A stretch of 32,000 nt of DNA from Megasphaera elsdenii DSM 20460. GTDB lineage: Bacteria > Bacillota > Negativicutes > Veillonellales > Megasphaeraceae. Positions within the stretch are counted from its first letter, which is position 1. Each line of letters opens with the position of its first letter. Both the position numbers and the translations under genes were made by a program. Where the stretch lies: NCBI RefSeq assembly GCF_003010495.1, contig NZ_CP027570.1, forward strand, positions 1,050,001-1,082,000. Reading direction: 5' to 3'. The notes beneath the pieces were generated by a model. That model saw only the letters and a list, made by a program, of their open reading frames with translations, was not told the origin of the DNA and searched no databases. Of the stretch, positions 1 through 32,000 are shown one piece after another.

Positions 1-339
1 GTCGGTACGGTGTGGTGCTTGAAGTATTTGGGCATCGAACAGGTTGCCGCATCGCCTATCCATGCGGGAAGCGGCTTTGTCCGCTGCGCGCACGGTATCA
101 TGCCCGTACCGGCACCGGCAACGGCGGAACTCCTGGCCGGGATTCCCTGGTACGCTACGGACATCAAAGGAGAACTGGTCACGCCGACCGGCGCGGCCTT
201 AGTGAAAGTCCTGGCCCATGCCGGCGTCCGCCCGAAAGATTTCGTTTATGATACCGTAGCTTACGGGGCTGGTACGAAAGACCTGACCATCCCCAACGTA
301 GTCCGCGGCTTCATCGGACAGGCGGAAGATATTTCGTAG
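1..339 (+). CDS. larC: LarC/DUF111-family nickel-insertion protein, 3' portion (ORF enters from upstream of the window)
   Basis: Frame 1 is open from base 1 to TAG 337-339. GSGFVRCAHGIMPVPAPATAELL...GELVTPTGAALV...YGAGTKDLTIPNVVR matches the conserved LarC N-domain core. Confidence 0.7.
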   Translation, partial: VGTVWCLKYLGIEQVAASPIHAGSGFVRCAHGIMPVPAPATAELLAGIPWYATDIKGELVTPTGAALVKVLAHAGVRPKDFVYDTVAYGAGTKDLTIPNVVRGFIGQAEDIS

Positions 340-381
340 TTCGTTCGTCGTTTATCGTTTATCGTTCGCCGTTCATCATAG
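340..381 (+). repeat. Heptamer tandem array, 6 units (ttcgttc gtcgttt atcgttt atcgttc gccgttc atcatag)
   Basis: Strict 7-nt period read directly. The array starts on the base after the larC stop codon. Confidence 0.85.
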
Positions 382-451
382 GGGCCATCCCAAAGGGCGG
401 CCCGCCTGATTCCGCTGCCATGGCGGGACGCCCTCTAGGCGTCCCCTACAG
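382..451 (+). repeat. Two GC-rich hairpins of the CCCCTACAG repeat module
   Basis: gggccatccc-aaag-ggcggccc, then gggacgcc-ctcta-ggcgtccc followed by ctacag. The same module recurs at 1272-1298, 4686-4699, 10021-10050, 21061-21095 and 21181-21205. Confidence 0.75.
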
Positions 452-488
452 AAAAAATGCTGACCGCATATGCGGCCAGCATTTTTTT
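452..488 (+). terminator. Rho-independent terminator after larC
   Basis: A-tract, 12-bp stem atgctgaccgca/tgcggccagcat (1 mismatch), then T6. Confidence 0.7.
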
Positions 489-489
489 C

Positions 490-518
490 TTGACAAATCT
501 CTGACGTCATGGTATTAT
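490..518 (+). promoter_or_regulatory. Sigma-70-type promoter P1 of the tRNA operon
   Basis: TTGACA (490-495), 17-nt spacer, TATTAT (513-518) preceded by TGg (extended -10). Confidence 0.5.
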
Positions 519-561
519 AATCAAGTACTGTGACGGGCGCAAGGCCCGCCGGAATACAGCG

Positions 562-590
562 TTGACATATCAATCCCGATGTGATATACT
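562..590 (+). promoter_or_regulatory. Sigma-70-type promoter P2 of the tRNA operon
   Basis: TTGACA (562-567), 17-nt spacer, TATACT (585-590). The first tRNA starts at 605. Confidence 0.55.
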
Positions 591-604
591 TAACAAGTCG
601 TCAT

Positions 605-679
605 GCGGAAGTAGCTCAGTGGTAGAGCATCACCTTGCCAAGGTGGGGGTCGCGAGTTCGAGTCTCGTTTTCCGCTCCA
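605..679 (+). tRNA. tRNA-Gly (GCC)
   Basis: Hand-folded cloverleaf: acceptor gcggaag/tttccgc, anticodon loop ttGCCaa, T-loop ttcgagt, encoded CCA. Confidence 0.95.
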
Positions 680-700
680 TTTCCTTCGGGAAGCTATTGT

Positions 701-776
701 TCCTCAATAGCTCAGTTGGTAGAGCAATCGGCTGTTAACCGATTTGTCGTAGGTTCGAGTCCTACTTGAGGAGCCA
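701..776 (+). tRNA. tRNA-Asn (GTT)
   Basis: Acceptor tcctcaa/ttgagga, anticodon stem atcgg/ccgat with loop ctGTTaa, T-arm gtagg-ttcgagt-cctac, CCA. Confidence 0.95.
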
Positions 777-779
777 TAC

Positions 780-854
780 AGGGGTGTCGCCAAGCGGTAA
801 GGCAACGGACTCTGACTCCGTCATTCGTAGGTTCGAATCCTACTACCCCTGCCA
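780..854 (+). tRNA. tRNA-Gln (CTG)
   Basis: Acceptor aggggtg/tacccct, anticodon stem acgga/tccgt with loop ctCTGac, T-arm gtagg-ttcgaat-cctac, CCA. Confidence 0.9.
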
Positions 855-859
855 AACAT

Positions 860-935
860 GATCCACTAGCTCAGTTGGCAGAGCACCTGACTTTTAATCA
901 GGGTGTCCCGAGTTCGAATCTCGGGTGGATCACCA
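860..935 (+). tRNA. tRNA-Lys (TTT)
   Basis: Acceptor gatccac/gtggatc, anticodon stem cctga/tcagg with loop ctTTTaa, T-arm ccgag-ttcgaat-ctcgg, CCA. Confidence 0.95.
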
Positions 936-950
936 CATTCCACATTACGT

Positions 951-1026
951 GGCCCCTTGGTCAAGCGGTCTAAGACATCGCCCTTTCACGGCGAGAACAT
1001 GGGTTCAAATCCCGTAGGGGTCACCA
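951..1026 (+). tRNA. tRNA-Glu (TTC)
   Basis: Acceptor ggcccct/aggggtc, anticodon stem tcgcc/ggcga with loop ctTTCac, T-loop ttcaaat, CCA. Confidence 0.95.
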
Positions 1027-1032
1027 CACCAT

Positions 1033-1108
1033 GGGCGATTAGCTCAGCTGGGAGAGCGCCTGCCTTACAAGCAGGATGTCAGCAGTTCGATCCTGTTATC
1101 GCCCACCA
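1033..1108 (+). tRNA. tRNA-Val (TAC)
   Basis: Acceptor gggcgat/atcgccc, anticodon stem cctgc/gcagg with loop ctTACaa, T-loop ttcgatc, CCA. Confidence 0.95.
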
Positions 1109-1109
1109 G

Positions 1110-1144
1110 AAAAAAAGACCTGTCACTTTGTGACAGGTCTTTTT
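1110..1144 (+). terminator. Rho-independent terminator of the tRNA operon
   Basis: A7, 10-bp stem agacctgtca/tgacaggtct, loop ctttg, T4. Confidence 0.85.
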
Positions 1145-1172
1145 GCGTTGTTAGTTGTTAGTGGCTAGTGGC
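1145..1172 (+). repeat. Heptamer array, 4 units (gcgttgt tagttgt tagtggc tagtggc)
   Basis: 7-nt period, directly after the tRNA terminator. Confidence 0.75.
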
Positions 1173-1217
1173 TCCCCTGTGAAGGGGAGCTGGCGCCGCA
1201 GGCGTCTGAGGGGTTCT
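1170..1217 (+). repeat. Double-hairpin ~48-nt motif, copy 1 (copy 2 at 30963-31012)
   Basis: ggctcccc-tgtgaa-ggggagc, then tgg cgcc-gca-ggcg tctgaggggttct. About 88% identical to copy 2, with stem-preserving changes. Confidence 0.75.
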
Positions 1218-1242
1218 GCCCATGACGAGTGATTTGCCGCCA

Positions 1243-1298
1243 CGGATTGCGACCTGCGGCCTGCGGTCTGCGGGCCGCCCTTTGGGCGTCCCCTACAG
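1243..1298 (+). repeat. Heptamer array (cggattg cgacctg cggcctg cggtctg cgggccg) fused to a GC hairpin ending CCCCTACAG
   Basis: 5 units of cgNNctg, then gggccgccc-tttg-ggcgtccc-ctacag. Confidence 0.8.
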
Positions 1299-1393
1299 TG
1301 AACAATATAAAATACGTATCACATTAGCCTGCGGATTGCACAATTTGCATAATCTATTTCTTCTGCTCATTTTATATATGCGTAATAATATGT

Positions 1394-1421
1394 TTGATTC
1401 CTATAAGTTTTGTATTATAAT
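1394..1421 (+). promoter_or_regulatory. Candidate pta promoter
   Basis: TTGATT (1394-1399), 16-nt spacer, TATAAT (1416-1421). RBS aaggag lies about 8 nt before ATG 1505. Confidence 0.45.
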
Positions 1422-1504
1422 GGATGGTAGCGATAGGATATTTTCCTTAGCCTAAGGACATATTCCTAATTATTTTCTAAGAACTTACAAGGAGTGGTAC
1501 CCAA

Positions 1505-2542
1505 ATGAGATTTACAGAAGATTTGAAAGCCCGCGTTTCCAAAGCACAGAAAAAAATCGTCCTTCCGGAAACGAACAGCCGTCGTGTATTGAAAGCTGCT
1601 GAACGCGTTTTGGCTGATGGTTTTGCTAAAATCGTTCTCGTAGGTAAACTGGAACAGATTAAGAAAGATGCTGCTAAATTCCAGATCGATCTCACCGGTG
1701 TCGAAGTTGTCGACCCTGAAACTTACTATCGTATGGACGAACTTTGCGCTTACTTCGCAAAACGTCGTGAAAAGAAAGGCATGACCCTGGAAAAAGCTCG
1801 TGAAATCATGCTCAACAACTACACCTTCTTCGCAGCTGGCCTCGTTGCTCTCGGTGAAGCTGACGGCTGCGTATCCGGTGCTGCTACGACTTCTGCTGAA
1901 GTTATCCGCGCTGGCCTTCAGGTCATCGGCCCCCGTCCTGGCAACAAAACCGTATCTTCCGCTTTCATTCTCTTGACCAACACTCCGCAGTATGGTGATA
2001 ACGGTATCCTCGTACTCGGTGACTGCGGCGTTATCCCCAACCCGACGTCGGAACAGCTCGCTGATATCGCTTGCATCTGCGTAGAACGTGCTCGTCGTAC
2101 CGTTCAGATCCTCAATCCGAAAGTTGCTTTCCTTTCCTACTCCACCAAAGGTTCTGGCGCTGGCGAATCCGTCGACAACGTACGCCATGCTGTTGAAATC
2201 CTGAAAGAACGCAACGTCGACTTCGACTTCGACGGCGAACTCCAGGCTGACGCTGCTCTCGTACCGGAAGTTGGCGAACACAAAGCACCGGGCTCCAAAG
2301 TTGCCGGCCATGCTAACGTCCTCATCTTCCCGAACCTCGATGCTGCTAACATCGGTTACAAGATGGTTCAGCGTTTCGCTAACGCAACGGCTCTTGGCCC
2401 CTTGGTCCAGGGCTTGGATAAACCTATCCTCGACTTGTCCCGTGGCTGCTCGTCTGAAGACGTTGCTGACGTCGTCGCTGTATGCTGCTCCGATGCCATC
2501 ACAGCTGACCTCTACAAAAAAGAACGTGCTCAGCAGCAGTAA
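1505..2542 (+). CDS. pta: Phosphate acetyltransferase (short form)
   Basis: 345 aa. KKIVLPE...RVLKAA..., GEADGCVSGAATTSAEVIRAGLQVIG and GLDKPILDLSRGCSSEDV are typical Pta/PTA_PTB motifs. Confidence 0.85.
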   Translation: MRFTEDLKARVSKAQKKIVLPETNSRRVLKAAERVLADGFAKIVLVGKLEQIKKDAAKFQIDLTGVEVVDPETYYRMDELCAYFAKRREKKGMTLEKAREIMLNNYTFFAAGLVALGEADGCVSGAATTSAEVIRAGLQVIGPRPGNKTVSSAFILLTNTPQYGDNGILVLGDCGVIPNPTSEQLADIACICVERARRTVQILNPKVAFLSYSTKGSGAGESVDNVRHAVEILKERNVDFDFDGELQADAALVPEVGEHKAPGSKVAGHANVLIFPNLDAANIGYKMVQRFANATALGPLVQGLDKPILDLSRGCSSEDVADVVAVCCSDAITADLYKKERAQQQ

Positions 2543-2556
2543 TTGCTGGCTGAATT

Positions 2557-2594
2557 AAAAAAGGGGCTGTCGCATTAAGCGAACAGCCCCTTTT
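2557..2594 (+). terminator. pta rho-independent terminator (also the group II intron insertion context)
   Basis: A6, stem ggggctgt/acagcccc, T4. The intron GTGCG begins 4 nt after the T-tract. Confidence 0.8.
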
Positions 2595-2598
2595 GTAG

Positions 2599-4496
2599 GT
2601 GCGCCCGGCATGGGCGCACTCTAATGGGTGAAAGTCCCTAAGCCGCCCGGTAGCGGGAAGGCTATAGCCAGAACCAAGGGTGTCCATCGTGAGATGGAAT
2701 CTGAAGGAAGGTCGAGGCAAATCTCTGGTCTGACGAACAGAAATCACATAAGGCTAGTCATGGGGATAAGGCCGCCTAACAGGTTGAAGTCCCATAGCTA
2801 CACGGAACCATGAATAGTAGATGTGGCAGACACATGGAGAGAAAGAGTGCGTTCTTACCCGGGGAGGCCTCATGGACATGATGGTGCCATATAGATTGGA
2901 CATCATGGTTGAAATAAGATTTATCATGAGGAGTCAGCCGAGGCCATAGTACCTTATGGGCTATAGACCATGAGGAAAGGGCCGAATCCTAGGAGATGTT
3001 AGTTAATGAAAGTAACCAATCATGGAATGAAAGACAGAAAACTTCATCAAGAAGGCTGTCCACAAAAAGAGGTTGCGGAACAACCGGGATATGTGGAAGC
3101 GTCTGCCCATGCGAGGATTGCTGAACACAACGACATCATTGCAAGCTTGCCAGCGGACAGTCTGTTGAAGCAGATTTTATCACGAGACAACTTAAATGGT
3201 GCCTATAAGAAGGTAAAGTCTAATCGAGGAACCGGCGGGGTCGACAGGATGAGTGTAGATGAACTTCTACCCTACCTGCGGGAACATCGCCTGGACCTCC
3301 TTCAGCAAATACGGAATGGGAAATATAAGCCCCAGCCAGTCCGTCGGGTTGAAATACCCAAAGAGGAAAAAGGGAAATTCCGGAAATTAGGAATCCCTAC
3401 GGTCGTAGACCGCATGATACAACAGGCGATTACGCAGGTTCTTGTGCCTATCTACGAGCCACAGTTTTCAGATAGCAGTTTCGGGTTCCGTCCCAAACGG
3501 GGCGCCCACGATGCGTTGAAACAATGCCAGGCCTATGCAGATGAGGGCTATGTCTACGTCGTAGACATGGACTTGGAGAAATTTTTCGACAATGTCTGCC
3601 AAAGCAAATTGATAGAAGTTCTGTCAAGGAGCGTAAAAGACGGCCGGGTCATCTCGCTGATACACCAATATCTCCATGCTGGTGTTATCCGGCATGGGAT
3701 GTTCGAACGAAGTGAACAGGGGGTTCCCCAAGGAGGGCCATTGAGTCCGCTCTTGAGTAACATCATGCTGAATGAGCTGGATAAGGAGCTGGAACGGCGC
3801 GGACATAAATTTGTCCGCTATGCAGATGACTGCATGATACTCTGCAAAAGCAGAAGAAGTGCCGAAAGGACCTTGGAAAGCATCACTCGATATATTGAGA
3901 AGAAATTATTTCTCAAGGTGAATCGAAATAAGACGCACGTAGCCCACATCCGCTATGTTAAATATCTGGGATATGGCTTCTACCGAAAGAATGGAAAATG
4001 CCGACTCCGGGTGCATCCGAAATCCATTACTAAGATGAAAGACCGTTTGCGGTTTATATTGAAACGAAGCAATGGAAAAGGAAACGAAGTGAGAGCCCTT
4101 CTATTGAAACGATTCATAAAGGGATGGGTGAATTACTTTAAACTAGCGAATATGAAGGAACTGCTAATTCAAATTGACAGATGGATTCGACGCAAAATAC
4201 GAACCATATACTGGAAACAATGGAAGAAGGTACGGACGAAACACCGGATGATAAGCCAATACGGCGCGCCCAAGTGGGTAGTGTTGGAAATGGCTAACTG
4301 CCGAAAAGGTCCGTGGCGAGCAGCGGCAATGCTGAACTCAGTTCTTACGAATAAAGAAATAGCCCGCCTTGGCTACATAACCATGACGAGCTATTACAAG
4401 CAAGTATGCGAAAACTAGGAAACCGCCGTGTACCGAACGGTACGCACGGTGGTGTGAGAGGTCGGGATTTCTACTCAGAAATCCCTCCTACTCGAT
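2599..4496 (+). mobile_element. Group II intron, bacterial class C-like (~1.9 kb)
   Basis: The 5' end is GTGCG at 2599. The RT/maturase ORF lies inside. Domain V is at 4422-4453 (ccgccgtg tacc gaac ggta CG cacggtgg, CGC triad). Domain VI is at 4455-4494 with bulged A4490. The 3' end ...gAT is at 4496. Insertion is just downstream of a terminator hairpin. Confidence 0.85.
3006..4418 (+). CDS. ltrA: Group II intron reverse transcriptase/maturase (no endonuclease domain evident)
   Basis: 470 aa. RT motifs include GVPQGGPLSPLLSN and FVRYADDCMILC (YADD). A C-terminal maturase X-like region is present (GWVNYF...). Confidence 0.92.
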   Translation: MKVTNHGMKDRKLHQEGCPQKEVAEQPGYVEASAHARIAEHNDIIASLPADSLLKQILSRDNLNGAYKKVKSNRGTGGVDRMSVDELLPYLREHRLDLLQQIRNGKYKPQPVRRVEIPKEEKGKFRKLGIPTVVDRMIQQAITQVLVPIYEPQFSDSSFGFRPKRGAHDALKQCQAYADEGYVYVVDMDLEKFFDNVCQSKLIEVLSRSVKDGRVISLIHQYLHAGVIRHGMFERSEQGVPQGGPLSPLLSNIMLNELDKELERRGHKFVRYADDCMILCKSRRSAERTLESITRYIEKKLFLKVNRNKTHVAHIRYVKYLGYGFYRKNGKCRLRVHPKSITKMKDRLRFILKRSNGKGNEVRALLLKRFIKGWVNYFKLANMKELLIQIDRWIRRKIRTIYWKQWKKVRTKHRMISQYGAPKWVVLEMANCRKGPWRAAAMLNSVLTNKEIARLGYITMTSYYKQVCEN

Positions 4497-4627
4497 TTCG
4501 TTTGGCGTGGTCCGTTTGCCGAAAATTCTCGCAGCTGCAAGAAAAATGATATCTGCATACAGCAGATTGTTAAAAATTTTAAACCTTCACGGCAAACGAG
4601 CCACGACCCACGGCAAACGACGTGAAC
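4497..4627. repeat. Palindromic heptamer-array element with a long spacer
   Basis: The left arm tcgtttg gcgtggt ccgtttg ccgaaaa (4498-4525) is complementary to the right arm ttcacgg caaacga gccacga cccacgg caaacga cgtgaac (4586-4627). The spacer contains ttaaaaattttaaacc. Confidence 0.7.
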
Positions 4628-4630
4628 CAA

Positions 4631-4676
4631 GGGATTGTGCATGATGGCAAAAGCCTTCGTGTGACAATCCCTTTTT
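4631..4676 (+). terminator. Terminator-like hairpin plus T-tract followed by GTAG
   Basis: Stem gggattgt/acaatccc with a large loop, then T5 and gtag. The context ccctttttgtag resembles the pta site ccccttttgtag. Confidence 0.35.
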
Positions 4677-4685
4677 GTAGTGAAA

Positions 4686-4734
4686 GGCGCCCCCTACAGC
4701 GATGAACGATGAACGACCAACGACGAACGATCAT
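4686..4734 (-). repeat. Heptamer array (minus strand: tcgttcg tcgttgg tcgttca tcgttca) plus CTGTAGGGGGCGCC
   Basis: Read on the minus strand, the array starts at the TGA stop of the 4731-5159 gene. It is homologous in layout and unit to 340-390. Confidence 0.8.
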
Positions 4735-5159
4735 TTATACCGTACGCGGCGGTTGCCGACGACCATGGTCGGGCTCAGGGTGCGGTAGACCATGTAGGTG
4801 AAGAACATGAAGCCGAAGAGGAAGACCAAGGCGTATTCGTCTGTGAGCGGGGCGTCTTTGGTGAAGTACCAGGCACAGGCCAGGGTCAGGATGAGGCTGG
4901 CGTACATGGAAATGGTGACGCACCACGTCCGCTGGCCGCGGTCGCGCATCTTATAGAAATCGTGGAATTTGACGTACATGGCGATGGTCCAGGTGACGAG
5001 GACGACAGCCAGTACGATGGGGACGATCAAGGGAAGGGGCAGATATGAGGATACGAGAACGAGGAGCATAAGGGCAAAGGTGCTGAGGAAAATCCCTTCC
5101 TGGCGTTTCAAATCCTGGCTGGAATCATCAGGGACAGCCGGGCGGTTACGACGAGACAT
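4731..5159 (-). CDS. Hypothetical small integral membrane protein (about 4 TM segments)
   Basis: 142 aa with hydrophobic stretches (LSTFALMLLVLVSSYL, IVPIVLAVVLVTWTIAM, etc.). RBS aaagga lies 9 nt upstream. No family recognised. Confidence 0.6.
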   Translation of the reverse strand: MSRRNRPAVPDDSSQDLKRQEGIFLSTFALMLLVLVSSYLPLPLIVPIVLAVVLVTWTIAMYVKFHDFYKMRDRGQRTWCVTISMYASLILTLACAWYFTKDAPLTDEYALVFLFGFMFFTYMVYRTLSPTMVVGNRRVRYK

Positions 5160-5191
5160 GAGTCATCATCCTTTCTATAGCATTATGTCTC

Positions 5192-5219
5192 ATTATAGCA
5201 TAGGTTGACTTTCTTTCAA
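5192..5219 (-). promoter_or_regulatory. Candidate promoter of the 4731-5159 gene
   Basis: On the minus strand: TTGAAA, 16-nt spacer, TATAAT. Confidence 0.45.
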
Positions 5220-5292
5220 CATTATGATAGCGTGAGGAGGTAAGGGCCGCCGTACAAAGGTGTTCGTCATTAACGATGGGACCTTTACTCTC

Positions 5293-5386
5293 TTTGTTTG
5301 ATGTTTGACGTTTGATGTTTGGGAATACGGTTTTTTAATTTAAAACCATTTACATCAAACATCAAACTTTTAACTTCAAACGTAAA
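5293..5386. repeat. Palindromic heptamer-array element
   Basis: Left arm tttgttt gatgttt gacgttt gatgttt. Core ggttttttaatttaaaacc. Right arm acatcaa acatcaa actttta acttcaa acgtaaa. A 16-bp stem with 1 mismatch forms next to the core. Confidence 0.8.
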
Positions 5387-5399
5387 AGGATGTGTGATT

Positions 5400-6788
5400 A
5401 TGCATGCAGTAAAGACATATGATGTCATTATCATCGGGGCTGGTCCGGCCGGTATTTTTACGGCCCTGGAACTGGCCGATAAAGGATTTAAGATTCTCAT
5501 GGTCGAAAAGGGGCAGGACATACGGGAGCGCATTGCGACGAGCCTGAACAAGAAGGCCCTGCCCAAAGACCGGATGCGCAATGTCGTCTGTGGCTGGGGT
5601 GGTGCCGGTGCCTTCAGTGACGGAAAATTGACGCTGACGACGGAATACGGCGGCAACCTCGACGACTACATGTCCAAGGCCGACCTCATGGACAAGATTC
5701 GTTACGTCGATGACGTCTACTGCCGTTTCGGCGGTGCCGGCCGTAAAGTCTATGGCGATGAAAACAAAGACCACATCCGCGACATCAAGCGCAAAGCTGC
5801 CGCAGCGGACCTGCGTTTCATCCCGGCCCGTATCCGCCATCTCGGGACCGACGTCAACGCTCAGATCCTGACTAACATGCGCGATTTCCTGGAAGGGAAA
5901 GTCGACATCATGGCCGATACGGCTGTAGACCATATCGTGGAAGAGAAAGGCGAAATCAAAGGCGTCCTCATCGATGACCAGTTCTATGCCTGCCGTTATC
6001 TGGTCAGTGCTCCCGGCCGGGAAGGGTCGGAATGGTTTGTCCATGAAGTCGAAAAGATGGGCCTCAAACTGACGTCCAATGCCGTCGACATCGGCGTCCG
6101 CGTAGAAATGCCGGCAGAAGTCCTGGAAACGATTACCGACGTCGTCTATGAATCGAAGCTCATCTATTTCAGCAAATCCTTTGACGACCGGATCCGCACG
6201 TTCTGCATGAATCCCTATGGCTTCGTCGTCGAAGAGAATAACGATGGCCTGCTCACGGTCAACGGCCACAGTTATGCCCACAAGAAGAGTGAAAATACGA
6301 ACTTCGCCATCCTCGTCTCCAAGAAGTTCACGGAACCCTTCCATGAACCGATTAAATACGGGAAGTACATCGCCAATCTGGCCAACATCCTCGGCGGCGG
6401 CGTCATCGTCCAGCGCCTGGGCGACTTCCTCGATGGCCGCCGGTCGACGCCGGAACGGATCCAGCGGGGCCTCGTCCGGCCGACCATGCCCGATGCGACA
6501 CCAGGTGATTTATCGCTGGTCCTGCCGTACCGCCATATGCTGGACATCAAGGAAATGCTGGAAGCCCTCGATGCCGTCGCTCCTGGGGCCAACTCGCGCC
6601 ATACCTTGTTGTACGGCGTAGAAGCCAAGTTCTATTCCAACCGCCTGGAATTGAGCCACGTCCTGGAAACGAAGATTCCCAATTTCTTTGCCATCGGCGA
6701 CGGCGCCGGCATCACCCGCGGCCTGGTACAGGCGTCGGCAGCAGGTGTAACTGTCGGTCAGGAAATTTTGCGGCGGGAAGAAACGTAA
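5400..6788 (+). CDS. FAD-dependent protein (uncharacterised NAD(FAD)-utilising dehydrogenase family)
   Basis: A Rossmann motif, YDVIIIGAGPAGIFTALEL, lies at the N-terminus when starting at ATG 5400 (RBS aagga 8 nt upstream). The track's 5319 start only adds translated repeat sequence. Confidence 0.8.
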   Translation: MHAVKTYDVIIIGAGPAGIFTALELADKGFKILMVEKGQDIRERIATSLNKKALPKDRMRNVVCGWGGAGAFSDGKLTLTTEYGGNLDDYMSKADLMDKIRYVDDVYCRFGGAGRKVYGDENKDHIRDIKRKAAAADLRFIPARIRHLGTDVNAQILTNMRDFLEGKVDIMADTAVDHIVEEKGEIKGVLIDDQFYACRYLVSAPGREGSEWFVHEVEKMGLKLTSNAVDIGVRVEMPAEVLETITDVVYESKLIYFSKSFDDRIRTFCMNPYGFVVEENNDGLLTVNGHSYAHKKSENTNFAILVSKKFTEPFHEPIKYGKYIANLANILGGGVIVQRLGDFLDGRRSTPERIQRGLVRPTMPDATPGDLSLVLPYRHMLDIKEMLEALDAVAPGANSRHTLLYGVEAKFYSNRLELSHVLETKIPNFFAIGDGAGITRGLVQASAAGVTVGQEILRREET

Positions 6789-6792
6789 TCTG

Positions 6793-7491
6793 TCATTCTT
6801 TGAACCGGTATCCGGCACCCCAGACGGTCTCGATGTAGATCGGCTTGGCCGGGTCCGGTTCTATTTTTTCGCGGATGCGGTTGATGTGGACCATGACCGT
6901 CGCCGTATCGCCTTCGGCGTCGAGGCCCCAGACGCGTTCGAACAGGCGGTCCCGGCTGAAGACCAGGCCGGGATGCTTGGCCAGAAAGACGAGGAGCTCA
7001 AATTCGCGGTTGGTCAGGGAGATTTCCTGGCCTTTGACGTAGACCCGGTGTTTGTCGACGTAGATTTCCAGGTCGCCGCTGCGGAGGACTTCGCCGTCGG
7101 CCGCTTTCTGCTGGGCCTTTCCCGTCAGCCGTTCGTAGCGCGTGATGTGAGCCTTGACGCGGGCGACGAGCTCTGTCGGGCTGAAGGGCTTGATGATGTA
7201 GTCATCGGCACCGAGGCCGAGGCCGCGTATCTTGTCCATGTCTTCCCTTTTCGCCGATACCATCAGGATGGGGACTTCCTTTTCTTCACGGATGCGGCGG
7301 CAGATGTGGAAGCCATCGGTCCCAGGCAGCATGATATCCAGCAGGATGAGGTCGAAATCCTCCTGTAAAGCCCGTTCCAGCCCTTTCGTCCCGTCCGTTT
7401 CGATGACGCTTTCGATGGCGCTGGCTTCGAGGAAATCCCGTTCCAGTTCAGCAATTTCTATATTATCTTCAATGATCAAGATGCGTTTCAT
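6793..7491 (-). CDS. OmpR-family response regulator
   Basis: 232 aa. Receiver domain (DLILLDIMLPGTDG, ...KPF) plus a winged-helix C-terminus (LTNREFELL...VWG...YRF). Confidence 0.92.
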   Translation of the reverse strand: MKRILIIEDNIEIAELERDFLEASAIESVIETDGTKGLERALQEDFDLILLDIMLPGTDGFHICRRIREEKEVPILMVSAKREDMDKIRGLGLGADDYIIKPFSPTELVARVKAHITRYERLTGKAQQKAADGEVLRSGDLEIYVDKHRVYVKGQEISLTNREFELLVFLAKHPGLVFSRDRLFERVWGLDAEGDTATVMVHINRIREKIEPDPAKPIYIETVWGAGYRFKE

Positions 7492-8968
7492 GATAGGCCT
7501 CCTCTATTTGTGGCAAGGTGATGACGACCGTCAGGCCCCCGCCTGGCGTTTCTTCTGCATGGATCTGGCCGTGCAGGGTCGTAATGATTTGTTTGACAAT
7601 GGCCAGACCCAGACCGCTGCCTTTTTTGACATCCGTCCTGGCAGCATCGGTCCGGTAAAAACTGTCGAATAGGCGGGGCAGGTCGGCTGCCGGGACACCG
7701 GGCCCGTCGTCGGCAACGGTCAGGACGACGGAATGCCCTGTTTCGGCCAGGCGCAGGTCCAGGTTCACTGTAGGGCACTGCTTGTATTTCAATGCATTCT
7801 CCAGCAGATTGTCCAGGACCCGCTGGAACTGCATCCTGTCGATGGCTGTCCGGGCCGGCCCGGATGGCGGCGTGTAATGCAGGATGAGGCCCCGCTCGGC
7901 CAGGCGGGCTGTATTTTCAGCGGTGAAGTCGGCGAAATAATCGCGCAGTGAAACTGGTTCCATGGTAAAGGAAACCTGGCCTAAGTCGAGCTTGGAAAAG
8001 AGGAACAGCCTGTCGACGAGTTTTTCCAGGGTGCAGGCGTTCTGGTAGATGAGTTCGACATAATGATGGCGCTTTTCGGCGGTTTTGGCGATGCCGACCA
8101 GTATCCCGCTGGCATAGCCTTTGAGCAGGGTCAGCGGCGTCGACAGGTCATGGGAAATGCCGGCGATGAGTTCCTTGCGGTTCTGCTCATACTTTTCCTG
8201 GGCCAGGCGGGCCGAGCGCAGCTGGCGGCGCATGTGGTCGAAGGCTTCGCAGGTCCGGCCGAGCTCATCGCGCGATGACAGGGTGAGTTCATAGTCGAGG
8301 TTGCCTTTTTCGATTTCGGCTGCCGCCGTCCGCAGTGCCGCCAAAGGCGTCAGTATCTGACGGGACAGGACGCGGGACACGATGAGGCCACAGGCAATGA
8401 TGATGGCACTGGCTGTGCCGACGATGAAGAGGAGCAGGGTCTGGATGACGCTTTTGGCCATGCCTTCACGGATGCCGCTCTTGGCGATGAACGGCGTGTT
8501 GCCGGCAGCGATGACCGTTGTCCCGCTGTGGGGGGACGTATAGCGGAAGAAGAAGCCGTCGCCGTCCCAGGTCATGACCGTCTGCTGGCCATGGGCCTTC
8601 CACAAGACCCGGTCGGCCAGGCTGCGGAAGTCGATGCCCGGCGTGACATAAGCGACCTGGTCGTTGCGGATGATGGCCGTGGCAATGCCCAGCTCCTCCA
8701 GGACCTGGCAGTCTTCACGCATATCCTTGACCTTTAACGGCCCGGGCCGTTCGGCTTTGACGCGCAGGGAACTGACCGTATATTGGATGGACAGGGCCGG
8801 CCCTTTTTCCGGCCACAACGTCGTCAAGTCATTGTGAGGCGAAGAGAAACGGAGACCCGAGATGAGCAGGAAACCCAGGACCGTCAAGATGGCGATGGGA
8901 ACAAAGACCATCGTGAAATTGGCAACGAGCAGGCGGTGCCGCAGTGAAATGTCACGTATACGCAGCAT
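7469..8968 (-). CDS. Sensor histidine kinase (2 TM, HAMP, HisKA, HATPase_c)
   Basis: 499 aa. H-box ISHDLSTPLT, N/G boxes (LDNLLENALKY, DDGPGV, GSGLGLAIV). Overlaps the downstream regulator gene by 23 nt. Confidence 0.92.
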   Translation of the reverse strand: MLRIRDISLRHRLLVANFTMVFVPIAILTVLGFLLISGLRFSSPHNDLTTLWPEKGPALSIQYTVSSLRVKAERPGPLKVKDMREDCQVLEELGIATAIIRNDQVAYVTPGIDFRSLADRVLWKAHGQQTVMTWDGDGFFFRYTSPHSGTTVIAAGNTPFIAKSGIREGMAKSVIQTLLLFIVGTASAIIIACGLIVSRVLSRQILTPLAALRTAAAEIEKGNLDYELTLSSRDELGRTCEAFDHMRRQLRSARLAQEKYEQNRKELIAGISHDLSTPLTLLKGYASGILVGIAKTAEKRHHYVELIYQNACTLEKLVDRLFLFSKLDLGQVSFTMEPVSLRDYFADFTAENTARLAERGLILHYTPPSGPARTAIDRMQFQRVLDNLLENALKYKQCPTVNLDLRLAETGHSVVLTVADDGPGVPAADLPRLFDSFYRTDAARTDVKKGSGLGLAIVKQIITTLHGQIHAEETPGGGLTVVITLPQIEEAYHETHLDH

Positions 8969-9012
8969 AAGCAGGACATCCTTTCATAGTGATAGTTTTA
9001 TTATAGAGTGAT

Positions 9013-9095
9013 TCGTGGCTAGTGGCTAGTAGTTCGTGGCTCGTGGTTAAATTTAAAACCATCCGCTAACCACTAACTGCTAGCCCCTAACCACT
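9013..9095. repeat. Palindromic heptamer-array element
   Basis: Left arm tcgtggc tagtggc tagtagt tcgtggc tcgtggt. Core taaatttaaaa. Right arm ccatccg ctaacca ctaactg ctagccc ctaacca (about 70-75% complementary, unit by unit). Confidence 0.8.
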
Positions 9096-9096
9096 T

Positions 9097-9130
9097 AAAA
9101 GGGCTTGTCGCACGTGCGACAAGCCCTTTT
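9097..9130. terminator. Bidirectional rho-independent terminator (serves the 9141-9857 gene)
   Basis: aaaa, then the perfect 26-nt palindrome gggcttgtcgcacgtgcgacaagccc, then tttt. Confidence 0.85.
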
Positions 9131-9140
9131 GAAAGGAGGC

Positions 9141-9857
9141 CTATTCTTCTATTTCTGTATGGATGACGGAGCCGTTGGTGGCGTCTACTAAGACGTCGTA
9201 GCGGACGGAACCCGATGTGACGCGGACTTTATACATGGGGTGGAAAGCGCGTTGCGGCATAGCGCCCTGCGGCATAGCGCCCTGCGGCGGCTGGCCTTTC
9301 ATGTCAGGCTGGCCCTGGGGCGGTGCCATGGGGGGGACGCCTTGTGTATCGGCCTGGCCATTCGGAGCGGCTTTGGCCGTAGCCCCGGCAGCGGCATCGG
9401 TTTTTTCTTCACCCGGACGGCCGGGCTTCATGCCTTCCGGTCCCTGCGGGCGTCCTGCTTCATGGTCTTTGCGGTCTCTCTCTTTTACTTTGTCTTTGCG
9501 GTCGCCTTTGCGGCCGTCTTTAGGACCGTGCTTGGCGCTATTCATATCGAAGAGGGCCACTTCTTTGAAATCCAGGTCGCTTTCGTCCTTGCCGATGGCC
9601 TGGGCTGCGGCGGCACAGGCTTGGTCTTCGCTGATGAGGGAGACGTTGCGTTGTTCGGCCTGGGCTTTGGTCATCTGGGCCATGGCTTCGACCCGTTCGG
9701 CGTGACGGGCTGTGTGCTGGCGGTACAGGTAGTAGTGGCCGCCTGCCGTCGCCAGTACGCAGACGACGCAGAAAGCAGCGGCGATTTTGGCATTGCGGGC
9801 CGTGCGGACTTTATGTTTGATCGAAATGAGTGTATCTTGCCATTTTTCCTGGGTCAT
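9141..9857 (-). CDS. Membrane-anchored PepSY-like protein with a low-complexity Pro/Gly/Lys-rich linker
   Basis: 238 aa. N-terminal TM (IAAAFCVVCVLATAGG). The C-terminus YKVRVTSGSVRYDVLVDATNGSVIH is PepSY-like. RBS aggagg. Confidence 0.65.
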   Translation of the reverse strand: MTQEKWQDTLISIKHKVRTARNAKIAAAFCVVCVLATAGGHYYLYRQHTARHAERVEAMAQMTKAQAEQRNVSLISEDQACAAAAQAIGKDESDLDFKEVALFDMNSAKHGPKDGRKGDRKDKVKERDRKDHEAGRPQGPEGMKPGRPGEEKTDAAAGATAKAAPNGQADTQGVPPMAPPQGQPDMKGQPPQGAMPQGAMPQRAFHPMYKVRVTSGSVRYDVLVDATNGSVIHTEIEE

Positions 9858-9971
9858 GATAAATTCCTCCTGTCTTCAATCACTGATTCTTGACTACGAA
9901 GACAGTATAAGGGATAAATCTAAAATCGAGCTAAACCAGGCCGTAAGAATTACATAAATGTTGTATAATGA

Positions 9972-10050
9972 GTTTGTAGTTTGTAGTTTGTAGTTTGTAG
10001 TTTGTAGTTTGTAGTTTGCAGGCTGTAGGGGCGCCCATGTGGGGCGCCCG
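9972..10050 (+). repeat. Heptamer array (gtttgta x6 perfect, then gtttgca, ggctgta) fused to a GGGGCGCCC hairpin
   Basis: 49 nt with exact period 7, then ctgtaggggcgccc-atgt-ggggcgccc. Confidence 0.9.
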
Positions 10051-10094
10051 CCGAGTCCGCCATGTTTTATATAATAGAGAGTGAGGTATCGATC

Positions 10095-11132
10095 ATGAAC
10101 GATGAACGTTTGAAATTGACTCAAATGGCGTCCTGCTCCGGTTGAGGCGCTAAGTTAGGGCCAGGGACACTGGCTCAATTGTTGGACGGGCTTCCAACAC
10201 ATAAAGATGACCGCCTCCTCGTTGGCTATGATAAGAGCGACGACGCGTCGGTCTACCAGGTGAGCGATGATCTGGCTGTCGTCCAAACGGTCGATTTCTT
10301 TCCGCCTATCGTCGACGATCCTTATTTATTCGGTCAGATTGCAGCGGCCAATGCCCTGAGCGACGTCTACGCCATGGGGGCCGAGGCGAAACTGGCCATG
10401 AACATCATGTGCGTCAATTTGTCCATGGGCCGCGAAGCCATCCGGGCTATCCTCGAAGGGGGATACCAAAAGGCCTATGAAGGCGGGGTCATCATCACCG
10501 GCGGCCATACCATCGAAGATAAGGAGCCGAAGTACGGCCTGTCCGTGACCGGTTTCGTTCATCCGCAGAAATTATTGCGCAATTCGTCGGCCCGGCCTGG
10601 CGACGTCCTCATCCTGACCAAGCCCTTAGGCGTGGGTATCTTGATGACAGCTGCCCAGGGCGATTTCGTCGAAGCGCCGCTCCTGCAGCAGCTCTATGAC
10701 CAGATGGCCCAGCTCAATAAGACGGCCCGGGACATCATGGTCCGCTATGACGTCCACAGCTGTACCGACGTTACGGGCTTCGGCCTGTTGGGCCATGCCT
10801 GTGAAATGGCCGATGGCAGCGGGACGACGATTCATTTTCAAGGCGATGCCATTCCCTATCATAAAGAGGCCCTGGACATGGCGGCCATGGGGCTGATCCC
10901 GGCCGGAGCGTACCGCAACCGTGATTTCGTCGCCGGCCGGATTGATACGGGCAGCGCCGATAAGCGCTTCATGGATGTCCTCTATGACCCACAGACTTCG
11001 GGCGGCCTGCTCATCGCTGTCGCCGAAAAAGACGCAGCGAAGCTGGAACGGGCCCTGAAAGACACGATTCCCTGTGCGGCCGTCGTCGGCTATGTGACCG
11101 GGCGGGAGAACTACTCCATCGTCATCGATTGA
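10095..11132 (+). CDS. selD: Selenide, water dikinase (selenophosphate synthetase), selenocysteine-containing form
   Basis: ATG 10095 gives MNDERLKLTQMASCSG-U(TGA 10143-10145)-GAKLGPGTLAQLL, continuing in frame into the 10179 ORF. The SGUGAK position corresponds to the catalytic Cys/Sec of SelD. The rest (DDASVY...VDFF...DDPYLFGQIAAANALSDVYAMG) is canonical SelD. Confidence 0.9.
10158..10176 (+). promoter_or_regulatory. Candidate bacterial SECIS hairpin for the selD UGA
   Basis: Stem gggccag/ctggctc (one G-U pair) with apical loop ggaca. The loop starts 20 nt after the UGA. Confidence 0.5.
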
Positions 11133-11187
11133 ATCTCTTACGCTTATAGTAGCGGGAGAGATTGGAGAACATTGCTGTTTAAAGACA

Positions 11188-11232
11188 TAGCGATGGATTT
11201 CACAGGTATCGAACCTGCAAAATCCATCGCTA
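11188..11232. terminator. Bidirectional terminator hairpin between selD and the LysR gene
   Basis: Perfect 13-bp stem tagcgatggattt/aaatccatcgcta with a 19-nt loop. Confidence 0.6.
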
Positions 11233-11235
11233 TAC

Positions 11236-12201
11236 TTATTTTATGGCGGTTAATTCTTCAATGTTCATAGATTCAATCTTTTTACCATATTGTAATAACA
11301 AATCCTTGAAATATAGACAAGCCTTAGATAAATAGCGATCTTTATGGTAGATAACCTGAAGATTTTGAACGAAAGGAGTACCTTTTACAATTAACGGAAA
11401 GGCGTTGACTGGCTCAGTAAAATTTTCTTTCTGGTTAATGAGACTGGCGCGGGTTGCAAAAAATGCGGCGACACCGCTGGCCCCGACTGCCGTAGCGATT
11501 TGTATATACTGGCTGGTCATATAGGTAATGGGAGTAATGCCTGCATCTTTAAAGATGTTTTGAATGGTTTCGCCAAGACGGTTCTGTAAAATGCAGAATG
11601 GCAATTGGGCAAAATCAGCCAGGTTTGCGCCTTGGAGAGACTTCTTTTTGATTTTTTCGCTATCCTCGTGAAATGTTTTTTTCAGGAGACTATCGGTGAT
11701 GCAAAGATATACCTGGTCCCGCATCATGTGTTGTTTGACGAGGTTCGGATTTTCTGATTGAGATAAAGCAATGGCCAGATCTAAATCGCCATCCAGAACG
11801 AGTTTTTCCAAAACGGTTGTCGTCGCTTCTTTTAATTCAAGTTCAATCAGCGGGTATTTGGTGGTGAAAATTGGTAATATATAAGGCAGGCAGGCGTTTG
11901 AACGTAAAATACTGGCTCCAAAATAAATGAGGCCTCGCTTTGAATGTTTTATGTCAGCCAGGATGTCTTGTAAGTTTTCATTTTCCCGGATTAATTGCTG
12001 TGCATAACGAAGTACAAATGACCCGGCATAGGTAAGGGAAAGTTTGGGGTGCCGATTAAGTAGTTTAACACCGTAGTATTCCTCTAAACGAATAATGTGG
12101 TTGCTCAATGTTTGCTGAGAGATGTGGATGCGTTCAGCTGTGCGGGTTATATGTAGATCTTTAGCTAATTCTGCAAAATAGTACAGACTGTCTATGTTCA
12201 T
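11236..12201 (-). CDS. LysR-family transcriptional regulator
   Basis: N-terminal HTH (MNIDSLYYFAELAKDLHITRTAERIHISQQTLSNHI) plus a LysR substrate-binding domain. ATG 12201 is preferred over 12210 because GGAG lies 9 nt upstream. Confidence 0.9.
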   Translation of the reverse strand: MNIDSLYYFAELAKDLHITRTAERIHISQQTLSNHIIRLEEYYGVKLLNRHPKLSLTYAGSFVLRYAQQLIRENENLQDILADIKHSKRGLIYFGASILRSNACLPYILPIFTTKYPLIELELKEATTTVLEKLVLDGDLDLAIALSQSENPNLVKQHMMRDQVYLCITDSLLKKTFHEDSEKIKKKSLQGANLADFAQLPFCILQNRLGETIQNIFKDAGITPITYMTSQYIQIATAVGASGVAAFFATRASLINQKENFTEPVNAFPLIVKGTPFVQNLQVIYHKDRYLSKACLYFKDLLLQYGKKIESMNIEELTAIK

Positions 12202-12215
12202 GGATATCATCTCCG

Positions 12216-12234
12216 TTACAAAAATATTTTGTAA
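12216..12234. promoter_or_regulatory. LTTR-box-like dyad, copy 1
   Basis: TTACAAAA-ATA-TTTTGTAA (ACA-N9-TGT geometry), centred about 65 nt upstream of the predicted start site of the 12255-12283 promoter, in the lysR-divergent region. Confidence 0.6.
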
Positions 12235-12254
12235 AAAATAATAAATTTAATAGT

Positions 12255-12283
12255 TTTACTTGTGGAAAGTTTTGAAATATAAT
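12255..12283 (+). promoter_or_regulatory. Promoter of island operon 1
   Basis: TTTACT, 17-nt spacer, TATAAT. Both hexamers are conserved in the duplicate at 16898-16926. Confidence 0.55.
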
Positions 12284-12357
12284 CTAGTTGTAAGCAAGAG
12301 AACAGGAAATACAAAATATGAACTGATTATACTAATTCATCAAAGGAGAGATTCATT

Positions 12358-13386
12358 ATGGCATGGAAAATTTTATTACCTCAGGAAATCATGGAAGAAG
12401 GAGCGCAGTTGTTGAAAGATGCTGGCCATACACTGATCCGTGGCAGAGGTTTTGAAACAGCGGACGTCTTGGCAGATATGAAGGAATATAAACCGGATGC
12501 GATGATCGTACGTATTACCCCGATTACCCGCGAAGTCATTGAAGCGAATCCGAATCTGAAAGTTATTGCCCGTCACGGTGCCGGCTTTGATGCATTGGAT
12601 GTCAAAGCTTGCCATGATAATGGGGTACAGACTTTATATGCTCCTGTAGCGAACAGTACCTCTGTTGCTGAAACAGCCATCATGCTTATGTTTGAATGTA
12701 GCCGCAATGTCTTGAAACTGCGTAAGACCTGGGTTCAAGACTATTATAAAGCAAAACTGAAGATTCACAAAACAACTCTTAATGGCAAGACCTTAGGCAT
12801 CATTGGTTGTGGCAATATCGGCAGCCGTGTAGCAAAGCGGGCTTTAGGGCTGGAAATGAACGTCTTGGCATACGACCCGTATAAACGGGCAGCTGAATTT
12901 CCGGAAGGTGTCGAAGTCGTACGCGACTTGAACCGGATTTTTAAGGAAAGTGATTATGTATCTGTGCATACGCCGAATACGCCGCTTACCCGTCAGATGA
13001 TTAACAAGGAAACACTGGCTATGATGAAATCTTCAGCCTTCCTGATTAACACGGCTCGTGGCGCTTGTGTCAATGAAATGGATTTGTATCAGGCCTGCAA
13101 AAATGGAATTATCGCAGGCGCCGGACTCGACGCTATTGCCCATGAACCAGTTGATCCTAACAATCCACTGCTGACATTGGATAATGTCATCATTTATCCG
13201 CACATCGGCGGTAACTCTGTGGAAGCGGCCCACCGGGCTTCGTACTTCTCTGCGATGGGCATCGAAGAAGTATATGAAGGCAAAGAACCGACCTGGCCGA
13301 TTCATGATATTGATTATACGACAGCACCGACATACATGGATATCCGTGTTCCCGATAAGAAACCGGTCGGCATGTTTGATTTTTAA
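12358..13386 (+). CDS. D-isomer-specific 2-hydroxyacid dehydrogenase, copy 1
   Basis: 342 aa. GIIGCGNIGSRVA NAD-binding motif. Catalytic Arg/Glu/His context NTARG ... AHEP ... YPHIGG. Confidence 0.88.
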   Translation: MAWKILLPQEIMEEGAQLLKDAGHTLIRGRGFETADVLADMKEYKPDAMIVRITPITREVIEANPNLKVIARHGAGFDALDVKACHDNGVQTLYAPVANSTSVAETAIMLMFECSRNVLKLRKTWVQDYYKAKLKIHKTTLNGKTLGIIGCGNIGSRVAKRALGLEMNVLAYDPYKRAAEFPEGVEVVRDLNRIFKESDYVSVHTPNTPLTRQMINKETLAMMKSSAFLINTARGACVNEMDLYQACKNGIIAGAGLDAIAHEPVDPNNPLLTLDNVIIYPHIGGNSVEAAHRASYFSAMGIEEVYEGKEPTWPIHDIDYTTAPTYMDIRVPDKKPVGMFDF

Positions 13387-13420
13387 TAGAGACGATTAAT
13401 TTCAGAAATGAGGATATATC

Positions 13421-14833
13421 ATGGATAAAGTACGATTGTTAAAAATAGCAGCTATTGCAGCTGTCATGATAGGCATATGGAATGGTCCTGTGCCGACAGG
13501 GTTGGAAGCCGAAACATGGCATATTGTTGCTTTGTATCTTGGATTGTTGATGGGGCTGGTATTCCGGCCCTTCTCGGAACCGGTTGTCACGTTGATCATC
13601 GTTGGTCTGGCTTCGATGTTTATGAAAAGCTCGATTCTCCTGCGCGGCTATGGCAATGATATGGCTTGGTTCATCGCTACGGTTACTATCGTTTGTACAG
13701 CGTTCATCAAGACCGGGTTGGGAAAACGAATTGCTTATAATTTGCTGATCCGGGCTGGTAACTCTACATTGGGGCTGGGATATATCATGGTCATCACAGA
13801 CTTGCTCTTGAGTCCGGCAACTGGCTCTAATTCTTCACGTACCAGCATTATTTATCCGATTTTTCAGAATATTGCCCAAGGCATCGGCTCGACAGCTGAA
13901 AAAGCACCGCGCAAATTGGGAGCGTTCCTTGAAGTTTTGATGTATGCCAGCTCGCAAACAACATCGGCCCTGTTCCTTACGGGGATGGCTACTAACGCTA
14001 TTACTGTAGCTCTTATGAGCGAAATGCTTGGTATCAATATGACCTGGGGAACCTGGGTACTGGCTTCAGCCGTTCCTGTTGGCTTGATCCTTTTACTAGC
14101 GCCGCTTGTTATCTATAAAATTTACCCACCGGAAATGAAATCTCTTTCCGAAGTGAAACCGTTGGCTCTTAAAGGATTGCAGGAATTAGGTCCCATGTCA
14201 ACAGCTGAAAAAACGTTGTTAGGCCTCTTTATCCTGGCTATCCTTGGATGGATGTTTGGTCCGATGATTCCGTTTGTTAACTTGAAGATGCAGTATGTAG
14301 GTTTTGTCTTCTTGGCCCTGGTCCTGATTACTAAAGTCCTGGACTGGAATGATGTTATCGCTGCTAAAGGGGCTTGGAATATCTTTATCTGGTATGGCGC
14401 CTTCTATGGTATTGCCGCTTCCCTTTCTTCTGCTGGTTTTTACACCTGGCTGGCTGATTATATTGGTGGCATCATTGACTTGTCCGTATATAGCGGTATG
14501 ACCGTTACAGCTGTTCTTGTATTCGTCAGCCTGGCTGTTCGTTATTTCTTCGTATCGAATAGTGCGTTTGTTGCCTCTTTTTACCCAGTATTGTTCATCC
14601 TGACCCTGGGAACTCAGGCAAACCCGATGGTTGTTGGACTGCTGCTCGCTTTCTGCTCGCCCCTGGGTGCTCTTCTCACGCATTATGGCAATGGTGCCGG
14701 TTTGATTACCTTTGCCTCTGGTTATGTACCGCAGAAAGATTTCTGGCGGGTTGGCACGACGATGGTGGCTATGTCCTTGGTTATTTTGTTCGGCATTGGT
14801 GTACCGTATTGGAAACTGGTTGGTCTGTGGTAG
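13421..14833 (+). CDS. DASS-family (divalent anion:Na+ symporter-like) di/tricarboxylate permease
   Basis: 470 aa and polytopic. SPATGSNSSRTSIIYPI and HYGNGAG are hairpin-type motifs typical of DASS/CitT-like carriers. Confidence 0.75.
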   Translation: MDKVRLLKIAAIAAVMIGIWNGPVPTGLEAETWHIVALYLGLLMGLVFRPFSEPVVTLIIVGLASMFMKSSILLRGYGNDMAWFIATVTIVCTAFIKTGLGKRIAYNLLIRAGNSTLGLGYIMVITDLLLSPATGSNSSRTSIIYPIFQNIAQGIGSTAEKAPRKLGAFLEVLMYASSQTTSALFLTGMATNAITVALMSEMLGINMTWGTWVLASAVPVGLILLLAPLVIYKIYPPEMKSLSEVKPLALKGLQELGPMSTAEKTLLGLFILAILGWMFGPMIPFVNLKMQYVGFVFLALVLITKVLDWNDVIAAKGAWNIFIWYGAFYGIAASLSSAGFYTWLADYIGGIIDLSVYSGMTVTAVLVFVSLAVRYFFVSNSAFVASFYPVLFILTLGTQANPMVVGLLLAFCSPLGALLTHYGNGAGLITFASGYVPQKDFWRVGTTMVAMSLVILFGIGVPYWKLVGLW

Positions 14834-14848
14834 AAAGGATGAAAATCT

Positions 14849-15997
14849 ATGTTGGATTATTTGATTACGAATGGACATGTCATCGACCCGGCTAATGGGG
14901 TAGATGAAGTTAAAGATATTGCAGTATATAATGGCAAGATTACGCGTTACGAAAAAGGCGAAGAAGCTAAACATGTGATTGATGCTCAGGGGCGATATGT
15001 ATTTCCCGGTTTAATTGACTCCCATGCCCATATGTTTGCTGAAGGTACGGAAATTGGGATTTATCCAGATTTAGCCTATTTGCCGACCGGTGTAACCGCC
15101 GCCGTAGATGCCTCCTGTGGCGTAGCGAATTACAATTTATTTCGCAAGACTATTATTGCCCGTAGTAAAGTAACGATTAAGAGCTTTTTGCAAGTTTGTT
15201 CTGCTGGCTTGGTCACGACAAGCTATCATGAAAATATCAATCCTAAATATTTCAATCCTGAAAAAATGGATCGCATTTACCATGAAAATGAAGATAATAT
15301 ATTAGGTCTGAAAATCCGGCAAAGCGAAGAACTGGCTCAGGGTTTGGGAATTGAACCGTTGAAAGAGACCGTCCGCATTGCGAATAAAATTGGCTGCCCT
15401 GTAGAGGTCCATTGTACGAATATTCCGGTCCCGACGAAAGAAGTATTAGATGTACTTCGTCCCGGTGATATTTTTGAACACGTCTACCAAGGAGCTAAAA
15501 ATACAATTCTTGATGATAATGGAAAGCTCTATGACTGTGTCATAGAAGCCAGGAAACGAGGTATTATCTTCGATACTGCTGAAGGCCGCAAACATGGTGA
15601 CTTCACGATTATGAGGAAAGCTATGGAACAAGGATTCATCGCGGATATGTGCAGTACGGACCTGGTTCTCGGCAGCATGTACAGACGTTCTATTTTTTCC
15701 CTTCCTAATCTGATGTCCCGTTATATTTGCATGGGCATCCCGATGCAGAAAGTCGTAGAAATGTCGACAGCTCGCCCGGCTAAACTGATGAAGATGGAAG
15801 GTGTTATCGGTTGCCTTTCTGAAGGAGCCCATGCAGATATTGCTATCTTTGACTGGATAGATTTGCATCAAACTTATTTAGATTGGAAAGGTGAAAAATT
15901 TGTTGGCACGAAGCAGTTGAAGCCAGAGATGACCATCAAAGATGGACAGATTGTATATTGTGCGCCTGATTACATCTACGAACCAGATCGTAAATAA
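14849..15997 (+). CDS. Amidohydrolase-superfamily metallohydrolase (dihydroorotase-like fold, substrate unknown)
   Basis: 382 aa. The N-terminal beta-sandwich leads into an HxH motif (PGLIDSHAHMF), with later His/Asp ligand contexts (VEVHCTN, CSTDLV). Confidence 0.8.
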   Translation: MLDYLITNGHVIDPANGVDEVKDIAVYNGKITRYEKGEEAKHVIDAQGRYVFPGLIDSHAHMFAEGTEIGIYPDLAYLPTGVTAAVDASCGVANYNLFRKTIIARSKVTIKSFLQVCSAGLVTTSYHENINPKYFNPEKMDRIYHENEDNILGLKIRQSEELAQGLGIEPLKETVRIANKIGCPVEVHCTNIPVPTKEVLDVLRPGDIFEHVYQGAKNTILDDNGKLYDCVIEARKRGIIFDTAEGRKHGDFTIMRKAMEQGFIADMCSTDLVLGSMYRRSIFSLPNLMSRYICMGIPMQKVVEMSTARPAKLMKMEGVIGCLSEGAHADIAIFDWIDLHQTYLDWKGEKFVGTKQLKPEMTIKDGQIVYCAPDYIYEPDRK

Positions 15998-16058
15998 GAA
16001 ATCAATTCCGCATATTTAGAAAATATAATCAATTATTGGTATATAGGAGGAACTCATC

Positions 16059-16748
16059 ATGTGTGTAGGTTTTCGTATTTTCACTAAAATCAATCGTCCT
16101 GAAAAAGAACTCATAGAAGCATTCAAAGGACTTCCGGCAGCCAATGTTGCCGATGTTATGAGCCGTTTCTTCTGTGTGAATTCGGCGATTAAATCGTTCA
16201 ATAACAAACCGTTGCTGGGGACTGCTTTTACTGTTCGTGCCCGCATTGGTGATAACTTATTACTGCATAAAGCCATCGCAATGGCTCAGCCAGGCGACGT
16301 TATCATCGTTGATGGCGATGGTGATATCTCCAATGCCTTTTGTGGCGATATCATGATGACGGAATGCCAGTCTTTGGGTATTGCTGGGGTCATCATTGAT
16401 GGCGCCGTACGCGATAAAGCTGATCTGGAAAAACTGGATATGCCCGTTTATGCTCGTGGCGTCATGCCGAAAGGTCCCTTCAAAGATGGACCGGGTGAAA
16501 TCAATGTGCCCATTTCCTGTGGTGGTGTTGTCGTAAACCCCGGTGATATTGTCATTGGTGACGCTGATGGTGTCGTCATTGTGCCACCTAAACAGGCTAA
16601 GGAAATCGCCGCTAAAGCGTGGAAGAAGCATGAGACTGAAGCAGCTAGTCTGGAACAAATTGCGAATGGCCGACGTGATAAATCCTGGGTTGATAAAGCC
16701 CTGGAAGCTAAAGGCTGTGAAATTATTGATGACTACTACCGTGCCTAA
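16059..16748 (+). CDS. RraA-fold protein (4-hydroxy-4-methyl-2-oxoglutarate aldolase / oxaloacetate decarboxylase family)
   Basis: 229 aa. GDNLLLHKAI...PGDVIIVDG...FCGDIMMTECQSLGIAGVIIDGAVRD...PGDIVIGDADGVVIVP are typical RraA/HMG-aldolase motifs. Confidence 0.85.
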   Translation: MCVGFRIFTKINRPEKELIEAFKGLPAANVADVMSRFFCVNSAIKSFNNKPLLGTAFTVRARIGDNLLLHKAIAMAQPGDVIIVDGDGDISNAFCGDIMMTECQSLGIAGVIIDGAVRDKADLEKLDMPVYARGVMPKGPFKDGPGEINVPISCGGVVVNPGDIVIGDADGVVIVPPKQAKEIAAKAWKKHETEAASLEQIANGRRDKSWVDKALEAKGCEIIDDYYRA

Positions 16749-16773
16749 CCGTAATCTATACAACGGATGATAC

Positions 16774-16817
16774 AAAAATACCGATGAGTAACATGATGTT
16801 GCTTGTCGGTATTTTTG
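16774..16817 (+). terminator. Terminator of island operon 1
   Basis: A-tract, stem ataccga/tcggtat (extendable with mismatches), T5. Confidence 0.6.
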
Positions 16818-16858
16818 TTTATGTTGTTCATGGAAATATAAAATTAGAAAACACGTGC

Positions 16859-16877
16859 TCACAAAAATATTTTGTAA
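16859..16877. promoter_or_regulatory. LTTR-box-like dyad, copy 2
   Basis: TCACAAAA-ATA-TTTTGTAA, at the same distance (-65) from the second promoter. Confidence 0.55.
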
Positions 16878-16897
16878 AAAATAATAAAATTCATAGT

Positions 16898-16926
16898 TTT
16901 ACTTGTATATGATTTTAAAATATAAT
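16898..16926 (+). promoter_or_regulatory. Promoter of island operon 2
   Basis: TTTACT, 17-nt spacer, TATAAT. Confidence 0.55.
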
Positions 16927-17000
16927 GTAGTTGTAAACAAAAGACATGATATACATTACATATAATTATTACAATTGATTTATAAAAGGAGAGACGCATT

Positions 17001-18029
17001 ATGGCATGGAAAATTTTATTACCTCAGGAAATCATGGAAGAAGGAGCGCAGTTGTTGAAAGATGCTGGCCATACACTGATCCGTGGCAGAGGTTTTGAAA
17101 CAGCGGACGTCTTGGCAGATATGAAGGAATATAAACCGGATGCGATGATCGTACGTATTACCCCGATTACCCGCGAAGTCATTGAAGCGAATCCGAATCT
17201 GAAAGTTATTGCCCGTCACGGTGCCGGCTTTGATGCATTGGATGTCAAAGCTTGCCATGATAATGGGGTACAGACTTTATATGCTCCTGTAGCGAACAGT
17301 ACCTCTGTTGCTGAAACAGCCATCATGCTTATGTTTGAATGTAGCCGCAATGTCTTGAAACTGCGTAAGACCTGGGTTCAAGACTATTATAAAGCAAAAC
17401 TGAAGATTCACAAAACAACTCTTAATGGCAAGACCTTAGGCATCATTGGTTGTGGCAATATCGGCAGCCGTGTAGCAAAGCGGGCTTTAGGGCTGGAAAT
17501 GAACGTCTTGGCATACGACCCGTATAAACGGGCAGCTGAATTTCCGGAAGGTGTCGAAGTCGTACGCGACTTGAACCGGATTTTTAAGGAAAGTGATTAT
17601 GTATCTGTGCATACGCCGAATACGCCGCTTACCCGTCAGATGATTAACAAGGAAACACTGGCTATGATGAAATCTTCAGCCTTCCTGATTAACACGGCTC
17701 GTGGCGCTTGTGTCAATGAAATGGATTTGTATCAGGCCTGCAAAAATGGAATTATCGCAGGCGCCGGACTCGACGCTATTGCCCATGAACCAGTTGATCC
17801 TAACAATCCACTGCTGACACTGGATAATGTCATCATTTATCCGCACATCGGCGGTAACTCTGTGGAAGCGGCCCACCGGGCTTCGTACTTCTCTGCGATG
17901 GGCATCGAAGAAGTATATGAAGGCAAAGAACCGACCTGGCCGATTCATGATATTGATTATACGACAGCACCGACATACACGGATGTCCGTGTTCCTGATA
18001 AGAAACCGGTCGGCATGTTTGATTTTTAA
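17001..18029 (+). CDS. D-isomer-specific 2-hydroxyacid dehydrogenase, copy 2
   Basis: 342 aa. Differs from copy 1 only at M327T and I329V (TYMDIR vs TYTDVR). Confidence 0.88.
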   Translation: MAWKILLPQEIMEEGAQLLKDAGHTLIRGRGFETADVLADMKEYKPDAMIVRITPITREVIEANPNLKVIARHGAGFDALDVKACHDNGVQTLYAPVANSTSVAETAIMLMFECSRNVLKLRKTWVQDYYKAKLKIHKTTLNGKTLGIIGCGNIGSRVAKRALGLEMNVLAYDPYKRAAEFPEGVEVVRDLNRIFKESDYVSVHTPNTPLTRQMINKETLAMMKSSAFLINTARGACVNEMDLYQACKNGIIAGAGLDAIAHEPVDPNNPLLTLDNVIIYPHIGGNSVEAAHRASYFSAMGIEEVYEGKEPTWPIHDIDYTTAPTYTDVRVPDKKPVGMFDF

Positions 18030-18159
18030 TAGGCAATCCTAACATTATTTTTATGAACGGGATTGAAAGTAAGGCCGAGGACAACCGCCTTTTTTCAACA
18101 GAACGTGAAGGAGAATTCCTGCAGAATGATGGAATTGTCCTGGAGAGGAGTGCATCATT

Positions 18160-19464
18160 ATGCAGGATGCTTCTAAAATAAAAACATATCGTGTAAAATT
18201 AATTGCTGTATTGTTTGTTTGTATGGTTGTCATGGGGTTGGATCGCAGCAGCATAAGTGTGGCGGCCCCAGTTATCATGGACGAACTGGACATTGCTCCC
18301 ACTCAGATGGGATTGTTGTTATCGGCTTTCTTTTGGTCCTATACAATCTGCAATATTCCGGCTGGCCGGTTAGCTGACCGATTTGGTGCGAAAAAAGTAC
18401 TAGGTGGTGCTGCCGCTATCTGGTCAGTGGCGTCTGCCCTTACCGGGGGTATGCCCCATCTTATTGGCCTGATGATAGCCCGTATGGGAGTTGGCGTTGG
18501 CGAAGCCGGCGTTTTTCCCACGATGGCTAAAATTGCTGCTGAACAGTTCCCCGGTCGGGAAAGAGCAACGGCGACAGGATGTTATCTGGCCGGCGCCCGC
18601 TTAGGATATGCATTGACTCCCGTAGTCATCGGTTTCCTGATTGCTCAGTTCAACTGGCGTCTGGCTTTCATTGTTACGGGTGTTGGCAGCTTGTTATTTT
18701 GTCTGTTTTGGTTCTTCTGGTATGATGAAAATGAAGGTCGTGTTATTGGCAAATCTGTGGAAAGCAAGGTGCAGATGGAAAAGCAGCCAGTTCCTTGGCT
18801 GCAATTAGTAACAAACCGCACGATCCTCGGGTTATTTGTTGCCAAGTTTGGCGCCAATTACTTGTACTTCATGTTTTTGACATGGATTCCAGCTTATCTG
18901 GTCATGGAACGGGGCTTCTCTGTATTAGAAATGGGTTTTTACGCATCCCTTCCTTTTGTCGTAGCGTTTATTACACAACCTTTGACCGGTTTTATCTCAG
19001 ACTTCATTATCCGCAAAGGATTTAGTAAGACCATTGCCCGTAAAGGCGTACTTGTAGCTGCGCAGGCATTATCAGCCACCATTATTGCGGTAGCGTTTGT
19101 TGAAGACCCGATGATTGCTATGCTGATCCTGACCATTAATATAGCGGCGGCTTCTACGATTGGCGGTATGATGCAGACTATGGCTAGTGAAGTTTCTCCC
19201 TTAGGCATGTCGGCAACGGTTACCGGCGCTATGAATACTGTCGGCGCTATCGCTGGCGTTTTAGCACCCACAGTAACAGGCCTCATCGTGGAAATGACAG
19301 GCTCCTTCCAAATGGCCCTGGTCGTGGCGGGCGGCTTGATTGCAATTGCTGCAGCAATTATCCTGTTTGTTATCCAGAAAATAGAACCAATTAAATTGAA
19401 TATTAAGACTGTAAAAAAAAACAATCCTGAAAAAATAGGCTGTGAAATAACAGAATCTCGATAA
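18160..19464 (+). CDS. MFS transporter, anion:cation symporter (ACS)-like organic-acid permease
   Basis: 434 aa, 12 TM. GLDRSSISVAAP...GRLADRFGAKKVL is typical of the tartrate/galactonate/glucarate-type MFS carriers. Confidence 0.8.
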   Translation: MQDASKIKTYRVKLIAVLFVCMVVMGLDRSSISVAAPVIMDELDIAPTQMGLLLSAFFWSYTICNIPAGRLADRFGAKKVLGGAAAIWSVASALTGGMPHLIGLMIARMGVGVGEAGVFPTMAKIAAEQFPGRERATATGCYLAGARLGYALTPVVIGFLIAQFNWRLAFIVTGVGSLLFCLFWFFWYDENEGRVIGKSVESKVQMEKQPVPWLQLVTNRTILGLFVAKFGANYLYFMFLTWIPAYLVMERGFSVLEMGFYASLPFVVAFITQPLTGFISDFIIRKGFSKTIARKGVLVAAQALSATIIAVAFVEDPMIAMLILTINIAAASTIGGMMQTMASEVSPLGMSATVTGAMNTVGAIAGVLAPTVTGLIVEMTGSFQMALVVAGGLIAIAAAIILFVIQKIEPIKLNIKTVKKNNPEKIGCEITESR

Positions 19465-19465
19465 G

Positions 19466-19501
19466 AAAAAGCCGCGTTCTCCAATGAGTGACGCGGTTTT
19501 T
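19466..19501 (+). terminator. Terminator of island operon 2
   Basis: A5, stem ccgcgt/acgcgg, T5. Confidence 0.6.
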
Positions 19502-19759
19502 GCTAATTTCTCGATATAATATTTTAAAAATCCCCGGCACATCAGTGCAGCTAAGAAGGACTGCTTAATGTTGATGGCATTGGTCGACAGAATACAGAAA
19601 AATACATAGGGAGATTCCCATGCCGAAGAGGAAGGGAGCTTCTGGCGAAATTACGATAAAACTTGTAAAAACGGCTACCTTCGGCGCCTCAGATAGTGTA
19701 TAATAAAACTGGTGAGTTTTTTTACCGTACTCATGTCAACTACAAAGGAGAGATCAACT

Positions 19760-21052
19760 GTGATTGAACGCTATACGAAACCGGAAATGGGTCATATTTG
19801 GACAGAATACAATGAATGGGATACGATGAAACAGGTCGAAATCCTGGCTAGTGAAGCACAGGCCGAACTGGGCAACATCCCGAAAGAAGCGGCTAAAGAA
19901 ATTCGCGAAAAAGCTGCTTTTTCTGTCGACCGTATCCATGAAATCGAAGCGGAAACACACCATGACATTGCGGCTTTCGTCTCGACGCTTTCGGAAAACA
20001 TCGGTGAAGCCGGCAAATATGTACACCTCGGCCTGACTTCGACAGACGTCAAAGATACGGCTCTTGGCTACATGCTCAAACAGGCTTCGGATATCCTCAT
20101 CAAGGACTTGGAAAACTTCCATGCCGTATTGCGCCGCCGTGCCGTTGAATTTAAGTACACGCCGTGCATCGGCCGTACTCATGGCATCCACGCCGAAGCC
20201 ACGACGTTCGGCCTCAAGCTGTGCAACTGGATGGCTGAAATCGAACGCGACATCGACCGCATGAAACATGCTAAGGAAACGATTTCCGTCGGCAAGATTT
20301 CCGGTGCTGTCGGTACCTATGCCGACATTGATCCCTTTGTTGAAAAATATGTCTGCGAACACCTCGGCATCGCTCCTTCGCCGATTTCGTCCCAGACCTT
20401 GCAGCGTGACCGCCATGCCGAATACGTAACGACCCTGGCTGTCATCGCCAGCTCCATCGATAAAATGGCTACGGAAATCCGTCATCTCCAGCGCACGGAA
20501 GTCCGCGAAGCCGAAGAATATTTCAGCCCCAAGCAGAAAGGTTCTTCCATCATGCCTCACAAACGTAATCCTATCACTTGTGAACGCATGTGTGGCTTAG
20601 CCCGCGTCATCCGCGGCAATGCCCAGGCAGCCCTGGAAGACGTCGCCCTCTGGCACGAACGCGATATTTCCCATTCGTCTGTCGAACGCGTCATCCTGCC
20701 GGACAGCACGATCGCCCTGGATTACATGCTCCAGACCTTCACCCGCGTCATCGACAAGCTCCTGGTCTATCCGGACAAGATGATGAAAGACCTCAACCTC
20801 ACAGGCGGCCTCATCTACAGCCCGATCATCCTCAACACACTCGTTGAAAAGGGCGCTGTCCGCGAACAGGCTTACCGCTGGGTACAGCGCAATGCCATGA
20901 AACGCTGGCTCGAAGGGGAAGACTTCCTGGAAAACCTGAAGAAAGACGAAGACGTCACGAAATACATGACGGCAGAAGAAATCGAAGGCTGCTTCGATGT
21001 CAAGAAGATGCTCAGCCACGTCGACACCATCTTCGCACGTTTCGGAATTTAA
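19760..21052 (+). CDS. purB: Adenylosuccinate lyase
   Basis: GTG 19760 (RBS aaggaga 7 nt upstream) gives VIERYTKPEMGHIW, the canonical PurB N-terminus. The lyase signature GSSIMPHKRNP is present. Confidence 0.92.
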   Translation: MIERYTKPEMGHIWTEYNEWDTMKQVEILASEAQAELGNIPKEAAKEIREKAAFSVDRIHEIEAETHHDIAAFVSTLSENIGEAGKYVHLGLTSTDVKDTALGYMLKQASDILIKDLENFHAVLRRRAVEFKYTPCIGRTHGIHAEATTFGLKLCNWMAEIERDIDRMKHAKETISVGKISGAVGTYADIDPFVEKYVCEHLGIAPSPISSQTLQRDRHAEYVTTLAVIASSIDKMATEIRHLQRTEVREAEEYFSPKQKGSSIMPHKRNPITCERMCGLARVIRGNAQAALEDVALWHERDISHSSVERVILPDSTIALDYMLQTFTRVIDKLLVYPDKMMKDLNLTGGLIYSPIILNTLVEKGAVREQAYRWVQRNAMKRWLEGEDFLENLKKDEDVTKYMTAEEIEGCFDVKKMLSHVDTIFARFGI

Positions 21053-21060
21053 GAATCAAT

Positions 21061-21095
21061 TGTAGGGGCTCGCACGTGGCGAGCCCGCCCCTACA
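21061..21095 (+). repeat. Nested GC hairpin TGTAGGGG...CCCCTACA
   Basis: tgtagggg ctcgc acgtg gcgag cc cgcccctaca. Member of the CTGTAGGGG module family. Confidence 0.75.
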
Positions 21096-21096
21096 G

Positions 21097-21132
21097 AAAA
21101 GGGCTTGCCGTTGTGCGACAAGCCCTTTTTTT
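21097..21132 (+). terminator. purB rho-independent terminator
   Basis: aaaa gggcttg...caagccc T7. The stem is nearly the same sequence as the 9097-9130 terminator. Confidence 0.8.
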
Positions 21133-21180
21133 GCTGTCACGGAAATCCGCATCAACGAAAGTCTCTCCTGATAGAGAGGC

Positions 21181-21247
21181 GGGCCGCCCTTTGGGCGGCC
21201 CCTACGAACCACGAGCCACGAGCCACGAGCCACGGACCACGGACCAC
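21181..21247 (-). repeat. GC hairpin plus heptamer array (plus strand: gaaccac gagccac x3 ggaccac x2)
   Basis: gggccgccc-tttg-ggcggccc ctac, then 6 units of period 7. On the minus strand this reads gtggNNc x6 followed by gtaggggccgccc. Confidence 0.85.
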
Positions 21248-21269
21248 AAATCCCACGGGAGGTGATTTT

Positions 21270-22412
21270 ATGTATTATTTCGATAATGCGGCGACGACGG
21301 CGCAGAAGCCGGATTGTGTTGCCAAGGCTGTTTACCAGGTCCTGTCTTCAGGGACCGTCGGCAACCCGTCCCGCGGGGCCCACGGATATGCCCTCAGGGC
21401 CTATGGCCTCGTCTTGCAGGCCAAGGACGACGTGAAGGCCTTGTTTCACTGCGGGCCGGAATACGACGTCGCTTTCACGCACAACTCGACGGCGGCTTTG
21501 AACATGGTCCTCAAAGGACTCATCCGTCCGGGCGATGGCGTCTTGACGACGTCGTGGGAGCACAATGCCGTCTTGCGGCCGTTGTATCAGCTGGAAAAAG
21601 AAGGCGTATCCCTGGCTTTCATCGGCAGCGACCAGCCCAGCGGGGCCTTGCAGTACGATACGATGGAAGCTCTGCTGACGCCGCAGACAAAATGGTTCGT
21701 CTGCAACCACGCTTCCAATGTCACCGGCAATGTCCTCGATTTGCCCCGCATCAAGGCCTTTTGCCGGCGCCACCATCTGGGACTCATCGTCGATGTGTCC
21801 CAGACGGCCGGTGCCATTGACGTCGACTTGTCCGACGGCATCGTGACGGCGGCCTGTTTTACGGGCCACAAGTCGCTGTATGGTCCCGGCGGGACGGGAG
21901 GCATTGTCATCCGCCGCGATGCCGTCGTGACGCCGTACATCACCGGCGGCGACGGCGTCCATTCCTTTGAACGGGAACAACCAGGGGCTATCCCTGGCGT
22001 CTTTGAAGCGGGGACGGCCAATGTCGCCGGCATTGCCGGTCTCGATGCCGGGATTCGATATATCCTGGACAAAGGCGTCGCCGCTGCCGCCGCACATCAG
22101 CAGGAGCTGGCCCGGATTTTCGTCCCCGCCGTCCAGGCGATTTCCGGTATCCGCCTGTATGGCGATTTTTCCGGCCCCCGCGTCGGCGTCTACAGCCTCA
22201 ATGTGGGCGAGGCAGAATCGGCTGTCGTCAGCGACGTCCTCTGGCAGACGTACCACATGGCGACGCGTCCGGCCTACCATTGTGCGCCCCTCATCCACCG
22301 TTCCCTGGGGACGGCCGTCCAGGGAACGGTGCGCTTTTCCTTTTCCCAATTCACGACGGAAGAAGATGTCCGGGCCGCTGTGCAGGCCTTGCAGGACATT
22401 TCAGAGCTGTAA
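21270..22412 (+). CDS. Class V aminotransferase-fold NifS-like protein (cysteine desulfurase / selenocysteine lyase family)
   Basis: ATG 21270 (RBS gggaggtg) gives MYYFDNAATT. PLP-Lys context FTGHKSLYGP. Active-site Cys context RPAYHCAPL. Confidence 0.85.
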   Translation: MYYFDNAATTAQKPDCVAKAVYQVLSSGTVGNPSRGAHGYALRAYGLVLQAKDDVKALFHCGPEYDVAFTHNSTAALNMVLKGLIRPGDGVLTTSWEHNAVLRPLYQLEKEGVSLAFIGSDQPSGALQYDTMEALLTPQTKWFVCNHASNVTGNVLDLPRIKAFCRRHHLGLIVDVSQTAGAIDVDLSDGIVTAACFTGHKSLYGPGGTGGIVIRRDAVVTPYITGGDGVHSFEREQPGAIPGVFEAGTANVAGIAGLDAGIRYILDKGVAAAAAHQQELARIFVPAVQAISGIRLYGDFSGPRVGVYSLNVGEAESAVVSDVLWQTYHMATRPAYHCAPLIHRSLGTAVQGTVRFSFSQFTTEEDVRAAVQALQDISEL

Positions 22413-22439
22413 GCTTTTTTCGCAATTTGCCGGGAAAAC

Positions 22440-22468
22440 TTGACTGCTTTGGTATAGTAATATATAAT
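22440..22468 (+). promoter_or_regulatory. Promoter of the trx-TSCPD-DUF3343-selB-selA operon
   Basis: TTGACT, 17-nt spacer, TATAAT. Confidence 0.6.
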
Positions 22469-22517
22469 GGAATTAGTCATAAAAGGCAAATAGTCAAAAG
22501 GAAAGGTGGAATCTCTT

Positions 22518-22838
22518 ATGGAATATAAATTCACAGCCGATAATTTTCAGCAGGAAGTCTTGAACAGCAGTCAGCCGGTCATGGTCGACTTTTTCGCTAA
22601 CTGGTGCGGCCCTTGCCAGATGATGGGACCGGTCATCGCCAACTTGGCCGAAGAATATGCCGGCAAAATCAAGATCGGCAAGATCAATGTCGATGAAAAT
22701 CCGGGCGTAGCCCAGACGTATGATGTAGCCACGATTCCGAACCTGGTCTTTTTCAAAGATGGGAAAGTCGTCAACCGCGTCATCGGCGTCGTTCCGGATA
22801 ATGTATTGAAAGAAAAGTTAGACGCTTTGCTCAGATAA
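22518..22838 (+). CDS. trxA: Thioredoxin
   Basis: 106 aa from ATG 22518. WCGPC active site and the typical IPNLVFFKDG motif. Confidence 0.9.
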   Translation: MEYKFTADNFQQEVLNSSQPVMVDFFANWCGPCQMMGPVIANLAEEYAGKIKIGKINVDENPGVAQTYDVATIPNLVFFKDGKVVNRVIGVVPDNVLKEKLDALLR

Positions 22839-22863
22839 GGAGCGGCGCCAGAGGAGGATTCTC

Positions 22864-23121
22864 ATGAAAAATTATTCCTATACGACACAGGGAACCTGTG
22901 CCCGTCAGATTACCTTCAGCCTGGAAGATGGCAAATTGCATAACGTCCATTTCGCAGGCGGCTGTCCCGGCAATACCCTGGCCCTGAGCAAATTGCTGGA
23001 AGATACCGATGCGGCCCGGGCTGTGAAGCTCTTGAAAGGGAATCCCTGTGGCGATCGCGGGACCTCCTGCGCCGATCAGCTGGCCATCGCCGTAGAACAG
23101 GCCCTGAAACAGGGCGCCTGA
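22864..23121 (+). CDS. TSCPD-domain small four-Cys protein (TIGR03905-like)
   Basis: 85 aa. GTCAR...FAGGCPGN...GNPCGDRGTSCADQLA matches my recollection of the pattern of the uncharacterised TSCPD 4-Cys family. Confidence 0.7.
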   Translation: MKNYSYTTQGTCARQITFSLEDGKLHNVHFAGGCPGNTLALSKLLEDTDAARAVKLLKGNPCGDRGTSCADQLAIAVEQALKQGA

Positions 23122-23393
23122 TGGCTGGGGAAACGTATGGCATCGCCCTGGTCCCGTCGACGCGGCAGGCCATGGAAGGTGAAGCGCTTGCCAAAGCCGC
23201 CGGACTAGCCGTGCGCATCATTCCGACGCCGGGGAAGCTCGACGCATCGTGCGGTTTTTCCCTGCGCTATGAACTGGCTGATGAAGCGGCCCTGACAGCC
23301 CTCCTCGATGAGAAGGGGCTGGCATGGGCCGCTTTATATCATGCCTGCCGCCGGGGGCTGCGCGTCACCTATACTAAATGTAAAGAGGGATGA
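23121..23393 (+). CDS. DUF3343-like small protein (putative Se/S carrier-like family)
   Basis: 90 aa. YGIALVPSTRQAMEGEALAKAAGLAVRIIPTPGKLDASCGFSL fits the DUF3343 pattern (single Cys in xSCGxx). The start overlaps the previous stop (TGATG). Confidence 0.65.
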   Translation: MAGETYGIALVPSTRQAMEGEALAKAAGLAVRIIPTPGKLDASCGFSLRYELADEAALTALLDEKGLAWAALYHACRRGLRVTYTKCKEG

Positions 23394-23397
23394 TAAG

Positions 23398-25320
23398 ATG
23401 GCCAGACATATCGTTATCGGCACAGCCGGTCATGTCGATCATGGCAAGACGACGCTGGTCCGTGCCTTGACCGGAATCGAGACGGATACGACAGCCGAAG
23501 AAAAGAAACGGGGATTGACGATCAACCTGGGCTTTGCCTGGCTCGACCTGCCAGATGGTACGCGGGCCGGTATCGTCGATGTACCCGGTCATGAAAAGTT
23601 CATCAAGAATATGGTCGCCGGCCTGCCGGGCCTCAATCTGGTCCTGCTCGTCGTCGATGCTAACGAAGGGGTCATGCCGCAGACGAAAGAACATCTCGAC
23701 ATCTTGACCCTTCTTGGCGTACATCGATTCATCATCGTCGTCACTAAAGCCGATACCGTCGATGAAACCCTGCTCGGCCTGGCCCTGCAGGATATCCGCC
23801 AGAACCTGGCCGATACGGCAGCGGAAGACGCGCCTATCGTCGTCACTGATGCCATCAGCGGCCGCGGGCTGACAGAACTGGTCGCTGAAATCCAGGAAAT
23901 GGCCGCGTCTTTACCCGGCGAGACAGCCCGGGGGACAGGGCGCCTCAATGTGGACCGGTCTTTTTCCATCAAGGGCTTCGGGACGATTGTCACGGGTACT
24001 CTCATCGACGGTCCCATGACTAATGGTGGTGAGGTCTGGCTCTATCCTGGCGGCCGTCGCCTGCGTATCCGCAACATGCAGGTCCATGATCGGGATGTAT
24101 GGCAGGCAGAGCCGCCGCAGCGGACGGCCTTGAACCTGGCGGGCATTTCCAGCGGAGCCATCCATCGCGGCGATGTCCTCTGTACGGCAGCGGATTTTGC
24201 TGCGACGCGGATGATCGATGCCAAAGTGACCTGTCTGGCCGATGCAGAGCCACTCTTTTTATGGCAGCGCATGCGCCTCCTCGTAGGGACGCGGGAAGTC
24301 ATGGCCCGTATCGTGCCCTTAGGGGCCGAACAGATTGCGCCTGGGACCGATGGCTTTTTACAGCTGCGCCTGGAAGCGGATGAAATCTATGTAAAGGCCG
24401 GGGACCGCTTCATTTTGCGGACTTTTTCGCCTATGCATACCGTAGCCGGCGGGGAAATCCTCGACGCCCACCCTAAAAAACACCGCCGCTTCAAAGATGA
24501 CGTAGTGACCAGCCTGGAAGCTCGCGATGCTGGCCTGACAAATGATGTCGTCGCCGGTTTCCTGCGCCTGCGCCAGGTCCCCTTTACACAGGCCGGCGTC
24601 ATTGCCGGAGCGGTGGACCTGCCTTTGGATAAGGTGGAAATCGCTCTGGACCATTTACGCCAAGCCGGGATAGTCCGCCGGACCCGTCAAGGCTATATCC
24701 ATCGTGACGTCTATAAGGCCTGGCAGGCCAAGGCCTTGCAAGTCCTCTTGGCCTATCATAAAGAAAAACCGTTACAGCCGGGGATTCCCCAGCCGGTTTT
24801 CCGGAGCCGCCTGGGCCTCGATGAAAATGACGGGACGGCCTTGCTGCGGCTGTTGACGGCTGGCGGCGTCTGCCGCTTATCCCGACAATGCGTGGCGGCA
24901 AAACAATTCCGAATTACTTTTTCCCCGTCCCAGCGGAAATTGCAGTCGGCTATTGAAAAGAAGCTGGACCACAGCGGCTATGTACCGGTCCCTGTACGGG
25001 AAATCCTGGCGCTGGGCAAGGAAGCGCCTGCTGTTGCCGACGCCCTGAGTGGTAAGAGCCTCGTCTTTTTATCGAAAGATTTCGTCTTGTCCAAGCGGTT
25101 CCTGACGGAAGCTGCCCGAAAGGCCTGCCAGTCTTTGCAGACCGGGAATCTCCTGACTTTGGGTGATTTCCGCGATGCCCTGGCCATCAGCCGCAGCCAG
25201 GCCCTGCTCATCCTGGAGTATATGGACCGATGCGGAATCACCTGCCGCGTCCGTGACGGGCGCCTGGCCGGACCGCAGGCTCGGAGATATGAAGGGAAAG
25301 GGGAATCTGACCATGGATGA
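23398..25320 (+). CDS. selB: Selenocysteine-specific translation elongation factor
   Basis: ATG 23398 gives MARHIVIGTAGHVDHGKTTL, DVPGHEKF and TKAD G-motifs, plus a long C-terminal winged-helix extension. 640 aa. Confidence 0.92.
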   Translation: MARHIVIGTAGHVDHGKTTLVRALTGIETDTTAEEKKRGLTINLGFAWLDLPDGTRAGIVDVPGHEKFIKNMVAGLPGLNLVLLVVDANEGVMPQTKEHLDILTLLGVHRFIIVVTKADTVDETLLGLALQDIRQNLADTAAEDAPIVVTDAISGRGLTELVAEIQEMAASLPGETARGTGRLNVDRSFSIKGFGTIVTGTLIDGPMTNGGEVWLYPGGRRLRIRNMQVHDRDVWQAEPPQRTALNLAGISSGAIHRGDVLCTAADFAATRMIDAKVTCLADAEPLFLWQRMRLLVGTREVMARIVPLGAEQIAPGTDGFLQLRLEADEIYVKAGDRFILRTFSPMHTVAGGEILDAHPKKHRRFKDDVVTSLEARDAGLTNDVVAGFLRLRQVPFTQAGVIAGAVDLPLDKVEIALDHLRQAGIVRRTRQGYIHRDVYKAWQAKALQVLLAYHKEKPLQPGIPQPVFRSRLGLDENDGTALLRLLTAGGVCRLSRQCVAAKQFRITFSPSQRKLQSAIEKKLDHSGYVPVPVREILALGKEAPAVADALSGKSLVFLSKDFVLSKRFLTEAARKACQSLQTGNLLTLGDFRDALAISRSQALLILEYMDRCGITCRVRDGRLAGPQARRYEGKGESDHG

Positions 25321-26710
25321 AACACGGCAGCAGCTGCTGCGTCAGCTGCCGGATGTAGATCATTTATTGCAGCGGCCGGCCTTACAGATCTGGCAGGAAC
25401 GGAAGTCTCGTCAGGCCGTCCGCAATGCCGTCCGGGCTGAGCTGGATAAACGGCGCCAGGCCATCTTGACCGGCCAGTGGGACCAGCCGTTTTCCGGCGA
25501 AGTCTTCGACCAGGCTGTCGTTTCCCGCCTGCAGACTGAAGGACGGGGCCATCTGCGCCGGGTCATCAATGCGACGGGGACCATTCTGCATACGAACCTC
25601 GGGCGGTCTGTCTTCAGCCCGGAATTGGCCCGGCACATTGGCGAACTGGCCTGCCACTACAGTAACTTGGAATATGACCTGGCTTCGGGCAGGCGGGGGT
25701 CGCGGTACGACCATGTCCGGGGGCTCCTCTGTGACCTGACCGGCGCTGAAGATGCCCTGGTCGTCAATAATAATGCCGCTGCCGTCCTCTTGACTTTGTC
25801 CAGCCTCGCTGCGGGGAAGGAAGTCATCATCTCGCGGGGGGAACTCGTTGAAATCGGCGGGTCTTTCCGCATCCCCGACGTCATCGAGCAAAGTGGTGGC
25901 CGTATCCGTGAAGTCGGGACGACCAATAAGACCCACTTGGCCGACTACCAACGGGCCCTTGGCGAGGATACGGCGGCCCTCATGAAAGTCCACACCAGTA
26001 ATTACCGTATCATCGGTTTTACGGAAAGCGTCTCGCCGGCAGCCTTGGCCGGACTGGCCCATGACCACGGCCTGCCCTGTCTCCACGATGCCGGCAGCGG
26101 CTTATTCGTGGACTTAGAAACCTTTGGCCTGCCTCATGAACCGACAGTTGGCGAAGTACTGGCGGCTGGCTGTGACGTCGTGACCTTTAGCGGCGACAAG
26201 CTCCTGGGCGGCCCTCAGGCGGGTATCATCGTCGGAAAAGCGGCCTATCTGGATGCCATGAAACACCATCCCTTACTGCGGGCCCTGCGCGTTGATAAGA
26301 TGACCCTGGCCGGTTTAGAAGGGACGCTCCAGTCCTATCGCGACGGTACGGCGGCCCGTCAGATCCCGACCCTGCGCTGCCTGGCCCAGACAGAGGACGA
26401 GATAAAGGAACGGGCGGAACGGCTGTTACAATTCCTGCATACCGATGACCTGCCGGCCTGTGTCTCATTGCGTCCGATAGACGACTGCATCGGCGGCGGT
26501 GCCTGCCCGGATGTCGTCCTGCCGGGCTGGGCCCTGGCCATAGAAGCCGATGGCATGACCCCGGAAGAAATGGAACGCCGCCTGCGTCACGCCGACCTGC
26601 CCGTCATCGTCCGCGTCCAGTACAACGCCGTCGTTTTGTCCCTGCGCACCCTCGGCGATGACGAACTCCAGGACGCCTCTCGTATCGTGCGGGAAGCGTT
26701 GGGAGTTTAA
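25313..26710 (+). CDS. selA: L-seryl-tRNA(Sec) selenium transferase
   Basis: ATG 25313 overlaps the selB stop (ATGGATGA). NATGTILHTNLGRS and the PLP-Lys context FSGDKLLGGPQAG are SelA signatures. Confidence 0.92.
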   Translation: MDETRQQLLRQLPDVDHLLQRPALQIWQERKSRQAVRNAVRAELDKRRQAILTGQWDQPFSGEVFDQAVVSRLQTEGRGHLRRVINATGTILHTNLGRSVFSPELARHIGELACHYSNLEYDLASGRRGSRYDHVRGLLCDLTGAEDALVVNNNAAAVLLTLSSLAAGKEVIISRGELVEIGGSFRIPDVIEQSGGRIREVGTTNKTHLADYQRALGEDTAALMKVHTSNYRIIGFTESVSPAALAGLAHDHGLPCLHDAGSGLFVDLETFGLPHEPTVGEVLAAGCDVVTFSGDKLLGGPQAGIIVGKAAYLDAMKHHPLLRALRVDKMTLAGLEGTLQSYRDGTAARQIPTLRCLAQTEDEIKERAERLLQFLHTDDLPACVSLRPIDDCIGGGACPDVVLPGWALAIEADGMTPEEMERRLRHADLPVIVRVQYNAVVLSLRTLGDDELQDASRIVREALGV

Positions 26711-26753
26711 GCGTCGCGTGAAGGTTTCAGCCATCATGTATGAGCGGGCCGTT

Positions 26754-26820
26754 GCTTTATTGTTTGTAGAAGAGGAATTTAAATTAAAAAACTTCACTAC
26801 AAACTGTAAACTTAATACTC
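26754..26820. repeat. Palindromic heptamer-array element (short)
   Basis: Left arm gctttat tgtttgt agaagag. Core gaatttaaattaaaaaac. Right arm ttcacta caaactg taaactt aatactc. About 16/20 arm complementarity next to the core. Confidence 0.65.
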
Positions 26821-26855
26821 AAAAAGGCGCTGTCTTTATGCGACAGCGCCTTTTT
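26821..26855. terminator. Bidirectional terminator between selA and the LacI-type gene
   Basis: A5, 9-bp stem ggcgctgtc/gacagcgcc, T5. Confidence 0.85.
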
Positions 26856-26864
26856 ACACCCCGC

Positions 26865-27878
26865 TTACCGCGGTGACGATTGGCCTATGATTTCTTTTCC
26901 TTCTACGAATTGGACTGTAGGGTTCGGTTTTTTCTTTTCAATGAGGTCGACCATGAGGTGCAGGCAGTGCTGGCCGATTTCACCCATGGGGATGTCGACG
27001 CGGGACAGCGAGGGAATTGCATAGTCGTTGAACTCGGCCATGTTGATCCCAATGGTAAAGACTTCCATGTCCTGCGGGATGGCTACGCCCAGTTCATGAC
27101 AGGCGTAAAGCACGCCGTGGGCCAGGACGTCGGATTCACAGAACAGGGACCGGGGCATCCGCTTTTCTGCATAGAGTTTCTTCGTCGCTTCGACAGCACT
27201 TGAAGACGACGTATCGCAGAGAACGATGTTCGTTTCCGGAACAGGGTGTCCTGCCTTTGCGAACGTATCGAGGAAGCCCTGCATCCACGTGCGCATGATC
27301 GGGAACGACGTGTCATGAGTCAGGACGCCGGCATCGAAAATGCCCTTATCGATGAAGTGCTTGGCGACGTTGCAGCCGATTGTATAGTTGTCCATGGTGA
27401 CGCTGCTGTACTTGTCCGATTCCCGGTTAAAGAGGACGACCGGGCAAGGGATATGGATGGAATTCAGGTAGTCCATATCTTTATTCGACATGTTTGCAAT
27501 GATGATGCCGTTGAAAAATTCGTTTTGCATCGCGTCGAGCTGTTTTTGCAGTTGATCGACTTTATATGGGACGACGGTCAGATGGATCGCCTTATCTTGC
27601 TTCATGATTTCTTCCTGGATCCCAAGGGTGATACGGGCCAGGTAGTTGATACGGAAGTCCGTTGCCCAATAGAAGGCAATGGCATAGCTGTCCTTTTTAG
27701 CCGACCGCAGTTTTTTTGCCGACTGGTTGGGGACGTAGTTCAGGTCTTGTGCAATTTTGTATATACGCTGTTGTGTTTCCTGTGAGATTTTCCGTTCCCG
27801 GCCTTTACCGTTCAAGACGATGGAAACGGTGGCGATGGAAACGCCAGCAGCTTTGGCAATGTCTTTAATTGTGGACAC
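26865..27878 (-). CDS. LacI-family transcriptional regulator
   Basis: STIKDIAKAAGVSIATVSIVLNG HTH plus a periplasmic-binding-fold domain. GTG 27878 is preferred (RBS ggaggtg 5 nt upstream). The track's ATG 27932 adds 18 atypical residues. Confidence 0.88.
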   Translation of the reverse strand: MSTIKDIAKAAGVSIATVSIVLNGKGRERKISQETQQRIYKIAQDLNYVPNQSAKKLRSAKKDSYAIAFYWATDFRINYLARITLGIQEEIMKQDKAIHLTVVPYKVDQLQKQLDAMQNEFFNGIIIANMSNKDMDYLNSIHIPCPVVLFNRESDKYSSVTMDNYTIGCNVAKHFIDKGIFDAGVLTHDTSFPIMRTWMQGFLDTFAKAGHPVPETNIVLCDTSSSSAVEATKKLYAEKRMPRSLFCESDVLAHGVLYACHELGVAIPQDMEVFTIGINMAEFNDYAIPSLSRVDIPMGEIGQHCLHLMVDLIEKKKPNPTVQFVEGKEIIGQSSPR

Positions 27879-27949
27879 GATGGCCACCTCCACTCTTGCT
27901 TTTATTTTGACATAAATTAAACGTTTTTTCAAGGAAATCTGTGTTACAG

Positions 27950-28210
27950 GGTCAACTACTCCCGACTAAAGTCGGGAACTTGTAAGTCGGAACTACATAG
28001 GTACTAACGGCATCAAAAGACGTCTCCCTAAATCCGCCTACATCATCGGGTGGCTGACAACACCCGCTTTGCTAAGGAGTTTACTCCAAAGCAGTTGTTA
28101 TTCTTTTGTAACGAGGATGGTTATCTCCAGAAATCCACATAGTTCCGAGGAGCTGAATATTCATAGCTCCGATACGGTCATCGTTAGATCTGTAACCACA
28201 CTGGCAACGA
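27950..28210 (-). ncRNA. Predicted omega (RE-derived) guide RNA of TnpB, approximate
   Basis: By analogy with characterised TnpB systems, the RNA spans the 3' end of tnpB and the right end. Structured segments are visible (gggtg ttgtcagcc acccg; cccgactttagtcggg). Confidence 0.45.
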
Positions 28211-29307
28211 TATAAGTGTTTGTGATGGTCACGATTTTCCTTGTGGATAGTACCGCATTTGGGACAACGTTGAGAGGTATACTTAGCAGATACCTTCAGA
28301 ACTTCGGAACGATTTTCATGAGCTTTATAAGTCAAGAATTGTTCCAACTGATAGAACGCCCAGCTGCGCAGGTCGCAATTTTGTTTAGCAGTTTTTGAAA
28401 GATGGGACTCTTCGAAGCTAACACCGGTCAGATCTTCAAGCACAAACAGCGTATCTTTGCCGTATTTTTCAACGAGTGTCTTAGAAATCTGATGGTTTAC
28501 ATCAGACATCCAACGGTTCTCTCGTCCAGAAATGGCTTTGAGCCTACGCTTTGCTGATTTTGTACCTTTAGACTGGAGCTGACGGCGGACTTCCTGAAAT
28601 TTATGGCGTTTAGTAGCCATCTTCTTACCAGAGACGAATTCAGTTTTGCCCTGTTCGTCGTAACTAACAGTAAGAAAACGTAATCCGCGGTCAATACCGA
28701 CAACGTGACGGACGTTTTCTTTCTGAAAATCTTCGACAGCTTGGGTTACGGGAATATGGAGATACCATAACCCTTTGAGTTCGACCAGTTTTGCTGTTCC
28801 AAGGTCATAAGCGCCATCAAGGTATTCAGCGAAATGTTCGCCCTCAAAAGTGCATTTGGTTCTTTTTCCGAGTGTATTGATAGATAGGATTTGACCATCA
28901 TCCACGAAACTGTAATCTCGGTTACGGACCAAATCAGCTTGCGGACGAGTAAAGAATATCGGCTTCCAAAGCCATTCCCATGTCTTGGCGATGCGTTGCC
29001 AGTTGCCATTCTCATCCTTATATCTGTAAGGATTTTGGAAGAGCTGTTGTTTTACCGTCTTATATCTGGCAATCGTCGTCTTGATAGAAGACTGGGCCAG
29101 CTGCGATTTCAGACCGAACTGGCTGCGCAGGTCCCTGTACAGTTCTCTGTTAAGACTTTGGTAGGCCATGTTAAATCGGTTGTCGAAGATGTACTGCGAC
29201 ACGAAGTTACAAGCCTGACGGTATTGTTCCGTCATCTGACGGAACAGAAACTCTTGTTCAGAAGTAGCATGTATACGAAGTTTTATCGTTTTAGTTAGGT
29301 TAGACAC
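28081..29307 (-). CDS. tnpB: RNA-guided endonuclease TnpB (OrfB_IS605 plus Zn ribbon)
   Basis: 408 aa, GTG start with RBS aaggaaggtgag. RuvC residues are in context: VVGIDRGLR (D), LFVLEDLTG (E), NDDRIGAMNI (D). Zn ribbon CPKCG...CQCG. Confidence 0.9.
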   Translation of the reverse strand: MSNLTKTIKLRIHATSEQEFLFRQMTEQYRQACNFVSQYIFDNRFNMAYQSLNRELYRDLRSQFGLKSQLAQSSIKTTIARYKTVKQQLFQNPYRYKDENGNWQRIAKTWEWLWKPIFFTRPQADLVRNRDYSFVDDGQILSINTLGKRTKCTFEGEHFAEYLDGAYDLGTAKLVELKGLWYLHIPVTQAVEDFQKENVRHVVGIDRGLRFLTVSYDEQGKTEFVSGKKMATKRHKFQEVRRQLQSKGTKSAKRRLKAISGRENRWMSDVNHQISKTLVEKYGKDTLFVLEDLTGVSFEESHLSKTAKQNCDLRSWAFYQLEQFLTYKAHENRSEVLKVSAKYTSQRCPKCGTIHKENRDHHKHLYRCQCGYRSNDDRIGAMNIQLLGTMWISGDNHPRYKRITTALE

Positions 29308-29487
29308 TATTTCTCACCTTCCTTTCTAAATATATATTACTTCATCAAAATTATTATAGAACTATTTTTACTAAAAATCTATTGTGTTTTATTGAAAGGA
29401 GGGGAGGTGCGGCTCCTCTCATGACTAAAGTCACGAGTCTCCACCGCACCATGAAGATGAACAAGTATTCTTCATTTTTAGTGTCAT

Positions 29488-29516
29488 TCGCGAATCCTTG
29501 GCAATCATGGTACAAT
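29488..29516 (+). promoter_or_regulatory. Candidate cobT promoter (extended -10)
   Basis: TGgTACAAT at 29508-29516 with a weak -35 ttcgcg 17 nt upstream. Confidence 0.35.
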
Positions 29517-29548
29517 AGAATCGATTCAGACGAGGAAAGAGGGAGGGT

Positions 29549-30610
29549 ATGACTGTGAGTTATGAAAATTACCGGCGCCAGGCCCTGCACCAGATCGACA
29601 ATCTGGCTAAGCCGCCGGGCAGCCTGGGACTTTTGGAAAAGCAGGCCAAGCAGATTTTACTGGCCTGGGGGACTTTTCATCGGGAACTGCGGCCCAAACA
29701 CATCATTTTTGCCGCCGACAATGGCGTTGTCCAAGCCGGTGTCGTCGCTCAGTTAGCGGATATAACCTATATGCAGAGCTGCCATATGGTCCAAGGAACG
29801 TCGGCTGTGACCTGTTTTTGCCGTAGCCAGGACATTCCTTATGAAGTCGTCGATGTCGGTATCGACAGTGCCGATGCCGTCGGCTTAGACCGTAAAATCG
29901 CCAGGGGAACGAAAAATTTCGCCGTCGAACCGGCTATGAGCCGGGAACAACTGGTACAAGCCATGGCGACGGGACGCGAACGGGTACAGGCAGCTGCCAA
30001 AGAGGGAATCAATCTCCTGTCGTTTGGCGAAATGGGCATTGGCAATACGACGACGTCAGCAGCTGTTCTCACCGCCTTGTCTCCGAAAAAGATGTCCTGG
30101 CTGACCGGTTTTGGTTCGGCCCGGGGTAATTATAAACTGCTCTTCCACAAGCGGCGCGTCATTGCTGCAGCTATCAAAGCCTATGAAAAAGAACTCCAGA
30201 CACCGGCCGATGCCCTGCGCTGCGTCGGCGGCTTTGATTTGGCGTCACTCTGCGGTGCTATGATGGCCTGTGTTGATGAAAAAATACCTTTTTATATCGA
30301 CGGCTTCATTACGGCGACGGCCCTGGCCTGTGCCATTGCCATGAAACCTGCCGTCCGCGATTATGCCTTGCCGTCCCATATTTCCCGGGAGCCCGGCATG
30401 GCTCAGGCCCTGCGCCTGTGCGGCATCGATGAATACGAAGTCCCCATCCAGGCGGGCCTCTCATTGGGGGAAGGGACAGGGGCCGTCTTAGGCGTCACTC
30501 TCATGAAGACTATGATGTATGCCGTCTGTCACATGGCGACCCTGGACGGCATCAACCAGGAAGCTCAGGACCGCTACGACCGCCGAAAAGGAGATGAAAC
30601 GAATGGATGA
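29549..30610 (+). CDS. cobT: Nicotinate-nucleotide--dimethylbenzimidazole phosphoribosyltransferase
   Basis: 353 aa. LAKPPGSLGLLE, FAADNGV and GEMGIGNTT are CobT signatures. Confidence 0.9.
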   Translation: MTVSYENYRRQALHQIDNLAKPPGSLGLLEKQAKQILLAWGTFHRELRPKHIIFAADNGVVQAGVVAQLADITYMQSCHMVQGTSAVTCFCRSQDIPYEVVDVGIDSADAVGLDRKIARGTKNFAVEPAMSREQLVQAMATGRERVQAAAKEGINLLSFGEMGIGNTTTSAAVLTALSPKKMSWLTGFGSARGNYKLLFHKRRVIAAAIKAYEKELQTPADALRCVGGFDLASLCGAMMACVDEKIPFYIDGFITATALACAIAMKPAVRDYALPSHISREPGMAQALRLCGIDEYEVPIQAGLSLGEGTGAVLGVTLMKTMMYAVCHMATLDGINQEAQDRYDRRKGDETNG

Positions 30611-30797
30611 AGAAACGAGAGAAAAAGCCCGGGCCATCTTTGAACGCCTGGGACTGACAGAAGAACAAGCGGTAGAACTCTTTTATAAGCGGACCATTGC
30701 CGCCGGAAAAATGCCCTTTGCCGCAGGCGAACCGGAAGCCAAGAAAATCAAGAAGAAACGCATGAACGAACGCTTCGCCGAATGGGATGCTTTTTGA
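30603..30797 (+). CDS. Small DinJ/RelB-antitoxin-like protein (64 aa), translationally coupled to cobT
   Basis: ATG 30603 overlaps the cobT stop (ATGGATGA), with RBS aaaggaga 8 nt upstream. REKARAIFERLGLTEEQAVELFYKRTIAAGKMPF resembles the DinJ/RelB helical core. Confidence 0.5.
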   Translation: MDEETREKARAIFERLGLTEEQAVELFYKRTIAAGKMPFAAGEPEAKKIKKKRMNERFAEWDAF

Positions 30798-30798
30798 C

Positions 30799-30958
30799 GG
30801 ACCGCAGAAGCTCAATTCGTGCAGTCATCTTCGCTTGTCTTTGCCGGGCTGGCTGCGTCGAAAAGCCTCGACAGAGCCCCGCTATGCCTGCGTTTTTCTC
30901 CTTGCCAGCCTGACAAATCCGGCGCGGATCTGACCGCGTCATTGAGCTCCTGAGGTCC
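30799..30958. other. 160-nt element bounded by 18-nt inverted repeats with nested internal stems (MITE-like or structured RNA)
   Basis: ggaccgcagaagctcaat pairs with attgagctcctgaggtcc at 16/18. Internal pairs: gccgg/ccggc, gctggc/gccagc, gtcga/tcgac, cgcgg/ccgcg. Confidence 0.5.
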
Positions 30959-30962
30959 GAAA

Positions 30963-31012
30963 GGCTCTCCTGCGAAGGGGAGCTGGCCGCCGAAGGCGGA
31001 CTGAGGGGTTCT
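30963..31012 (+). repeat. Double-hairpin ~50-nt motif, copy 2
   Basis: ggctctcc-tgcgaa-ggggagc, then tgg ccgcc-gaa-ggcgg actgaggggttct. Confidence 0.75.
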
Positions 31013-31059
31013 TGAATGTACGAACCGCTTTTAATTATTTTTACGAAAGAAGGGATTTT

Positions 31060-32000
31060 ATGAAGTATCCATTATTGCATGAAACGCTGAAAGTTGGCTC
31101 CATTGTTTTAAAGAACCGCCTGGTCATGCCGCCGATGGCGACGGAAAAGTCGGCGAAAGGCCAGGTAACGGATGGCCTGATTGCCTATTATGGCGACATG
31201 GCCCGCAGCGGCCCGGGGCTGATCATCCAGGAACACAGTTTCGTTTCGCCTGACGGCCGGGCCAGTGCCAACCAGGTGTCGCTGGCGGCTGATGCGGATA
31301 TTCCCGGTCTGCAGCGCCTGACGGCGGCTGTCCATGCGCAGGGCGTGCCGATTCTGGCACAGATCAGCCATGCCGGCAGTGCAGCCCATCGGGCTATTAC
31401 CGGCCAGGAAGTCATCAGTGCCAGTGCTGTTCCCAATCCGTCACGGGCCGCTGCGGTCCACGGTCAGCCAGAATTTCCCCGGGAAATGACGCAAGGCGAT
31501 ATCCAGTGCATCATCCAGGCCTTTGTCGATGCCGCTGCCCGGGCACAGCAGGCCGGTTACGATGGCGTGGAAATCCATTCAGCCCATGGCTATCTGCTGG
31601 ACCAGTTCTATTCGCCGTTGACGAATCGGCGGACCGATGATTATACGGGCCGTACCCTGGAAGGGCGGACGCGGCTTCAGGTTGAAATCATTCAGGCTAT
31701 CCGCCGTCGCCTGGGGAAAGATTTTGTCCTTTCCCTGCGCTTAGGCGGCAGTGATTACATGGATGGCGGCGCTGTCTGTGCAGAAGTCGGCCAAGCCGCG
31801 AAGCTTTTTGAAGCTGCCGGCCTCGATATGCTCAGCCTTTCTGGCGGCATGAGCTTCTTCTTCCGTCCAGGTCATACGGAAGCGGGATACTTTGCCGAAC
31901 TGGCAGAAGCGGCTAAAACGGGGACGACCCTTCCCGTCATGCTGACTGGCGGCATTGCTGACGGCGCTGAAGCGGAAACCTTCCTGGAAAAAGGCCAGGC
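31060..32000 (+). CDS. NADH:flavin oxidoreductase, Old Yellow Enzyme family (5' part, runs out of the window)
   Basis: Hand translation from ATG 31060: MKYPLLHETLKVGSIVLKNRLVMPPMAT...AQISHAGS...GYDGVEIHSAHGYLLDQFYSPLTNRRTDDYTG. No stop before 32000. Confidence 0.85.
   Translation, partial: MKYPLLHETLKVGSIVLKNRLVMPPMATEKSAKGQVTDGLIAYYGDMARSGPGLIIQEHSFVSPDGRASANQVSLAADADIPGLQRLTAAVHAQGVPILAQISHAGSAAHRAITGQEVISASAVPNPSRAAAVHGQPEFPREMTQGDIQCIIQAFVDAAARAQQAGYDGVEIHSAHGYLLDQFYSPLTNRRTDDYTGRTLEGRTRLQVEIIQAIRRRLGKDFVLSLRLGGSDYMDGGAVCAEVGQAAKLFEAAGLDMLSLSGGMSFFFRPGHTEAGYFAELAEAAKTGTTLPVMLTGGIADGAEAETFLEKGQ

Follow-up and report, generated by a model that had tools for sequence, protein, structure and literature searches.

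Two kinds of described element lie close to the repeats analysed here. GTAG-tagged REPs form a superfamily with a published definition (PMC3733652), and the characterised RAYTs, guided by GTAG, cut at a CT on the 5' or 3' side of the REP (PMC8266576). Intergenic heptanucleotide arrays have also been described already, though they are unexplained, and published surveys agree that heptamer arrays with arbitrary units are widespread (PMC4679880, PMC4692102). The window, a 32,000-nt stretch of Megasphaera elsdenii DSM 20460, carries elements of both kinds, and the mosaic of GTAG-tagged REPs and strain-variable 7-base arrays is real and genome-wide. We think it probable that the M. elsdenii chromosome carries a REP/RAYT (BIME-like) mosaic together with hairpin-seeded heptamer microsatellites that grow and shrink by slippage. 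Its intergenic parts would be REPs, at least three other dispersed modules ((ii), iii and iv), intrinsic terminators, and heptanucleotide microsatellites filling the gaps. The features of the window are as follows.

340-381, plus strand: heptamer array of the TCGTTNN family (GTT[CT][AG]TC register), reaching from the TAG stop codon that ends the upstream gene into a REP
378-406, plus strand: REP variant with an ATAG tag, ATAGGGGCCATCCC-AAA-GGGCGGCCCGCC, read from the sequence, its stem subfamily shared with other REPs
422-451, minus strand: GTAG REP CTGTAGGGGACGCC-TAGA-GGGCGTCCCGCC, making an inverted, REPIN-like pair with 378-406
1145-1172, plus strand: heptamer array, TAGTTGT then TAGTGGC, between a tRNA-operon terminator and module iii
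1172-1215, plus strand: module iii, with hairpins CTCCCCT-GTGA-AGGGGAG and CTGGCGCC-GCAG-GCGTC (also written CTCCCCT..AGGGGAG and CTGGCGCC..GGCGTCTGAGGGGTT) and tail TGAGGGGTT
1243-1277, minus strand: GC-rich heptamer array (minus-strand AGACCGC, AGGCCGC, AGGTCGC), an in-register continuation of the neighbouring REP's ..GGCCCGC 3' tail
1270-1298, minus strand: GTAG REP CTGTAGGGGACGCCC-AAA-GGGCGGCCCG
4498-4627, unstranded: module (ii) variant with GT-rich arm, inserted hairpin, core TGTTAAAAATTTTAAACC and AC-rich arm (z -4.45)
4676-4699, minus strand: degenerate GTAG REP CTGTAGGGGGCGCCTTTCACTACAA
4700-4734, minus strand: heptamer array of the TCGTTCA family, between the REP and the stop codon of the gene at 4731-5159
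5293-5386, unstranded: module (ii) element, core 5330-5347 (z -5.0)
9013-9095, unstranded: module (ii) element, core 9043-9060, followed by a terminator at 9096-9132 (z -5.6); right arm and terminator homologous to copies at other loci
9972-10022, plus strand: heptamer array of seven GTAGTTT units, sharing its register with the GTAG tag of the REP that follows; two units in strain L009
10023-10052, plus strand: GTAG REP CTGTAGGGGCGCCC-ATGT-GGGGCGCCCGCC
21060-21096, unstranded: REP tagged at both ends, TTGTAGGGGCTCGC-ACGT-GGCGAGCCCGCCCCTACAG
21178-21205, minus strand: GTAG REP GTAGGGGCCGCCC-AAA-GGGCGGCCCGCC
21206-21247, minus strand: heptamer array (minus-strand GTGGTCC twice, GTGGCTC three times, GTGGTTC), in register with the GTAG of the REP at 21178-21205 and immediately ahead of the ribosome-binding site that serves the gene starting at 21271
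26754-26820, unstranded: degenerate module (ii) copy, core 26775-26792, then a terminator (z -2.1, weak)
30965-31010, plus strand: second copy of module iii, absent from the earlier sequence-only reading

GTAG-tagged REPs and RAYT-like genes

The GC hairpins, module (i), are GTAG-tagged REPs by the published definition (PMC3733652), although the sequence-only reading of this window had recognised no described REP, BIME or MITE class in them. Each consists of GTAGGGG, a GC stem of 8-9 bp, a loop of 3-5 nt and CCCGCC, and they occur as singletons or inverted pairs. Stem subfamilies are related by compensatory changes (CGCCC/GGGCG, CTCGC/GCGAG, CCGCCC/GGGCGG, ACGCC/GGCGT). CT precedes many REPs, giving CTGTAGGGG, which was observed five times in the window against 0.09 expected. 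Nor are the copies confined to the window, a possibility the earlier reading had entertained, as 312 distinct GTAGGGG hairpins were counted in 1.15 Mb.

A search for a co-occurring RAYT-like gene, which that reading had proposed, found two RAYT-like Y1 transposases encoded by M. elsdenii, P0005 (156 aa) and P0004 (148 aa), whose clusters carry the name 'transposase [Megasphaera elsdenii]'. Both score best against family NF047646 (REP-associated tyrosine transposase), at 71-77.5 bits (E 1e-20 to 1e-22), just under the NCBIfam curated cut-off of 80, compared with 18-25 bits for IS200. GTAGGGG/CCCCTAC REPs lie both upstream and downstream of each gene, an arrangement seen also at L141 and L261; a RAYT-like gene with REPs on both sides is the arrangement called a REPtron. 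In a Chloroflexi MAG, too, a RAYT-like gene adjoins the same type of REP. The evidence for these genes is at the level of the species rather than of strain DSM 20460, and no RAYT gene was located within the 32,000 nt of the window. The REPs would belong to a REP/REPIN population served by cognate RAYT-type Y1 (HUH) transposases, probably the ones that the species encodes.

Heptamer arrays: period, units and variation between strains

Periodicity of 7 nt was present at all ten sites where the sequence-only reading had placed it. A uniform test, requiring self-identity of at least 85% over four units at periods 4 to 12, passed six arrays in the window at period 7 and none at every other period, while TRF returned 13 rows at period 7 and two at period 14 that represent the same kind of array. 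HE576794.1 matches the window and carries the same arrays at a constant offset. At M. elsdenii loci tandem arrays were found at period 7 only, and 854 kb of related gut contigs yielded 56 period-7 arrays against one at period 5, one at period 6 and none otherwise. We agree with the earlier description of a dispersed, non-coding, intergenic family that is typical of the host chromosome and is not CRISPR; the arrays are neither separate mobile units nor protein-coding. The AT-rich island (11140-19560) and the TnpB gene (28081-29307) are indeed without array or REP, as had been noted, but the emptiness of the island is barely informative because it contains only about 0.9 kb of intergenic DNA.

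Unit sequences had been thought to differ from locus to locus, whereas we found a few recurring families, each used at many loci: on the GT-rich strand, GTGG[CT]T[AC], GTAGTTT, GTT[CT][AG]TC, GTTGTTA, TAGGGG[CT] and AGG[CT]CGC, with N[AC]GT[GT][GT]N as a loose overall constraint. The array at 340 shares its family with that at 4700, as do those at 1159, 9013 and 21206. The claim that every array joins one of two modules was overstated, because two further modules exist, and the array at 1145-1172 abuts a third conserved module. Among 114 distinct arrays in Megasphaera-type DNA, a GTAG REP follows 35 and an AT core at least 10, leaving about 60% that adjoin neither. Hairpins adjoin 35 of 85 arrays compared with 2.8% of control positions, an enrichment that is only indicative because the controls are mostly coding.

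Alleles differ by whole units. The TCGTTCA array at 4700-4734 is exactly one unit shorter in four of ten strains, and 14 multi-allelic loci gave 16 length differences, 11 of them multiples of 7 (range 7 to 70 nt). Closely related strains carry 2 versus 7 or 5 versus 15 units. The between-strain comparison recommended earlier uncovered changes in unit number in whole 7-nt steps, in line with the slippage-type process that had been among the generating mechanisms considered. Slipped-strand mispairing would lengthen and shorten the arrays where they stand, 7 nt at a time.

Module (ii) and the other dispersed modules

Module (ii), distinct from the REPs, is a dispersed element about 110 nt long, built around an AT-palindromic core. 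In the window such cores lie at 4568, 5330, 9043 and 26775, and the core GG(Y)TTTAAATTTAAA(R)CC with an adjoining ATCCRCTAAC is common to at least 26 copies in all. The copies are alignable homologues, with whole right arms and terminator homologous between loci, and their arms differ from copy to copy in unit number and family. Module iii gave 150 matches over both strands, or about 75 copies in 1.15 Mb, and module iv is a composite dispersed module.

These long hairpins raise the question whether selection acts on pairing alone, the elements being DNA cruciforms or functional structured RNAs such as 3'-end stabilisers, attenuators or small RNAs. The three stronger palindromic sites in the window are far more stable than shuffles (z -5.6, -5.0 and -4.5; folding of 26745-26825 is weak, z -2.1), the elements are situated in leaders or in the stretch from stop codon to terminator, and PMC3733652 mentions the hypothesis that REPs stabilise upstream mRNA in other bacteria. 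The window copies at 9013-9095 and 5293-5386 do have mutually complementary arrays, as the earlier reading had observed, but across 26 copies the pairing is not copy-specific: arms pair with their own partner at 0.63 and with the arms of other copies at 0.62, and the two arms mostly belong to different unit families. Together with the alignability of the copies, this leaves the suggestion that only pairing matters without support. Element 5293-5386 is also dispensable, a block of about 113 nt being missing in seven of ten strains; strand orientation with respect to genes is random; and no Rfam family matches, with sub-threshold matches only to microRNA hairpin models. We regard selection for structure as quite unlikely.

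The same block bears on whether module (ii) might be an independent MITE-like or foldback-like mobile element, moved by a non-RAYT transposase, whose arm arrays would travel with it instead of arising on the spot. The presence/absence polymorphism of one 113-nt block at 5293-5386 and the homology of core, ATCCRCTAAC, right arms and terminator among the copies would be expected of such an element. At the polymorphic site, however, the flanks have diverged as well, with no target-site duplication and no clean empty site, so that insertion is indistinguishable from deletion or allele replacement. No transposase linked to module (ii), iii or iv was found, and the variation in arm unit number and family is as expected from slippage after dispersal. 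This origin is possible although somewhat doubtful, and it is compatible with the REP mosaic and slippage, not exclusive of them.

Seeding of the arrays and comparison with heptad-binding systems

Array polarity is constant, the GT-rich strand reading towards the REP tag. An array lies directly 5' of 28 of the 312 REPs (about 9%), and in 16 of these 28 the unit GT is in register with GTAG, against 4 expected (P = 1.6e-7); 12 are out of register. Units such as GTAGTTT, GTGGCTC and TAGGGGC are also similar to the tag. On the other side, 3' arrays (AGGTCGC, AGGCCGC) continue the ..GGCCCGC REP tail. Many arrays would have arisen beside the base of a hairpin whose own terminal heptamer (GTAGGGG at the 5' end, G.CCCGC at the 3' end) was duplicated, and we infer that hairpin stalling is the seed. 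Later the copies would diverge through G to T and A to C changes and be homogenised locally, producing blocks of near-identical GT-rich units that seem locus-specific. Since only about 9% of REPs have a 5' array and about 60% of arrays lie away from both REP and AT core, REP ends are not the only seed. Slippage, the probable mechanism of the arrays, alone accounts for neither the 7-nt step nor the constant polarity; the literature offers a single idea for the step, namely that the replicative polymerase holds about 7 nt.

The arrays could instead be the work of an enzyme: a RAYT or other hairpin-directed HUH enzyme would nick beside the tag and rejoin to a neighbouring tag-like heptamer, gaining or losing one 7-nt unit per cycle, and the arrays would be by-products or landing pads of REP processing. 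GTAG phasing, units that mimic the tag (GTAGTTT, GTGGCTC, TAGGGGC), the CT before many REPs (CTGTAGGGG), and arrays on both REP flanks that each copy the adjoining end all point this way, and the commonest unit, GTGGCTC/A, contains CT, the cleavage dinucleotide of characterised RAYTs (PMC8266576). The GTAGTTT, GTTCATC, GTTGTTA and ATGTTTG families, however, have no CT or CA at a fixed position, and most arrays have no adjoining REP. E. coli has REPs and a RAYT and, to our knowledge, no heptamer arrays of this kind. Arbitrary-unit heptamer arrays were also found in other phyla, and no adjoining REP was seen in the displayed flanks of those in other genomes and phage contigs; viral contigs contain 52 stretches that fit the GTGGYTM unit and 23-27 that fit each of three scrambled units. 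We consider enzymatic formation unlikely.

With respect to flanking genes the GT-rich strand is co-oriented in 18 cases, anti-oriented in 17, convergent in 13 and divergent in 11, and this unbiased orientation and the lack of an Rfam match point to an origin of the arrays at the DNA rather than the RNA level. The elements are probably selfish or neutral for the most part, and any influence on mRNA 3' ends or leaders would be secondary.

A protein that measures a 7-nt register, another earlier proposal, would make the arrays binding platforms on DNA or RNA, comparable to known heptad systems. The omega repressor/ParB of pSM19035 binds contiguous heptads on DNA, and HutP binds UAG-N4 repeats on RNA and needs the UAG. 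CspB binds one heptamer per protein (cited in PMC4679880). The strictly constant period with loosely constrained sequence, the TAG-N4 form of many units, and the placement of arrays just upstream of a ribosome-binding site (21206-21247; L268-L270) or immediately behind stop codons (in 12 of 31 cases within 6 nt) fit such a reader. The lack of preferred orientation argues against an RNA reader, however, and copy number varies freely between close strains; the arrays have no linked gene for a candidate protein, and the proposal, which finds no support here, appears very improbable. The arrays can be likened to the pSM19035 omega heptads on DNA, or to HutP or cold-shock protein sites on RNA, but some strains lack arrays or whole elements, which is not typical of conserved operator or centromere sites, and TCG-type units lack the UAG of HutP sites. 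In the literature we found no description of such a combination of REPs and heptamers, nor of one in this lineage; REPs and heptamer arrays are both known kinds of element.

Period-7 arrays in the window

The sequence-only reading had reported arrays of exact 7-nt period accompanied by conserved modules, and this core observation proved real and far beyond chance, because of the exclusivity of period 7, an excess of motif and the folding z-scores. Under one rule applied uniformly to all periods (self-identity of at least 85% over four units), all six arrays detected in the window had period 7, with periods 4-6 and 8-12 empty, a pattern also found in eight 21-kb loci from M. elsdenii and its near relatives. 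In gut-metagenome contigs totaling 854 kb, which had been retrieved by way of the REP motif, there were 56 arrays at period 7, one at period 5, one at period 6 and none elsewhere. The motif CTGTAGGGG occurred five times in the window against 0.09 expected, and folding z-scores were -5.6 (9005-9100), -5.0 (5285-5395) and -4.5 (4495-4630), with a weak value of -2.1 at 26745-26825. Tested as heptamer simple sequence repeats (SSRs), the arrays consist of head-to-tail units of one fixed length, at period 7 alone.

Repeat elements and associated features (window positions unless a fetched locus is named; the first eleven entries are from Tandem Repeats Finder)
341: period-7 array
1147: period-7 array
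1159: period-7 array
1248: period-7 array
4700: period-7 array
5295: period-7 array
5352: period-7 array
9015: period-7 array
9971: period-7 array
21204: period-7 array
9065: period-14 array
1172-1215 and 30965-31010: module iii, hairpin CTC[TC]CCT-N4-AGG[GA]GAG, second GC hairpin, conserved tail CTGAG[AG]GGTT
L028 2862, L172 2324, L185 9119 and 11 other loci: module iv, array, TCGTAAAAACCTGCCATTATACTCGAATGGGCTGTGG, about 15 nt
2599-4497: group II intron, reverse transcriptase ORF 3006-4418, Rfam D1-D4 matches 2683-2982

Two generalizations about the family were overturned. Not every array joins one of two modules, as had been claimed: the array at 1145-1172 joins neither and abuts a third element at 1172-1215. 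Nor is the unit sequence locus-specific, since the units form a handful of families that each recur at many loci. The earlier exclusions of CRISPR and of coding repeats were borne out. CRISPR repeats measure 24-48 nt and alternate with unique spacers of similar size, while the units here are 7 nt long, contiguous and without spacers; the coding-repeat reading was likewise excluded, and 77 of 85 arrays were intergenic under a simple ORF model.

The group II intron was considered as a source of the repeats because it abuts an array, and was rejected because it is absent at this site from nine of ten strains whose repeats stay unchanged. Its 470-aa ORF (3006-4418) encodes the intron reverse transcriptase, and exact copies occur at several sites of HE576794.1, the chromosome of M. 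elsdenii DSM 20460. The intron lies directly 3' of the terminator ...CCCCTTTTGTAG and directly 5' of a heptamer array, and other genomic copies also have a heptamer array as 3' exon (L004 11487, L003 11508, L006 11518). It behaves like introns that home beside terminators.

The window corresponds to approximately 784.2-816.2 kb of HE576794.1 (GCA_000283495.2), and its arrays are found in the corresponding fetched locus, L005, at a constant offset of 6995. G+C content is 50-60% in the first 11 kb and at 19.6-27 kb, and 40-46% at 11.1-19.6 kb. The low-GC island (11140-19560) holds two 342-aa 2-hydroxyacid dehydrogenase genes, 12358-13386 and 17001-18029, identical at 340 of 342 positions and each followed by a long ORF: 13421-14833, of Na/sulfate-symporter type by the gene call of L005, and 18160-19464, which is unannotated. 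The arrangement suggests that a segment was recently duplicated within a region that was probably acquired. A TnpB gene at 28081-29307 on the minus strand carries OrfB_IS605 and Cas12f1-like TNB domains and has no adjoining Y1 TnpA; it contains neither REP nor array, in agreement with the earlier statement that this element is free of family copies. The selenophosphate synthetase gene at 10093-11130 (AIRS/AIRS_C domains in the orthologue), which has a REP and the GTAGTTT array in its upstream region, is annotated at a length of 345 aa in one record and at only 317 aa in another. Its in-frame TGA near 10144 (..CSG-TGA-GAK..) is probably a selenocysteine codon.

GTAG-tagged REPs and RAYT-like genes

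The GC hairpin, module (i), consists of GTAG, GGG with a GC stem, a loop of 3-5 nt, the complementary stem and CCCGCC, as in GGGGCGCCC-ATGT-GGGGCGCCC, a short GC-rich palindrome capable of forming a stem-loop. GTAG stands immediately 5' of the stem in all listed REPs, apart from one window copy with ATAG. The eight copies in the window are extragenic, each lying between long ORFs, and inverted pairs occur at 378-406/422-451 and at 21060-21096. When at least six of seven stem positions were required to pair, 312 distinct copies passed in about 1.15 Mb of Megasphaera-type DNA, a sample chosen for REP presence in which this count is not a density, and the stem subfamilies show compensatory changes. 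The GTAG-tagged REP superfamily is described in the literature as short (20-40 bp) GC-rich stem-loops with an unpaired GTAG at one end, high in copy number, extragenic, often found as inverted dimers and associated with RAYT transposases (PMC3733652). Module (i) fits that definition (Di Nocera et al., 2013, PMC3733652) and so belongs to a described class, which the sequence-only reading had not recognized.

A scan for GTAGGGGNNNNCNNNNGGNNNNCCCGCC with one genome per species returned, among the matches listed, Megasphaera species, and also Chloroflexota, Oscillospiraceae and Acidaminococcus with multiple copies per locus. The GTAGGGG-GC stem-CCCGCC design was abundant in Chloroflexota (Anaerolineae, Phototrophicaceae, Aggregatilineales), where a locus can hold as many as four copies in tandem, and also in Oscillospiraceae (Pc512_bin41, Pseudoflavonifractor; fetched loci L021-L140 for both). 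One REP type is common to these distant phyla, which points to an old or repeatedly transferred type. Across 2.9 million viral contigs the REP motif had three matches, from one metagenome, each approximately 120-150 nt from one end of the fetched stretch.

A regex scan of all fetched loci for HUH/Y motifs gave nothing useful for finding RAYT genes, and tblastn with an E. coli YafM sequence gave weak matches alone. Through one of these, a RAYT-like ORF was identified at a locus from Chloroflexi. In this Chloroflexi MAG a REP lies 8 nt from the ORF, whose best family is NF047646, REP-associated tyrosine transposase; the ORF matched no family in Pfam, and its best match in a PDB sequence search was TnpA-REP 4ER8, at E = 0.47. 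In the genome scan, the REP design adjoins a RAYT-like gene (6213-6737) in locus L036. Used as a query, the Chloroflexi ORF matched contig L141, from the gut, on which the 5' part of a related gene lies behind a Megasphaera-type REP cluster, and a protein reconstructed from a second, frameshifted gene copy then retrieved two protein clusters, P0004 (148 aa, 89% identity to the reconstructed query) and P0005 (156 aa). Members of these clusters are annotated "transposase [Megasphaera elsdenii]" (e.g., WP_036202911.1, MDY5103731.1) and carry a precomputed Pfam Y1_Tnp annotation. NF047646 is the best family for both, at 71-77.5 bits (E down to 1e-22) against a cut-off of 80 bits, and both score 18-25 bits on the IS200 model.

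GTAGGGG/CCCCTAC REPs stand on both sides of the P0004 and P0005 genes (L267, L268, L262), in tag-inward pairs. These REP-flanked RAYT-like genes form a candidate REPtron in M. elsdenii, in loci that come from the species, with none located in DSM 20460. The genes predicted to be cognate to the REP population in the species are RAYT-like, and their binding and cleavage of REPs is putative. At the RAYT locus between fdhD and moeA (L267-L271), the strains differ by whole REP-containing blocks on either side of the gene, with intergenic lengths of 382-615 nt upstream and 240-421 nt downstream; the REP clusters there therefore expand and contract.

Other modules, array alleles and array-hairpin junctions

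Module (ii), the AT-core element, is present in at least 26 copies, each with a GT-rich arm, a near-palindromic core GG(Y)TTTAAATTTAAA(R)CC, then ATCCRCTAAC and an AC-rich arm, and often with an intrinsic terminator 3' of it. Its right arms and terminators can be aligned between loci, so the copies of module (ii) are dispersed homologues of one element, as opposed to structures that arose anew at every locus. The flanking arrays had been called mutually complementary, which holds for some copies and fails as a general property: in most copies the unit family changes from one arm to the other (GTAGTTT on one strand against GTGGCTA or GTTGTTA on the opposite one), and an arm pairs no better with its own partner (0.63) than with the arms of other copies (0.62). 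Seven of ten strains lack the copy at 5293-5386, which is gone as a single block of 113 nt. This polymorphic site has no target-site duplication, and the flanking bases of the empty allele have diverged too, so that the event may have been an insertion or a deletion. Assignment as a MITE was rejected at this one site, where inverted arms are present without a duplication or a clean empty site.

Module iii, the double hairpin, has approximately 75 copies in the 1.15 Mb of Megasphaera-type DNA, often directly 3' of an array, and could be matched to no family or function. In most of the 14 copies of module iv, the composite element, an inverted REP (..CCCCTAC) comes next, and in five a module iii-like hairpin takes its place; module iv resembles a bigger unit of REPIN type in which something else has taken the place of one REP. 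Both modules are interleaved with inverted REP pairs, an organization of REPIN/BIME kind. Together the REPs, heptamer arrays, module (ii) and the two further modules are a BIME-like mosaic, a host-typical intergenic system.

The GT-rich strand was co-oriented with both neighboring genes in 18 cases, opposed to both in 17, and placed between convergent genes in 13 and divergent genes in 11. This lack of bias argues against a sequence-specific RNA role of the arrays. An antiterminator site of HutP type, with UAG-N4 triplets on the sense strand of a leader, was rejected, as many units are of TCG type and orientation to genes is random. Known RNA families were also rejected as the identity of the elements: at gathering score only tRNAs and group II intron domains passed in Rfam, and the sub-threshold matches (E up to 1) were microRNA hairpin models on 9016-9093, which fits a generic long hairpin. 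Readings of the units as Chi-like or primase sites were considered, and a small sample showed no consistent strand bias.

The arrays are heptanucleotide VNTRs. Among ten strains with an identical 142-aa protein encoded at 4731-5159, the adjoining array differs by exactly one TCGTTCA unit in four. A comparison of unit numbers at orthologous loci had been proposed in the sequence-only reading; when every array was bracketed by exact 25-nt anchors, more than one allele was seen at 14 loci, and of the 16 length differences, 11 were multiples of seven (7, 14, 28, 35 and 70 nt), that is, whole units. The remaining differences were of 1-2 nt, and four of these fell in homopolymers that are not part of the arrays. 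At 9972-10022, where the window carries a perfect GTAGTTT x7 array, another strain has two units. Long arrays carry identical units in blocks, such as TAGTGGC x4, TAGGGGC x3, TAGGGGT x7 and TCGTGG[CT] x9 in L028, as expected from local duplication and drift. The arrays offer ready VNTR markers for strain typing in M. elsdenii, and they probably account for breaks between contigs when metagenomes are assembled.

A period-7 stretch lies directly 5' of 28 of the 312 distinct REPs, and in 16 of these the GT of the unit is in register with the GT of GTAG, where random phase would give 4 (P = 1.6e-7). Units beside the tag resemble it (GTAGTTT, GTGGCTC, GTGGTTC, GTAGGCC), and the polarity is constant, the tag lying in the reading direction of the GT-rich strand. 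On the 3' side, GC-rich arrays (AGGTCGC, AGGCCGC, AGTTCGC) carry on the ..GGCCCGC tail, for example at 1243-1277 in the window. Elsewhere the neighbor of an array is a terminator, the AT core, module iii or module iv. Within 12 nt of an end, 35 of 85 arrays have a perfect hairpin with a stem of 7 bp or more, against 2.8% of nearby controls, which are mostly coding, so this contrast is only indicative. The junctions suggest that hairpin feet may seed arrays by duplication of their own terminal heptamer, after which slippage would take over.

The same phasing allows for a reading, in our judgment improbable, in which the REP machinery itself makes the heptamer arrays or acts on them: with GTAG as guide, an HUH enzyme of RAYT type would repeatedly nick and rejoin at tag-like heptamers, and REP ends would spawn phased 7-nt arrays that become landing pads or decoys for REP/REPIN movement. 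RAYT enzymes cleave at CT or CA beside a REP with GTAG as guide (PMC8266576), making an enzymatic contribution conceivable, but many unit families have no fixed CT or CA and most arrays do not adjoin a REP, which is why we hold it as a minority view. If it were true, an enzyme would be the cause of the heptanucleotide repeats that some bacterial genomes carry in puzzling excess, a cause directly testable in a cultivable gut and rumen bacterium. Slippage by itself does not account for the 7-nt step. The arrays are unusually dense here, they vary among gut strains that occur together, and they are in phase with the ends of a hairpin of the type recognized by a known enzyme family, a combination that provides a concrete handle on hairpin-stalled slippage versus enzyme-driven duplication.

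Of the 31 arrays located after a co-oriented gene, twelve have their start no more than 6 nt from the stop codon of that gene (340 and 4734 in the window, and 10 other loci), and the TAG stop at 337-339 is itself in register with the adjoining array. The placement of arrays close to stop codons fits expansion until selection is met.

Arrays with unrelated units and inverted pairs were also present in loci from Gemmatimonadota, Ardenticatenales and Oscillospiraceae. In viral contigs the GTGGYTM unit occurred in 52 stretches and three scrambled units in 23-27 each; at only about twice the scrambled frequency, GTGGYTM is therefore not special, and period-7 arrays are widespread. The 52 stretches (L276-L327) carry TAGTGG[CT] or TCGTGG[CT] arrays and range from 35 to 71% G+C as fetched, and several of their arrays form inverted pairs or, on the AC-rich strand, come just before a start codon with its ribosome-binding site.

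Comparison with known systems

The heptad operator/centromere arrays of omega (pSM19035) and the UAG-N4 RNA sites of HutP share a 7-nt register and tolerate direct or inverted units, and they are few, conserved and tied to one regulator. The sites described here, in contrast, number in the hundreds, are hypervariable, and follow no orientation rule and no linked regulator. Strain polymorphism in exact unit multiples is shared with bacterial VNTR and contingency loci; the arrays differ in lying outside reading frames with no phase-variable gene evident.

REP/RAYT systems have been studied mainly in Proteobacteria. The present system resembles REP/REPIN-RAYT REPtrons in its GC-rich stem-loop of 20-30 nt with an unpaired GTAG at the 5' foot, in its hundreds of extragenic copies, as singletons and inverted pairs with compensatory stem subfamilies, mostly 3' of genes and beside terminators, and in a Y1/HUH transposase gene that best matches the RAYT family and has REPs on either side. 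It differs in that the RAYT-like proteins score just under the NCBIfam cut-off, and in its host, a Negativicute (Bacillota): the 2013 GTAG REP survey names Proteobacteria, Cyanobacteria, Chloroflexi and the PVC superphylum, without mention of Firmicutes (PMC3733652). The papers returned by a RAYT literature search also did not mention Firmicutes, although one paper places group 1 RAYTs in Clostridia. A candidate REPtron population in Megasphaera (Negativicutes) would widen the REP/RAYT host range. The tag and tail, moreover, are often extended here by phased heptamer arrays, a further difference from known REPs.

That 7-nt tandem repeats are in excess in the intergenic DNA of prokaryotes has, to our knowledge, been recognized for nearly two decades with no mechanism. 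The small dispersed repeats of Nostoc punctiforme place short conserved palindromic modules inside locus-specific heptamer arrays, much like the present architecture; as far as we know, those modules are not GTAG REPs. Our literature searches returned no description of these repeats in Megasphaera and no account of phasing between heptamer arrays and REP ends, and the phased REP-array junction is the specific novelty here. According to the summaries in two reports, heptanucleotide repeats are the most abundant long SSRs in many prokaryotic genomes, intergenic and variable between relatives, with the length of DNA held by the polymerase suggested as a link (PMC4679880, PMC4692102). The cyanobacterial STRR, the GGGAATC-type repeats of Xanthomonas and Nostoc and the TAACTGA repeats of Beggiatoaceae, as portrayed in the same reports, share with our arrays strict 7-nt intergenic units, variation in length and sequence between close relatives and occasional inverted pairs; slippage of the polymerase has been proposed as their origin, and no function is assigned to them (PMC4692102, PMC4679880). 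In those accounts a genome has a single fixed unit or a small number of them, and REPs are not linked to the repeats (PMC4692102, PMC4679880), whereas here several unit families coexist, with a constant GT-rich polarity towards hairpins and in register with the REP tag.

Follow-up and report, generated by a model that had tools for sequence, protein, structure and literature searches.

An excess of 7-nt repeats in bacteria has been noted since 1990, for STRR sequences, and since 2007, for long SSRs, and we know of no established mechanism or function for it. Cyanobacterial STRRs, whose heptanucleotide sequences were reportedly described by Mazel et al. in 1990, are lineage-restricted, abundant intergenic heptamer arrays of several unit types and are hypervariable. 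Heptads of 7 bp, both direct and inverted, are also bound by the omega repressor of inc18 plasmids, a ribbon-helix-helix protein.

In Xanthomonas and Nostoc, G-rich heptameric SSRs (GGGAATC and GGGGAYT, respectively) are intergenic, perfect or degenerate, and strongly enriched over repeats of other periods (Rehm et al. 2015, PMC4692102). The length of these SSRs varies between close relatives while the site is kept, and each Xanthomonas genome carries 70 to 75 convergent inverted pairs able to form stem-loops or cruciforms (PMC4692102). A polymerase-slippage origin for the 7-nt excess was proposed by Mrazek 2007, as cited in PMC4692102 and PMC4679880, and STRRs have been used for fingerprinting (PMC5088731). 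TAACTGA heptamer repeats of Beggiatoaceae, Cyanobacteria, and Bacteroidetes are concentrated just upstream of start codons and are almost always direct (169 direct sets versus 1 inverted set), with proposed roles as protein-binding sites (MacGregor 2015, PMC4679880). Among extragenic palindromes, REPs carry a GTAG/CTAC tag as their signature (PMC3733652, PMC2817692) and are associated with RAYT transposases (PMC2817692, PMC3733652).

Here we describe heptamer arrays in a 32-kb stretch of Megasphaera elsdenii DNA, referred to below as the window, and in related genomes and metagenomes. Of the known systems, the Xanthomonas inverted heptamer SSR pairs and the STRRs of cyanobacteria come closest, in combination with a mosaic organization that resembles REP/BIME. 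We found no description of Megasphaera heptamer or intergenic repeats in the literature searched; what is new is the lineage of the host, a conserved palindromic core rich in AT, several unit types side by side, and the coupling to terminator and GTAG-hairpin modules.

Results

Heptamer arrays and palindromic copies in the window

Period 7 is the sole enriched tandem period in the window: at a cut-off score of at least 20/28 per position, 130 positions pass, versus 0 for periods 3 to 6 and 8 to 11. The 32 kb hold ten period-7 arrays (arrays were also called by TRF), all 10 of them intergenic with respect to long ORFs and Pfam-supported genes. The genes of the window include a tRNA cluster, ptb, a group II intron and its reverse transcriptase, a two-component system, selD, selA, selB, and an IS605-type tnpB; the histidine kinase has residue-identical matches on HE576794.1 (M. 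elsdenii DSM 20460) and on numerous metagenomic contigs of M. elsdenii. A unit model derived from 65 M. elsdenii-clade arrays, oriented and phased, reads nT[A/C]GT[G/T][G/T], with three conserved positions (T 71%, G 89%, T 73%), and common units among the 65 arrays are TTCGTGG, CTAGTGG, CTCGTGG, GTAGTTT, TTAGTGG, and TTAGGGG.

An earlier reading of the sequence alone had reported four palindromic copies in the window, named here by their starts (4497, 5293, 9013, and 26754), and all four are present. The 9013 copy runs in an unbroken 7-nt register of twelve slots: five left units, an AT core, and five right units. Its left arm (9013-9047, consensus on the + strand) consists of the heptamers TCGTGGC TAGTGGC TAGTAGT TCGTGGC TCGTGGT, and the AT-rich palindromic core (9045-9060, 14 nt) is GGTTAAATTTAAAACC, against a family consensus of TGGTTTTAAATTTAAAACCA. 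The five heptamers of the right arm (9062-9096, consensus on the − strand) read, from the core outward and 5′ to 3′ on the − strand, TAGCGGA TAGTGGT TAGCAGT TAGGGGC AAGTGGT; a dispersed family with at least 49 metagenomic sites has a near-identical right arm.

The 9013 copy directly abuts module T1 (9097-9130), a bidirectional intrinsic terminator whose hairpin has perfect 17-nt arms (AAAAGGGCTTGTCGCAC/GTGCGACAAGCCCTTTT) and which serves a 238-aa gene (9141-9857, − strand). The left arm overlaps a −35-like TAGCCA, 17 nt from TATAAT, in the promoter of the histidine kinase/response regulator operon (− strand). The copy is placed between the terminator of the one gene and the promoter of the other operon and lies largely outside the expected transcripts. 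A GC-rich stem followed by a T-run, the feature of an intrinsic terminator, is found in the adjacent 9097-9130 hairpin but not in the 9013 hairpin, whose downstream flanks are TTAAAAGG (+ strand) and AATCACTC (− strand); none of the four window copies has a T-run of its own.

The left arm of the 4497 copy (4497-4521, + strand; TTCGTTTG GCGTGGT CCGTTTG CCG) begins precisely where the group II intron has its 3′ end. A long interior (4522-4589), with small hairpins of its own and the AT core GTTAAAAATTTTAAACC at 4569-4585, leads to the right arm (4590-4628, − strand; reverse complement TCGTTTG CCGTGGG TCGTGGC TCGTTTG CCGTGAA). Beyond it lie a terminator-like hairpin with a long conserved loop (module T2, 4629-4676), which precedes many metagenomic copies too, and, on the − strand at 4686-4731, a GTAG-tagged GC-rich REP-like motif, GGCGCCCCCTACAG, with a heptamer array (CGATGAA x4.6) that begins immediately past the stop codon of a 142-aa gene. 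The 5293 copy has GAYGTTT/AYGTTTG units in its left arm (5293-5322, + strand), the AT core GGTTTTTTAATTTAAAACC at 5329-5347, and CAAACAT units in its right arm (5348-5389, − strand), which reaches the ribosome-binding site of an FAD-protein gene (ATG at 5400); the copy occupies the leader or promoter region of that gene, and its outer stem can pair with the ribosome-binding site. The fourth copy (26756-26818) is weak, with short TGTTTGT/TAGTTTG-type arms around AATTTAAATTAAAAAAC, and is followed by a bidirectional terminator (26821-26855) between selA and a convergent lacI-family gene. The 4497 and 26754 copies both lie between convergent genes, beside terminators. As the sequence-only reading had noted, three copies adjoin terminator-type hairpins (9097-9130, 4629-4676, and 26821-26855).

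Arrays also occur singly in the window, after stop codons (341-377 and 4700-4731), after a terminator (1147-1173), and in 5′ leaders (9971-10018 and 21204-21247). The array at 1147-1173 (GTTGTTA/TAGTGGC, + strand, 4 units) directly follows the terminator of the tRNA cluster; that at 9971-10018, a perfect (AGTTTGT)6.9 array on the + strand, belongs to the shared unit family and precedes a GTAG REP-like motif; and that at 21204-21247 (− strand; ACGAGCC/ACGGACC on the + strand) has a GTAG REP-like hairpin on one side and, on the other, the ribosome-binding site of an aminotransferase gene. Many arrays adjoin GC-rich hairpins with a GTAG/CTAC tag, and motifs with the REP feature, a GTAG (or CGTC) tag beside a GC-rich imperfect palindrome of 20 to 40 bp, were found at 378-406, 1272-1298, 4686-4699, 10023-10052, 21061-21096, and 21181-21205. 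Searches of Rfam matched no family and returned generic hairpin (miRNA precursor) matches only, at 17 to 29 bits versus thresholds of 48 to 117.

Two candidate regularities were rejected. A rule that arrays point 5′ to 3′ toward a hairpin holds only in REP-type and core contexts, the stronger hairpins (terminators) lying 5′ of the consensus strand in 25 of 48 cases and 3′ in 10 of 48. A single terminator sequence family (YTGTCR...YGACAR) gave 3 strict matches in the window versus 0.8 expected, which is suggestive only; the terminator attached to the dispersed composite described below is, unlike this window-wide pattern, clearly conserved.

Arm complementarity within and between copies

Hairpin potential was evaluated with RNA parameters on both strands, using 200 shuffles per copy. 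Three copies fold strongly, with z scores for the two strands of −5.6 and −6.2 (9013), −4.3 and −4.2 (4497), and −5.0 and −6.9 (5293) and 0 of 200 shuffles as good in each case, while the 26754 copy folds weakly (z = −2.1 and −1.1; 7 and 27 of 200 shuffles as good). The right arm of each copy had been described as the approximate reverse complement of the left; this is borne out for the three strong copies (z = −4.2 to −6.9) and weakly so for 26754, where the arms are 70% complementary. When the left and right arms of the four window copies are permuted, the true assignment is the best of 24 (59 versus 47 for the next best). Period-7 specificity, hairpin z scores, and this best-of-24 pairing together mean that the description of the copies stands, and the copy-level observation is confirmed. 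The unit variant is matched within copies and differs between them, as had been claimed; the arm heptamers are not free, however, since by the unit model the differing units of the four copies read as variants of one consensus.

The same comparison extends to 13 distinct copies from M. elsdenii-clade loci, in which the arm score averages 14.9 within copies and 10.1 between copies and 0 of 20,000 permutations reach the observed total. All six palindromic copies in DSM 20460-like sequence have same-type arms. The sequence-only reading had interpreted such matches as copy-level covariation, in which pairing is kept while the arm sequence is free. We find this interpretation partly supported: it fails four tests, which concern the order of units, the orthologues of the 9013 copy, sites collected through the right arm, and sites collected through the core alone.

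Shuffling the order of units within one arm of the 9013 copy gives a score of 16.1 ± 1.2 versus 18 observed, and 22% of shuffles reach 18; the corresponding values are 17.1 versus 18 for 5293 and 13.0 versus 13 for 4497, and 1 of 11 copies tested falls below 0.05. Because complementarity is barely lowered by unit shuffling, the match comes from shared unit type and not from position-by-position pairing. A Fisher combination of the 11 unit-order tests, made by hand, yields a p value of about 0.02, which leaves room for a weak mirror-order signal.

In four sister lineages (L010, L013, L093, and L094), the 9013 copy has orthologues that retain left arrays of the TCGTGGC type, the core, and right arrays of the CTAACCC type. 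These orthologues fold weakly, at z = +1.2 to −2.9 with DNA parameters and −1.5 to −3.9 with RNA parameters; the G/U-rich strand folds moderately as RNA (z = −3.3 to −3.9). A metagenome scan that was independent of the left arm, using the core/right-arm junction AAATTTAAANCCATCCGCTAAC, matched at least 120 contigs, and among the matches listed 108 copies with full flanks were grouped by outer flank into 49 sites. The mean arm score at these 49 sites among the matches listed is 8.1 versus a shuffle null of 6.4 ± 1.4, with 40 of 49 sites scoring 10 or lower and 1 of 49 scoring 16 or higher. The commonest left arm among these listed matches is of the TAGTTTG type, mismatched to the TAGTKGY-type right arm, and several of the listed copies lack any left array. 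At 11 further sites found by the core pattern alone, and not of the AAATTTAAANCCATCCGCTAAC type, five copies are self-complementary and six are chimeric. Arm complementarity within versus between copies, the check that the sequence-only reading had suggested, thus separates copies in this genome and in the 13 clade copies but not at the core-found sites (means of 12.3 and 11.7, respectively).

Given the results for the orthologues, the AAATTTAAANCCATCCGCTAAC sites, and the core-only sites, complementarity holds for some copies, those of the window included, and is no rule of the family. What makes the two arms of a copy look complementary is the unit variant that both share, rather than base pairs kept one by one. 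A wider caution follows for analyses of this kind: a match within copies combined with a difference between copies can come from shared repeat units, and structural covariation is not required.

Distribution, strain variation, and module turnover

A scan with the FAD-protein gene (5400-6788) yielded 80 loci from relatives. Loci of the M. elsdenii clade and of a Dialister subset have many period-7 arrays (2 to 11 per 10 kb), while most other Megasphaera (M. massiliensis, M. cerevisiae, M. hominis, and others) and other Dialister have 0 to 1 array per locus. Inverted same-unit pairs around short cores are also present in Dialister. In about 1.4 Mb of related genomes, the AT core TGGTTTTAAATTTAAAACCA occurs in M. 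elsdenii-clade loci only and always between inward-facing arrays.

A composite element recurs at 12 sites among the matches listed, where an alignable inner left arm is followed by the core, the right arm, and a conserved terminator, GGGCTTGTCGnnnnnCGACAAGCCC, with a T-run. Similarity ends at the terminator T-run on one side; on the other, the left arm is truncated at different heptamers and is often preceded by a second terminator-like module, the same as that at 4629-4676 in the window. By a crude ORF-based classification of both neighbors, 39 sites among the matches listed comprise 13 convergent, 18 tandem (9 in each direction), and 3 divergent arrangements, with the rest unresolved, and we therefore place the family at gene 3′ ends without strand preference. 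Set against a MITE, which would have fixed terminal inverted repeats and target-site duplications, the composite occurs at many sites; its left end is ragged, no duplication is discernible, and in orthologous comparisons sites show replacements and not clean insertions. We also considered whether the IS605-type tnpB (28081-29307) is linked to the heptamer elements and dropped the idea, as its end hairpins are unrelated to them.

The number of units varies between strains. Across nine near-identical strains, the (TAGTTTG)n array at 9971-10018 has n = 5, 7, 8, 9, or at least 16 between identical flanks; in one assembly, a scaffold gap falls inside this array. The array after the tRNA cluster has 4 units in the window and about 22 in L013. 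Heptamer arrays thus behave as microsatellites, gaining and losing whole 7-nt units. The 9013 and 5293 copies are 100% identical in 9 of 9 near-identical strains, so the strain comparison is uninformative for these copies. Orthologues of the 9013 copy have left/right unit counts of 4/4, 5/5, 6/7, 6/6.5, and 6/2; the idea that unit numbers co-vary between arms, which fits five orthologues, was abandoned in view of the 6/2 copy (L197).

Whole modules differ as well. Where DSM 20460 carries the 5293 palindrome ahead of the FAD gene, L010, L011, L013, and L093 instead carry CGCAG and CCACGAG arrays together with a REP hairpin. Four arrangements were found downstream of ptb (the 4497 palindrome, a palindrome with TCGTTCA arms, another with TAGTTTG arms, and a remnant), and the site at 21204-21247 carries other unit types in M. 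hexanoica (L031) and in L036. These sequence comparisons show that the modules, namely, arrays, the AT core, the two terminator-like hairpins, and the GTAG-tagged GC hairpins, are reshuffled between close relatives. Taken with the dispersed composite, their organization reads as a BIME-like mosaic.

Discussion

Origin of the elements

Our preferred account, to which we give about half of our belief, is that the 9013 element belongs to an intergenic mosaic repeat family specific to the M. elsdenii clade and that this family took shape mutationally, most likely through slippage, copying by fold-back, and recombination and not through selection for a hairpin. In a copy, two degenerate heptamer arrays oppose one another across a short AT-rich palindrome, and a bidirectional intrinsic terminator at a gene 3′ end usually abuts the whole. 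Same-type arms would arise locally, with strand slippage in 7-nt steps lengthening arrays and fold-back or template switching across the palindromic core copying one arm into the other. The resulting inward-facing arms of one type would then drift independently, so that unit order would not be mirrored, and crossover at the conserved core could generate chimeras. Of these, one composite or more would have spread, together with its terminator, to dozens of sites. The element may extrude as a hairpin or cruciform and might incidentally reinforce or insulate a neighboring terminator, but pairing itself would not be the selected property. Slippage and template switching are read here from patterns rather than observed, and the account gives no reason for the 7-nt step.

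Several results sit uneasily with this mutational account, the possible mirror-order signal and the moderate RNA folding of the orthologues' G/U-rich strand among them. The near-identical composite of about 130 nt at many sites, with unrelated flanks, points to an active mobilization mechanism that the account leaves unspecified, and it could reflect a non-autonomous MITE- or REPIN-like element whose core and arms, often with the terminator, are moved in trans, arm types being subfamilies and arms being terminal inverted repeats. Presence or absence at orthologous sites, the REP-type GTAG-tagged GC hairpins beside many arrays, and a gene 3′-end position as in REP/BIME agree with mobility. We nevertheless regard such an element as unlikely, given that no target-site duplication or fixed termini were found, left arms are cut at different heptamers, unit number varies freely, and the arms of the most abundant subfamily are not mutual inverted repeats among the matches listed. 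No cognate transposase was identified either, the end hairpins of the window tnpB being unrelated and no Y1 transposase lying within the 32-kb window. Same-type arms in 6 of 6 DSM 20460-like copies would be explained equally well by selection for pairing, whether in an RNA hairpin or a DNA cruciform serving as a back-up terminator, insulator, or 3′-end stabilizer, with pairing kept while the sequence drifts. Such a structure is in keeping with the strong folding of three window copies, terminator adjacency at gene 3′ ends, and the moderately kept RNA folding of the G/U-rich strand in orthologues. It is quite unlikely in our judgment, as unit-order shuffling leaves complementarity nearly unchanged, orthologues are at about shuffle level with DNA parameters, and 40 of the 49 listed sites that share the right arm have non-complementary left arms, some having none. 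In addition, the 9013 hairpin, without its own T-run, lies past a perfect terminator and over the −35 of the next promoter, largely outside expected transcripts.

The three unit positions conserved over 65 arrays would also suit a protein that reads heptads cooperatively in DNA or RNA, with the palindromic core nucleating its assembly in the manner of the omega repressor. Arrays face inward on either side of the palindrome and persist at one orthologous 5′-UTR site despite a change of unit type, and a heptamer-binding protein has been postulated for Nostoc (10.1101/2022.06.06.494920). By analogy, the arrays would be putative binding sites, and we consider this the least probable of the readings: near-identical strains differ freely in unit number, orthologous sites have exchanged or lost whole elements with neighboring genes unchanged, no candidate protein was identified, and unit conservation is explicable by common descent of dispersed copies. 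A broader proposal, very doubtful as well but slightly less so, is that the arrays and their palindromic nuclei (the AT core, GTAG hairpins, and terminators) are either made or targeted by a dedicated, lineage-restricted system that processes DNA or reads heptads. If true, this system would add 7-nt units beside hairpins and duplicate them across palindromes, which would explain why the M. elsdenii clade and a Dialister subset, two Veillonellales lineages, are full of arrays while sister species are free of them, and M. elsdenii would become a tractable model for the decades-old STRR/heptamer-repeat puzzle. Whatever their origin, the arrays are ready VNTR markers for strain typing of M. elsdenii, and they fragment assemblies, as at the one scaffold gap.

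Comparison with known systems

The likeness to the operators of the omega repressor, drawn by analogy, would lie in arrays of 7-bp units in direct and inverted orientation; those operators involve few plasmid promoters and one fixed heptad, while the M. elsdenii arrays occupy many chromosomal sites, have varied units, and have no known binder. TAACTGA repeats are likewise abundant intergenic heptamer arrays of patchy phylogenetic distribution, but they consist of a single fixed unit near start codons, whereas the M. elsdenii elements lie at terminators. With the REP/BIME/REPIN elements of Proteobacteria, the M. elsdenii family shares high-copy extragenic palindromic modules at gene 3′ ends in variable mosaics, and GTAG-tagged GC-rich hairpins of exactly that style adjoin several of the window arrays. 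The 9013-type core itself is AT-rich and untagged, with heptamer arrays as arms in place of a GTAG-tagged GC stem, and the arm sequences differ between copies and are often not mutual inverted repeats, unlike the conserved arms of REPINs.

Unit sequences link few of these systems. A cross-phylum heptamer grammar seen by eye (n-T-N-G-K-G-R, for Megasphaera, Dialister, Nostoc, and Xanthomonas) failed when scored. On the M. elsdenii unit model, 74 to 75% of all 7-mers score as well as or better than the Xanthomonas and Nostoc units, and 33 to 88% score at least as well as the units of Xanthomonas, Nostoc, and Beggiatoa; only a few Dialister units (CTAGTGA and TTGGTTG) and GTGATTA of H. pylori resemble the model.

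The M. elsdenii arrays share with STRRs and long SSRs their period of 7, intergenic position, polymorphism of unit number, and lineage-restricted abundance. They differ from STRRs in phylum and in units, and in a palindromic AT core and terminator coupling that the STRR descriptions compared here do not mention. The likeness to Xanthomonas and Nostoc goes further, as the M. elsdenii arrays are intergenic, of period 7, over-represented, and length-variable, and many form convergent pairs: the 9013, 5293, and 4497 copies each consist of two close, convergent arrays of the same unit, the Xanthomonas type of pair, and chimeric pairs also exist. Unlike those of Xanthomonas and Nostoc, the M. elsdenii units are not G4-prone as a rule, and several variants coexist. 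The family thus adds to the heptamer phenomenon a gut and rumen Negativicute in which arrays are organized around small palindromes and terminators as a BIME-like mosaic, along with contrasts within and between species, in two genera, between array-rich and array-free sister species. What sets its pairs apart from those of Xanthomonas is that they meet at a conserved AT-rich palindrome and are coupled to terminator modules, in a Negativicute host.

Heptamer array variation and retention

Between a TATAAT box and selD lies a perfect array of about seven AGTTTGT units (window 9971-10018), which ranges from 5 to at least 16 units among otherwise identical strains and offers a VNTR marker ready for use. 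This array could modulate selD expression. A scaffold gap in one assembly is caused by the same array. The selD gene itself (10096-11132) contains an in-frame TGA within 10131-10151 (context …SCSG-TGA-GA…), presumably a selenocysteine codon; gene callers split or truncate the gene, giving 317 amino acids in some records and 345 in others. Unit number also varies in the array 3′ of the tRNA-cluster terminator (1147-1173), which spans 4 to about 22 units across the window and its orthologues (L013, 189-350; L094, 9608-9674), with TAGTGGC, TAGGGGC, TAGTTGT, and TAGGGGT variants intermixed.

A further array occupies the leader of an aminotransferase gene (MYYFDNAAT…), some 20 nt before the ribosome-binding site, at 21204-21247 in the window, 14728-14773 in Megasphaera hexanoica (L031), and 14735-14782 in locus L036. 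M. hexanoica and a second species, both otherwise free of arrays, carry it as well, with a unit different from that in the window (CATCAAA versus ACGAGCC). The array is retained at this site and its sequence changes.

Heptamer arrays are also very abundant in a subset of Dialister species (loci L040, L045-L049, L054, L056-L058, L060, L062, L070, and L071), with units TGGTGAC, TAGTGAC, GGGATTA, GAGTTAG, and TTGTTGG. Hairpins of the form GGCGGCGC…GCGCCGC often come after them, and in some cases the arrays form inverted pairs. None were found in the remaining Dialister species compared.

Other repeats and mobile elements

GC-rich hairpins tagged with GTAG/CTAC (e.g., GTAGGGGCCGCCCAAAGGGCGGCCC) occur at 378-406, 1272-1298, 4686-4699, 10023-10052, 21061-21096, and 21181-21205, and are REP-like elements in a Negativicute host. 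On the minus strand, an IS605-family TnpB with OrfB_IS605 and Cas12f1-like TNB domains (28081-29307) has no adjacent TnpA, and its flanking hairpins (~27960-27980 and ~29420-29440) show no relation to the heptamer elements. Two 2-hydroxyacid dehydrogenase genes (12358-13386 and 17001-18029) form direct repeats, 99.6% identical, around genes for a Na/sulfate symporter, an amidohydrolase, and an RraA-like protein. Some strains (L003, L007) have a single dehydrogenase copy and lack the intervening genes, and the region looks like an insertion/deletion polymorphism mediated by the duplication.

A group II intron (2599-4496; GTGCG... to ...CTACTCGAT) encoding a reverse transcriptase/maturase (3006-4418) is joined exactly to the ptb terminator plus TTTTGTAG (2557-2598) on its 5′ side and to the first heptamer of the palindromic array at 4497-4628 on its 3′ side; in other M. 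elsdenii strains the site is empty (…CCCCTTTTGTAG|TTCGTTTGG…). About 8 kb left of the window, the chromosome record HE576794.1 holds a second copy (L095, 1403-2939), whose identical 3′ end is followed by a heptamer array (GGCTAGT x5). Since both copies border an array at their 3′ ends, terminator/array junctions may be the homing target of this intron. Bacterial class C introns insert directly 3′ of terminator hairpins, and the placement of the window intron right behind such a hairpin resembles their behavior.

Follow-up and report, generated by a model that had tools for sequence, protein, structure and literature searches.

The heptanucleotide repeat in the selD leader of Megasphaera elsdenii is probably a hypermutable element on a REP-like hairpin with little or no regulatory role

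Introduction

Is a perfect tandem repeat in front of a gene a switch dedicated to that gene, or is it one copy of something more general? The question is raised by a run of six identical GTTTGTA units placed shortly before selD, the gene for selenophosphate synthetase, in Megasphaera elsdenii, a rumen and gut bacterium that is used as a probiotic. Among long simple sequence repeats, whose units measure 5-11 nt, heptanucleotide tracts form the commonest class in many bacteria, a finding for which polymerase slippage has been put forward (Mrazek 2007, as cited in PMC4679880), yet why heptamers dominate among the long repeats of bacteria is an old question. Precedents for a regulatory role exist. 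Variable heptamer tracts upstream of hmw1A and hmw2A of H. influenzae modulate the expression of these genes (Dawid et al. 1999, as cited in PMC2651432), and a TonB-dependent receptor gene is preceded, at a distance of 13 bp, by an AACAACC(1-7) tract (PMC2651432). A preliminary description of the DNA studied here had taken the selD repeat for a contingency locus in which the gain or loss of a unit displaces the promoter elements by 7 bp. In the present study we have analysed the array, its alleles in other strains and its relatives in the window, which is the whole stretch of 32,000 nucleotides of the M. elsdenii chromosome in which the array was found.

Results

The array and its genomic context

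Direct reading confirms the architecture reported in the preliminary description, namely six identical units followed by gtttgca, ggctgta and a GC hairpin (Table 1). Tandem Repeats Finder returned this tract as a period-7 array at 9971-10018 with 6.9 copies, 100% matches and a score of 96, which ranks first in the window and agrees with its earlier characterisation as the most regular array there. A search of the window for (GTTTGTA)3 with at most 3 mismatches gave 6 matches, all of them inside the selD array, against 0.00 expected from 100 dinucleotide-preserving shuffles. The array lies upstream of selD and 45 nt separate the end of the hairpin from the selD ATG at 10095, while the two TATAAT boxes are found at the positions assigned to them before. 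The 8-bp all-GC stem is the sole feature common to the MFE and centroid folds of the leader. On the minus strand an ORF with NYKLQTTNYKLQ (the TNYKLQ ORF, 9894-10124) does exist; it cannot be coding because the 7-nt length steps between strains shift its frame, and the earlier view of it as a spurious product of the array is therefore upheld.

Table 1. Coordinates in the window of the selD leader and of the related elements.
Position	Strand	Feature	Remarks
329-449	+	Array GTAGTTC GTTCGTC GTTTATC x2 GTTCGCC GTTCATC, ATAG-tagged hairpin, inverted GTAG hairpin	Head-to-head dimer
1138-1296	+	GTTGTTA/GTGGCTA array (1138-1175), CTGCGGY array (1243-1278), GTAG hairpin (1272-1296, minus strand)	
4680-4735	-	Decayed GTAGGGGGCGCC tag and TCGTTCA-type array	
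5285-5395	+	Second type: GTTTGAT arms around AT-rich core GGTTTTTTAATTTAAAACC	Long hairpin fold, z = -5.0
9005-9095	+	Second type: GTGGCTA/GTAGTTC arms around core GGTTAAATTTAAAACC, adjoining a terminator-like hairpin	z = -5.9
9880-9970	+	Block conserved across species, likely selD promoter P1, with -10 TATAAT (9964-9969) at its end	From alignment; promoter inferred
9972-10013	+	Six perfect GTTTGTA units, the hypervariable part	Direct reading; equals (GTAGTTT)n in the register of the hairpin GTAG tag
10014-10027	+	Decayed units GTTTGCA (10014-10020) and GGCTGTA (10021-10027)	
10025-10049	+	GC hairpin with unpaired 5' GTAG tag: GTAG (10025-10028), GGGCGCCC (10029-10036), ATGTG loop (10037-10041), GGGCGCCC (10042-10049)	Built like a GTAG-type REP
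10050-10094	+	Remainder of leader: second TATAAT (10070-10075), ribosome-binding site GAGG (10083-10086)	Same in every allele of the window type
10095-11132	+	selD, selenophosphate synthetase	AIRS and AIRS_C domains; in-frame TGA
21062-21256		GTAG palindrome (21062-21094); GTAG hairpin (21181-21205, minus strand), then on the minus strand (GTGGYYC)6 array (21204-21247)	
26750-26830	+	Second type: GTTTGTA-like arms around GGAATTTAAATTAAAAAAC, adjoining a terminator-like hairpin after selA	

SelD is itself a selenoprotein, with a selenocysteine TGA codon at 10143-10145 that is retained in the Megasphaera orthologues of selD, with the exception of L016, which has TGC. Its nearest relatives, which place the window in Megasphaera, belong to uncultured Megasphaera (94%) and to M. 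elsdenii and M. intestinihominis (91%). A gene for 238 amino acids (start at 9857, minus strand) runs divergently from selD and is followed by an operon of a histidine kinase and a response regulator. On the 3' side of selD, most strains carry an adenylosuccinate-lyase-like gene and the genes for a class-V aminotransferase, thioredoxin, selB and selA. An island of 8.5 kb at 11133-19655 (43.7% GC) has no period-7 array inside; a LysR gene sits on this island, which is missing from most strains. The record HE576794.1 (GCA_000283495.2), which we take to be the genome record of M. elsdenii DSM 20460, matches positions 1-12544 of the window with no mismatch and one 2-nt indel.

Position of the array relative to the promoter

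We compared ten loci of the M. elsdenii group, whose SelD proteins are 88-94% identical. Nearly all alignment columns from TTCTTGACTACGA to GTATAATG are invariant or at least 90% conserved; this conservation extends without a break as far as TATAATG (9964-9970), is lost from the following base on and reappears only at the ribosome-binding site. TAGTATAAT is likewise retained in the M. massiliensis group, and in more remote Megasphaera a GATATAAT box precedes selD by about 60 nt. No -35 match was found for the TATAAT at 9964-9969, and the second TATAAT was found to have neither a good -35 nor a TG extension. The conservation pattern suggests that 9964-9969 is the -10 box of selD, with transcription starting at about 9975-9978 inside the first unit of the array. 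Since conservation ends right after this box, the array most likely lies in the transcribed selD leader and not between promoter elements, so that each unit step would alter the length of the leader and not the spacing of the promoter. The promoter-spacing geometry of the preliminary description is thus probably not applicable, with the array placed 3' of a conserved and likely -10 box.

No intrinsic terminator or attenuator was found in the selD leader, where the U run begins 15 nt past the stem. When leaders are folded with 0 to 12 units, the SD and the AUG drift only slightly in their unpaired fraction, and no on/off structural change at the ribosome-binding site is predicted over this range. 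With Rfam, the whole window gave only tRNAs and a group II intron at gathering thresholds, and a permissive scan of 9850-10260 gave only two matches at chance level (E about 1).

Variation of unit number among strains

In all, 22 conspecific copies of the selD locus were collected, the window included, all with near-identical flanks, and 20 of them are named here by allele. Three conspecific loci came from a protein look-up and 16 more from an exact-match scan of metagenome contigs carrying the left junction, to which L105 was added. Two of these contigs, L089 and L090, are of low coverage, show odd junctions inside or just after the hairpin and are probably chimeric; the sequence beyond their junctions found no match among all the loci collected.

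One unit is present in L084, L088, L090 and L096, five in L085, L087, L091 and L093, six in the window and in L081, L083, L086, L089, L092, L094, L095 and L105, seven in L097 and L099, and eight in L082, with the reservation that some six-unit records are possibly one strain sequenced repeatedly, so that the alleles are not all independent. Two of the three loci from the protein look-up have six units, the isolate L082 (GCA_900113775.1) being the one with eight. The distribution is bimodal, with one unit versus five to eight and no allele of two to four. The decayed units GTTTGCA and GGCTGTA persist even in the one-unit alleles, except that L096 lacks GTTTGCA. A sister species (L004 and L098) carries one unit beside the same hairpin, which in its loci shows wobble or decay changes.

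Over the 6.7-kb locus, L082 differs from the window by 0 substitutions and its sole difference is a gap of 14 nt. The right flanks are identical in L093 (five units) and L099 (seven units). When the alleles are arranged by flanking SNPs, the one-unit alleles are interspersed with the multi-unit ones and form no single group. An eight-unit isolate with no substitution, together with this interspersion, indicates that the tract mutates much faster than point substitution proceeds, and that it does so repeatedly. The expectation that the tract is prone to slippage is thereby borne out at strain level.

It could be argued that the tract is fixed and that the differences in length are artefacts of assembly or sequencing, since most alleles come from short-read metagenome assemblies, some of very low coverage, in which assemblers can miscount repeats, and since two of the contigs look chimeric. 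However, the tracts of 7-62 nt are below read length, every difference is an exact multiple of 7 and the flanks are clean, the same alleles turn up again in independent samples and isolate assemblies also disagree, with 8 units in GCA_900113775.1 versus 6 in GCA_050315055.1 and HE576794.1. We therefore regard an artefact as hardly credible.

A family of period-7 arrays

Scanned by period, the window yielded eight arrays of period 7 and a single one of period 12, and periods 4-6 and 8-11 gave none; a further period-7 array, the ninth, is located at 26756-26824. The 17 kb of flanking genome contain three further period-7 arrays and none of periods 5, 6, 8, 9 or 10. Altogether, some 12 period-7 arrays in the approximately 49 kb sampled correspond to about one per 4 kb. 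When the threshold was made stricter, 5 period-7 arrays remained in the 32 kb of the window; by the same measure, other M. elsdenii-group loci (35 kb) have 2, other Megasphaera/Veillonellaceae (123 kb) 0 and other Firmicutes (340 kb) 3.

All nine arrays of the window are intergenic, where intergenic sequence makes up 11.4% of its length (p about 3e-9), and arrays are present at 8 of the 18 intergenic regions, located at a tRNA cluster, an intron flank, the histidine kinase, selD, the aminotransferase and the 3' end of selA. Members of the family are found after stop codons, by terminators and before unrelated genes, and across the intergenic regions of the window they are not concentrated at surface, restriction-modification or uptake genes. 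The idea that the arrays mark a selenium-gene regulon was rejected because they occupy a large number of unrelated sites between genes. Unit sequence changes from one array to the next within the loose pattern G-T-[TGA]-[GTC]-N-T-[CA], and units resembling GTTTGTA are found again at 26756, in the L001 allele and in L105. For two extra arrays of L105, no anchors were found in L103 or L104.

Length polymorphism extends to most of these arrays. Among the six other arrays covered by other contigs, five are polymorphic in length, some alleles having lost 7, 14 or 35 nt. Thus L086 lacks one GTGGCTA unit in the 1138-1175 array, L093 and L094 are short by 35 nt (5 units) at the 5285-5395 element, and L089 is short by 14 nt at the 9005-9095 element. 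For the (GTGGYYC)6 array, immediately ahead of the class-V aminotransferase gene, the strains show 3, 5, 6 or 8 units; orthologous copies of the elements at 21062-21256 exist in L017 and L033. The minus-strand array at 4680-4735 is unchanged in four other contigs. Since the other arrays vary too, hypervariability is a property of the family and not of selD. The selD composite is one copy of an intergenic family specific to the M. elsdenii group.

Two forms of element and their REP-like hairpins

The elements occur in two forms, with most arrays joined either to a tagged hairpin or to an AT-rich core. In form G the array stands next to a GC hairpin whose GTAG is unpaired, as seen at selD, at 329-405, at 21181-21256 and 4680-4735 on the minus strand, and at 1385-1420 of L105. 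In form H an AT-rich palindromic core (GGTTTTAAATTTAAAACC-like) stands between two heptamer arms that are roughly complementary to each other; a terminator-like hairpin often follows, and the folding z scores of these elements range from -5 to -6.

The hairpins of form G recall the GTAG-tagged REPs, which consist of a tag, a GC stem of 6-13 bp and a short loop, and are extragenic and found as head-to-head dimers (Di Nocera et al. 2013, PMC3733652); Firmicutes are not mentioned in the text of that survey. The 32-kb window contains five clean tagged hairpins and two decayed ones versus 0.66 in shuffles, a count from which a sixth match of the scan, the 5' end of the group II intron, was left out. 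A head-to-head dimer of hairpins lies at 378-449. Tagged hairpins without arrays are found at 425-449 (minus strand) and 21062-21086 (plus strand), and in the hairpin at 1272-1296 (minus strand) the GTAG side has no array and the CTGCGGY array abuts the opposite end. The other tagged copies have 9-bp stems and 3-nt loops, whereas the selD copy has an 8-bp stem and a 5-nt loop; it is a sequence variant with no match, within 3 mismatches, to the consensus of the other copies in the window. No gene for a Y1 transposase (RAYT) was found among the window ORFs that were scanned with Pfam, which are part of all its ORFs. A link with the IS605-family TnpB element at 28081-29307 was considered and rejected, as the hairpins at the ends of this element are unlike the GTAGGGGC hairpins.

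In four of the five form-G arrays the units start with GT[AGT][GC] and run in phase with the GTAG of the hairpin; the array at 4691 does not fit. In this register the selD tract reads (GTAGTTT)6 GCAGGCT GTAGGGG, and the other readings are (GTGGYYC)6 GTAGGGG, GTAGTTC ... GTTCATC ATAGGGG and GTGGTTC GTGGCTC GTAGGGG. As the units are in phase with the tag, the first seven bases of the hairpin look like the last, divergent unit of the array. Judged on five arrays, this register hints that the arrays may arise from the GTAG tag. The in-register units fit slippage begun from GTAG microhomology at 7-nt spacing, and they could also reflect a REP-specific process.

The selD leader site in related species

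Four different configurations occupy the site just after the -10 box across the species group. The window and L004 carry form G; L001, L002 and L017 carry form H, its arms made of GTTTGTA; L003 and L033 show no more than a decayed CTGTAGGGCGAG; and L103 and L104 combine the L003 type with a form-H element with GTTCRTC arms. Seen in this alignment, the selD leader is evidently a hotspot for elements of the family.

Discussion

Taken together, these data lead us to propose that the selD tract is probably a hypermutable heptanucleotide repeat that adjoins a REP-like hairpin within the leader and plays little if any regulatory role. The GTTTGTA run would have expanded on the GTAG side of this GC hairpin, as part of the transcribed leader. 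Its unit number would then shift by slipped-strand mispairing during replication, far more quickly than point substitutions arise, and each step would add or remove 7 nt of the selD 5' UTR and leave the promoter and the ribosome-binding site untouched. The effect on selD may be small or nil and at most quantitative; a quantitative effect on selD expression is possible. Some points speak against this proposal. A working promoter at 10070-10075 would put the array upstream, where the phasing of an upstream element or activator could matter, and the bimodal distribution of unit numbers could reflect selection on length.

The most serious alternative is that the tract is a contingency locus for tuning, whose length sets the transcription or translation of selD in 7-nt steps, as at hmw1A/hmw2A. 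If this were so, M. elsdenii populations would hold heritable and reversible variation in their capacity to use selenium. The strain-level length variation of a perfect tract, its location between promoter and start codon and the bimodal alleles are all in keeping with such a role, as is a second variable array, which this selenium cluster carries immediately upstream of its class-V aminotransferase gene, and precedents are provided by hmw1A/2A, by the AACAACC(1-7) tract (PMC2651432) and by the AGAT repeats in the 5' UTR of uspA2 (PMC4679880). Nevertheless, the family supplies an array for roughly every 4 kb, some of them behind stop codons and alongside terminators, and variation is seen in most of those tested, which makes the variability generic; selD is a housekeeping biosynthetic gene and not one of surface or host interaction; at the selD site, sister lineages carry either no array or elements of quite another kind; and no change at the ribosome-binding site is predicted. 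We accordingly consider a tuning locus unlikely. The contingency-locus interpretation of the preliminary description thus survives in its first half, the tract being variable and slippage-prone, and finds no support in the other, as the family is generic and not specific to selD, no fold switch is predicted and the array is most likely not in a promoter spacer.

Two further alternatives assign the repeat a binding partner and fare much worse. In one of them the transcript is a platform for a ring-forming protein of the HutP type, or for TRAP-like binding, that would exert control via the hairpin. HutP recognises UAG triplets spaced by 4 nt, and the leader does read (UAGUUUG)n, with UAG-N4 seven times, before a stable hairpin. 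On the other hand, no intrinsic terminator follows the repeat, one-unit alleles are common, orthologous leaders lack the repeat, units of the sister arrays such as GTGGCTC and GTTCATC have no UAG, no HutP- or TRAP-like gene is present among the window ORFs scanned with Pfam and Rfam gave no match, so that this reading is very improbable. It is just as difficult to sustain that the units are iterons, a DNA-binding array for a transcription factor such as the adjacent OmpR-type response regulator or the LysR protein: tandem direct repeats do adjoin a divergent two-component operon and a LysR gene, yet the 7-bp period is out of helical phase, the copy number is unconserved (1-8), the repeat is missing in close species that retain the regulators, the LysR gene is on an island that most strains lack and the array is 3' of the conserved -10 box.

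The hypermutable leader repeat that we favour leaves room for a more specific origin. The arrays might be an iterated REP recognition tag (GTAG plus 3 nt) generated by a process linked to the hairpin, and not ordinary microsatellites, a suggestion that we put forward as speculative and rather doubtful. A REP-associated tyrosine transposase that cleaves and rejoins the DNA again and again, or stalling of the fork at the hairpin with 7-nt slippage, could be responsible. If true, tag iteration would account for 7 being the only period seen, M. elsdenii would be a natural system in which to watch heptanucleotide arrays arise at REPs, and the selD leader would be among the youngest and most active copies.

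For the interpretation of bacterial repeats, the selD tract illustrates that a perfect repeat before a gene need not be a dedicated switch, as the comparative data here describe a generic hypermutable leader repeat. The selD leaders of M. elsdenii strains still differ by up to 49 nt, which could feed strain differences in selenoprotein capacity. The arrays are usable as strain-typing (VNTR) markers for M. elsdenii, and the dominance of heptamers would become a testable question in a culturable host whose many arrays are young, polymorphic and tied to a defined hairpin. Our literature search found no report of intergenic heptamer arrays for Megasphaera or Negativicutes, and nothing relevant on RAYT in Negativicutes; the selD tract is a heptanucleotide repeat in a Negativicute and apparently undescribed for that group.

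Compared with known systems, the selD tract shares with the hmw and TonB tracts a perfect 7-nt tandem between promoter region and start codon for which slippage is presumed, and a unit number that differs between strains (1-7 in the TonB tract, 1-8 at selD). The Haemophilus tracts are found at isolated surface or uptake loci and an effect on hmw expression has been shown, whereas the selD tract is one of many and precedes a housekeeping selenium enzyme. The uspA2 AGAT repeats of Moraxella catarrhalis (summarised in PMC4679880) similarly form a tandem repeat inside a transcribed leader with strain-dependent copy number; as described there, the unit is a tetranucleotide, the product is a surface protein and an optimum copy number has been shown experimentally, in contrast to a heptamer before a housekeeping enzyme at selD. 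A closer parallel in genomic distribution is offered by the genome-wide heptamer families, such as the cyanobacterial arrays, TAACTGA of Beggiatoaceae and GGGNATC of Xanthomonas and Nostoc (PMC4692102), and the elements of Geobacter (PMC2700814). Like the family of M. elsdenii, the long heptamer families show a lineage-restricted intergenic excess and variable copy number, are often near start or stop codons and are probably transcribed. Each of them has mostly one unit sequence, whereas in the M. elsdenii group the units vary from array to array and the arrays are physically joined to GTAG hairpins or to an AT-rich palindromic core; the host, unlike theirs, is a Negativicute. Finally, the hairpins of the window resemble GTAG REPs in the unpaired GTAG 5' of a GC stem, in being multicopy and extragenic, in their head-to-head dimers and in tolerating G-T pairs. 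The selD hairpin is set apart from REPs by its 5-nt loop and by arms that are each self-palindromic, and REPs have not been described with their tag iterated as a heptamer array, as it may be in M. elsdenii.

The selD region

The selD coding region of the window (10006-11125) has 92-95% identity to selD of the conspecific contigs, while the flanks of the latter reach 98-99%. In counts, the comparison with these contigs gives approximately 78 differences in 1100 nt over selD versus 0-8 in the 815 nt upstream. The same gene is 96% identical to the comparison locus L001. The lower identity with respect to the flanks, together with the higher identity to L001, suggests a recombination event whose breakpoint would lie close to the leader or to the selD start.

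In two low-coverage metagenome contigs, L089 (in its last 144 nt) and L090 (past the hairpin), the selD locus breaks off within the GC hairpin of the leader or immediately behind it, and unrelated sequence follows. These junctions represent either chimeric assemblies across dispersed copies of the hairpin or rearrangements at the hairpin itself.

selD itself encodes a selenoprotein, in which the UGA is codon 17 (10143-10200 region), and a Cys codon (TGC) is found in place of this UGA in the Megasphaera relative L016. A candidate SECIS element, the stable hairpin GGGCCAGGGACACUGGCUC, is located approximately 14 nt 3' of the UGA. An ATG at 10062 (10062-10097) shares the reading frame of the selD start, and initiation there would extend the protein by 11 residues; such use is improbable, because this ATG lacks a ribosome-binding site and is not kept in other leader types.

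Directly 3' of selD we find an 8.5-kb island with a GC content of 43.7% versus 54.2% elsewhere (see the table below). The island is absent from most conspecific metagenome contigs and from the sister species, in which selD abuts position 19656 directly, and no heptamer arrays were found within it. It contains genes for a LysR protein, a Na/sulfate-type symporter, an amidohydrolase, an RraA-like protein and an MFS transporter, as well as two 2-hydroxyacid dehydrogenase genes, one of which is a 99% duplicate over 300 nt.

Location of repeat, mobile and island features in the window and in comparison loci
Feature	Locus	Position	Strand	Description
Group II intron	window	2599-4496		Rfam D1-D4 matches; RT/maturase ORF 3006-4418
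Second element type	window	5285-5395		heptamer arms, AT-rich palindromic core
Second element type	window	9005-9095		as above
Second element type	window	26750-26830		as above
Second element type	L001	1095-1215		as above
Second element type	L103	about 16440-16560		as above
8.5-kb island	window	11126-19655		directly 3' of selD
GTAG hairpin and (GTGGYYC)n array	window	21181-21256		just upstream of class-V aminotransferase gene (ATG 21270)
Solitary IS605-family TnpB gene	window	28081-29307	minus	OrfB_IS605 and Cas12f1-like TNB domains

Other repeat and mobile elements

In the second element type the palindromic core between the arms is conserved and GGTTTTAAATTTAAAACC-like, and the predicted fold of these elements is a long hairpin (z scores -5 to -6). 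A terminator-like hairpin, AAAAGGSnnGTC...GACnnSCCTTTT, usually follows them.

The group II intron is present in the window and in HE576794.1 and missing from five conspecific contigs. Over 12.5 kb the window and HE576794.1 agree except for one 2-nt indel, which falls precisely on the 3' edge of the intron (4497). A second intron copy is located approximately 9 kb upstream in HE576794.1, and its end is directly adjoined by a perfect five-fold ACTAGCC array, preceded by GTGGTTC GTGGCTC GTAGGGGCTCTCGC (1385-1457 of L105, the locus from this record).

The TnpB element is flanked by hairpins of its own. One strain (L102) carries different DNA to the left of the element, where a DNA polymerase III alpha gene takes the place of LacI/selA, which by sequence comparison places a rearrangement breakpoint at this element.

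The (GTGGYYC)n array precedes an aminotransferase gene that belongs to the selenium cluster; it comprises 3, 5, 6 or 8 units among strains, and the unit sequences vary too.
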